A model generated the notes under the pieces. That model did not search any database, was not told where the DNA came from, and was given only the letters and a program-made list of their open reading frames with translations. A stretch of DNA of 33,095 nucleotides from Octopus sinensis (taxonomy: Eukaryota), in contig NW_021832095.1 of assembly GCF_006345805.1 (NCBI RefSeq), positions 1 to 33,095 of the forward strand, read 5' to 3'. The position numbers and the translations under genes are program-made. Of this stretch, positions 1-33,095 are shown one piece after another; within the stretch, counting starts at the first letter, position 1; the number at the start of each line of letters is the position of its first letter.

Positions 1-889
1 TGTTGTTGGGAGGTGCGTTTTGATAAGTCAAAAATCTTCCAGCAGCAACAATAGAAATCCTAAGTATTTTTCATGCATACAAAAACGAACCATATAGTGT
101 ATTCATATAAATAATGTCTCACGAAGTGCTAAGCCACATATCTTTTAACAGAGCGGTAGAGCTAATTGAATAGACATTTCCCAAATCAATTGACCACGAA
201 TCTCAAGACAACCCTGTAGAGATTTCATCTCAGATTGTAGACAGACAAAAATACTAATAATAATCATTTCCAAGAATGCAGCCTTTGCAGGTGCTTCACT
301 ATCTAGGGCATCCTCACTAACTTCATAGATGGATAAGCTAAACAAACACTTGTAAGTTATATATTACCCCGCTGCTTACAATTATTTACGATTATTTAGA
401 TTGGCCTATAAATGGTTAAGTGCACTTTCAAGAAATACAGCAAAATGTCATTCAATATTCGATTCCAAAAGCCATAAATTCCTTCTTTTTTCTCTCGACT
501 TGTACCAAATCTCCCAAAATTTCTTGCAAATAATATTGCAACTTCCATTTGCTGTTTATCAAATCATCCAAACAACGATGTGAATAAAAAAAAACACTGG
601 AAAAAACAAATAGATCATGGATTGGACTGTTCCATTGTTTCAGAAAGGGGATTCCATACTATGTCCTTTGAATTTGGTGTCTCTGGTTAGACCAGAACTA
701 ATGAGGAATCAATTATGATAATTTTAACTCGTTCTATTTGGACATCGAGATTTTAGAAAATTTTTTTTTTTTTTTCCATCTTCATATCTGGCTTTGGTGG
801 ATTATTTACTAGTCTTTCCTTCCACATTTGTATTCAGATAGATACAATTTTGACTTTATAAGATCAATAGACATTATTATAAGAATGAA

Positions 890-1030
890 GGCGGCGAACT
901 GGCAGAATCGTTACTGCACCGGACAAAATGCTTAGCAGCATTTCTTCCGAATTTATGTTCTGATTTCAAGCGCCACCGAAGTCGACTTTGCCTTTCATCC
1001 TTTTGAGATTGATAAAATAACTACCAGTTT
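890..1030 (+). mobile_element. tRNA-derived SINE, family A (head + core), 3'-truncated, diverged
   Basis: GGCGGCGAACTGGCAGAATCGTTA head (A-box-like) and the core GTCGACTTTGCCTTTCATCCTTT shared with the copies at 2547, 7240, 17797, 27209, 28392 and 28781. Confidence 0.85.
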
Positions 1031-1444
1031 GTAAGTGAAACAAAGAGTAATACAAAGTTTGATCTCTATGACTTCCAAAAGGACATTTGTAGCCTAAGAG
1101 AAATTTCTTCAAATGTTGAAATCACATCACCGAATTGGGCGTCCCAAAACTTTAGACCCATCTCTTCATCCGCCACCTATTAAGAACATCTACATGGTCA
1201 TTCAGCCGACTGAAGATAGCAATCATATTTCCTTAAACACCGCACATTAGCGTTTTAAAAAGAGACACATTAAATAACATAGTCCTAGAAACAAAAAAGG
1301 AACAGCATTCCTTACCTTCTGCCCCCAGATTCTAATGATTTTGGATCCTACATAAAGAAGTGATGAACAATTTCCATAGATCGTAACATCAAGGACCTTA
1401 TCCTACTAATATAAATATTTGACTGAAACAATAAAAGAATAAAA

Positions 1445-1447
<3 letters not shown>

Positions 1448-1491
<44 letters not shown>

Positions 1492-1505
1492 AACACACAC
1501 ACACA

Positions 1506-1562
<57 letters not shown>

Positions 1563-1563
1563 A
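1448..1563. repeat. (TA)n/(CA)n compound microsatellite
   Basis: Directly visible. Confidence 0.95.
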
Positions 1564-1627
1564 TGCATGTATTCACAAGCGCACGCGCAGAGCTAGAAAG
1601 TGTTACATATATAGGGAGAAAATGTTA

Positions 1628-1725
1628 TACGTGATCTGATCAATAAGTAGCAGAACACTTGCCATAGCAACGAAGCTAAATCATTGAGAATAAAGCCACT
1701 TGGTACAGATTGACCTTGAAAAACT
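1628..1725 (+). mobile_element. Possible Tc1/mariner terminal fragment
   Basis: TA followed by CGTGATCTGATCAATAAGT resembles mariner-type TIR starts (TA|CGNGGTCTGNTCAAAAAGT); no partner end found. Confidence 0.35.
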
Positions 1726-1731
1726 GTTTTG

Positions 1732-1776
<45 letters not shown>

Positions 1777-1779
<3 letters not shown>

Positions 1780-2090
1780 CAAAATGGGACACGAACGCAA
1801 AACATCCGGACAACAAGGTGATACAAAAAGGGACAACAAAACAGCCGGGTAGATATACAAAAAACAAACAAACAAGGACGGGTCATTCGAAGCTTTCTAT
1901 CCTCGGTCAAGAACCGGATAATCCTCGCAATTTCGGCTGGCTATACTCGAGATTGCTCCAATCTGGCCAGCCCCAAGGAAAAAACTAAGCTAAGAGCATT
2001 AGATTCCTTGGAAAAAAGCAGCGAATGTATACAAAAACAAGGATGGAAAAACAGACGATGTTACACAAATATAAATACAAAATACAATAA

Positions 2091-2127
<37 letters not shown>

Positions 2128-2141
2128 TAATAATAATAATA

Positions 2142-2178
<37 letters not shown>

Positions 2179-2235
2179 TATAATAATAATAATAATAATA
2201 ATAATAGGACATAACAACAGGTGTCTTTCGACTGG
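1777..2235 (-). mobile_element. Unclassified interspersed-repeat-like segment with tandem hairpins, interrupted by (AAT)n
   Basis: Abuts a (TA)n tract; T-rich on the minus strand; stems at 1935-1941/1966-1972 and 1973-1980/2004-2011; (AAT)n at about 2088-2206. Confidence 0.35.
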
Positions 2236-2546
2236 GGGTATATACATATACTGATATAAACAGCTAGGCGCAATGTGATACCATAAAGAAAAAATGTCAT
2301 TGTCCCTAAATGTCACTAAAGGTGCCGAAGTACCTACATTGCTAGAAATAAGAGTTAAAATGTCCTTAATGCTGTAAGAAGAGCACAAATATATATATGG
2401 CGGACGGAATTAGCCGACCATCAGCCGTCGGAGTAGTTACTATTGACGTTGCCTACGGCGAAAGTAGGCCTGTTTTGTTATCCTTGACAGGGTCACGGGG
2501 TGGTTACCTTCCCTGTCAGTGTATGCCAGTATGTATTATGTATACA

Positions 2547-2776
2547 GCGGCGAGCTGGCAGAAACGTTAGCACGCCGGGCGAAATGTGTAGCCGTATTTC
2601 GTCTGTCGTTACGTTCTGAGTTCAAATTCCGCCGAGGTCGACTTTGCCTTTCATCCTTTCGGGGTCGATAAATTAAGTACCAGTCACGCACTGGGGTCGA
2701 TGTAATCGACTTAATACCTATGTCTGTCCTTGTTTGTCCCCTCTGTCTTTAGCCCCTTGTGGGTAATAAAGAAATA
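2547..2776 (+). mobile_element. Full-length tRNA-derived SINE family A with Tx1-like tail (tail 1), 17-bp TSD
   Basis: A-box-like TGGCAGAAACGTT, B-box GAGTTCAAATTCC, conserved core, tail ending GCCCCTTGTGGGTAATAAAGAAATA. Exact direct repeat AGTATGTATTATGTATA at 2528-2544 and 2777-2793. Confidence 0.92.
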
Positions 2777-3972
2777 AGTATGTATTATGTATATATGTAT
2801 GTGTGTGTGTATGTATGTATGTATGTATGTATGTATGTATGTATGAGTGTGTGTGTGTCAGCATTTGACACTATTTCTTCGGGCGTAGATCCATGGTCTC
2901 TCGAGACCGAAGGATGCCAACATGCGTACTACTACATAAGAATACACATATATGCACATATATGTGTATGTGTGTGTGCGTGCGTGTGGTGTGTGTGTGT
3001 GTATTTATGTATGCATGGATGAGCGGATGTGTATGGTCGAATTCACAGCTATAAGAGTGTCTGAGAGAACGCCTTGCAGTATTTTTCTAACTCAATGTTT
3101 TCTGAGTTCAAATTCCGTCTCGATCTACTTTCTTTTTCATTCTTTTAAGTTAAATAGAGTAACAATCCCGCGGTATGAAGACTGACAGTTAAAACACTGA
3201 ACTATACAGAAACCAATACGTGTGTGAATATATCTCTGTGTGTGCGCGCACGCGTATATGGTGTGTGTGTATGCACAAATATACATATACGCATATTATA
3301 TGTTTCATATACAAGCTAAATACGAAATAACTTGACACACTTTCTCTAAGCATAAAAAGCAGAATGTGTATCTAAGTGTTTATGTATGTGTATGTACCAG
3401 TATCATATGTTTGTGAATAACTGTAGTGGTGAACTAGGACCTAAATCACCTCCCTACTTAAGGTTTCGTAAAGCTAGCTGCATACAGACTTGACTGCAAT
3501 CTTAATTAACAAATACTTACTGAAGTGTTCTGTGACATACGGATAATGGAAGTTATTATGAAACATAAGATTTAGGTTTGAAGGACGAATTCCCGCCACC
3601 ACAAAACGCATTCACACATACAGATATACTTTCTCTTGACTCAGTGAGGGTCGCTATACTGGGTCTTTCGAGATACTAGAAATGGCAGCCAAGTTTCCTA
3701 GCCTACTTTATATCATAATTCCCTTAAAAACTGGAAATGATTTGACTCCTCTTGTCCTCAGTTAAAACAATTATTATTCACTCTGTGAAGATTATACTGC
3801 AAGATGCCTGCTGGATGTACATACTTTGAATTGGCGAAGTGCTCCTATTATAACTGAGTGAAGTATAACCAATCTTCCTTCGGTTATTCGAACCCTATGC
3901 TAGCATAGGTTCCTGCATGAAGTACTGACGAGGTCATCGCCTGAATTATACTTATCCTTTCAATTATTATAC

Positions 3973-4038
3973 AGATAGATAGGTAGATAGATAGATAGAT
4001 AGATAGATATAGATAGATAGATATAGATAGATAGATAG

Positions 4039-4077
<39 letters not shown>

Positions 4078-4098
4078 GATAGATAATAAATAGATAGA

Positions 4099-4130
<32 letters not shown>

Positions 4131-4159
4131 GAGACAGAGGTATTTACACACACACACAC

Positions 4160-4202
<43 letters not shown>

Positions 4203-4299
4203 AGATATATTTATATATATATATATATATTATATATATATAAAAGATATATATATATATAAGAGATATATTTATATATATATATAAAAGATATATATA

Positions 4300-4359
<60 letters not shown>

Positions 4360-4362
4360 TAT
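3973..4362. repeat. (GATA)n followed by (TA)n microsatellites
   Basis: Directly visible. Confidence 0.95.
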
Positions 4363-4467
4363 ACCGGAGTAAACACATAAATGTGAAACAAGGTGAAAAA
4401 AAGAGTACTCAAATACCAGTGGTAGAGTAATATGCTTTATTTTAAGCAGCAGAAAATTCAACAAAAT

Positions 4468-4505
4468 CTGTTACCCTGAGTTTCTCGTTGCCGTTCATCA
4501 GACAG
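4468..4505 (-). ncRNA. Minimal type I hammerhead ribozyme motif
   Basis: Minus strand reads CTGT-CTGATGA-ACGGCAACGA-GAAA-CTCAGG-GTA-ACAG: helix I CTGT/ACAG, intact CUGAUGA and GAAA cores, GUA cleavage triplet; A-A mismatch at the base of helix II. Confidence 0.7.
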
Positions 4506-4521
4506 TTTTTTCTAGCAAAAA

Positions 4522-4559
4522 CTGTCTGATGAACGGCAACGAAAAACTCAGAGTAACAG
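4522..4559 (+). ncRNA. Minimal type I hammerhead ribozyme motif (G12 mutated)
   Basis: CTGT-CTGATGA-ACGGCAACGA-AAAA-CTCAGA-GTA-ACAG; the GAAA core is changed to AAAA relative to the other arm. Confidence 0.6.
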
Positions 4560-4595
4560 ATTTTGTTGAATTTTCTGCTGCTTAAAATAAAGTAT

Positions 4596-4640
<45 letters not shown>

Positions 4641-4658
4641 ATATATAAGATAGATATA

Positions 4659-4875
4659 CGAGAGCGTGTCGAAAAGTTCCTGGATTTGGGTAAAAGAAAA
4701 TGCAGGAAGATCAGCTAATTATCATTTTATTCAACATATCCTCTCAGATTCATACACTGAGATTCATAGCGATCCTTCAGTTTTTGTAAGCCCTGTAAAA
4801 GAACTCCGAAGTGTGAACCCCCAGCCAGGCTTTTCGCGACACCCTTAGAGCCAGGAGCGTTGCAGCCCCCACTCG
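4659..4875. mobile_element. Mariner/Tc1-derived MITE
   Basis: TA on both sides (4657-58, 4876-77). Imperfect TIRs CGAGAGCGTGTCGAAAAGTTCCTGG ... CCAGGAGCGTTGCAGCCCCCACTCG. No ORF. Confidence 0.7.
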
Positions 4876-4959
4876 TAAATATACGAGTATGTATACATAC
4901 AAACATAATTAAAAAGTACTCAATATACAATAGAGTGCAATGATAATGATTTCATCAAT

Positions 4960-5075
4960 GGGCATCAGGCCAGAAATATTAGTACTGGGGGCAGGGGGTA
5001 TCAGTTGATTATATCGATTAAGCCTTTGACTCCAGAAAGATAAAAAAATGAAGTGGATCTCTGCAAGATTTTTAC
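4960..5075 (-). mobile_element. Degenerate SINE family A fragment
   Basis: Reverse complement shows a decayed core and a tail similar to other family A copies. Confidence 0.45.
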
Positions 5076-5107
5076 ATAAAGGACCGAACCTACATACTAC
5101 AGGTAAG

Positions 5108-5305
5108 GAGTAAAGACTCCATTCGGTCATGAATGGTCAGGGGGTTGCACCTAGAAAGTTATGAGGCACAAGTCCGAGCAAGATTGTGTATGGAAGACCA
5201 GTTGTCGCCTGTGCATACCAGTCTCCCCTCTCCACGCCTCCGATGGTATACAAAGGAAAGGCAAAGGCGGAAACAGCTTGGCACCAAGGACATCGCAACT
5301 CATTG
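5108..5305 (-). mobile_element. SINE body/3' fragment (possibly RTE-type tail)
   Basis: GC-richer non-coding segment recalled as part of an octopus repeat; no second copy in the window. Confidence 0.35.
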
Positions 5306-6014
5306 TATAATGCACTAACGAGTAATTACAACAGGAATTTTAGCACAACTCATATCGGAAAGCGGTAGCGCGAAACGGGGGTGTAAAATCATTTGCATTT
5401 TAAGTAGTTGTTTTATATATGTGTGTATGTGTATGTGTTTAAAGCGAATGACGTGTCTTTGACGTTTTGGAAGCTATTCCTTCTTCTGAAAGAAAAGACA
5501 TGAAGTGGAAACATGAGGAGAGGCGCTAGGTGTAAGGTTTGGAATAAAGCAACGAGAAAAAAATTCAAAATAATTAAGAGGAAAAAGCAAAAGAGGATGA
5601 ATGGTTGTAAGCCTTGGGGAATGATATTCTTTGGGGATGAATCAGAAAATGACGGGAGGTGCATATGTCAGAATGAGTGTGTGTACCTTGAAGAAGTCAC
5701 GTCGCGAGATGCGTTAGCGTGTGCAATTTGAAGGGTGTATGTACTTATGGTTGTGTGTGCGCGTGCAAACTCGGAGACTTTAGTGCGAGTGTGAGGGTGA
5801 ATGAACGTGTGTGTTTTAGTAGGTAGTGTCAATGCGTGTGTGTGTGTGTGTATGTGAGAGAGAGAGAGAGAGAGAGGCAAGTCTATTTGTGTGTAAATAC
5901 ATGTATTGGGGATGTGGTGTGAGGTGGTGTTCGTAGGTTGAAAGTGTGTGCGATGTGAATAGCGTTTTAATGTCTGTGCACCAACTTGTAATTCTAATAT
6001 GTGTATTGGTCAAG

Positions 6015-6130
6015 GAATAGCACGAATGTCCGTTCTCAGTGTTTGCAGTCAACTTTGCCTTTCATTCCACCGGGGACAATAAAATCAAGTGCCAGTTATG
6101 TACTGGAGTCGATATAACCGAGAAGCCCTC
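6015..6130 (+). mobile_element. SINE family A core fragment
   Basis: GTCAACTTTGCCTTTCATTCC...CCAGTT...ACTGGAGTCGAT core. Confidence 0.7.
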
Positions 6131-7239
6131 CTATCAGATTTACTATCTTAATACACGTCTCACTGCAGCTCGTCTCGACCGAGGAGCAATACTGTGTCAA
6201 GCGTGGAGCGAGATTGCACGTCTGGTATCTAGAATGTTGCTATGCACTTGCGGCTTTGATTCAACTGCACAACGCTGTCAGTGGGAAAACAACCATCTTA
6301 TTCTGTAGCAGATTTAGCAGATTAATGGAGGGTATGAACAACGATGGTCTGGGACCGACTGTGGGCGTTAAGAGCAGTCTCAGCAGTCAATTTTGAGCGA
6401 TTTTCTATTCAGGGGCTATGGACATCTTCCAAATATCCTTTACATTACAGTGTTATAAGGAAGAGGCTTTAACTGTTCGAGACAAGCTCTGCAAGCAGGG
6501 TAGTACCAACAGCTGAACCGACTCGGGTTGATCTTCATGTTGTTGTTTGACGCCTTTGATGCTCAATCATTGCCAACTTTTGGGTTTGTGTCGAATAACT
6601 GTTGCCGCATGTAGCATGCAGTTAACTATAAGATGATTTTATAGTGAAGATCGGTGCGCCACATTCTCTTGTAGGAAAGGGCAGCTAGTTTTTCTCTGCC
6701 GAGTGCCTATGACAAGAGGAGTAGTATAGTGGACTCGTCTAAAATGTTTGAAGATAGAAGTAGATAAGTCTGTTGCCCAGCTCACATCAACTTGAAGAGA
6801 AAGATGAAGAAATACAAGGAGATTCTGCCTTCTACTTAACGAAATACGGCTAGGAACAGCAACACTGGTGGGGTTGAATGGCGATTCTAAAGTGGCTTTT
6901 CTAAATAGGAATGAAGATTCCGAGAGAGGGCCCACTTGACGCCATAGACATGACAGAGTAATCTGAGTCTTTGTGTGAAGTTTCCTCCGAATTATCCTTG
7001 ATTGTCTTTTCTCCCGGTTGGGGAAGTTTCCATACATGTTATCATATTTATTCTTGTTTATTTTACTTTTTGTAACGTGATTTTTTTATGAACAAATACT
7101 AAAGTGTTCTGTAACAAGCGTATAATAGAATCTATTATGAAACATAATGGCTCGATGCAAACGACATTTATGTGTGTTTGTATTTCGTCCCTGTATGTAC
7201 TCAACGTTCTGAGACGTTGGGGACAAGATCAATTATTTC

Positions 7240-7363
7240 AGAATCGTTAGCACGCCGGACAAAATACTTAGCGGCATTTCATTCGCCTTTATGTTCTGAG
7301 TTCAAATTCGACTGAGGTCAACTTTGCTTTTCATCTTTTCGCGGTCGATGAAATAAATACCAG
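7240..7363 (+). mobile_element. SINE family A (head + core)
   Basis: CAGAATCGTTAGCACGCCGG...GAGTTCAAATTC...GTCAACTTTGCTTTTCATC. Confidence 0.85.
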
Positions 7364-8490
7364 TTTTAACATCCGGTCATCAGAGTTTTTCAGGTAGGTG
7401 TTTAGGCCAATTGTGACAATCTTCGTTGTTAATTCCAGTTGTAAAAATCCACAGACACCCTCTTTTCTTGGCAGGTAGAGTCGTTATTAGCCTTCTTTGG
7501 GTATTTGCCATTGAGAAGTTTTTCTTGCCATTTATCAGTAAGAAAATCTATGGCAACTGTTTTAGCGCGGGTTTTCATATGCTTAGCTTTTTTCTGTGAT
7601 TGTGTCCTGAACATATAATTGTGTGACACGTTGTATTTGGAATTCACTCAGATAATTCTTTGCCTGTTTTGTTTATGAGTATGGTGTTTTCTTGTTTTCA
7701 TGTCTTAAGACAAGTTTTAACATCCAGTCATCAGAGATTTTCAAGTAGATATTTAGGTCAATTGTGGCAATCTTCATTGTTAATTCCAGTTGTAAAAGTC
7801 CACGACACCTTATTTTCTTGGCAGATAAATTCGTTCTATATTTGCCTTAGGGTAGTGCATTCCTTGCACTGTCAACAATTTTCGTATTTTTCTGTCAAGA
7901 TTACATATTTCAGTGATTGACCAGTTAATAATATTGAGACTAAGTCACAACCGGTATGGCTAAAGTACTGATCGCTTCTATCCTGTTTCTTGCATTCTGC
8001 TCTGTCTTGCCCTTACACTGCGATATTCTTTTCTGATCTTTTCCCTCGTCATTGAGTGTTTGATTCTATCACCATCAAATACCCCTAGGTATTTGTAGTT
8101 CTCCACTGGTTATAACTCCTTTATAGCATTCTGTTGGTCAAAATTAACGTTGCATGTTTCTATCATTTTTCCTCTGATAAAGGTAGCTTTTGCACATTTA
8201 TCGAGGCCAAATTCCATCCTGATGTCATTACTGAATTCTTTAACGATTGCTAGTTGTTGGTCATTTTTTTACAAGGAGCTTTAAATCATCCATGTAAAAA
8301 GAGATGATTTATATTTCTATGAAACACTTTATAGCCAAATTGTACATCATCGATCAATTTCAAGAAAGCTTTTAAGGCTAGACAGAAGAAGAGCGGTAAT
8401 AGGTAGTTACCCTGGAAAATGCTACATGAAATTCGTACATCTCCAGCATTGAGAGATTATGACTGTTCAAAGTGAGTATGGTTACACGTC
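7362..8490 (-). pseudogene. R4/Dong-like non-LTR retrotransposon reverse transcriptase fragment (frameshifted)
   Basis: Minus-strand translation across frameshifts: ISCSIFQGNYLLPLFFCLAL, INHLF/YMDDLKL, FSNDIRMEFGLDKCAKA, YKYLGV, NLDRKIRKLLT, MHYPKA..ERIYLPRK, KWQEKLLNGKYP. These match RT domains 4-7 and the thumb of RLE-type (R4 clade) elements. Confidence 0.88.
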
Positions 8491-8672
8491 ATTGATTGGG
8501 TGAAATTACCGAAATACAACTTTAACAAAAATTAACTTCCAAAATACAGAATTTTCTCAACAACGCCAAGAGTAAAAGATGTTTTATGTGACACATTCTA
8601 CCAGCATACGAAGTTTGAAAGTGTTTAGTTACAAAAAATTATTTCTTAATTCTGTCGGTCAAAAGGTAAAGA
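8491..8672. mobile_element. Possible non-autonomous DNA transposon end
   Basis: Abruptly replaces the LINE 5' continuation. The AT-rich sequence with a GAAGTTTGAAAG motif resembles DNA-transposon subterminal sequence; no TIR pair confirmed. Confidence 0.25.
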
Positions 8673-8877
8673 CCCGAAATTGTGCTTTGTATGTCAGTAA
8701 AATTTCGGATTTTGCGATTATTTTGTTAGAAGGCCGCTTCCTTCAAGTCTTCATCAGGTTCCTTTTTCCCATTCCACCGATGTTATTAGATTAGATTTGT
8801 TCTGTATGGAGAGTCCGGTGTAGCATGTCCCTGTTGTTATTCAGTGCGGACCTGAATCCTTATACAGCACAGAGCTG

Positions 8878-8896
8878 ATTATTATTGTTGTTGTTG

Positions 8897-8952
<56 letters not shown>

Positions 8953-8967
8953 GTTATTATTATTATG

Positions 8968-9001
<34 letters not shown>

Positions 9002-9055
9002 TATTATTATTATTATTATTATTATCATTATTATTATTATTATTATATTATATTA

Positions 9056-9093
<38 letters not shown>

Positions 9094-9136
9094 CATTATT
9101 ATTATTATTATTGTTATTATTATTATTACTATTATT

Positions 9137-9168
<32 letters not shown>

Positions 9169-9178
9169 TATTATTATA

Positions 9179-9222
<44 letters not shown>
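8878..9222. repeat. (TAT)n/(CAT)n microsatellite
   Basis: Directly visible. Confidence 0.95.
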
Positions 9223-9223
<1 letters not shown>

Positions 9224-9344
9224 CCCCATCATTGCTATTGCGATTATTATCATATGCATGTATATATGTGATATATATATATATATATTATAATACATAT
9301 ATATTATACACACACACAAGTACATGAATTCATTTGTTAATGTT

Positions 9345-9398
<54 letters not shown>

Positions 9399-9896
9399 CA
9401 CATGCACTCACACACATGCCGCTGACTATTTTAATGAAGCAATCTATAATTTTATAGCCGGCTTCGAGTTGATTAGAAACGCCGTTAATTAAAACAAAGA
9501 AGTGAACAGAAGATATAATAAAGGATGTATTCATTAATGCACCAAAGCTCTGTGGCGCCATTATGTAGAACCATGAGAGTGGATGTACGTGAATGTGCTT
9601 ATAAGCTTAGATGAGTATATATATTGGAATGCGTATTCACCTCTGTGGGGTGGGGTGTAAGTTTGGAGGTGGTTGAAGACTTAATGTTTGGCTTCCTTAT
9701 TAGTCTAAGTAAGATCGAAAGTTAATTTCTGGAACTGCTGATCGTTAAACAGTAAGTTCTTTGATCTCCATAACTTTTGTGTATGTCAGTCTATGTGAGT
9801 ATATGCGCCTACCTTTATTCTATGTATGCCTGAGTTCGTTTACGCGCTGGCGTTTGTATAATTAAATAGTAGTATCTTCAACTGGATACATGTCTA

Positions 9897-9897
9897 C

Positions 9898-9973
<76 letters not shown>

Positions 9974-10465
9974 GTAAGTAGGTAGGTAGTTAGGTAGGTA
10001 AGTAGGTAGGTAGGTAGGTAGGTAGGTAGACAGGCAGGTAGACAGGCAGGTAGACAGGCAGGTAGGCAGGCAGGTAGACAGGTAGATAGACAGGCAGGTA
10101 GGCAGGCAGGCAGACAGGCAGGTAGGTAGGTAAGTAGGCAGGCAGGTAGGTAGTTAGGTATGTAGGTAGTTAGATAGGTAGGTAGGTAGGTAGGTTGGTT
10201 GGTAGGTAGGTAGGTAGGTAGGTAGGTAGGTAGGTAGGTGGTAGGTAGGTAGGTAGACAGGCAGGTAGACAGGCAGGTAGGCAGGCAGGTAGACAGGCAG
10301 GTAGACAGGCAGGTAGGCAGGCAGACAGGCAGGTAGGTAGGTAAGTAGGCAGGCAGGCAGGTAGGTAGTTAGGTATGTAGGTAGTTAGATAGGTAGGTAG
10401 GTAGGTTGGTAGGTAGGTAGGTAGATAGATAGGTAGGTAGGTAGGTAGGTAGGTAGATAATAGAT
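9897..10465. repeat. Compound (GATA)n-(GGTA)n-(GGCA/GACA)n tetranucleotide array
   Basis: Directly visible, with an internal duplication of about 210-bp period. Confidence 0.95.
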
Positions 10466-10526
10466 AGTATGTATGTATGAATGAAGGTATATAAGTATAT
10501 TATATATATGTATATATATATATATA

Positions 10527-10568
<42 letters not shown>

Positions 10569-10804
10569 ATAGTTCTGTGTAGTCCATTTTGAATGTGACG
10601 AGTAACAATTGTCAAAATTTCCTCTGCATGAAGACATTGGTTGCTTTGTTAATCCATAAATAAAGATTATTTATCCACCAATATCGTGTTGAGCATTCAT
10701 TCTCACAATTCAATACAAGGATGTGTGTACACACATAGGCACACACACGTACACATCCGTCCACACACACTCATATATGCATACACAGACACACACATAT
10801 ATAT

Positions 10805-11211
10805 TTTTTTTTACTTGTTTCAGTCATTTGACTGTGGCCATGCTGGAGCACCGCCTTTAATCGAGCAACTCGACCCCGAGACTTATTCTTTGTACGCCCA
10901 GTACTTATTCTATCGGTCTCTTTTGCCGATCCGCTAAGTAACGGGGACATAAACGCACCAGCATCGGTTGTCAAGCAATGCTAGGGGAACAAACACAAAC
11001 ACACAAACACGCACACATACACATACACATATATATATACATATATACGACGGGCTTCTTTCAGTTTCCGTCTACCAAATCCACTCACAAGGCTTTGGTC
11101 GGCCCGAGGCTATAGTAGAAGACACTTGCCCAAGATGCCACGCAGTGGGCCTGAACCCGGAACCATGTGGTTGGTAAACAATCTACTTACCACACAGCCA
11201 CTCCTGCGCCT
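10805..11211 (-). mobile_element. Full-length tRNA-derived CORE-type SINE (family B; possibly octopus OR-type)
   Basis: Minus strand: GGCGCAGGAGTGGCTGTGTGGT A-box, GGTTCAGGCCC B-box, CORE-like ATCTTGGGCAAGTGTCTT, internal (TA)/(TG) tract, tail GGTGCTCCAGCATGGCCACAGTCAAATGACTGAAACAAGTAAAA. Confidence 0.88.
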
Positions 11212-11668
11212 ATATATACACATATACATTTCAAAATGTAGCTACATGTGGATTGTTGGCGATTTTTTTCCTCCGTCTTCCTTTTCTCTTGGACTTTATT
11301 TTGTCTCCATGTTTTCCTTGTTTTTGTTTTCCTTTTTAACTTACTTCTTGCTTCTATTCTCTTTCGTTCTCTTTCGCCTTTTCTCAGAAAACACCATGCT
11401 TTTTTTTTGAGCCTGAAAGATTAGAGGATAGTACATAGCACGCTATAAAATCTCGCCAGCCATTGCGCTTTCAGAGCGTGAAACTTATTGTAGTTCACAT
11501 TTAAACTCTGTGTATGTTAAATGATATTTATATCTCGCTAAATGGAGTACGTATTTTGTAGGATGAGTGTGTGTGTGTGTGTGTATGCGTGTGTGTGTAT
11601 GCGTGTGAGTATGTGTATGTGTGTGTGTGTATGTGAATATGAATATATGTATCCATACACACACACAC

Positions 11669-11671
<3 letters not shown>

Positions 11672-11701
<30 letters not shown>

Positions 11702-11756
11702 TGTATGTATGTATGTATGTATGTATGTATGTATGTATGTATGTACGTACGTATGT
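11672..11756. repeat. (TATG)n microsatellite, left half of a split array
   Basis: Directly visible; continues at 12487-12526. Confidence 0.95.
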
Positions 11757-12487
11757 CATTATTCAGTTTTATTTCAAGATTGCTTGCCTATTGAGAAAGT
11801 TAGTTTCTAACCTATTTCAACATCAACAACAGGTTATTTTTGTTTGTATGTATGTATCTGTAAAGATCTCTATGTTTTGCTTCATGTATGTATTCTCATG
11901 GATATAGTTGCATATCTAGACAGGCTCATTTAAATGATAAACTTCTTGTAAGTTTTACAGAGTTTTACAGTTCCAGTGTGATGGATTGGATCTGTAGTCT
12001 TCGAATTAGCTTTCTCCTTTCTGGTTTTGAGAAGCCCGATTTCTCAAGATTGGTATTTAAGCAGTGTGTTACATATCAGCGCCCCAATAATTACAGGTAT
12101 AAACCTGAACTTCTAATCTGGATAGAGTAACTTCAGATTTCTCAATAGTTCAGTTTAGGCATTCTCTTTCTCACTTATCTTCAGCTTTATGTTAACATCC
12201 GCTGAGCAGCTAATTTCCATAACTGTACACAGTTTCTCTTATCTATCCCATTATATCAGGTTTGTTGTCCTTACATTTTATTGAGGTTTCCACTGGGACA
12301 TTCCACCAGTATTCCTTTTCATTATGAGTGGCTATAGCTTCGAACATACTATAGGTTCTTGTTTCTTTGTCCTCGGGGTTATCCTTCTGACAGATTTTAT
12401 TATAGAGTGTCCTAGCAACAACATCATGTCTCATCAGTAGATAATACCGTGATAAAATGTTTGGATAACTGTTTATGATGTGGGTGA
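11757..12487 (-). mobile_element. 5'-truncated RLE-type (R4-like) non-LTR retrotransposon inserted in (CATA)n
   Basis: ITHIINSYP..RYYLLMRHDVVA (end of zinc knuckle + RHD), KPDI...MEISC..D...K..EK (PD-D/ExK nuclease), FIPVIIGAL, LQIQSITGTVKLCK; 3' UTR with AATAAA; flanked by a roughly 20-bp TSD containing variant CGTA units. Confidence 0.88.
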
Positions 12488-12969
12488 TGTATGTACGTAC
12501 GTACGTATGTATGTATGTATGTATGTATATTTAGCTCTCTACATATCATACTTAATGTTAATACATCGCTGAATGACAAACAAATTTATTGCGGTATTCG
12601 CCCGGAGATAACCTCCTAGTAATCGTTTTGTGAAAATCGTCCAGGCAACATTTAGCGAGAACACCAGGTGCATTTCTAACTTGTTGAGCGTTGTCAGTGG
12701 TGTGTACTCGCAACCAGCTCAGACGAGGCATTTATATCAACGACAAGCTCGCACCAATTTCTACTCTCAAATTCTATTCACAATGTAATGGTCAATCATT
12801 GGCGACAAATATATAACATTTGTCGCACAGACCGAACGCAGGAATTACGGGGTTATGAGTCGAAACTTTTAATCACAGCCTTGCTCGCAAATTTGAACAC
12901 TTTCTTCTCTGTTTTCTTTATTTCTTTTTTCTTTTTCAATGTATAAAAAATAACACGTCCGGTAAGTAC

Positions 12970-13300
12970 AGTATGACCAAACGGTTAATAACCTCGCTTC
13001 GCAATCATGAACCCCGAGTTCGCTCGAAGAGCATGGTATCTTGGGCAAATATCATTTTGTACAGCCTACAGTCAACTCTTGTCTTGTGGATGGAATTGGA
13101 AAGATGGAAACTGCATAAATGTCCGACGGGAAGATTTTGCTAATAATTCCAAAAGGTACATACAGCTTTGTCACACGCTATGACACACTAATTCTGTCTG
13201 AAAATTATGTTAAGGATACGCATGTCATTGAAAATGTTAACCCATTTTACACGTCAGTTTGATCGAATAACTACCCGGGTCCTCGTAGCTGAACTACGGA
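12970..13300 (+). mobile_element. Degenerate CORE-type SINE
   Basis: ATCTTGGGCAAAT and GATGGAAACTG motifs collinear with family B. Confidence 0.55.
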
Positions 13301-13991
13301 GATCCACCACCACCACCACCACCTCCACCTCCACCACATCTAACAATACATCCATCCAGCAAATTAAATATTCAGCTATTTTGTTTGGTGTTTTTTACGT
13401 TTTATTTTCCTTCTCTTTGATTCTTGTGTTTTGTTTGTTTGTTTTTTTGTTTATTTGCTTATCCGTTCAAACTGTTACCACCAGCCTTCAGCATGACTTC
13501 ACATTCGGCAATATAGTTTTGTTTAACAGAAATTGTTCCGAACAAAAGTAAAGAAAAGAAACGAAACAGGTATCCTCTTTCATCGATGTCCACATTTTTC
13601 AGCGTCAAAGTATCTTGACAAGAAAAGGGTCAGACAGCAAGACAGCTTGTGCATAGTCTGTAATGACAGATTCCTTCCCTACAGTTAGCAATTTGTGTGC
13701 CCTTATTTTATCATTTTGTATTGGATTTGTCTTTAACAGTGTCAACCAGTTCCATTCATATCTTGTTGTTATAAGTTTATTTTCTGATGAGGATAGGATA
13801 AAAAAAAATTGACGGTTGCACTAACTACCTGGTAGGTAACAAAGAGCATTATAGCTTGTATGTGTTTCTGTGTATCAATGTAAGTATACATAACTATACA
13901 TATATGTATGTGTGCGTGTGTGTAAACATATATGCACACGTATATTTACATCTATATATACATATAATTGTATGCATTATGCGTGTGTGTG

Positions 13992-14031
13992 TACATACAT
14001 ACATACATACATACATACATACATACATACA

Positions 14032-14060
<29 letters not shown>
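13992..14060. repeat. (CATA)n microsatellite
   Basis: Directly visible. Confidence 0.95.
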
Positions 14061-14065
<5 letters not shown>

Positions 14066-14194
14066 CATATATATACATATATGTATATGTACACGCTACC
14101 ATTGCACCCCAGCGTTGCCCGGATGTTATGAACTACAGCCACGTTTCTTATGGGCAGAATAGGCATGTTTTTGGTCATTTTCTGATGAACAACG

Positions 14195-14345
14195 CTGCAG
14201 TTTCCGTCTACCAAATTCAGTCACAAGTCTGTGGTTGGCGTTGGGCAATGAAAACACTTGAGCAAGGCACCACGCAGAGGGACTGAAAGAGGAACTATAG
14301 GGTTGGAAAGTAAACTTCTCAACCACACAGTCATTCATGCACCTA
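14195..14345 (-). mobile_element. SINE family B 5' part, diverged
   Basis: CAGTTTCCGTCTACCAAATTC...ACACTTGAGCAAGGCACCACGCAG...AACCACACAGTCA aligns to 11060-11210. Confidence 0.8.
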
Positions 14346-14791
14346 ATAAGAGTGTGTGTGTGTTTACATTTGTTGTTAAATCGTGCATTGTGTCCTACAA
14401 TGTCTCGAAGTTAGCAGTTCATCAAGCAGAGATCGATAAAATAAATGCCACATTGAAATACGTACTGAGGTCAGTATGGTCAATTTAATTTTTAGAGGTG
14501 ATACCCCATCATGACGACAGGCGAAAGACTAAATCCAGTTAAATAATGTTTAAAGACTCACTGGCTTCAAATTTAAGGTAATGGATTACTAACCACAAGG
14601 TAATGAATTCAAAACCTCCACTTCATACGATAATACTATATGTACATCTCAGTCTACTTAACTTCCAACAATTAACAATTGTAATTTGAAGTTGAATGGT
14701 GAGCAGTAAAAATGATGTCCAGATTTCTTTAAAAATTATTGTGCAAAATATTCTGAGAAAAAGTACTTTTTCACCACAATAAAACACATAC

Positions 14792-14848
<57 letters not shown>

Positions 14849-15159
14849 TCTCTGTGGTAACTTGAGCTACTACAAATGGCAGCTAAATCTCTCTTAAAAC
14901 ACACCCTTTCGTCAAAAGAAAGACACAGATTTACAGTATTTCAGGAAGAAAAAAATTGCGACATCAGAGGCAACTCTGGGCTAAACAAAACACAGACCAA
15001 CATACTTCCCATTAAAAGATTATCTTCGAAATAATATTAATAAAGTTGACGGTATGTCTTCGAAGTTTCATTCCCTGGTAAAACTCCTTTGCAATTTAAA
15101 CATTTTCTCATTATGCTCTATCATTGATATAAAACTTGTTCTGGCAAAGTTGCCTTCCT

Positions 15160-15355
15160 TAGCTAAAGACCTAAAAATTATGCGACCCGACCGCGTTTCG
15201 TAGCCAAATGATTACTAAATCTATTGATACCTCATAAGTCAAAATCGGCAACTCAGTTTTCGAATTCATAAGGAACATACGCGCACGCACACGCACACAC
15301 ACACACACACACATACACACACATACACATAGAAACTCTGCTTTACTATATAAGA
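15160..15355 (-). mobile_element. Degenerate non-autonomous Helitron-like element
   Basis: Same layout as 26427-26805: minus-strand A|TC 5' start, (TG)n tract, AAAATCGG motif, GC-rich patch near the other end. The 3' CTRR end is unclear. Confidence 0.4.
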
Positions 15356-15418
15356 TATATATATACACACATACATACGTACATGCATACATACATATAG
15401 ATATAGATATATATATAT

Positions 15419-15580
15419 GACAGGCTTCTTTCAGTTTCCATCAATCAAATCCACTCACAATGCTTTGATCGGCCCGAGGCTATAGTAGAAAACATTTGCC
15501 CAAGGTACCACACAGTGGGACTAAACTCGGTAACATGTGTTAGTAAACAAGCTACTTACCACACAGCCACTCCCCTGCCT
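15419..15580 (-). mobile_element. SINE family B 5' part
   Basis: High similarity to 11048-11210. Confidence 0.88.
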
Positions 15581-15698
15581 ATACATATATCTATACACAC
15601 TCAGAAATTCCTGTATACATGATATCTAGATATATGTACATATGTATATAGCTAGATACATATATACGTGCTACACACATGCATACACACACACATAC

Positions 15699-15746
<48 letters not shown>

Positions 15747-15772
15747 ATATGTATATATGTGTGTAGATATAT

Positions 15773-15809
<37 letters not shown>

Positions 15810-16429
15810 CATGCAGAAAGTTCGCCATCCGGGCGGTTTTCTGCAAGCCATTTGATAATATTGTCACATTTGAATCCCAATTCTAATAATTTTAAAATTA
15901 CGTCTAATTATTTCTTTGTATAATAGTACTCACTTGCTTAGTAAATATTGCTTTTATTAATTTATCACAGTCATAATCTCACTTTTTTAAACAAACATCA
16001 AGGTAGTCCAACTACGTTAAGTGTGCAAAAACAGAGCAGCGATCACAGAGATATTTTAATACCTATAGCATAACAACTAACCATAGCAACAAATTCACTT
16101 GATAATTCTTAGATAACAATGGAAAAGAAATAAATCACATGAGTTCGAAGCTTCAGTAAGTTTTAATAAGTTGTCCAATATAATTTTTTTTTCTACTATG
16201 TACAAATAATAAACTGAGGGCATTTACATAGCGAATTTAAGTCAAGGAAATAAAACCTGAAATGAAAAAATTGCAATGAATATATATCAAGCAAATTATT
16301 ATTTATGAAAACAATTGGAGGCGGGAGAGTGATAGTGAGAGAGTGTTGCAAATGAAAACGAAAAATTTCGCCACAATATATTAATATTGTTTATAAAACG
16401 TTAAAACCTACTCTGCAGTAAACGTAAAG

Positions 16430-16500
16430 CTTGGCAACGAATATTTACACATCTTAGCAACGAATATTTAAACATCTTGGCAATGAATATTTAAACATCT
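16430..16500. repeat. 23-bp tandem repeat x3
   Basis: CTTGGCAACGAATATTTACACAT / CTTAGCAACGAATATTTAAACAT / CTTGGCAATGAATATTTAAACAT. Confidence 0.9.
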
Positions 16501-16826
16501 CCTCTAGATTTTAGAAGTAGCGGTTTTTCTTGTTGCAAAATCAGCGAATGTGTGTCGCTTGAAATTAATATATATTGCGTGCATCTCTATCCGACGAGGT
16601 GCCCAGTACTGAAAAGAAGGAGAAATAGCCCGAAACGAGGCTGGTCTGCTGGTCCCGTCGCTAGAAGGTGATAGGGGCTCGCTCCCCTGCTCGCAATATT
16701 TCAGGTGCAGCTGTGTATCGTCATTCAGCTAGAGGAGATGTCCTCTTTGGGTTAAAAAATTGCAGTAAAGTCCGTCCGAACGGACGGCCATGTTCAAGTG
16801 ACTACAACATTACTTTTATGTGTGTG

Positions 16827-16834
<8 letters not shown>

Positions 16835-16886
<52 letters not shown>

Positions 16887-17020
16887 TATAATATATATAT
16901 AGATATCTATATATATATATATATATAGTATATATATATGTATATATATGTATATATATATGTATGTATGTATATATATATATATAATATGTATATATAT
17001 ATATAAATATATATATACAC
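16835..17020. repeat. (TA)n microsatellite
   Basis: Directly visible. Confidence 0.95.
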
Positions 17021-17796
17021 GCATGCACACCCACGCACACACATACACACTCATATATATAATACTTATATATACATAAATTTTTATAAACATATGTATT
17101 TTACATACATATATACACACATACATGTGTGCATACATATGTTTTATGTGCATATATGCGTGTATGTGTATATATTTGCATCTCTTTACAAATACATACA
17201 CGCTGAGTTGATGTGTATTTGTGTATTCACGTCAGTATATATTGATGTTTCATTTTTTTGACCAGAATTAAGCTCCTTTTTCAATGAGTTATATAACCTG
17301 AATGCTTTAAAATGATAATAAGTGAAATGTTTCATTTGTGTTGAATTTATCGCTATAATAATAAACTATTTTCCGAGTGAATAGTATTGAATACATTTCG
17401 AGAATACTGTTGCCATTAACGCTTTGTTACATTCTATCAATTCTGAATAGAAATTTGAGGTGAGTCACGAGAGCACTTGAATGACTGTTCTGTATCAAAC
17501 ACGACGTTGATATCTTGTTGATCTACATTTTGTATTTGAAAATATTTGTGACGTAAAAGAAGTCACATGAACATTGCACAGTAAATTAATAACCAGAAGG
17601 AAAGAATAGTATCTTCTAAACAAATGAGTAAATATAGTCTGGTGTCTAACGCTTACAAATGAAATTAGAGACTGTTAGTATGGCTGAAATGTGGACAACT
17701 TTCTTAATTGTCTAAATATATTGTTGGTGATTCTCCACAGGTGTCATTTGTCATATATATCATAATCATCATCATCATCATCATCATTGGTAAAAC

Positions 17797-18026
17797 GGCG
17801 AGCTGGCAGAAACGTTAGCACGCCGGGCGAAATGCTAAGCAGTATTATATCGTCTGCCGCTACGTTCTGAATTCAAATTCCGCCGAGGTCGACTTTGCCT
17901 TTCATCCTTTCGGGGTCGATAAATTAAGTACCAGTTACGCACTGGGTCGATGTAATCGACTTAATCCGTTTATCTGTCCTTGTTTGTCCCCTCTATGTTC
18001 AGCCCCTTGTGGGTAGTAAAGAAATA
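17797..18026 (+). mobile_element. SINE family A with tail 1 (Tx1-like)
   Basis: Very similar to 2547-2776; ends GCCCCTTGTGGGTAGTAAAGAAATA. Confidence 0.92.
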
Positions 18027-18160
18027 GGTATTTCGTCCGTCGCTACGTTCTGAGTTCAAATTCCACCGAGGTGGACTTCGCCTTTCATCCTTTTGGGGTC
18101 GATGTAATCAACTAGTCCTCTCACCCCAATTCTCAGGCCTTGTACCTTTAGTAGAAAGGA
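18027..18160 (+). mobile_element. Headless SINE family A with tail 2
   Basis: Starts at GGTATTTCGTC; core has a deletion between the two GGGGTCGAT repeats; tail CAGGCCTTGTACCTTTAGTAGAAAGG followed by (TAT)n. Confidence 0.85.
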
Positions 18161-18174
18161 GTATTATTATTATT

Positions 18175-18470
18175 GTTGATCTGACTCAGGTTCGTTCTTA
18201 TTCCTGGTAGAATTTATGTGGTTAGCGGGTAACCTTAGGTATTCACAAGCTTTCAAAAACCTTTCAAATACATAAAATCTTCCTGATAATCTTTCCTGTC
18301 CCTAAAAAGCATACTTTCTGTAGAAGATCTACTAGACATTATTTTCCAATCTCCTTCAACCATTTTTCTATATCTTACTTCCAGTTTCCAAAGCACCAGT
18401 TATTACAGGCACAACGTTTACAATTTTCATATTCCAAATTCTTGCAATTTCAAAATTCAAGGGATTAAGT
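18175..18470 (-). mobile_element. Dong/R4-like LINE 3' fragment in (TAA)n
   Basis: FEIARIWNMKIVNVVPVITGALET / EKWLKEIG*CLVDLLQKVCFLGTGKIIRKIL*, a typical R4/Dong C-terminus; (TAA)n on both sides. Confidence 0.82.
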
Positions 18471-18472
18471 CA

Positions 18473-18545
<73 letters not shown>

Positions 18546-18618
18546 CATCATTATTATTATTATTATCATTATTATCATTATTATTATTGTTGTTGTTGTT
18601 GTTATTATTATTATTATT
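18471..18618. repeat. (TAT)n microsatellite
   Basis: Directly visible. Confidence 0.95.
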
Positions 18619-19148
18619 GAGTGAGAGAGCAGTGCATGCTATCAAAGTGACACTAGGTAAAATATACGAAGCCCAGTATACCCATTATGACTACCCGTCT
18701 GATAAGGGTACACCAGGCACATACATCACAACCATATGTGCGCGACACGGTAATCTCATATCAAGATAAACAACACATGACCTTGCAGGTGGGGCCCAGT
18801 TAGAATTTTCTTCAGGTCGAGTAGCCCATCCCGCTCAAAAGCTCCCTGAATAAGGGTCGTTTAAAGTTTTGAACGAAACACCCATGTTTCCAGAGAATTC
18901 CTCTCAACACATGACTATGATGCTCCCCCACTACTTTTGTTCGTGATCAGAGATACACATATCGCCAGCCACTAAGGGACATGCTCAACTGGTTAAGGTC
19001 AAACAACCGACAAGCAAATCTGTGGTATTGAGCAAAATATTTGTTGTAGCCCATCTTTTATACCAATGCAAAACAATGTACATGATAACACTTCCTATCA
19101 GTTAAGATCAGAAGCCTTGAGAGCCACTGCCTGGTACTGCATCAGGGT
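18619..19148. mobile_element. About 530-bp non-coding insertion precisely bounded by (TAT)n tracts
   Basis: Sharp boundaries with in-phase (TAT)n on both sides; no ORF, TIRs or clear tRNA head. Probably a non-autonomous retroelement. Confidence 0.6.
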
Positions 19149-19177
19149 ATTATTATTATTATTATCATTATTATTAT

Positions 19178-19840
19178 AGTTGTATGAAAACTCACAGTTC
19201 ATTTTGCTGGGTATGATGGAAAGTATCAGCGGTCCACAGCCAGCAGAGTAAGGTGACACTTGTTTACTGGTCATACTTCAAGAACTCTGCGAAGAATTCT
19301 TGCAGTTCTAGGCAATGCTGATTTTTGTAGAAGTTCTACCTTCACACTTGCACCCATCTTTTTCAGCCATGCTGGTAGTTGAGTGCTGATACTTCCAAAT
19401 GCACCAATTACTATTGGTATCATTAACTCTCTTCATTAACCACAACTTTCGTATTTCCCACTTTAAATCGTCGTAGTTGTTTATTTTTTCTTCTTTCACA
19501 TTGGTCCTGTTGTCATCGGGGCATGCTATGTCGATAATCACATATTCTTTTTTATTCACCACAACAATGTCAAGTTTCCTATGTTTGGTCTGGATCATTA
19601 CATCCCACGGGATTTTATTTTCGGTGACTCCTTCTGCGGTTTTCTCATACCACGTCTTTGCTCTTTGTGGGATGTGATTCCCACAGAGCTCCCAATGGAT
19701 CATTTTTGCCACATTGTCATGGCGCCGTTTGTATTCGCGTTGTGCCAATTTCGAGCATTCGTTAATGATGTGCCATACCGTTTCACCCCTCTCACCGCAC
19801 ATTCTCCATTTGTCGCTATCGGTAGTATTATCAATTTTGT
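19178..19840 (-). mobile_element. Dong/R4-like LINE 3' fragment (zinc knuckle + RLE endonuclease + 3' UTR)
   Basis: RMCGERGETVWHIINEC, YKRRHDNVAKMIHWELC, WD..IQT.HR.LDIVVV...IIDIACP.D...KEEK, IPIVIGAFG, QKSALPRTARILRRVLEV*; the 3' end runs into (TAA)n. Confidence 0.92.
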
Positions 19841-19876
19841 GTGTGCGTTTGTACTTGTGAGCGTGTGTAAATATTA

Positions 19877-19960
19877 GGGTCGATTTGTTAGATTAAACCC
19901 TTCAAGACGGTGCCCCAGCATGGCCGTAGTCCAATAACTGAAACAAGCAAAAAATAAAAG
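19877..19960 (+). mobile_element. SINE family B 3' tail
   Basis: CGGTGCCCCAGCATGGCCGTAGTCCAATAACTGAAACAAGCAAAA matches the tail of the 10805 copy. Confidence 0.75.
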
Positions 19961-20319
19961 ATATAAGATAAGACAGAGGAAGAGTTACTCAACCAAAATA
20001 TGCAATTTGAACGACCTATGTCACTTAATAGAAAAGTTTTGCCCGTTTTGCATGATTTTCGGTGCAATCCACGTACAATATCTCTATACTATACCTCTAT
20101 ACACTGTCAGTACAATATCTTTCTACCTTATACAATATATTTATTCAATAAATAATATCTACACCGTACACAATATACAAACATTTTCTTTACAAAATCT
20201 CAAGAATCTCGAGCTATTTCTAGGATGTTGTTTCTAGTACAGTAAAGCTGTTTCTAGAACGTTGAGTTGTCAGAAATGATGGCCAATTGGATAAAGCACC
20301 TTTTCATGTTTAGTTACAT

Positions 20320-20425
20320 CTCTTGATATTCTGTGTTCAAATTTCACCGGGGTCAGCTTTTGTTTCTAATCCTTCTGGGATCGATACATTAAGTACCAGC
20401 CAAACACTAGCACTGATATAATCGC
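20320..20425 (+). mobile_element. SINE family A core fragment
   Basis: GTTCAAATTTCACCGGGGTCAGCTTTTG...TCGATACATTAAGTACCAG. Confidence 0.7.
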
Positions 20426-20699
20426 CCATATTCAAATGTGTGGCTTTATGGATGTGGTAAGTTAAGAATAAATATTTAGCTTTATTGATCGAATGTCTCA
20501 ATTCATAATACAAAAAACAGTTAATCTTATTCGCCCGCAAGTAAGACATGGTAACTTCTGTCATGTTTTTTGCTAATCGTTTCGGGTGCTTATGTAGTTG
20601 CGAACAGACACAAATATATTCTCGGCCCCTTCAACCATGACCTAGAATATATCGAAGATGGGTAAGCAGGAGGGATAGAGAGCTGCACTAGCACGAAGG

Positions 20700-20838
20700 T
20701 TGGTACCCATGATAGGCTAAGTAGACTGGAGTAATGTGAAATGAAGTGCCATGTCCAAGGAAACAATGCGCTGCTCGGTCCCGGAATTGAACCCATGCTG
20801 TTATGATCCTAAGTTGAACAATCAACCGCTAGGCCACG
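20700..20838 (-). mobile_element. tRNA/CORE-type SINE 5' part (family C)
   Basis: Minus strand: GTGGCCTAGCGGTT A-box, GGGTTCAATTCC B-box, TCCTTGGACATGGCACTTCA CORE-like segment. Confidence 0.75.
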
Positions 20839-20914
20839 TTCATAATCTCCGATATTAACTCTACATTTCAACACTCTCCGAGTTCCATAAGCATAAACAT
20901 TAAATAAATATCAA

Positions 20915-21080
20915 GTGGAGCGGGTGATTATTGTGTAATGAACAAGGTCGATTCGCAACTCCGTCGTCGCTTCGGATTCGATCTCTCAGTGTGACACCTT
21001 AAGAAAGTGTCTTCTACCATAGCCCCGGGTCGACCAAATCTGTGTGAATAGATTTTATAAATGGAAACCGTTCGGAACCC
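20915..21080 (+). mobile_element. Degenerate SINE family B
   Basis: GGATTCGATCTC, CACCTTAAGAAAGTGTCTTCTACCATAGCCCCGGGTCGACCAAA. Confidence 0.7.
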
Positions 21081-21299
21081 ATCTGAAGAACCAAATTTAC
21101 TTTTGACACTTCAGTGCTTTTGCAGAGTCCAGTCGGGCCGGAATTCTTGTCTGAAAATAATTTCTTCCTTTACACCCTTACCTCCTTACTTCTTTCCTCC
21201 CCCCTCTCTCTCTATATATATGTATCTATATCTATCTATCTATCTCTATCTATCTCTATCTATCTCTTTCTCTCTCTATCCCTATCTCTCTCCCCTCTT

Positions 21300-21330
<31 letters not shown>

Positions 21331-21361
21331 TCCTTCCTTCCTTCCTGCCTCCGCCAATCAG

Positions 21362-21420
21362 TGGAGGCCCTGAAAAGATTATATCCAAAGGAAGAAGTGC
21401 AGTTACTAAGGATATTAAAG
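21362..21420 (+). CDS. Candidate 59-bp internal exon of an unidentified gene
   Basis: Long pyrimidine tract + CAG acceptor (21359-21361); strong AAG|GTAAGA donor at 21421; two frames open (xEALKRLYPKEEVQLLRILK or xGGPEKIISKGRSAVTKDIK). Product not recognised. Confidence 0.4.
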
Positions 21421-21589
21421 GTAAGAACAAATGAAAATTATGTGGAAAAACCACATTCTTCCTCAGCAAAATTTTGTCCTTGTATTTAAGTGAGAAAATC
21501 AATATTCATTTTATTATATCTGCTTATGTAAAAGTGATGAAACGACAACAACTACAGATAAATGGAAATATGTCAAAATGAAAATTATT

Positions 21590-21630
21590 CAACAACAGCA
21601 ACAGCAACAACAACAAGAATAACAGCAACT

Positions 21631-21708
<78 letters not shown>

Positions 21709-21835
21709 ACAGCAGCAATAGCAGTAGTAGCAGTAGTAGTAGTAGTAGTAGTAGTAGTATAGCAGCAATAGCAGTATAGCAGCAATAGTAGTAGTAGTTA
21801 GTAGCAGTAGTAGTATTAGTAGTCGTAGTAGATTT

Positions 21836-21868
<33 letters not shown>

Positions 21869-21885
21869 ATGATGGCGGTGGTGTG

Positions 21886-21930
<45 letters not shown>

Positions 21931-21946
21931 TAGTAGTAGTAGTAGT
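21590..21946. repeat. In-register trinucleotide series (CAA)-(CAG)-(TAG)-(TGG)
   Basis: Directly visible. Confidence 0.9.
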
Positions 21947-22636
21947 AAAAAGGAACAGCAGCAAAGGCGCAACAGTAATATAGGAAGAAACATCTTGATC
22001 ACGGCTGCCTTGTTTGACAGTTATTCGTGGCATATTCTCCGTTATATTTCAATCAAATGTTTGTACCTGATGGTTCTTTCGTGTTATTTTGAATTCACTT
22101 TAAGACTTTTTATTGCTACACAAATCACTAAAACACCTGTGCTTTCTTTACAGTTCTTTGCTGCTTTGTACTAAAGAATCTGAGGAAACAATGAGGAAAC
22201 AATGCAATGGCATGTTTCCTGCGTTAGTCTGTTACTTTATGACTCAAGAGAGAAGATAAAATAGGGAATATCTTTACGTATTTGCGTAATTGTGTGCGTA
22301 TGCGTCTGTGTTCTCATTGTTTTGTATGAATATATGATTTTGAATATGTGATTTTTTTAGTTAATGCATGATACAAAATACATGTGTAAGCATGTAAATG
22401 TGTATGTACGTGCATGTATGTACGTCTGCTTCAATTGATTTATGCATAGTTGAAGCACATATATCTCTATTCTCAACAGTGATTTTAAAAAATTTTTTTT
22501 ATTCAATTCTTTATTTAAATGTACGTGTATGAATTCGGGTAAATATAACAAAGGCGACGTGAATATGTAAGCGCTTGCACGTGTATGTATGTGAGAGTCA
22601 GTGTCTGTCTGCCTGTATGTATGTATATATGTATGT

Positions 22637-22668
<32 letters not shown>

Positions 22669-22974
22669 TGAGTCTGTGTGTGCATATGAGCGCATGTGGA
22701 AGGGAAAAGGGGAATCTGTTCGCGCATGTGTATCATTGAATCTGTGTGTCTATGAGTGTATTTGTTGGTGTGCATATATTGGTGTTATAATGATAAATTT
22801 TCACTATGACTAAAAATAATTTATATAATCCGGCCCAGCAACAAAATTTGAATCGATTGAATTTCAACTCAAAACTGAAAGGTAGCGAAGTAAACACCAG
22901 AGCACCAAAAACATTCAGTTTTTAACTGCTATTTCTAATACGGGTAAATGAACCAAAGAGATGTTGTTTCATGG

Positions 22975-23180
22975 CCGGACTTCCAGCCAGAGATAAAAGC
23001 CAAATCACCATCAAACTAGAACCCCACTATCTTAAAAAAAGGGACACGCAAGATAATGTAGTTTTTAAATATTTTGTCCGGTCATGACCATCTCTTACAG
23101 ATGGGGTAGTCAAAGCTGGATTGCTTTTGATCATAGGTCTGTTAGGACAAAGTTGACCTGGAGCTAAAAAAAAAACAACA
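22975..23180 (+). repeat. Old dispersed repeat family (also about 1200-1290, 3670-3740, 14855-14990, 28195-28340, and 23400-23450 on minus)
   Basis: Recurring degenerate motif (T)AGAAATRGCAGCCAAATCTCCCTCAAATCACACCCTACTGTCTTAAAAA. Confidence 0.6.
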
Positions 23181-23797
23181 TACGTCTATTAACTGAAATG
23201 GTTACAAGAAATTATCCAAGAAGTTATGAAGATGATGCCTTTCTGATAGAAGCAAATTATTAGTTATCATTCCAATAAAGATTTCTTACATTCACACAAA
23301 CTCACTGATGTTGTTTGGCACAATATAGTCCTTAATTGAGCAGGCTTGGGAGTAAAGACGTTCTACACGTGATAATTAGATTTGTAAATCTAGAATTACA
23401 TTAAGTATTTTTAAGACGGTAGGGTATGATTTGAGGGAACTTGGTTTCCTTGCAGGGAAAATGTAACAGTAATCGAATTTCACACAAGTAGTACGTAAAT
23501 AGTTGTTTCGTAAGCCTTTGTGGATTTTTCACGAAGTTGAGGAGACCAAAGACTAAAGGCCTTAGTCCGACAAACCACAGATTCTAAAAAATCTCCACCA
23601 CAATTCTTTGTAATGGTAATATCGGCTTCTTCGGATTACATTTAAAGGCGCTGTATTTAATTGGAAGTATAAAATGAGATGTTATGGTATGCATACTTTG
23701 TTATAGACGATAGATCATCTTTGGTGTAATTGGCAACGTGCAAAGATGTGATTCTATTCCCACAGTAGGAAGGGTAGGGGAAGGGGACAGGGACAAA

Positions 23798-23960
23798 GAC
23801 ATGGCCATTTGTTTAATAAATTCGCTTTCCAATCGTGGCTCCTGGGTTCGATCTCTCTCAGAAGCACCTTGATGCATGTCTCTTTCACTATTGCCTTGGG
23901 GTGACCCAGGTCTTGTGAGTGAAATAAGGAAAACGAAAATTGTGTAGAGGCTCGTTGGAT
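23798..23960 (+). mobile_element. Degenerate SINE family B
   Basis: GGGTTCGATCTC B-box, GCACCTTG, CTTGTGAGTG collinear with family B. Confidence 0.6.
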
Positions 23961-24899
23961 AGACTGTAGCTGTATTCAAAGTGTTGGGTTTGTTGTACAC
24001 TGTGTCACACCGATGCTGTTAAGGGCTTGTACTAAGTACATAAGTGAAACGCCCACATATTTATACATTCATTAAATGAATAGGTTGTTTGGTTGTTTGA
24101 ATAACCGAATGCCGGGTGTTAAAACTGAAAGAAGATCCAGCAAGTGAATAAGAAACGAAAACAAGCTGAGTGATGATGTTCGTCCCGGGGTGATGATGTT
24201 TGTCTTAGTTAGAAGACGAAGGACAGTATCCATCAGGCTTCTCAATGCCTGCGACACCGGTTAGAGGAAGCGAGTTGTTCTAATATCGAGGACCTTACCC
24301 GAATGTTTGCAACAGCATGAACCCTGCCAAAAGTACCCAAGGACACCAGTTGGTGGCGTTAAACTGAGAAGTTAAGTCTGCCATCCTCTTTACTCCACGA
24401 TACTCTTTATAATTATTTCCTACAATAATCGATTTCATCAGGTACACGATTCAGATTTATAAACGAGGGAGGTGTTCTAATATGACTGCTACCAAAATAC
24501 GAATACAGCGTGGATTATGAATGAATAAACGGATTCATATTAATGTGTATTTAATCCCACTGCGAAATTATACCCTTGGTGTGAAAATGACACCGTATAT
24601 TTACCAATCTGTGATCAACGCTTTATTAGTAATCAAACAATTATAGTAGAAACGTCACCTTGGTACCAATGTGCACATGTAAGCAAAAATTGTGCAACTC
24701 TGGCATACATTTTAATAAATAGCATTTCGCTATGTTGCCTTGGCATCTTGAGAAGAAGAGGTGAATGAATGCTGATGAGTAGTTACATCACAACGAAACC
24801 ATCCGATTCGATATTTACTCCAAGCTATCGAAGAAAATAAAACCTGGAATCTAAGAAAACATGTAAATTGCAAGAAAATCTAAAAGAGTTGGGTTATCG

Positions 24900-25395
24900 T
24901 AAAGGCTGAGCAAATCTGACGCTTTGGACACAGGTCTTTTGCCGGAATACTGAAGAAGTCCTCGAACGATTGTTTCGCAGTGAGACTAAATACAATGAAC
25001 ACAACTCCGTGTTTTATTTACTATGCGATTACGACAGGTTCTAATCTTTAGTGAGGTATGTAAAATAAATCGGCTTCAAGATTCGAGCCCTACTTACATA
25101 TACTTGATGGAAACATAGTTCTAGGCAAGGGTATTTGACGTAAGTAACTACCTGAAGTATATTTGCACGCGTATAGGATGATATGACAATCTTTGTGAAC
25201 ATTTCAAGAGTCCGAAAATCCCATAGCTACGACGAATTCTTCAGAACGTCGAGTGTAGTTATGGGGTCTACGAACTCAGTCAAGGTTGCAGATTTGGGTT
25301 TTTTTTTATATACTTTACAAACTAAAGAACTTCTAGAAACTGAGGTGGGGTATATGGACTTTATAGGGATAACACTTTCTTACCCACTTCCGTAA
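24900..25395 (+). pseudogene. Highly decayed L1/Tx1-like reverse transcriptase
   Basis: Correctly ordered relics across frameshifts: GHRSFAGILKK, LRQV..FS, FEP/LL, AY/DDMTIFVN, GS.N..K, FIGITL. Confidence 0.45.
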
Positions 25396-25559
25396 TTGGA
25401 AAGACTGAGAAAACCTCTCCATACTTTCTTCGTGAAATTCTGTCCCTCTTTATCTTTCAAAAGGTGTAGTAAAGGGCTGACTTTTTGGATGCTATACTAG
25501 ATTTAGATACGAAATTTTACTCCCCATACCATACAGCCAATCGGAATCTTCACTACGTA

Positions 25560-25587
25560 CATGTGTGTGTATATGTGTGTGTACATG

Positions 25588-25618
<31 letters not shown>

Positions 25619-25949
25619 TGTGTGTGTGTGTGTGCGCGTGTGTGTGTGTGTATGTATGCATGTATGTATGTATGCATGTATGTATGCATGCATGTATATA
25701 TATATGTATATATATATATACATGCATACACATATATATACATGCACGTATGTATATATATATATATATGTACATGTATGTATAAATATATATATATGTA
25801 TATATGTAAATATGTGTATTCCTTTGTATATGTATATATAAGTATATATATGGATATATATGGATATATATATATATATGGAGATATATATATATATATG
25901 TATATGTATATATGTATATATATATATATACTATATATAATATATATAG

Positions 25950-25984
<35 letters not shown>

Positions 25985-26048
25985 ATATATATATATATAT
26001 ATATATACTATATATATATAATATATTATATATATATATATATATATA
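25560..26048. repeat. (TG)n/(TATG)n/(TA)n compound microsatellite
   Basis: Directly visible. Confidence 0.95.
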
Positions 26049-26426
26049 AGGGATATGGATATGTAAATATATTATTCCGTAAAGAACGTTCTTTTATGTT
26101 TTTCTTTAAAATTGTTTGCTACTCTTTTCTGTTAAAGGTTAACTGTACTAAAGGTGTTTACCGAAAGGATAACTTTTCAGTTGACATGAAATTCCTAGCG
26201 CCTATCTTGTTTAAGTGTTAAAATCAGTTTAGGCTGAATAAGTGAATGCACTTGACAAGATACTTATTGACACCAGAGCAGATGTTAAACGAAAAGGGAA
26301 AAGTGGAGAGAAAGAGAGAAACGGAGTGAGAGAGAACGTCGCTTCAGAACCATCATGCTTCCAGAAGCTATTTATGTAAGCTAAAAGGCTGAGAAATGCG
26401 ATGTCGAAACAGAAGAATATGAAGTA

Positions 26427-26805
26427 CTAGCAGTATCGCCCGGCGTTGCTCAGGTTTGTAAGGGAAATAACTATAAAGCATTTTTAGAGAGTTATAGCCA
26501 AAAAATACCAAAAAAACGGGAAAAATTATGGTAAATTTTTTTTGATAGTTAAAAAGGGTGGAGTTGCGTCACCTACAAAAGTTTGTGGTTTGTGTTCCTG
26601 ATTCTCGACCCCATGTCGAATTATCGATTTTTTTCAGAACTGGGGGAACTTTTCAAAATTTTCGCTGCGTTAGTTTTGAATTTGACATTGGGCTAGTGTG
26701 TGTCAGTTTCATCAGAATCGGATAAAAGCCGTGGTCAGGTGAGGGTACAAGCAAACAGACACACAGAAACACGCACAGACAAACTGCCGTTTATATAGAG
26801 AGAGA
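26427..26805 (-). mobile_element. Non-autonomous Helitron
   Basis: Minus strand starts A|TC, ends CTAG|T, with subterminal imperfect hairpin CCTGAGCAACGCCGGG about 12 nt from the 3' end; no TSD. Confidence 0.8.
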
Positions 26806-27068
26806 TAATTTCCAATAGTCTTTCAGTATTTATTCTAGCACATCAGTTTCGCTATGTCACTTGAGAATCGGACTATATACATGTCACCTGCTGAGTGACT
26901 GCGTTATCAATTATGCCAGGACGCCCTAACGTATATAGCAAAGTGTGAATGTCACAACATCCCATTTAAACCTCTACTAAAATCTTGATATCTTGATATG
27001 ATTTTATTGAAATGTGTTTCACTTCATTGGTTTTCACTTATTTTTCTTTCTAGTTCTCTATCTGTCCC

Positions 27069-27072
<4 letters not shown>

Positions 27073-27146
<74 letters not shown>
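27073..27146. repeat. (CT)n microsatellite
   Basis: Directly visible. Confidence 0.95.
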
Positions 27147-27208
27147 ACCTCACACTTTCGACGTATGCAAATGAAGCTATGATGTTCATTTCATCCTCCA
27201 TTGGTATT

Positions 27209-27401
27209 GGTTTCAAATTTTGGAACAAGGCCAGCAAGTTCGGGGACAAGGATAAGTCAATTACCTTGATCCCGGTACTCATCTGGTACATATTTTATCG
27301 ACACCGAAAGAGATGAAACGCAAAGTCGATCTCGACGGAATTTGAACTCAGAACATAAGGGACGGACGAAATGCCACTGAGCTATCTGCCAGCTCGCCGC
27401 T
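27209..27401 (-). mobile_element. SINE family A with tail 3, aged 20-bp TSD
   Basis: Head (internally deleted), core, tail GGCCTTGTTCCAAAATTTGAAACC. Flanks TTTCATCCTCCATTGGTATT (27189-27208) and TTTCATCCTTCAATGATATT (27402-27421) are 17/20 identical. Confidence 0.85.
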
Positions 27402-27580
27402 TTTCATCCTTCAATGATATTAGCTTATAATAACTACAGCTAAACTTTTAAACTAAGTGGAAGGTGCAGATCATGGATAGTTTAGTTTTCACATTGAGAT
27501 ACTTGCAATAGAAGGACTTTCGTCAGTCTCTTCCAAGGAGACAAACACACATTCAAAAATTCATGTCAGGGAAAGACATA

Positions 27581-27797
27581 AGGAGAGGAGCTTTCTCCGT
27601 CCGGGTTGCGGATCCGTGGAACAAGCTGCCAGACGAGATGGTGAAGATGCCGACGACCGCTTTGTTCAAAGCCTCCCTTGACCTCAAGTGGCCTGAACTC
27701 TTTACATGAACACCACCCTGTACTTAACTCCATGTCCCCCTACATGGCCTTGCTATTTGCTTTTGAACCAAATTAACTAACTAACTAACTAACTAAC
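27581..27797 (+). mobile_element. CR1-group LINE 3' end with (CTAA)n tail
   Basis: RRGAFSVRVADPWNKLPDEMVKMPTTALFKASLDLKWPELFT* (27581-27709) fits the FS.RV...WN.LP.....FK..LD C-terminal motif of CR1/L2 ORF2; short 3' UTR; tandem CTAA tail. Confidence 0.88.
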
Positions 27798-27864
27798 ATA
27801 TCTCACCCTCTCTAGTAATTATTAAAACTAAAAGTCAGTCGATACCACTAGAGATATTCTGCAC

Positions 27865-28179
27865 CAGGCCTAGCCAACTCGAATTACATTGCGGGCCTCT
27901 TTAATCACAGAAAGTTTTTTGAGGGCCGCTTGTATACTGCCAAAATTGAAAGCATTTTACTTTCTCGTGCTGTTATTACAATAATAAAGGAATGATCGTT
28001 GGTTCAACATGAAATATTATCCTTATTCTTTTTTTACTTTTCCTTACAATCTTTAATTTTAAAAAAAATTATTTTAATGTTTGTTTAAATAAACCAATTT
28101 CAAGAAAGTATCAAGCGGGCCGCAAGATAAAAGTCTGCGAGCCGCATGCAGCCCGCGGGCCTCTGGTTGGCCAGCCCTG
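27865..28179. mobile_element. hAT-superfamily MITE
   Basis: TIRs CAGGCCTAGCCAAC / GTTGGCCAGCCCTG; 8-bp TSD TTCTGCAC (27857-64) / TTCTACAC (28180-87); subterminal GCGGGCC motifs. Confidence 0.88.
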
Positions 28180-28391
28180 TTCTACACGGTCAAAAGAGCT
28201 GCTGGAAATAGCACCGAAATCTCCCCTCAATCACATCCAACTGTTTTAAAAGAATGATACATCGGCCATTGTATTTCTAACTAATGACTGTAAATTAAAA
28301 ACAAAAAATGGCAGGATGATCCTGGCTGTTACGCCAAACAAGAAGATGCCTGCACAGTAATTTTCTTAAAATGGCATAAATAAAGTTGGTT

Positions 28392-28607
28392 ATAATCCTT
28401 TCTACTATAGGCACAAGGCCTGAAAGTTTAGGGAGGGGTCTAGTCGATTACATCAACCCCAGTGTTTCACTGGTACTTAATGTATCGACCCTGAAAGGAT
28501 GAAAGACAAAGTTGATCTCTGTAGAATTTGAACTCAGAGCGTAGCGGCAGACGAAAAACCACTAAGCATTTTACCTGGGGTGCTAACGATTCTGCCAGCT
28601 CACCACC
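28392..28607 (-). mobile_element. Full-length SINE family A with tail 2
   Basis: Head, core and tail CAGGCCTTGTGCCTATAGTAGAAAGGATTAT on the minus strand. Confidence 0.88.
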
Positions 28608-28719
28608 GTCTTAATAAGATTCGTCATAATCAGTGTGATTGTTATCTGGTGTTTACTATATTTTCCTCTCTATCAGAAGTTCGTCTTTTGTCCTTCAGCT
28701 TTTCCTTCCGCAACCTTTC

Positions 28720-28776
<57 letters not shown>

Positions 28777-28780
28777 GATT

Positions 28781-28987
28781 GCGAGCTGAAAGAATCGTTA
28801 GCACACTGGACGACATGCTTAGCGGCATTTTGTCCGTCTTTACATTCTGAATTCGAATTCCGTAGAGGTCGACTTTGCCTGTCATCATTTCGAGGTCGAT
28901 AAATTAAGTACCAGTGAAACACTAGGATCGATGTAATCTATTTAGGCCCGACACCCAAAATTACTAGCCTTGTGCCAAAATTTGAAA
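28781..28987 (+). mobile_element. SINE family A with tail 3 followed by long (ATT)n
   Basis: Head, core, tail AGCCTTGTGCCAAAATTTGAAA. Confidence 0.88.
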
Positions 28988-28988
28988 A

Positions 28989-29042
<54 letters not shown>

Positions 29043-29084
29043 TATTATTATTACTATTATTATTATTACTATTATTATTATTAC

Positions 29085-29147
<63 letters not shown>

Positions 29148-29152
29148 TACTA

Positions 29153-29204
<52 letters not shown>

Positions 29205-29425
29205 CATAATTATCATCATCATCATCATCATCATCATCATTATTATTATTATTATTATTAACCTTGTTGCTATTGTTATTGTTGTTTTTGTTGTTGTTGT
29301 TGTTGTTGTCATTGCTCTTGTTGTTGTTGTTGTTGGTCTTAGTGTTGTTTCTATTGTCGTTAGCGTTCATACAGTTTGCTGTCGTCCTTGATGCTGCTAC
29401 TGCTGCTGCTGCTGTTGTTGTTGTT
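28988..29425. repeat. (TAT)n-(CAT)n-(TGT)n-(TGC)n trinucleotide array
   Basis: Directly visible. Confidence 0.92.
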
Positions 29426-29802
29426 ATACTATTTCAAGTACAACAATAGCACGGTCAAGGAATGTTTTGTCCGTGTCGTTTTGCTTTATTATCGTGCACG
29501 AAACGGCTCCGTTTGACAGCCAGTAGTTTGCCGATAGATTTTGTCAGCTTAATTATGATCCGGCCTGATAAAAGCTGATAAAATTTGACGCGGTTTAAGG
29601 AATTAAGAAGAGTAAAAGCAGAAATGAAAGGAGGGAAAATAACGCACACGTACACATACATACATACATGCACGCGTACACACACGCATACATACACATA
29701 TTACGTACGTGTACACACCTATAGACATGCACATACACCACACAGAAAATGTAAGAGAATGATTAAAATGGAGAAAGCAATGGAGAAATAATTTCAAACG
29801 GC

Positions 29803-29932
29803 GAGATAGATAGACAGATAGATAGATCGATAGATAGAGACAGACAGACAGACAGACAGCAGAGAGAAAGACAGATAGACAACAGATGATAGATAGATAG
29901 ATAATAGATGGATAGATAGATAGATAGATAGA

Positions 29933-29964
<32 letters not shown>

Positions 29965-30131
29965 GGAGATAATAGATAGATAGATAGATATATGATAGAT
30001 AGATAGATGATAGATAGATAGATAGATAGATAGATGCTAGATAGATAGATAGATAGATAGGTAGAATAGATAGATAGATAGGTTGATAGACAGACAGACA
30101 GACAGATAGAGATAGATAGATAATAACAGCC

Positions 30132-30173
<42 letters not shown>

Positions 30174-30182
30174 CAGACAGAC

Positions 30183-30239
<57 letters not shown>

Positions 30240-30240
30240 C

Positions 30241-30272
<32 letters not shown>

Positions 30273-30322
30273 GCATACATACATACAGACAGACAGAGAG
30301 ACAGACAGACAGACAGATAGAT
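29803..30322. repeat. (GATA)n/(GACA)n array
   Basis: Directly visible. Confidence 0.95.
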
Positions 30323-32260
30323 AAGTTTCTTTATTGGCCACACAGGGCTGCACACAGATGGGACACATTACAAGGTAGAGCTTTTCTTTTGGGGGATGAA
30401 AAAAAAATGGTGGCGTAGGTTTCCGATCAAAAGGGATCGTAAAAGGGAAAAAAGAAAGAAAGAAAAAAAAGGAAAAGAATCAAAAGAAAAGAAAAAAGAA
30501 AAAAGAAGAAAAAGGAGGAAAAAAGGGGAAGATGTAAAAAAACGATCAATAGGGAACCTTGTATCACAGTGTCATGATGTACGGTGTAAAGGGGGAAGCA
30601 GATAAGGTTTATCCGTGGGAAGAAAAGCCTACGAAAAAGACCACGGTAACCTCGGTCAATATTGTTATATGTTACCACATTTGTTTGCAAGTGGGTAACC
30701 CTCTGTTTTCAATTTCTGGGTTCATAGGATTATGCTCAAGGTGGCTTCGTCATTCATACGTGCCATCCTTGCTACATTCAACCATTTTTTTTTTAAACAT
30801 TCGCTAGACAAAACTTGCCTCTCTACTCTCACTTTCCTTTGAAGAAGTTGAGAGATTAACCAGAGAGGAAAGTGTTTGTCTCCAATCCTTTCAGATGCGT
30901 CCACCAGATACATTCTTTCGCCATAGCCACAAGGATGATGAAAATAGCTCTTCCTTCCCGTTTGAAGGAAGGAGGCGTGACAATATTGACGATAGACTCA
31001 GCTGATAAACCGACTCGTCCCACACGTGACAGCAGTTGTTCGGCATAAGCCCACAGGTCGGAAATTGTTGGACACTGCACGAGTGCGTGCAGAACGGTTT
31101 CGTCGCTCTGACCGCATCTCGGGCAGGTCGGCCCCGTGTTTCTCGAGCCGTGTCTGTAGAGCTTATCCCGAACGGGTAGCGCTTCTCGGTAGCCTTGCCA
31201 GACCAGGGATCTCTGGAAGTTGTCCATGGGCCCTGGCCCGAAAGTCGTCCCGAACAGGCAGGTCAGGTATTCCTCGTCGACGTCCAGGTTCGCCCCGAGC
31301 TCGTCGTCGTACCTCCCCTCCACTAATCCCCTATAGAATGCTTGGGTTGTGATGGAGTCACTCAGGGTCGACCCGGGACGGCAGAGTTGCTTGAGAGCAA
31401 CGTGACACTCGCGGTGCCATTCGCCCTTCCTCGGCCTCTTTTTGATCCACGACTGCACTTCGGTCATAGAGACTAGCTGCGGGAAAGCGTGCCTCACAAA
31501 CAGCAACCACACCTGTTCACCGTCGTCTACGAAGAGCCTGAGATGTCGCAGTCTCAGAGCGTGTCTGCGCATTATCAACCACGGCATGCCCAGTCCTCCT
31601 TTTAACGGGTGTTGACAGCAAATGGATCGCCTGACCATCGGGACGCATCCTTTCCACAAGAAGCGAAAGAGAATGCGTTCTAGTTGGGTGATGGTAGGGT
31701 CGGGACAAGGCACGACAGTCAGGCGGTAGTAGATGACGGACGCGATGTACGTGTTCGCCACCTCCGCCGGACCTTTTAGGGACAGTTTCCTCTCGGCCCA
31801 TTGCCGGGCGAGAGTGACCACCCTTCTCGTTATCTCGTTCCAGTTCTTCTCCATTTGGAGGTCCGGACCGAACCAGACCCCAAGCAACTCGACCGGACCG
31901 TCGGTCCAGCGTCCCACGACGAAGTCGCTGGTGGACGGCATGAGCTTGTTTCTCCAGGTGCCTAGTCGCAAGCCCACTGACTTTTCCCGGTTGATTTTCG
32001 CTCCTGTCACCGCTTCGTAGTTTTTCAGTGTCTCACCGACCTTCTCGATGTGCTCGTGGCTAGACACTATGACGGTGATGTCGTCCGCGTATGCAGACAC
32101 GCTCGTCCCGCATCCCAGTTCTCGCGGGATGCCCCTCAGAGTTGCCAGCTTCCGCAATAATGGCTCGAGATTCAATACGTATAGAAGCGAACGTGCGATG
32201 TCGAAAGGTCTCGACAGATGTCCATTTACGCGAATTACCGAACGGGTGCCTCTGTACAAA
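30323..32260 (-). mobile_element. 5'-truncated Tx1/L1-clade non-LTR retrotransposon
   Basis: ORF2 C-terminal half plus a pyrimidine-rich 3' UTR ending GCCCTGTGTGGCCAATAAAGAAACT; bounded by (GATA/GACA)n and (GGTA)n. Confidence 0.93.
30722..32259 (-). pseudogene. Tx1/L1-type ORF2 remnant (RT domains 4-7, thumb, zinc knuckle)
   Basis: LLYVLNLEPLL, SAYADDITV (YADD at 32080-32091), YEAVTGAKINREKS, LLGVWFG, LSLKG, GGLGMP, CPRCGQSDETVLHALVQC. Stop/frameshift near 30856, after which ERQVLS..KKW continues to 30722. The QG motif is missing. Confidence 0.92.
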
Positions 32261-32324
32261 GGTAGGTGGTAGGTAGGTAGGTAGGTAGGTAGGTAGGTAG
32301 GTAGGTAGGTAGGTAGGTAGGTAG
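32261..32324. repeat. (GGTA)n microsatellite
   Basis: Directly visible. Confidence 0.95.
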
Positions 32325-32765
32325 GGAAAACATAAACATAACCGAGAGTTGGTAAAACTTAAAGATTGATTGGAACAAAAAAATAACATTGAAAGTGAAA
32401 GGAGAGGGAAAGGAAGGAAATAATGAAAAAATATTGGGAGAAAATAGGGGATTGAAGGAAGAAATGAGTAGAATAAGGAAAATGAGTAAAAGAAGGAAGA
32501 ATGGAAAATTAGAATGAAGAAAATAATAAATGACAATTACATTGGTGTTCCCGTTGCTTTCCTCTGTATCTGTCTAGCTAATTCTCTAAATATTTATCTA
32601 TCTACCTATCTTCTGTCTCTGTCTGTCTGTCTGTGTGCGTGCGTGCGTGTGCACGTTTGGTCTTTCAAGTTTTTCTCATTTTATTGTAATTCATTAATTC
32701 CATAAATCGCTTCATGATTCATGGGCTTTTGTTAGAAAGAAGAAGAAAAGAAGAACAACAACAAG

Positions 32766-33095
32766 AGTAGTGGTAGTAGTGGTGGTGGTGGTGATGGTGG
32801 TGGTGGTGGTGGTAGTGGTGGTAGTAGTAGTAGTAGTAAGTAGTAGTAGTAGTAGCAGGAAGATGACAATGAGGAACGGCAACTTCGACATGACGATGAG
32901 GATGAGGATGATAATGATGTAGAAGGATGCATATAACAGAAAGAAAGAAGGAAGGAAGGAAGAAAAGAAGGAAGGAAAGAAAGAAGGAAAGAAGGAAGGA
33001 AAGAAAGAAAGAAGGAAGAAGGCAAGAAGAAGGAAAGAAGGAGAAACAAAGAAGGAAAGAAACAAAGAAAGAAGGAAGGTAGGAAAGAAAGAAAG
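32766..33095. repeat. (GTA/GTG)n and (GAAG/GAAA)n low-complexity tracts
   Basis: Directly visible. Confidence 0.9.

Follow-up and report, generated by a model that had tools for sequence, protein, structure and literature searches.

Decayed R4/Dong-like retroelement fragments in (TAA)n arrays and a divergent R4-like copy in a (CATA)n array of an octopus genomic window

Insertion of particular retroelement families into particular microsatellites, and the seeding of microsatellites by retroelements, have both been published (PMC3812793, PMC4494074, PMC8557442, PMC8303610, PMC2887409); what is said here of targeting and of Octopus vulgaris elements follows the available excerpts of the papers concerned. 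Microsatellite-specific non-LTR families include Waldo, Togen, which uses (TG)n, and some HERO families (PMC3812793, PMC4640811). Waldo, of the R1 clade, targets ACAY, which takes in the ACAT/CATA unit, and TAA targets are on record for Dong, DongAg and the snail element DongBg (PMC3812793). In the Tx1 clade, Kibi targets TC and Koshi TTC (PMC3812793), and these two and crocodilian Tx1 families are associated with (TC)n, (TTC)n, (TTCC)n and (TTTC)n (PMC4494074, where the cut-off was over 20% of flanks in a single motif). Penelope-like elements (PLEs) show a bias toward (TA)n (PMC8557442) and carry minimal type-I hammerheads in inverted arrangement (PMC4209133). Microsatellites are seeded by CR1-L3 in snakes (PMC8303610) and by RTE elements in Lepidoptera (PMC2887409) and, as RTE-2_OV, in octopus (PMC9115989). 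Recent activity in O. vulgaris involves Dong-R4, CR1, L1-Tx1 and Penelope families, Dong-R4 being abundant, with 1,129 insertions in 5 families (PMC13282606).

We analysed a single 33,095-nt octopus window (the whole stretch of DNA under study; Table 1), in which 38 arrays, 5,283 bp in all, cover 16% of the sequence. A first-pass annotation had listed a series of element-repeat pairs here and proposed a niche partitioning of microsatellites among retroelements, with a feedback that could help explain the microsatellite load. The listed pairs are all present in the window, but only that of R4/Dong-like pieces with (TAA)n is replicated and beyond chance, the others being represented by one copy each. 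We consider it fairly probable that the window is repeat-rich intergenic DNA in which one favoured motif is shared, alongside single cases with separate causes, a partition not being demonstrated. Apart from low-complexity matches, six-frame Pfam searches of most of the non-array sequence returned RVT_1 and zf-RVT, both in Tx1a, and nothing else; ARAGORN found no tRNA in the window, and Rfam, applied to the whole window and to two pieces, gave only chance miRNA-like matches below gathering scores and no hammerhead.

Table 1. Features of the window, with strand and supporting evidence
Feature	Positions	Strand	Evidence or remark
309-bp element between (TA)21 and (TAA)41	1777..2206		
Fold-back piece, 229 bp, between (TA)n arrays	4364..4592		arms ~4436-4513, 4514-4591
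Second piece, decayed minimal hammerhead-like motif at 5488 (minus)	5439..5835	-	ends by eye
Tx1b, older Tx1/L1-like relic	6154..~7085	+	38% to P0001, E 1e-21; 3' end by eye
DongA, decayed R4/Dong-like RT fragment	7356..8877	-	profile positions 574-888, best iE 1.6e-30
(ATT)n array, TAA on DongA sense strand	8878..9223		
(TATG)n array with TACG variant units, 3' flank of R4-(CATA) piece	11672..11756		
R4-(CATA) piece: R4-like C-terminal piece and 3' UTR in (CATA)n	11757..12486	-	iE 1.5e-7 and 2.2e-6; RHD, PD, E motifs
(ATGT)n array with TACG variant units, 5' flank of R4-(CATA) piece	12487..12528		
Short-type SINE-A copy ending in ~four ATT units	18027..18174	+	ATT units are the DongB 3' flank
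DongB, R4/Dong-like C-terminus and 3' UTR, (TAA)n both sides	18175..18474	-	iE 3e-6
(ATT)48 array, DongB to passenger	18475..18618		
Passenger, 529-bp non-coding element, (TAA/ATT)n both sides	18619..19147		
(ATT)10 array, passenger to DongC	19148..19177		
DongC, zinc knuckle, restriction-like endonuclease region and 3' UTR ending (TAA)n	19178..~19860	-	65% to P0091, E 2e-61
CR1-like 3' end	27500..27797	+	(CTAA)6 tail at 27774-27797
DongD, short R4-like RT fragment, (TAA)18 at 5' end	28606..28721	-	iE 7.7e-4; 45% over 38 aa, E 8e-5
(TTA)18, SINE-A copy (28781-28987), (ATT)90	28722..29260	+	
Tx1a, 5'-truncated Tx1/L1-like RT, zinc-finger region and 3' UTR ending AATAAA	30322..32259	-	

Contacts between elements and arrays were scored with a looser flank caller and then with a second caller, written after the first had miscalled some flanks. 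Since most 3' boundaries of the elements were set by eye at an array, both counts are inflated; a third count used only 5' ends defined by homology and left out a candidate relic at ~24300-25550. Duplications within pure arrays are unreadable and were excluded. By the third count only 4/8 ends touch any repeat (P 0.059). At 28-34% of random points in the window, a repeat lies on one side (the two flank callers), and the same motif stands at both ends of 4/34 elements against a null of 0.11-0.13 (P 0.53-0.67). Among the annotated pairs, matching repeats on the two sides are limited to DongB and the passenger, to the R4-(CATA) and fold-back pieces and to one SINE. The random-point and both-ends figures and the density of arrays speak for a passive association, in which insertion is random or at break sites and the contacts are made by dense repeats, retention bias and deletions ending in arrays; the truncation of several pieces at other elements implies that deletions are common. 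Such an origin is a good explanation for the SINEs and perhaps also for the 5' junction of Tx1a. It leaves unexplained why R4 pieces choose TAA with one polarity, for which it is already disfavoured, and why a variant unit is duplicated at the (CATA)n site, and we regard it as quite unlikely to be the general explanation.

The R4/Dong-like pieces, five in three or four arrays, depart from this background. Four of the five adjoin (TAA)n, each with TAA on the sense strand (second caller; null 0.025, P 1.9e-6), and the unstranded contact is also significant (P 3.1e-5); the looser caller places 3/5 at sense (TAA)n (P 1.6e-4). When DongB and DongC are merged and DongA is dropped, 2/3 pieces remain at TAA (P 0.007), and homology-defined 5' ends alone give 2/5 (P 0.004), so that targeting, claimed for retroelements at large, is supported for R4/Dong-like pieces in (TAA)n, at 0.004-0.007 under the stricter counts. 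Dong-like elements and a passenger do lie in (TAA)n as the annotation had it, but DongA, DongC and the overlooked fifth piece, DongD, meet TAA at one end only. DongA has (TAA)n on its 5' side and is cut at a SINE copy at its 3' end; it carries an internal duplicate (87% identity), and its part at 8499-8877 is without protein homology, the last homology lying 380 bp from the array. The 5' end of DongC abuts a SINE-C piece.

For DongA and DongD, the similarity to the profile falls in its RT part. In alignment, DongC shows a CCHC knuckle and what we take to be the RHD and PD-(D/E)xK motifs, with PD read as LD; the same motif names are presumed for the R4-(CATA) piece, where all three motifs are decayed. 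Full-length homologs of DongC measure ~1,100-1,200 aa, the APE Pfam family occurs in 0/68 of them, and the solved structures nearest to P0091 are R2 proteins. By similarity, the pieces would belong to the R4/Dong clade, with a single APE-free ORF and an RT related to that of non-LTR elements bearing a restriction-like endonuclease. DongB and DongC align at ~55% and have no common 3' UTR, hence TAA likely serves two or more families. That the decayed fragments lie in (TAA)n, in one polarity, is likely the result of TAA targeting by their endonuclease, a preference on record for Dong. They resemble Dong, DongAg and the mollusc member DongBg in their RT, in the similarity of their restriction-like endonuclease C-terminus and in their (TAA)n site (PMC3812793); they differ from them in that the window holds fragments only, and one R4-like piece, which is more distant, lies in (CATA)n.

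A true partitioning would give each family its own motif (TAA and CATA for R4, GATA/GGTA for Tx1, TA for PLEs), with seeding and duplication driving the repeat load of the genome. In its favour, stranded motif sharing is found in 6/14 within-family pairs vs 1/64 between families (P 0.023 under a position null; 0.007 by label permutation, R4 included), and the points at which the R4-(CATA) piece and Tx1a are truncated on the 5' side lie no more than 2 bp from arrays (motif null frequency ~0.007 each). The within-family sharing, however, comes entirely from R4, with 0/4 pairs left when R4 is removed. Moreover, TAA/ATT arrays, of which all six of at least 30 bp contact an annotated element, are common to at least four kinds of element (Dong-like pieces, passenger, SINE and the 309-bp element), which is convergence rather than partitioning. 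As for the feedback, LINE-driven seeding has a precedent in snakes (PMC8303610), and the duplication and the SINE tail described below are in line with it; but 22/38 arrays (3,012 bp, 57% of array bases) adjoin no annotated element, so the repeat load cannot be credited to it, and insertion into an existing array adds duplicated bases only, an argument also made in PMC2887409. We therefore think partitioning with feedback unlikely, and favour a shared TAA motif, the other element-repeat pairs having likely arisen from separate, ordinary causes.

The R4-like copy in (CATA)n is the best new item and the one testable lead. As first annotated, it lies in (CATA)n; a (TATG)n array stands on each side, and an exact 17-bp duplication with TACG variant units is present on both flanks; the variant occurs near 4/19 CATA-class runs, two of the four being these flanks. 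Duplication of a variant unit fits insertion into a pre-existing (CATA)n array, and the idea that retroelements duplicate repeats is borne out this once. One divergent R4-like copy would have entered an existing array, with a duplication of ~17-20 bp that can be read directly, and may have done so by targeting. The piece is a single copy, only 30-35% identical to the homologs, a set chosen with DongC, and a homolog search with it as query gave no match; in the Atlas its nearest named cluster is zf-RVT at 0.80, a lead only, the top matches being other clusters. It shares with Waldo, Togen and some HERO families its location in a microsatellite, and Waldo's ACAY covers the CATA unit; unlike Waldo, it resembles restriction-like-endonuclease R4 proteins, not R1. 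The available excerpts of the literature on microsatellite-specific non-LTR elements mention no R4 family in (CATA)n.

At 18027-19860, one array holds a SINE ATT tail, two Dong-like pieces and the passenger. The tail adjoins DongB, and the cluster is likely a local seed-then-target chain in which a SINE ATT tail was used as a Dong target, the order of events being inferred. The passenger contains no tRNA detectable by ARAGORN and matches no Rfam family; its tail shows no similarity above shuffles to the 3' UTRs of DongB and DongC, and its true partner may lie outside the window. A 28-bp match of this tail to the UTR of the R4-(CATA) piece was rejected as chance (2/100 shuffles among 55 pairings). 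That an R4-like lineage switched from TAA to (CATA)n, a Tx1-like family targets GATA/GGTA and SINE ATT tails make new Dong targets, together feeding microsatellite content measurably, is a larger scenario that we find doubtful.

Within the window, SINEs otherwise insert regardless of repeats: 4/22 copies are at a repeat by the second caller vs a null of 0.28 (P 0.91), with 18/22 repeat-free at both ends, and 9/22 by the looser caller vs 0.34 (P 0.31), with 13/22 repeat-free. The SINE-A copy at 28781-28987 lies in a Dong-type array, in the polarity opposite to Dong. SINE and CR1 tails in (ATT)n and (CTAA)n, reported earlier, are found at this copy and at 27500-27797, the CR1 label coming from a motif in the frame 27512-27706, which has no Pfam match and would be the C-terminus of CR1 ORF2. 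The (CTAA)6 tail is one-sided, with no repeat at the 5' end of the piece. The short repeats in the CR1-like and SINE tails were likely carried in by the elements themselves, and seeding by such one-sided tails, (CTAA)6 and SINE ATT, is plausible. One-sided short repeat tails are likewise a feature of CR1-L3 and RTE (PMC8303610, PMC2887409, PMC9115989), from which the tails in the window differ in being short or single cases, without demonstrated genome-wide effect.

Tx1a retains a 467-aa open frame with a 9-aa deletion in the RT and lacks the APE part; its homologs have PF03372, PF00078 and PF13966, the nearest solved structure for the Tx1-like protein is LINE-1 ORF2p, and one relative (L009) has both ORF1 and ORF2. 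Tx1a and Tx1b are placed by similarity as probable Tx1-like members of the L1 group. The GATA/GACA/GGTA arrays ascribed to a Tx1 element do flank Tx1a, as (TATC/TGTC)n on the 3' side and (CCTA)n on the 5' side of the sense strand, but the two motifs differ and there is no duplication. With its APE-RT-zinc-finger type and its pyrimidine-rich sense-strand repeats, this L1-group element recalls Kibi, Koshi and the crocodilian Tx1 families (PMC4494074, available excerpts). Unlike Kibi and Koshi, it is one copy between unlike arrays, and its kin are repeat-free: Tx1b, overlooked at first, has no microsatellite at either end, a counter-example that leaves 1/2 Tx1 relics of the window in a repeat, and 0/58 distant, non-independent relatives end in a microsatellite. 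Both facts count against partitioning.

The hammerhead-bearing piece assigned to (TA)n is confirmed in the fold-back piece, both arms of which carry a minimal hammerhead-like motif, but the second piece, previously overlooked, has a mixed TA/TG tract on one side and (GT)(GA) repeats on the other, outside pure (TA)n. Descriptor matches occur on the minus strand at 4501 and 5488, with 0 and 2 core mismatches, and on the plus strand at 4526, with 1; 12 shuffles gave none in the strong classes. The matches present a minimal core, a short helix I and a palindromic helix III. Rfam returned no hammerhead match for the fold-back piece, which has no ORF. Its layout of minimal type-I hammerheads in inverted arrangement with TA flanks is that of Penelope-like elements (PMC4209133; PMC8557442, available excerpts), from which it differs in that no PLE protein was found in the window and that the G10.1-C11.1 pair, present at 5488, is missing at 4501 and 4526. 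The fold-back piece would be PLE-derived, and the hammerhead pieces likely show the known loose PLE bias for TA-rich dinucleotide repeats. Separately, motifs in the candidate at ~24300-25550 suggested a PLE-like RT relic; it had no match among 1.84 billion representatives or in the Atlas, although decay could hide one, and we class it as unassigned. The candidate entered the counts of both flank callers with its boundary drawn at an array, for which reason a figure of 9/10 coding relics from the second caller was set aside.

Taken together, the window displays known biology (TAA targeting by Dong, the TA bias of PLEs and repeat tails), with new members in octopus and one testable lead. A seed-then-target loop, if proven, would be an added mechanism for the growth of repeats in cephalopods, which the window suggests for (TAA)n only. 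Should further copies bear out the (CATA)n case, one genome would hold closely related restriction-like endonucleases, some directed at TAA and others at CATA, and the determinants of target choice would become testable.

The window is repeat-rich intergenic DNA in which profile mapping recovered five R4-like and two Tx1/L1-like pieces, classed by similarity; the profiles drew on 31 of the 68 homologs found for the former and 36 of the 90 for the latter, picked by length. The nearest structures of P0091, the best homolog of DongC, are those of R2, the nearest of Tx1a is LINE-1 ORF2p, and an O. bimaculoides predicted protein matches the Tx1-like frame at 78% over 46 residues, which suggests an Octopus source. 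DongB and DongC give only a ~55% alignment and their 3' UTRs, when compared, did not match, so that they likely represent different families using one motif. DongA contains an internal duplicate at 87% (7356-7485 vs 7707-7835), which would be either another copy or the product of a template jump, and an interspersed 67-bp repeat (3502-3568 and 7085-7147, 79% identity) has one copy adjoining the presumed 3' end of Tx1b.

Mobile-element pieces and tail-profile matches located in the window
Feature	Position	Strand	Remarks
DongA	7356-8877	minus	R4-like profile
R4-(CATA) piece	11757-12486	minus	R4-like profile
DongB	18175-18474	minus	R4-like profile
DongC	19178-19860	minus	R4-like profile
DongD	28606-28721	minus	R4-like profile; absent from first-pass annotation
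Tx1a	30322-32259		67% to P0001
Tx1b	from 6154		38% to P0001, E 1e-21; absent from first-pass annotation
Hammerhead-bearing piece	4364-4592		within (TA)n
Hammerhead-bearing piece	5439-5835		flanks: mixed TA/TG and GT/GA tracts
309-bp element	1777-2085		between (TA)21 and (TAA)41
Tail-profile match	28404-28438
Tail-profile match	28952-28979
Tail-profile match	18117-18152
Tail-profile match	27215-27251

A profile search of the window for SINE-like sequences identified three families with 13, 7 and 3 matches, or 22 copies, since 14411-14488, one of the 13, overlaps a family C match and was counted once. The hammerhead descriptor matched at 4501, 4526, 27526, 3925 and 5488; two strong classes gave four matches in the window vs none in 12 shuffles, an Rfam search returned no hammerhead, and the motif at 4501/4526 lacks the G10.1-C11.1 pair given as conserved in PMC4209133. 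A weak hammerhead-like motif with two core mismatches (3917-3960, plus strand) lies ~20 bp ahead of (GATA)n at 3973. The (CTAA)6-tailed piece is putatively CR1, a label based on a sequence motif. The region ~24300-25550 (plus strand) is GC-normal, carries weak PLE-RT-like words, and ends at a TG/TA array; database searches with it gave no match. No second copy of the 309-bp element was found in the window, and a minisatellite (23-bp unit, 3.1 copies) occupies 16430-16500.

Contacts between elements and repeats were compared with a null in which motifs were scored at positions of the host sequence left after removing all annotated elements, using two flank callers, the second devised after the first miscalled interrupted arrays. 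Sense-strand (TAA)n contact was found for 3/5 R4 pieces by the first caller (P 1.6e-4) and 4/5 by the second (P 1.9e-6; unstranded 3.1e-5), counts that are partly circular because most 3' ends were drawn at arrays. With DongB and DongC merged and DongA, whose homology ends 380 bp before its array, left out, the count was 2/3 (P 0.007); homology-defined 5' ends alone gave 2/5 (P 0.004), and any-repeat contact at such ends was 4/8 (P 0.059), the CR1 5' position being placed by eye. SINEs contacted a repeat in 4/22 (null 0.28, P 0.91) or 9/22 cases (null 0.34, P 0.31), depending on the caller, and 4/34 elements had the same motif at both ends whichever caller was used (null 0.11-0.13). Among 13 family-assigned elements with a repeat, excluding the 1777 element and the passenger (a non-coding element between (ATT)n arrays), a motif was shared by 6/14 within-family vs 1/64 between-family pairs (P 0.023 and 0.007), and by 0/4 within-family pairs once R4 was removed. 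One association, R4-(TAA), is therefore real and the other pairs are single cases; the proposed excess over repeat density holds, in this window, for that association and not for the rest.

The first-pass annotation had also envisaged each family in its own repeat niche. Single pairs of this kind are present, but all six TAA/ATT arrays of at least 30 bp adjoin an element, and their occupants comprise four Dong-like pieces, the passenger, the 1777 element and one SINE-A copy in opposite polarity, while the hammerhead pieces sit in differing repeats. SINE-A neighbours are ATGT, ATC, ATT or no repeat. Within the window, the pattern is sharing rather than partition.

The cleanest junction of the window is that of the R4-(CATA) piece (R4-like C-terminus and 3' UTR), where the two ends carry the identical 17-bp string with TACG variant units; among 19 CATA-class runs the variant lies near just 4, and these flanks account for two of them. 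The arrangement fits insertion into a pre-existing array with a ~17-20 bp duplication; as a single case, the junction by itself does not establish a preference for (CATA)n. Two short CATA runs inside the 3' UTR (11757-12070, minus strand) are possibly proto-repeats or flank carried over. A long-type SINE-A (2548-2776) is flanked by a 17-bp duplication lying in degenerate TATG sequence (2530-2795).

Tx1a, like its relatives, ends just past AATAAA; it then enters (TATC/TGTC)n, and its 5' break adjoins (CCTA)n. Duplication of repeats by insertion, as had been proposed, is seen at one site, the R4-(CATA) piece, but not in the flanks of Tx1a, where a check found none. Since a compound GATA-GGTA array exists without an element at 9899-10456, insertion of Tx1a at such a junction is possible, as is later deletion. 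A GTDB contig scan yielded 66 relative loci (35-47% identity; 65 overlapping and from one assembly), two-ORF elements in head-to-tail arrays. No repeat lay within 50 bases of the located 3' end in 58 relatives (in 8 more the anchor pattern was missing), and the 66 contain no four-unit run of the GATA class. Given their distance and non-independence, all that follows from them is that GATA targeting does not extend to the whole lineage. These loci, L001-L065 (contigs CAXXMW01...) and L066 (CAXXGD010000016.1), are eukaryotic-type two-ORF non-LTR retrotransposons in two assemblies labelled bacterial MAGs, one with arrays of period ~6.4-6.9 kb on many contigs; misbinned host DNA is the likely source.

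The suggestion that tails seed repeats is plausible for the (CTAA)6 tail, present on one side only, and for short-type SINE-A copies, two of four ending in ATT repeats with a trace in a third. The order across 18027-19860 (SINE-A ATT tail, which is the DongB 3' flank, DongB, (ATT)48, passenger, (ATT)10, DongC) fits seeding followed by targeting, but is also compatible with the SINE arriving second, at an array already in existence. A 3'-end profile of the Tx1/L1-like relatives, its anchor pattern picked after the SINE-LINE likeness was noticed, matches nothing in the window but the tails of the four short-type SINE-A copies (E 2.3e-5, 0.05, 0.052, 0.58; 19.1, 8.3, 8.3, 4.9 bits, against at most 7.5 bits in 50 shuffled windows). 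This similarity suggests that SINE and LINE have a common tail and that the partner of short-type SINE-A belongs to the L1 group.

The window contains 38 Tandem Repeats Finder arrays of period 1-4 and at least 30 bp, which together make up 5,283 bp, 16% of its length. Retroelement feedback as an explanation for this load finds no support here: for 22 of the 38 (3,012 bp), those of 558, 441 and 358 bp among them, any annotated element is more than 15 bp away, a figure that unrecognised elements may lower, and one of the other 16 lies inside the Tx1a UTR.

It is established that particular families target particular microsatellites. The targets are ACAY for Waldo, AC for Mino, TC for Kibi, TTC for Koshi and TAA for Dong, snail DongBg included (PMC3812793), TG for Togen, with some HERO families also microsatellite-specific (PMC4640811), TTCC/TTTC for crocodilian Tx1 (PMC4494074) and TA for Naiad PLEs (PMC8557442). 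Published cases of seeding involve CR1-L3 in snakes (PMC8303610) and RTE in Lepidoptera (PMC2887409), and the 3' UTR of one octopus RTE carries a microsatellite (PMC9115989). Further sources on the subject are PMC4758252, PMC4824008, PMC13586686, PMC5035012 and, as reference only, PMC3747384. Dong-R4, CR1, L1-Tx1 and Penelope families were recently active in O. vulgaris, in an account whose available text does not analyse flanks (PMC13282606). A literature search, with most subscription journals and Repbase outside its coverage, returned no R4 family in (CATA)n, no Tx1 family in GATA arrays and no cephalopod family-by-motif analysis. A 2025 screen by Fell et al. reportedly covered 4,464 animal assemblies; these targets may already appear in its tables.

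The first-pass observation is confirmed in part and its interpretation supported in part; partition by family and feedback on repeat load are hypotheses that need genome-scale data. In how they work, the elements of the window match microsatellite targeting and seeding by tails as already described, and the lead worth pursuing is the R4-like insertion in (CATA)n.

What the first reader, a model, noticed from the sequence alone, without database searches (positions are those of the whole stretch)
2547..2776. tRNA-SINE whose 3' tail matches the 3' end of the Tx1-clade LINE in this window: candidate SINE/Tx1 partnership
Seen: SINE tail 2728-2774 (CCTTGT---TTGTCCCCTCTGTCTTTAGCCCCTTGTGGGTAATAAAGAAA) aligns by hand to the extreme 3' end of the Tx1 element (minus strand of 30326-30375, CCTTGTAATGTGTCCCATCTGTGTGCAGCCCTGTGTGGCCAATAAAGAAA). 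That is 38 of 47 aligned bases with one 3-nt gap, co-terminal, and both have a small GCC..GGY stem-loop before AATAAAGAAA. The copy at 17797 has the same tail, and this copy has an exact 17-bp TSD, so it looks young. Known: SINEs borrow the 3' end of their mobilising LINE; most such partners are CR1/L2/RTE, and Tx1 partners are rarely reported. Inference: a Tx1-related family drives this SINE subfamily.
Basis: partly seen in the sequence, partly recalled or inferred. Interest (0 to 1): 0.85.

Follow-up and report, generated by a model that had tools for sequence, protein, structure and literature searches.

The report
Abundant SINE carries a Tx1 tail
A short jumping element with over 80,000 copies ends in the same tail as a group of Tx1-like retrotransposons and likely borrows their enzyme to spread, a pairing rarely described; its likely driver is a sister family, not the copy in this window.

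Summary
The 47-nt match is beyond chance. The stretch is the LINE's own end: 29 of 30 genomic copies carry it. The window's family (A) is probably not the driver: it inserts into (TATC)n microsatellites and ranks 15th of 27 Tx1-like tails for likeness to the SINE. The genome holds a radiation of Tx1-like families sharing a 3' TGT..TCTRTGT-hairpin-AATAAA end. Its stem covaries across families, which points to structure-based RNA recognition. Family D ends in the same 28 nt as the SINE (median of 60 copies), has an intact ORF2 and gives 11-17 bp TSDs (SINE 8-17). The upstream part of the SINE tail matches sister families E/P, so the tail looks mosaic or ancestral. The tail pattern occurs 80,890 times. 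The SINE's insertion motif differs by subfamily and matches what follows the tail in multimeric copies, suggesting microhomology priming. Ten literature searches found only one Tx1-SINE link, based on shared targets rather than a shared tail; Repbase, Dfam and SINEBase were not checkable. Mobilisation itself is untested.

The parts
2528..2544 (+). left target-site duplication (17 bp)
   Evidence: exact repeat of 2777-2793
2547..2776 (+). SINE monomer, tail type 1, young subfamily
   Evidence: 30 best genome hits 98-100% identical over the full length; tail pattern 80,890 exact hits
2556..2566 (+). Pol III A-box-like motif
   Evidence: motif match; motif definition recalled
2620..2630 (+). Pol III B-box-like motif
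   Evidence: motif match; spacing from the A box about 20 nt longer than in a typical tRNA (recalled)
2631..2712 (+). SINE body shared by tail-1 and tail-2 SINEs
   Evidence: blastn to the window copies at 28442-28604, 28781-28944 and 27253-27372
2721..2744 (+). upstream tail segment, matching Tx1-like families E and P
   Evidence: longest exact shared word, median 24 nt (E) and 23 nt (P) over 60 SINE copies
2749..2776 (+). terminal 28 nt identical to the 3' end of Tx1-like family D
   Evidence: exact co-terminal match, median 28 nt over 60 SINE copies against L151
2752..2764 (+). predicted 4-bp hairpin with CUUGU loop just before AATAAA
   Evidence: stem covaries across Tx1-like families
2777..2793 (+). 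right target-site duplication
17796..18026 (+). second tail-1 SINE monomer
   Evidence: 91% identical
18027..18166 (+). headless second monomer starting at the SINE's own GGTATTTCG site and ending in tail type 2; makes the 17796 copy a dimer (end approximate)
30324..32253 (-). 5'-truncated Tx1-like LINE, family A (ORF2 C-terminal part plus 3' UTR), between (TACC)n and (TATC)n microsatellites
   Evidence: RVT_1 and zf-RVT hits; 40 genome relatives at 88-100%; flanks
30326..30375 (-). family A 3' terminal motif, homologous to the SINE tail
   Evidence: present in 29 of 30 copies

Best explanation
This high-copy SINE ends in a tail it shares with a radiation of Tx1-like LINEs, and it is likely copied in trans by the ORF2 protein of family D or its closest relatives, not by the microsatellite-targeting family A in this window. 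Shown: the tail is the LINE's own end; D and the SINE end in the same 28 nt; D has ORF1 with a zinc knuckle and an intact 1128-aa EN-RT-zinc-finger ORF2; both make TSDs of about 10-17 bp. Inferred: ORF2 binds the small hairpin before AAUAAA (stringent-type recognition, as shown for zebrafish L2 elements), nicks DNA with little sequence preference, and primes reverse transcription where the nicked target pairs with the few bases that follow the tail in the RNA. Because many source copies are multimers in which the tail is followed by GGUAUU, offspring land at GGTA sites. The upstream 24-nt part of the tail matches families E/P, so the tail is either a template-switch mosaic or an ancestral state that each LINE branch kept only in part.
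For: Tail is the LINE's end in 29/30 copies. 27 representative tails scored against 60 SINE copies: D best (63.2), A 15th (40.2); exact co-terminal match median 28 nt for D, 0 for A. 23 of 29 D ends carry the SINE-type hairpin plus AATAAAGAAAT. D ORFs. D TSDs of 11-17 bp in 7 of 22 long copies, and 15-17 bp in three truncated copies read by eye. SINE TSDs of 8-17 bp in 21 of 30 copies; mismatched-flank control 9 of 870. Stem covariation: 81.6% of cells paired, 12 double-sided changes, 0/500 shuffles as high, slid controls 8.5-51%; native stems with 3 or more WC pairs 22/28 against 97/576 for swapped arms. Insertion motif: 18 of 21 TSDs have GGTA in the first 5 bases, background 0.3%. It depends on subfamily: among non-dimer copies GGT follows the tail in 34/74 GGGT-type and 2/23 GGGC-type (p=0.001), mirroring their dimer junctions, 43:2 against 1:4. 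Four D copies are 98-99% identical to L180, so D was recently active. Loop-specific recognition is shown for ZfL2-1/2 (PMC4176376, passages).
Against: No mobilisation or binding test. D looks low-copy (about 20 hits at 84-100% protein identity among 150 scored; a lower bound) against more than 80,000 SINE tails. D copies average 93% pairwise while the closest SINE copies average 98%. The youngest D subgroup has G, not A, just before the hairpin. Family H has the same hairpin and intact ORF2s, so D is not unique. D lacks the SINE's upstream tail segment (5' score 16.5 against 48.9 for E1). Several D copies share 3' flanks or sit in recurring repeats, so D is not fully dispersed, and its targets do not start with GGTA. 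RNAalifold found no consensus structure on the MAFFT alignment; single tails rarely beat shuffles; the structure was chosen from these same sequences, which are related. Only 150 of 24,040 zf-RVT candidates were scored; RTE-clade ends were not sampled.
Confidence: 0.68

Rival explanations
1. The SINE is mobilised by several Tx1-like families (D, H, F, K and others), or by one not sampled here that carries both parts of the tail.
For: H has the same GCCC-CTTGT-GGGT hairpin and F a one-base loop variant. Many ~1132-aa open frames at 63-66% identity are likely H. E and P match the upstream segment better than D. Sampling was partial.
Against: Four patterns built to catch a LINE with both segments found none; 0 hits; 9 hits, 6 SINE-type, 2 with A/C-like LINE upstream but a LINE-type end, 1 other; 31 hits; of 30 loci 27 had a SINE body and the other 3 showed no LINE-like upstream sequence; 58 hits; of 36 examined 32 had a SINE body and 4 were truncated, with no ORF2 motif. 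H ends in AATAATAAAAC, not AATAAAGAAATA.
Confidence: 0.22
2. The (TATC)n-targeting family A in this window drives the SINE.
For: 39/47 co-terminal identity; the family is abundant (2579 candidates) and 96% identical pairwise.
Against: Different hairpin register and loop; ranks 15th of 27. Family A is followed by (TATC)n-like repeats in nearly all of 30 copies, while SINE TSDs start with GGTA.
Confidence: 0.04
3. The tail is a Tx1-derived relic and a non-Tx1 LINE (RTE, CR1/L2, R4/Dong) now copies the SINE.
For: RTE, CR1 and Dong-R4 are recently active in Octopus vulgaris (PMC13282606 Table 1). RTE ends were not sampled here. Some dimers end in tail type 2 plus (ATT)n and may use another LINE.
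Against: 20 non-Tx1 LINE loci scored 13-28 against the tail (background level, about half showing a complete end). Monomers end exactly at the D terminus with TSDs, and have neither the terminal repeats of those LINEs nor poly(A).
Confidence: 0.04
4. The direction is reversed: D took its end from the abundant SINE by template switching, so the match says little about who mobilises whom.
For: The SINE outnumbers D by orders of magnitude.
Against: The same hairpin type occurs in D, H and F, one clade (100/100) with ORF2s about 72% identical, and a close variant occurs in the sister A/J branch, so the end is inherited vertically in the LINEs.
Confidence: 0.02

Closest known systems
Stringent SINE/LINE pairs with a shared 3' stem-loop (eel UnaSINE/UnaL2; zebrafish ZfL2-1/ZfL2-2; 58 pairs of Ohshima 2012/2013, PMC3472496, PMC3747384, PMC4176376)
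   Same: Shared co-terminal tail with a small hairpin; SINE non-coding with Pol III-like boxes.
   Different: Partner is in the L1/Tx1 group. Those papers say CR1 and RTE predominate and list only three L1-clade tails; the passages read name monocot and green-algal cases, and Tx1 does not appear as a partner. No terminal tandem repeat or poly(A) here.
Crocodilian SINEU / Tx1-Mar (Kojima 2015, PMC4494074)
   Same: A SINE inferred to be mobilised by Tx1-clade elements.
   Different: That link rests on shared target preference and age; no LINE sharing the SINEU-1 3' terminus was found, and SINEU ends in poly(A). Here the link is a 28-nt identical terminus with a covarying hairpin, the head is tRNA-like, and the SINE is dispersed.
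Target-specific Tx1 families Kibi, Koshi, Keno, Tx1L, Tx1-Mar (as described in PMC4494074)
   Same: EN-RT-zinc-finger ORF2 and zinc-knuckle ORF1; families locked on microsatellites, an snRNA gene or another mobile element.
   Different: These form their own subclade (about 30% identity to fish and coral Tx1-named ORF2s, 35-41% to unnamed ENA proteins). Targets here include (TATC)n and a SINE; no ZCCHC3-type RNA-binding domains were detected in ORF1.
Octopus tRNA-SINEs OK/OR1/OR2 (Ohshima and Okada 1994; seen only as a citation in PMC4758252 and PMC5804259)
   Same: Very abundant tRNA-like SINEs in what is likely an octopus genome (organism inferred from recall of this SINE and the genome size, not from a tool).
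   Different: No partner LINE is given for them in the passages read.

Membership tests
tRNA-derived SINE | internal Pol III A and B boxes | tested here: met
   motif matches at 2556-2566 and 2620-2630; motifs recalled
tRNA-derived SINE | head recognisably derived from a tRNA | tested here: inconclusive
   no ARAGORN gene at default, no Rfam hit at E<=10; a weak tRNA-like call only at relaxed threshold
tRNA-derived SINE | short, non-coding, interspersed, high copy, with TSDs | tested here: met
   230 nt; 80,890 tail matches, control 0; TSDs in 21 of 30
tRNA-derived SINE | transcribed by Pol III | not testable with these tools
   only contig data of guessed RNA runs
CORE-SINE / octopus OR2 | CORE central domain | tested here: inconclusive
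   by eye against CORE-SINE consensus sequences in supplements: weak likeness to the 3' half only; the 5' half is seen instead in the other SINE that family P targets; OR2 sequence not held
Tx1 clade LINE | ORF2 with APE endonuclease, RT and C-terminal zinc finger; ORF1 with zinc knuckle | tested here: met
   Pfam on D, F, P ORF2s and on D, F, G, P ORF1s; family A ORF1 pieces gave no Pfam hit
Tx1 clade LINE | closer to Tx1 than to L1 or other clades | tested here: inconclusive
   best named hits are labelled 'Transposon TX1 149 kDa protein' (279 bits; automatic names); human L1 ORF2p 118 bits, R2 60-68 bits. No RT tree with curated L1 and Tx1 references could be built
Tx1 clade LINE | target-sequence preference in many families | tested here: met
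   A in (TATC)n; P at one site of a SINE in 33 of 33; one G-type copy abuts U1
Tx1 clade LINE | ZCCHC3-type RNA-binding domains in ORF1, as in a fish homologue (not known to me to be universal) | tested here: not met
   present in P0075, not detected in the ORF1s scanned; only the zinc-knuckle region aligns
stringent SINE/LINE pair | shared 3' terminal sequence | tested here: met
   28-nt exact co-terminal match with D
stringent SINE/LINE pair | conserved stem-loop with compensatory changes | tested here: met
   not recovered by RNAalifold
stringent SINE/LINE pair | overlapping periods of activity | tested here: inconclusive
   SINE 89.5% (unselected) to 98.1% (best hits) pairwise; D 93% mean, with a 98-99% subgroup; small samples
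stringent SINE/LINE pair | ORF2 binds the tail and mobilises the SINE in trans | not testable with these tools
   needs a cell or in vitro assay

The most novel reading that the evidence does not exclude
This is an animal L1/Tx1-group lineage that recognises its RNA stringently through a covarying 3' hairpin, parasitised by one of the genome's main SINEs through a tail assembled from two LINE branches. Target choice is partly written in the RNA: bases read through past the tail pair with the nicked DNA. That would explain both the SINE's subfamily-specific insertion motifs and how sister families locked onto (TATC)n, (TC)n, (ATT)n, U1 or another SINE.
Probability: 0.35. Interest if true: 0.8.

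Novelty: new variant of a known kind. Interest (0 to 1): 0.62.

Why it matters
SINE-LINE tail sharing is textbook, but the surveys read list almost no L1-group partners and no tail-sharing Tx1 partner. This case gives a likely engine for a SINE with more than 80,000 copies in a genome where SINE expansion is a noted feature (octopus, inferred). It also offers a natural test panel for whether L1-group elements began as stringent recognisers and later relaxed to poly(A) (proposed in PMC3472496): many related families, several with intact ORF2s, differ in hairpin and in target. Hairpin swaps and 3'-flank swaps on these would separate RNA recognition from target choice.

Tried and rejected
Separate SINE remnant at 30326-30375: rejected. 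A (TAGG)n-targeting Tx1 family as partner: the pattern gave 9 hits, all SINEs inserted in TAGG repeats. A LINE with both tail segments: four patterns found none. A motif from a loose end in a public run had no match in G000. Non-Tx1 partners: 20 loci, no match; the partner of tail type 2 was not found either. RNAalifold gave no structure. A first pair count was mis-indexed by one column and is void (redone). The per-tail hairpin test was weak: only 3 of 27 tails at p<0.05, and one tail was mis-located. Insertion polymorphism at 2547: three raw-read runs held almost none of the SINE, and no contig bridged the site; no evidence either way. Expression of D: contigs of three runs only guessed to be RNA cover parts of it; not counted as evidence. 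tRNA origin was not resolved. CORE assignment was not resolved. Earlier scan findings: none returned. The octopus genome paper was not held.

Full report
Observation. The SINE lies at 2547-2776 (+) with an exact 17-bp TSD. Its last 47 nt align co-terminally with 30326-30375 (-), 39/47 identical, score 42. Shuffles reached at most 30 (2000 runs, LINE end) and 32 (100 runs, whole window). The element at 30324-32253 (-) encodes the C-terminal part of an RT/zf-RVT ORF2. G000 is a 2.72-Gb genome. From recall of this SINE I take it to be an octopus; no tool named it.

The tail is the LINE's own end. In 30 genomic copies of the window's family (A), 29 end in the motif, nearly all followed by CT(TATC)n; many are 5'-truncated at different points with (TATC)n on both sides. 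A near full-length copy (L070) has ORF1 and ORF2. The best named homologues of its ORF2 are labelled Tx1 (279 bits); human L1 ORF2p scores 118 bits and R2 proteins 60-68. Tx1-like is therefore likely, though no tree with curated references was possible.

The SINE behaves unlike family A. A 29-nt tail pattern has 80,890 exact matches, control 0; 30 unselected loci all carried the SINE tail context. Of the 30 closest copies, 21 have TSDs of 8-17 bp (control 9 of 870 mismatched pairs); 18 of those have GGTA in the first five bases, and 6 of the 30 are dimers.

A radiation of Tx1-like families. A zf-RVT search scored 150 of 24,040 candidates. I read 3' ends from 30 returned loci plus 60 fetched, from 90 loci of DNA and pattern searches, and from 55 more picked from two protein searches. 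Most complete ends read TGT..TCTRTGT-hairpin-AATAAA(GAAAT). In a 16-protein tree the genome's elements form one clade (100/100): (J,A) sister to ((G,(E,P)),(D,H,F,I)). The root rests on four unnamed ENA proteins and carries a long-branch warning; an earlier 27-row tree finished only in quick mode.

Which family matches best. Against 60 SINE copies, 27 representative tails scored D 63.2, C 61.1, D2 56.2, E3 53.6, E1 52.2 and so on down to A 40.2 (15th). The exact co-terminal match has a median of 28 nt for D and 0 for A. P, found later, scored 47.1. E and P share a 23-24-nt exact word with the upstream part of the SINE tail but have other hairpins. Four patterns aimed at a LINE with both parts found none (read). 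So the tail is a mosaic, or an ancestral state split among LINE branches; the tree cannot tell which. D has a zinc-knuckle ORF1 and an intact 1128-aa ORF2 (L179). It has TSDs of 11-17 bp in 7 of 22 long copies; the rest were unresolved. A subgroup is 98-99% identical to L180. Against D: it seems to be low-copy, averages 93% pairwise, shows recurring flanks, and shares its hairpin with H. Twenty non-Tx1 LINE loci (CR1/L2-like, I-like) scored 13-28 against the tail; RTE was not sampled.

The hairpin is likely functional. Stems differ in sequence between families but keep pairing (GCCC/GGGT, ATCC/GGAT, CCT/AGG, GATT/AATC, GATC/GATC). Native arms give 3 or more Watson-Crick pairs in 22 of 28 tails, swapped arms in 97 of 576. 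On a 19-row alignment the 4-pair stem is 81.6% paired with 12 double-sided changes; no shuffle of 500 and no slid control reaches that. Caveats: the structure was chosen from these sequences, the rows are related, RNAalifold predicted nothing, and single tails fold no better than shuffles in most cases. By analogy with ZfL2-1/2, where the stem-loop is essential and the loop gives specificity (PMC4176376, passages), D and H, which share the CUUGU loop, are the likely readers of the SINE RNA.

Target choice. Many SINE copies are multimers: of 147 tails in the fetched loci (the 9 loci selected for TAGG repeats left out), 44 are followed by a monomer starting at the SINE's own GGTATT site and 6 by one starting at AGAAACG. 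What follows the tail in non-dimer copies tracks the subfamily: GGT in 34/74 GGGT-type against 2/23 GGGC-type (p=0.001), AG in 5/74 against 8/23 (p=0.002). Among monomers with a TSD of 9 bp or more it is 21/30 against 2/9 (p=0.019). In L055 the right copy reads GGTA where the left reads GGCA. This fits priming by microhomology with read-through RNA better than a fixed endonuclease motif. The loci are not a random sample, and different drivers for different subfamilies would give a similar pattern.

Literature. Ten full-text searches found one Tx1-SINE link: SINEU/Tx1-Mar, argued from shared targets, with no LINE sharing the SINEU-1 terminus (PMC4494074, passages). Ohshima's surveys give 58 pairs, mostly CR1 and RTE, three with L1-clade tails (PMC3747384 passages and section 7; PMC3472496 passages; their supplementary tables were not seen). 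The 2026 O. vulgaris annotation lists 13 recently active L1-Tx1 families and mostly unclassified SINEs; 'partner' and 'tail' do not occur in its main text (PMC13282606, first third read plus term search; supplements not seen). Passages of PMC4758252, PMC5804259, PMC8967140, PMC5753468 and PMC10294476 and parts of two supplements add no such pairing. Repbase, Dfam, SINEBase and most subscription journals were out of reach, so a database note may already exist; I put that at roughly 30%.

Verdict. A real feature and a new variant of a known kind: a tail-sharing SINE partner for a Tx1-like radiation with signs of stringent recognition. I put the Tx1-like origin of the tail at about 0.95, mobilisation by that radiation at about 0.9, and D or its closest kin as driver at about 0.68. 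Interest 0.62.

Noticed in passing
L350-L384; full-length copy L351 (ORF1 2748-4211, ORF2 4211-7621): Tx1-like family P sits at one internal site of a second abundant tRNA-like SINE in 33 of 33 copies whose end was located. L351 shows that SINE's head upstream and a 16-bp TSD. A LINE family site-specific for a SINE.
   Followed up: partly
L160:2228-2391: A G-type Tx1-like copy ends directly at the 5' end of a U1 snRNA gene (Rfam 125 bits); four close relatives are followed by a different shared sequence.
   Followed up: partly
L192; L235, L388; L161-L168: Other families with fixed 3' neighbours: J before (ATT)n, N before (TC)n, G2 before one constant sequence, some in tandem about 5.3 kb apart.
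   Followed up: no
window 28604-28385 (-), 28781-29000 (+), 27400-27200 (-), 18027-18166 (+): SINEs with the same head and body but a second tail type, with a GGC-CTTGT-GCC-like hairpin (same loop as tail 1), often followed by (ATT)n. Partner not found among 20 non-Tx1 loci.
   Followed up: partly
G000:C1:8970295-8971814 and many loci: Tandem SINE arrays with about 185-bp period: one head followed by repeated headless monomers.
   Followed up: partly
L141, L156, L250-L252, L269-L276, L280, L349, L367, L424, L426-L428: Copies of families D, E and K are often followed by variants of one unidentified repeat (..CCAGACC/CCAGTCC..TGACCAC..), a shared preferred target.
   Followed up: no
window 19190-19892 (-): R4/Dong-like LINE 3' fragment (CCHC plus PD..D-type nuclease motifs by eye; no Pfam hit) ending in (TAA)n; its end does not match either SINE tail by eye.
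   Followed up: partly
L439-L458: CR1/L2-like and I-like families, several with long open frames, ending in short tandem repeats such as (ATCTAAGTTT)n, (ATT)n and (TAAC)n.
   Followed up: no
L069:50-1700 (-): Broken LTR-retrotransposon-like RT/RNase H/integrase pieces upstream of a family A copy (by eye).
   Followed up: no

Follow-up and report, generated by a model that had tools for sequence, protein, structure and literature searches.

Target-primed reverse transcription is established for R2, and target switching is already known among such elements. The duplications left by R4 are about 13 bp long, and Rex6 is associated with (CTA)n. The closest described system is Dong, a member of the R4 clade represented by Bombyx mori Dong, DongAg, DongBg, and the ostracod Dong1/2, which combines an RT, a CCHC knuckle and a C-terminal RLE with insertion into microsatellites and carries at its N-terminus a Myb/SANT-like domain without zinc fingers, according to the portions consulted of two sources (PMC7998251, PMC3812793). 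The same portions give (TAA)n as the target of Dong in most insects, molluscs, and cnidarians (PMC7998251; also PMC3812793). The insertion site of R4 is large-subunit rDNA, as worded in the title of a reference in PMC3774820, and the available text of PMC6274825 describes Rex6 as an R4-family element with RT and RLE; no target repeat of Rex6 is given in the literature searched, the available text of that paper included. Microsatellite targets are also found in other clades. For example, excerpts of PMC4640811 assign Togen to (TG)n and some HERO families to microsatellites, and Waldo, an R1-clade element with an APE endonuclease, targets ACAY microsatellites, which include (ACAT)n, that is, (CATA)n (PMC3812793, in part).

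The window, by which the whole analysed stretch of 33,095 nucleotides is meant, carries on its minus strand at 11757-12488 a copy of a non-LTR retrotransposon that is about 730 bp long, 5'-truncated, dead, and situated inside a (CATA)n array. The copy is an inactivated, 5'-truncated member of a high-copy RLE-type family, and there is good reason to place it in a lineage of R4/Dong type for which C[A/T]TA repeats are the specific insertion target. The habit of R4 and Dong to insert into rDNA or a microsatellite is seen here as microsatellite at both ends of the window copy and of two relatives, L005 and L008. The (TAA)n target of Dong proper is not found; the flanks are CATA or CTTA, with the sole exception of one locus (L006) that starts in (TAA)17, probably an internal stretch. 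The lineage further differs from Dong in a motif, SYRRNRDY, particular to it. Where Dong is described with a Myb/SANT-like domain, it has a three-helix domain with weak matches to Myb/SANT-type folds. R4 of nematodes and Rex6 of fish have the same domain order, a comparison made by description and not by sequence. Togen and the microsatellite-specific HERO families likewise unite an RLE with microsatellite targets but are set apart, again by description, by another repeat unit and other clades. Waldo has the very repeat that flanks the window copy and L008, whereas its nuclease (APE) and clade differ from the C-terminal RLE found here, and a common target would be convergent. R2 (R2Bm, R2Tg) provides the best structural match for the knuckle and RLE region and the model for the mechanism, but of its traits, N-terminal zinc fingers together with Myb and a 28S rDNA target, neither the zinc fingers nor the rDNA target is found here.

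No CATA- or CTTA-specific RLE family was found in the literature searched, the scope of which did not extend to Repbase, the supplement of Fell et al. 2025, or Kojima and Fujiwara 2004. An earlier note on this DNA had taken (CATA)n as a target not known to be described for this clade. This holds for RLE elements as far as that search reaches, but the repeat itself is known for the APE-type Waldo (ACAY; the consulted part of PMC3812793), and the novelty is therefore confined to RLE elements. It is a substantial possibility, if not the favoured one, that such targeting does exist and has been catalogued before, be it as an R4/Dong family of Repbase or within the screen of Fell et al. 2025. This is favoured by the octopus families that libraries already hold: five recently active Dong-R4 families in O. 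vulgaris, with 51 consensus families covering 92.7 Mb (available text of PMC13282606), and, in the library of O. bimaculoides, a single Dong of full length (PMC9115989; PMC8967140, both in part). The screen of Fell et al. also speaks for it, with 4,464 animal assemblies searched for RLE elements and several site-specific families reported in the sections at hand (PMC13586686; also PMC13580325). On the other side stand the empty result of the literature search, the consulted text of the octopus papers, in which no target site of the Dong-R4 families is named (PMC13282606, PMC9115989, PMC8967140), and the listing of (TAA)n as the usual target of mollusc and cnidarian Dong in the part consulted of PMC7998251.

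The inserted sequence consists of 730 non-repeat bases (11757-12486) between two TATG-type arrays. On the element's 3' side lies (TATG)21 at 11672-11756, which on the minus strand is a (CATA)n array of 21 units with two CGTA variants adjoining the junction; on the 5' side lies a 42-bp array at 12487-12528 with three CGTA variants, beyond which the sequence is unlike the element. The element thus splits a (TATG)n array, as had been proposed. The minus-strand coding content is the end of a CCHC zinc knuckle followed by an RLE. This remnant of the C-terminal ORF (11930-12488) comprises the knuckle end, an RHD helix, and the RLE core (KPDI...E-I-S-C...K-x-x-EK), and it is interrupted by in-frame stops and frameshifts near 12250, 12076, and 11976. 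The 3' UTR of about 173 nt (11757-11929, minus strand) contains AATAAA at 11768-11773 as well as a short CATA run of its own near 11845-11857. Compared with most of the mapped contigs, the window copy deviates at no fewer than 40 positions (the best 40 of 221 entries), and is hence old. No second copy of the family was found elsewhere within the 33,095 nt of the window.

Word-seeded protein searches with the broken fragments of the window gave no match, nor did Pfam. When protein representatives were scanned by HMMER, the first 80 residues of the window fragment gave 83 matches, one of which (P0016) was rejected as an unrelated repeat protein; the closest named proteins among the matches looked up are XP_052833275.1 and XP_014788340.1 of Octopus bimaculoides, and the window itself is therefore probably of octopus origin. 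The full-length relatives, of 1,085-1,217 aa, are single ORFs with RT (RVT_1 present), a CCHC knuckle, and a C-terminal RLE, of which the window copy keeps the C-terminal part only, and the knuckle has the form CX2CX7HX4C in 13 of 13. The modelled C-terminal 319 residues of one relative, P0018 (pLDDT 95), had seven significant Foldseek matches, all of them R2 retrotransposon proteins, with an E of 1e-8 against the R2 knuckle and RLE and with Z of 22.8 and 20.2 upon full alignment. The nuclease is an RLE, given that this model matches R2 proteins in both comparisons, and the fold likewise backs the assignment of 11930-12488 to knuckle and RLE. No APE endonuclease family matched L008 or L005. 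The RT is similar to that of R2 only distantly (E 1e-21).

The N-terminal region is without zinc fingers: no CxxC occurs in the first 350 aa of 11 of the 13 proteins, and L001 and L005 have a lone CxxC each. The basic motif SYRRNRDY directly precedes a three-helix domain, which in a profile comparison matches the N-terminal domain of the Dong-like outer group (95%, E 2e-8). Its model (pLDDT 82) had no significant Foldseek match, and its best structural matches, mostly of SANT/SLIDE/Myb type, are weak (Z at most 7.0, rmsd 2.2, 71 aligned). These homologues with RT, CCHC knuckle, and RLE, the three-helix N-terminal domain common to them and the Dong-like outer group, and the lack of N-terminal zinc fingers bear out the earlier description of the insert as an R4-like RLE element. 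An HDV-like ribozyme at the 5' end is reported for R4 and Dong in the consulted text of PMC3774820; no ribozyme family was among the eight weak Rfam matches of L001, L002, L005, and L008. In full-length elements, short G+C-rich hairpins, without an Rfam ribozyme match, directly follow the 5' array at L002:60-85 and L005:101-125.

Two trees were built by quick searches with SH-aLRT support only. The C-terminal tree held 130 rows (124 of 137 candidates and six added), and the RT tree held 64 of 118 eligible rows (all five RT-bearing loci, every second other row, and six chosen rows). In the former, the window copy groups with the two O. bimaculoides proteins (SH-aLRT 99) within a 40-row clade (SH-aLRT 100) that also includes L008 and L001-L006. 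The TAA-tailed fragment of the window (19140-19823) falls with an insect protein in a separate 55-row clade (SH-aLRT 100), the TAA side of the tree being labelled by this one fragment. In agreement, the RT tree unites the five RT-bearing loci in one 21-row clade (SH-aLRT 100). The nearest outer group, at 30-35% identity, includes two insect proteins in the RT tree and the TAA-tailed window fragment in the C-terminal tree. The earlier statement that the protein of the insert differs from the TAA-associated fragments of the window is thus upheld. The CTTA loci form one subgroup, and the two CATA rows are not sisters. Membership of the R4/Dong clade rests on architecture together with the sister group, since named sequences of R4, Dong, or Rex6 are absent from the trees.

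Metagenome contigs scanned with an alignment of six proteins gave ten loci, nine of them true relatives; the tenth, L010, was discarded as a weak, unrelated match. All four loci that reach the 5' end begin in an array (CATA in L008; CTTA in L001, L002, and L005), with the caveat that assemblers break at arrays and that the 5' array of a full-length copy can be the tail of an upstream copy. Likewise, the five loci with a 3' end all terminate in an array (CATA in L008; CTTA in L003, L004, L005, and L006). The full-length L008 is bordered by (CATA)n at its 5' and 3' ends, the only such case outside the window, and L005 has (CTTA)n at both ends; both are oriented as in the window copy. The six loci with CTTA ends (L001-L006) come from two assemblies, possibly of one host, and L003 and L004 are one family. 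Whether the 5' flanks of other copies are random had been raised by the earlier note as the point on which its proposal of (CATA)n specificity turned; the four relatives with a 5' end, all starting in a CATA or CTTA array, speak for non-random flanks, and the proposal gains from the (CATA)n at both ends of L008, the (CTTA)n at six sister loci, and the octopus-type contigs described below.

By contrast, no 3' array is present in L001, L002, and L009 before the contig ends (569, 831, and 922 nt past the stop), and L007 is interrupted. The (TAA)17 in which L006 starts is probably an internal poly-Asn stretch at a contig break; alternatively, it marks a truncation in a TAA array. In L004:3748-3888 the (CTTA)n array gradually gives way to units of (CTGA)n and (CGGA)n. 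The stretch L001:350-477, upstream of that locus's (CTTA)n array, resembles the 3' end of a related element, which on sequence likeness suggests head-to-tail stacking. Exact DNA patterns of the 3' end had no match in metagenome or viral contigs, and protein-pattern scans of viral and prokaryote genome contigs returned no relative.

In octopus-type sequencing runs the family is very abundant. Twenty runs from five organisms contained 0.18-0.47 of the sampled words. Three contig runs of three organisms and one raw-read run were mapped onto 11737-12510 at 80% likeness, and the contig runs yielded 19,059, 12,141, and 20,349 mapped contigs, numbers which, like the summed depth, are no copy number. 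The raw-read run X21, which was left out of account, had 3 matched reads vs 19,059 contigs in X17, which bears the identical species label; this label likely covers different organisms. At the 3' end the depth runs on into the TATG-like flank: the bin containing 20 bp of array had 0.79, 0.49, and 0.55 of the depth of the next bin, where 0.23 would be expected had the contigs ended at the 3' junction. None of the 18 loose ends listed lies at the 3' junction.

At the 5' end, the listed independent junctions either run into array (12010->12487, 11840->12488, and 11859->12490) or pass via a short spacer into the 3' end of another copy (11977->11762, 11857->11761, and 12224->11747). Three of these six coincide with, or come close to, the CATA run inside the 3' UTR and could be expansions within the element. 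The 5' joints are ascertained, being reported only if the far side matched the mapped stretch, and those listed are part of a larger set with a further 302 joints, 103 spacer joints, and 2,105 loose ends; they hence show that such junctions occur and not how often. At the CATA run of 11845-11857, 126 contigs of X17 and 132 of X6 leave the element and continue as repeat, which reflects a hotspot of truncation or else an internal repeat of greater length. Loose ends at 11857 continuing as (GTAT)n were not taken as 5' junctions, as a longer internal repeat explains them equally.

Several of these observations could also arise in the absence of any sequence specificity, if (CATA)n were a self-made 3' tail that anneals to chance breaks in CATA arrays or in older tails. 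A tail alone predicts the 3' depth that runs into array, and insertion beside older tails would fit both the tandem junctions and the upstream flank of L001. TATG arrays are, moreover, common (perfect runs make up about 0.9% of the window), and the octopus sample of 5' flanks is the ascertained one. Such an origin is nevertheless improbable. The four relatives with a 5' end all start in an array of their own tail's unit, and the 5' array of the window copy borders on DNA other than an element end and holds rare variants common to the 3' side. Furthermore, insertion guided by annealing would in effect still be repeat targeting.

The variants in question are the TACG (= CGTA) units, of which two close the left array and three open the right array. 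They make up 5 of the 32 units in the two flanks vs 1 of 100 in the window's remaining nine TATG-type arrays, and the chance of a variant near both junctions is about 0.01 by a crude estimate with independent units at 2% each. Both variant strings quoted earlier, at 11737-11756 and 12487-12510, are present, and the statement that CGTA variants flank the element on both sides is thereby confirmed. The duplication that they delimit can be read in more than one way. The exact duplication is 17 bp with a 3-nt tail (11737-11753 = 12487-12503, minus strand), or 15 bp with 2 nt of microhomology counted as element, the 3' copy then being 11739-11753. The 3 nt between the element end and the exact duplication (11754-11756) probably come from a short tail of repeat on the element RNA or form a part of a slipped duplication. 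Without a tail, the duplication would be 20 vs 24 bp (11737-11756 and 12487-12510) and requires that one CGTA unit has slipped. The longest string common to both sides is 14 bp if the comparison is anchored at 11756. A duplication at both junctions had been anticipated and stands, but its proposed length of about 20 bp is not matched by any exact 20-mer, being 15-17 bp if exact or 20-24 bp if slipped. Whichever length is taken, the duplication bears variant units, and the array with its variants is therefore older than the insertion, as had been argued.

The microhomology at the 5' truncation point is likely shorter than the ACAT suggested before. All five listed contig pieces that reach the 5' junction and still have bases left cease to match at 12488, and the sequence common to element and target (12487-12488, minus strand) is consequently likely about 2 nt (AT). 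The joint 11756->12487 in three contigs of X6 was rejected as an empty site, since its support is 20 letters only and any mixed CATA/CGTA array would produce the same. It is improbable that the CGTA units on both sides reflect an already mixed array that was split but not duplicated, or else slippage or conversion that took place afterwards between the half-arrays, for although the sides are unequal by one unit and the three X6 contigs that join both strings without the element imply that mixed arrays exist on their own, an exact duplication of 15-17 bp adjoins both junctions, the variant is rare in other arrays, and the array would still predate the insertion.

Under specific insertion into C[A/T]TA repeats, the events at this locus may be pictured on the R2 model of target-primed reverse transcription. 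The full-length protein, with an N-terminal Myb-like domain, RT, CCHC knuckle, and RLE, would bind the array, possibly with a role for the Myb-like domain. The RLE would nick the (TATG)n strand, and the freed 3' end would prime cDNA synthesis on an RNA that may end in a few repeat bases. Synthesis would have halted after about 730 nt, and the other strand would have been joined via about 2 nt of microhomology. A second nick, placed 15-17 nt (or 20-24 nt) away, would leave the duplication which the CGTA variants make visible.

CATA, CTTA, and CGTA all read TACN, and recognition may depend on a TAC that recurs with a period of four bases. A broader and more tentative reading, which falls a little short of an even chance, is that the RLE retrotransposons include an undescribed and widespread branch which recognises a four-base lattice, (TACN)n. 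In this branch the octopus members and L008 would use CATA and the sister families CTTA, with CGTA tolerated; the target would have switched within a near-identical protein architecture. Copies of the order of ten thousand would be present in octopuses, where their tails and duplications would lengthen and multiply CATA arrays. Some of the many (TATG)n arrays in octopus-type genomes could owe their origin to this lineage. The finding is wider than one family, as it concerns a lineage bounded by C[A/T]TA arrays, intact members included. The intact proteins are about 45-50% identical, and their repeats are one base in four apart (CATA vs CTTA). Because the intact relatives on either side differ at a single repeat base, direct domain-swap tests are possible.

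The neighbours of the insert revise the view of mollusc and cnidarian Dong-type elements as mostly (TAA)n-directed, as two target classes occur in one window. At 19140-19823 on the minus strand lies the 3' end of an RLE element of Dong type that carries a (TAA)n tail and has about 30-35% identity to the CATA/CTTA lineage; after it comes another element with a TAA tail, at about 18620-19150. A decayed Dong-type RT fragment at 7350-8530 (minus strand) is found near a long (TAA)n array at 8878-9223. Two similar copies of the start of a short interspersed repeat, likely a SINE, are present at 10816-11212 and about 19870-19960. A different 5'-truncated LINE with RVT_1 and zf-RVT and a 500-codon open frame, likely of L1/Tx1 type, occupies 30700-32325 on the minus strand; its 5' junction adjoins a (CCTA)n array at 32260-32325, and it is possibly another microsatellite-associated family.

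Follow-up and report, generated by a model that had tools for sequence, protein, structure and literature searches.

We report a dead, 5'-truncated non-LTR retrotransposon of the Tx1 type (L1 group) in the window, by which we mean the whole 33,095-nucleotide stretch of Octopus sinensis contig NW_021832095.1 analysed here. The copy lies between two different tetranucleotide microsatellites and carries a 3' tail that recurs on SINE copies in the same window. It is a real element, mostly of an ordinary kind, and its likely partnership with a SINE is the noteworthy part. Taken whole, the account that we favour (a dead, truncated Tx1-type LINE with a tail shared by SINEs, which was drawn to a compound microsatellite by a loose preference for sites of that kind) has in our judgement an even chance of being right. 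A first-pass annotation of the same DNA had proposed a family specific for GATA/GACA/GGTA repeats; these units are not supported as the target, as neither of the two tail-sharing SINE copies lies in them and one lies at a (TATG)n array.

Anatomy and classification of the element

Domain searches and alignment with relatives place the element at 30325..32259 on the minus strand (1935 bp). Its 5' truncation, proposed earlier, is confirmed: ORF1, the endonuclease and the first half of the reverse transcriptase (RT) are missing, and the alignment begins at residue 619 of the 1155 residues of a full-length relative (P0136). The remnant of ORF2 (30859..32259, minus strand) runs for 467 codons without a stop and comprises the C-terminal half of the RT (RVT_1, E 8.9e-7) and a zinc-binding domain (zf-RVT, E 1.5e-7), with the YADD catalytic motif of the RT at 32080..32091 and a CCHC zinc knuckle at 31072..31125 (both minus strand). 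The 3' UTR (30325..30721, minus strand) is pyrimidine-rich and about 400 nt long, and ends in AATAAAGAAAC (30335-30325, minus strand); these terminal bases adjoin TTATCTATCTGTCTGTC and poly(A) is absent, so that the earlier description of a 3' end set directly against a tetranucleotide repeat is confirmed in the sequence. Protein calls reading across this junction gave one low-complexity match, which was discarded.

By its anatomy the copy is assigned to the L1 group and probably to the Tx1 type, in agreement with the first-pass annotation: a non-LTR RT with zf-RVT is followed by a C-terminal CCHC knuckle, the arrangement by which the L1 group is recognized. The best named protein match is P0003 of Argonauta hians (60% identity over the whole query), and an Octopus bimaculoides gene model (P0198) begins with a piece 78% identical to the LINE protein. 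In a quick tree of 47 rows, hand-chosen from 210 proteins plus loci and containing no named Tx1 family, the element and P0003 fall in a clade of seven rows (SH-aLRT 100), which is sister (SH-aLRT 99) to a clade of full-length APE-RT elements. The members of that sister clade combine a CCHC ORF1 with an ORF2 of APE, RT and zinc domains; zf-CCHC was found in three of three of their ORF1s, with no match to an L1 ORF1 family, and the ORF1 of the window family itself was not recovered. A CCHC-knuckle ORF1, unlike the mammalian L1 ORF1 type, is a feature of the Tx1 clade. Compared with solved structures, the sister protein P0123 is nearest to human L1 ORF2p (E 1e-72), with R2 at E 6e-29.

Neither the truncated copy nor the relative closest to it (P0121) has the APE endonuclease, and none belonging to the element's own clade was recovered among the relatives; it is present in the sister clade. 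The endonuclease hairpin loop of one sister element (L011) aligns without gaps to PDB 2v0r, which we take to carry the Tx1L loop, and has two extra residues relative to human L1. No named Tx1 family (Tx1L, Keno, Kibi, Koshi, Mutsu) was among the protein matches listed, the best 120 of 640 in the profile search. When the window was compared with itself, no further copy of the family came up; the one related sequence is a more ancient relic from this lineage (6154-~7050), with eroded ends and no tandem repeat nearby. A profile scan of the contig collection with an alignment of close relatives found no relative, and there was no match among plasmids or phages either. For the protein relatives the Atlas yielded generic RT clusters alone. 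In O. vulgaris 80 L1-Tx1 families have been annotated, 13 of them recently active, and SINEs make up 11.6% of the genome (PMC13282606); the window LINE very likely belongs to one of the annotated octopus L1-Tx1 families. The available parts of the papers that annotate octopus L1-Tx1 families and tRNA-Deu/Core SINEs mention neither targets nor SINE partners (PMC13282606, PMC8967140).

Lesions and age of the copy

The long open frame had been taken as a sign of fairly recent activity; the copy is probably young, but the frame is no sign of competence. The 467 codons without a stop are not an intact frame. At the junction 32187..32188 (minus strand), some 70 bp inside the cut 5' end, alignment with relatives reveals an in-frame loss of nine residues that removes the QGCPLS motif of the RT, which is kept in seven of the seven aligned relatives spanning the site; a count of QG.PL motifs across all matches (103 of 144) was not used because distant relatives carry variant motifs. 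The C-terminus is broken as well (30722..30858, minus strand): a premature stop at 30858-30856 is followed by a frameshift, and the last 40 codons of ORF2 lie in a different frame (30844-30725), ahead of the natural stop at 30724-30722. With a core RT motif deleted and its C-terminus cut by a stop and a frameshift, the copy is dead.

In a leave-one-out test the copy deviates at 11 of 166 columns that are invariant in at least five relatives. Under the same test seven relatives from outside Argonauta show 0-6 deviations per 98-162 columns, and the two from Argonauta show 14 of 123 and 19 of 175. Read as neutral decay, 11 of 166 corresponds to about 3% divergence, an upper-end estimate in which differences between families are counted in, and about two stops would be expected where one is seen. 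The copy is thus probably fairly young, a few percent diverged, and it is uninformative on present activity. CpG decay was considered as the chief source of damage and rejected, two of the 11 conserved-site changes being CpG-type and the CpG observed/expected ratio of the ORF being 1.07.

Sister-clade arrays and the absence of poly(A)

A second contig scan returned 45 loci, of which 38 come from a single record (CAXXMW01; L001-L037 and L045) and form head-to-tail arrays of sister elements. A pattern search yielded 44 distinct 3' ends, ends with variant motifs (e.g., on contig 4) being missed by the pattern and uncounted. Of the 44, not one carries poly(A) or adjoins a microsatellite; the second point weighs little on the target of the window family, these junctions being array interiors in another host, from elements with about 40% protein identity to the window LINE. 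Missing poly(A) is therefore a trait of the lineage, and the earlier use of its absence as a hint of targeting is not borne out. The sister elements resemble the window LINE in lacking poly(A), their 3' UTR of about 400-750 nt ending at AATAAA; they differ from it in being full-length and arrayed head to tail, with no microsatellite at their junctions and about 39-43% protein identity.

At three sister junctions, representing two independent truncation points, a 17-nt spacer stands ahead of a 5'-truncated unit. Such spacers suggest that the arrays grew by retrotransposition, with target-site duplications (TSDs) some 17 bp long. An Rfam scan of nine array loci and the window, in which the array ends fall outside the loci covered, gave no match, so no small-RNA gene target is visible at the array junctions.

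SINE copies that share the LINE tail

The terminal 50 nt of the LINE (30325..30375, minus strand) are common to the 3' ends of two SINE copies, 12-27 kb away. Copy A1 (2545..2776, plus strand) has a tRNA-like head, a shared body and a tail matching the LINE 3' end. It is bounded by an exact TSD of 17 bp, whose left copy is at 2528..2544 and whose right copy (2777-2793) continues into a (TATG)n array (2777..2845; all plus strand), at the edge of which the TSD lies. Copy A2 (17795..18026, plus strand) has the same tail and no TSD, and a 5'-truncated SINE with another tail begins immediately after it; A2 could be a chimera produced by template switching, which would make it uninformative, or simply a negative case. 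The repeat is about 230 bp long, with at least 11 dispersed fragments in the window. Its head contains A- and B-box-like motifs by eye and gave no tRNA match in Rfam, and we presume that it resembles the Deu/Nin-domain SINEs and the octopus SINEs described in 1994.

Each of A1 and A2 is identical to the LINE 3' end at 39 of 50 columns, and the match sits at the very 3' terminus of LINE and SINE alike. Its score of 42 is reached by none of 5000 dinucleotide shuffles and compares with 21 for the best other position in the window and 19 for the best other place in the LINE. The tail could form a weak consensus hairpin (-4.5 kcal/mol), in which none of 11 pairs is compensatory among three sequences. 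Against the sister-clade 3' end this tail has no match (65-763 of 1000 shuffles reach its score), and it is therefore specific to the clade of the window LINE. The second tail type of the SINEs finds its best match within the 6.4-kb sister unit at that unit's 3' end in three of three copies tested, the shuffles that reach the score running, over four copies, from 0 of 1000 (best copy) to 963 of 1000 (worst copy).

The shared tail together with the 17-bp TSD is a well-supported addition of this analysis. Judged from these sequences, the SINE likely borrows the enzymes of a LINE of the window type for its mobilisation, and because the tail is only 78% identical a sibling LINE family could be its actual partner; partnerships between SINEs and LINEs in bivalves have been based on 35-61 bp at 72-95% identity, with CR1, CR1-Zenon, L2 and Nimb as the partners (PMC11481361).

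SINEs with tails from L1-group LINEs are three among 58 pairs, in plants and algae only, and L1 is there the stated exception (PMC3747384). These three, ZmSINE2 and ZmSINE3 with LINE1-1_ZM and SINEX-3_CR with L1-1_CR, resemble the window SINE in bearing the tail of an L1-group LINE, which implies stringent 3' recognition; they belong to plants and a green alga, whereas the window SINE is from an animal. The closest parallel in mobilisation is the Tx1-Mar/SINEU system, in which Tx1 machinery is inferred to mobilise a SINE with TSDs of similar length: SINEU-3 has a 16-bp TSD and tandem copies that sandwich it (PMC4494074). SINEU has poly(A), and no LINE with the SINEU-1 3' end was found, whereas the window SINE has 50 nt of LINE 3' sequence and no poly(A). 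The available text of PMC4758252, PMC4824008, PMC10088271, PMC4640811 and PMC3531059 names no partner for an octopus SINE. No animal SINE with a Tx1 tail came to light in the literature searched, a weak absence given that the sequences of Repbase and SINEBase lie outside it. Should the pairing hold, it would give an animal Tx1-type LINE that lacks poly(A) and whose tail is carried by a SINE. Such a LINE would speak to the question whether the L1 group had stringent 3' recognition from the start, and would be a candidate engine of the SINE expansion in octopuses.

Flanking microsatellites and a possible target preference

On the 3' side the element meets a compound (TATC)n/(TGTC)n microsatellite of about 520 bp (29804..30324, minus strand), in which unit counts and TRF give 70 TATC, 32 TGTC and one TACC; on the 5' side it meets 66 bp of (TACC)n (32260..32325, minus strand), with 15 TACC and neither TATC nor TGTC. 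The flanks had been described as tetranucleotide arrays on the same strand, which is right in that both consist of T..C units on the element strand; their units differ (TACC on one side, 102 TATC/TGTC and one TACC on the other), and they are not a single array split by the insertion. As reported earlier, no TSD can be resolved, the longest string common to both flanks being 5 nt.

Within the window, period-4 repeats occupy both 40-nt flanks at 2.2-3.2% of positions, and GATA/GACA/GGTA repeats do so at 1.3-2.3%, the ranges being those without and with the LINE's own locus and the source a single 33-kb window. The placing of the LINE between two arrays is thus an uncommon one, although it was singled out only once it had been seen. 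We share the earlier caution that one copy cannot prove specificity.

Strict specificity for GATA/GACA/GGTA, comparable to that of Kibi, of Koshi and of the crocodilian families of (TTCC)n/(TTTC)n, would agree with finding both flanks in a class that is rare in the window. At 9899-10456 there is an array without an insertion, in which (TACC)n is followed by (TATC)n, the same units in the same order; this makes a compound target plausible. The T..C units on the sense strand may parallel the published TC, TTC, TTCC and TTTC targets. Such specificity is nonetheless improbable in our view, given that the units differ between the two sides, that the TSD is absent and that the tail-sharing SINEs, as noted, lie outside the named units. 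If it were right, the known list of Tx1 microsatellite targets would grow by one unit. Kibi and Koshi of fishes, which target (TC)n and (TTC)n respectively (cited in PMC4494074 and PMC3812793), have pyrimidine-rich units like the window flanks, but a single simple unit as target. [quoted passage not shown] The crocodilian families share with the present proposal a preferential insertion into tetranucleotide microsatellites; theirs is shown across many copies, under a criterion by which over 20% of the copies must lie beside the target (PMC4494074), and the window offers one copy, two units and a host of another phylum. No report of Tx1 in GATA-type repeats or of a target of an octopus Tx1 was found in the literature, Repbase lying outside it, which makes this absence weak.

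A differing pair of flanks would also follow had the 3' array grown from the LINE itself, a TATC-like tail expanding by slippage after insertion at or beside (TACC)n, and the 3' ends of retroposons have been described as a cradle of microsatellites (PMC3812793). We regard this as very improbable: neither tail-sharing SINE ends in TATC, the TATG-rich flank of A1 is duplicated target DNA and not tail, the sister elements have no repeat tail, and a compound repeat of 520 bp is much for a copy a few percent old.

The independent evidence on preference comes from the SINEs. The 3' flank of A1 is period-4, against a background of 4.2-5.6%, and none of the four other-tail SINE 3' ends is. The microsatellite of A1 stands on one side only, with a periodicity score of 0.75, equal to the threshold, that rises to 0.94 beyond the TSD. 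A2 adjoins another SINE and no microsatellite. The independent test thus stands at one of two tail-sharing SINE copies (p 0.08-0.11), and A1 gives weak support to a loose preference for tetranucleotides and none to the named units. The idea of a preference rests on the LINE copy from which it originated and on this one SINE.

Without any preference for microsatellites, the target would be loose or not a repeat at all, and the arrays would flank the copy by chance, through its survival in neutral DNA rich in repeats, or through a later deletion that brought its cut 5' end against a nearby (TACC)n. A microsatellite of any kind lies on one side of 13-14% of window positions and on both 40-nt sides of 7.5-8.4%; the flank units differ and the TSD is absent; the copy has suffered several deletions, the one 70 bp from its 5' end among them; and the 44 sister junctions, A2 and the relic at 6154 are all free of such flanks. 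Weighing against this, a period-4 3' flank occurs at two of the three insertions that carry the shared tail, where the background is about 5% and the other-tail SINEs give none of four, and many Tx1 families are target-selective (PMC4494074). We think the absence of any preference rather unlikely, though the most serious of the alternatives. The reading that we keep is a loose preference of the LINE family for tetranucleotide arrays, as opposed to strict recognition of GATA/GACA/GGTA, and we are as ready to doubt it as to accept it. The shared tail would make the SINE copies a large sample for a test of target preference, which a single LINE copy cannot be.

Proposed mechanism

Following established LINE biology, an intact parent LINE with an APE endonuclease would nick the purine-rich strand, and reverse transcription would be primed at the target from the RNA's own 3' sequence, with no need for poly(A). 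Reverse transcription would then have halted early, or the 5' part would have been lost afterwards. Before the insertion the site probably held a compound array of (TACC)n and (TATC)n, similar to that at 9899-10456. The SINE would have acquired the LINE tail and been copied by the same machinery, which would give duplications of about 17 bp; because the 17-bp TSD that this model expects is missing from the LINE, its 5' junction may be secondary. In the weakest step, the nick would favour sites before tetranucleotide repeats that contain TAT, namely TATC at the LINE and TATG at A1.

On a wider and more doubtful reading, to which we give slightly less credence than to the absence of any preference, octopods would harbour a Tx1 lineage that does without poly(A), recognizes its own 3' sequence, favours TAT-type tetranucleotide microsatellites and drives abundant tRNA-like SINEs, one tail being that of the window family and the other sister-like. 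If true, an animal SINE would here carry a tail of Tx1 origin, and very many of its copies would mark the target of the enzyme.

Two features of the junctions, both noticed post hoc, are recorded as leads. TAT occurs within four bases after all three of the insertions that bear the tail, and CC stands just upstream of the presumed nick in both the LINE and A1.

Tandem arrays of the sister clade and the tails of the second SINE type

In 17 contigs of the record CAXXMW01 (contig-scan loci L001-L037 and L045), intact Tx1-type elements carrying both ORF1 and ORF2 are arranged head to tail, forming arrays with a repeat unit of 6.4-6.8 kb. Spacers of 17 nt, specific to each array, lie upstream of full-length and 5'-truncated units alike, and this sequence arrangement suggests that the same site was hit by insertion again and again. 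A literature search found no paper on Tx1 arrays of this kind. The record is titled as an uncultured Arenicella MAG, and the array content is eukaryote-like DNA within a bacterial reference set. Seven further MAG contigs (L038-L044) contain more distant L1-group ORF2s (27-32%), likewise eukaryote-like DNA inside prokaryotic records.

The array-forming elements belong to the sister clade of the window element, and the end of their 3' UTR is resembled by the tails of the second SINE type, with copies in the window at 18028-18160, 27208-27382, 28392-28604 and 28776-28990. The best tail gave a 32-nt match (0/1000 shuffles); for one of the four copies the match was mostly not significant. The SINEs at 28399-28604 (-) and 28776-28990 (+) form a head-to-head inverted pair, with ~170 bp between them.

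Microsatellite settings in the window

At 28722-29260, an embedded SINE copy is flanked by (TTA)n on either side, which is a cleaner case of same-unit microsatellite flanking than the Tx1-type element itself (30325-32259). A compound (TACC/TGCC)n-(TATC)n array at 9899-10456 contains no insertion, and its units follow the same order as those across the two flanks of the element.

Relatives and other features

An old Tx1-type relic of the element's lineage lies at 6154-7050 (+), preceded by a SINE fragment; it is heavily decayed (protein identity 33-40%), and no tandem repeat was found near it. In Octopus bimaculoides, the first ~45 residues of a RhoGEF10-like gene model (P0198) derive from the element's family, probably as a mis-joined or exonised fragment.

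The 3' fragment of another LINE, at 19148-19892 (-), terminates in (TAA)n and carries, by eye, a zinc knuckle and a restriction-like endonuclease motif; it is a candidate Dong/R4-like element, and Pfam returned no match for it. A direct duplication of 130 bp is also present (7356-7485 versus 7707-7835, 87% identity).
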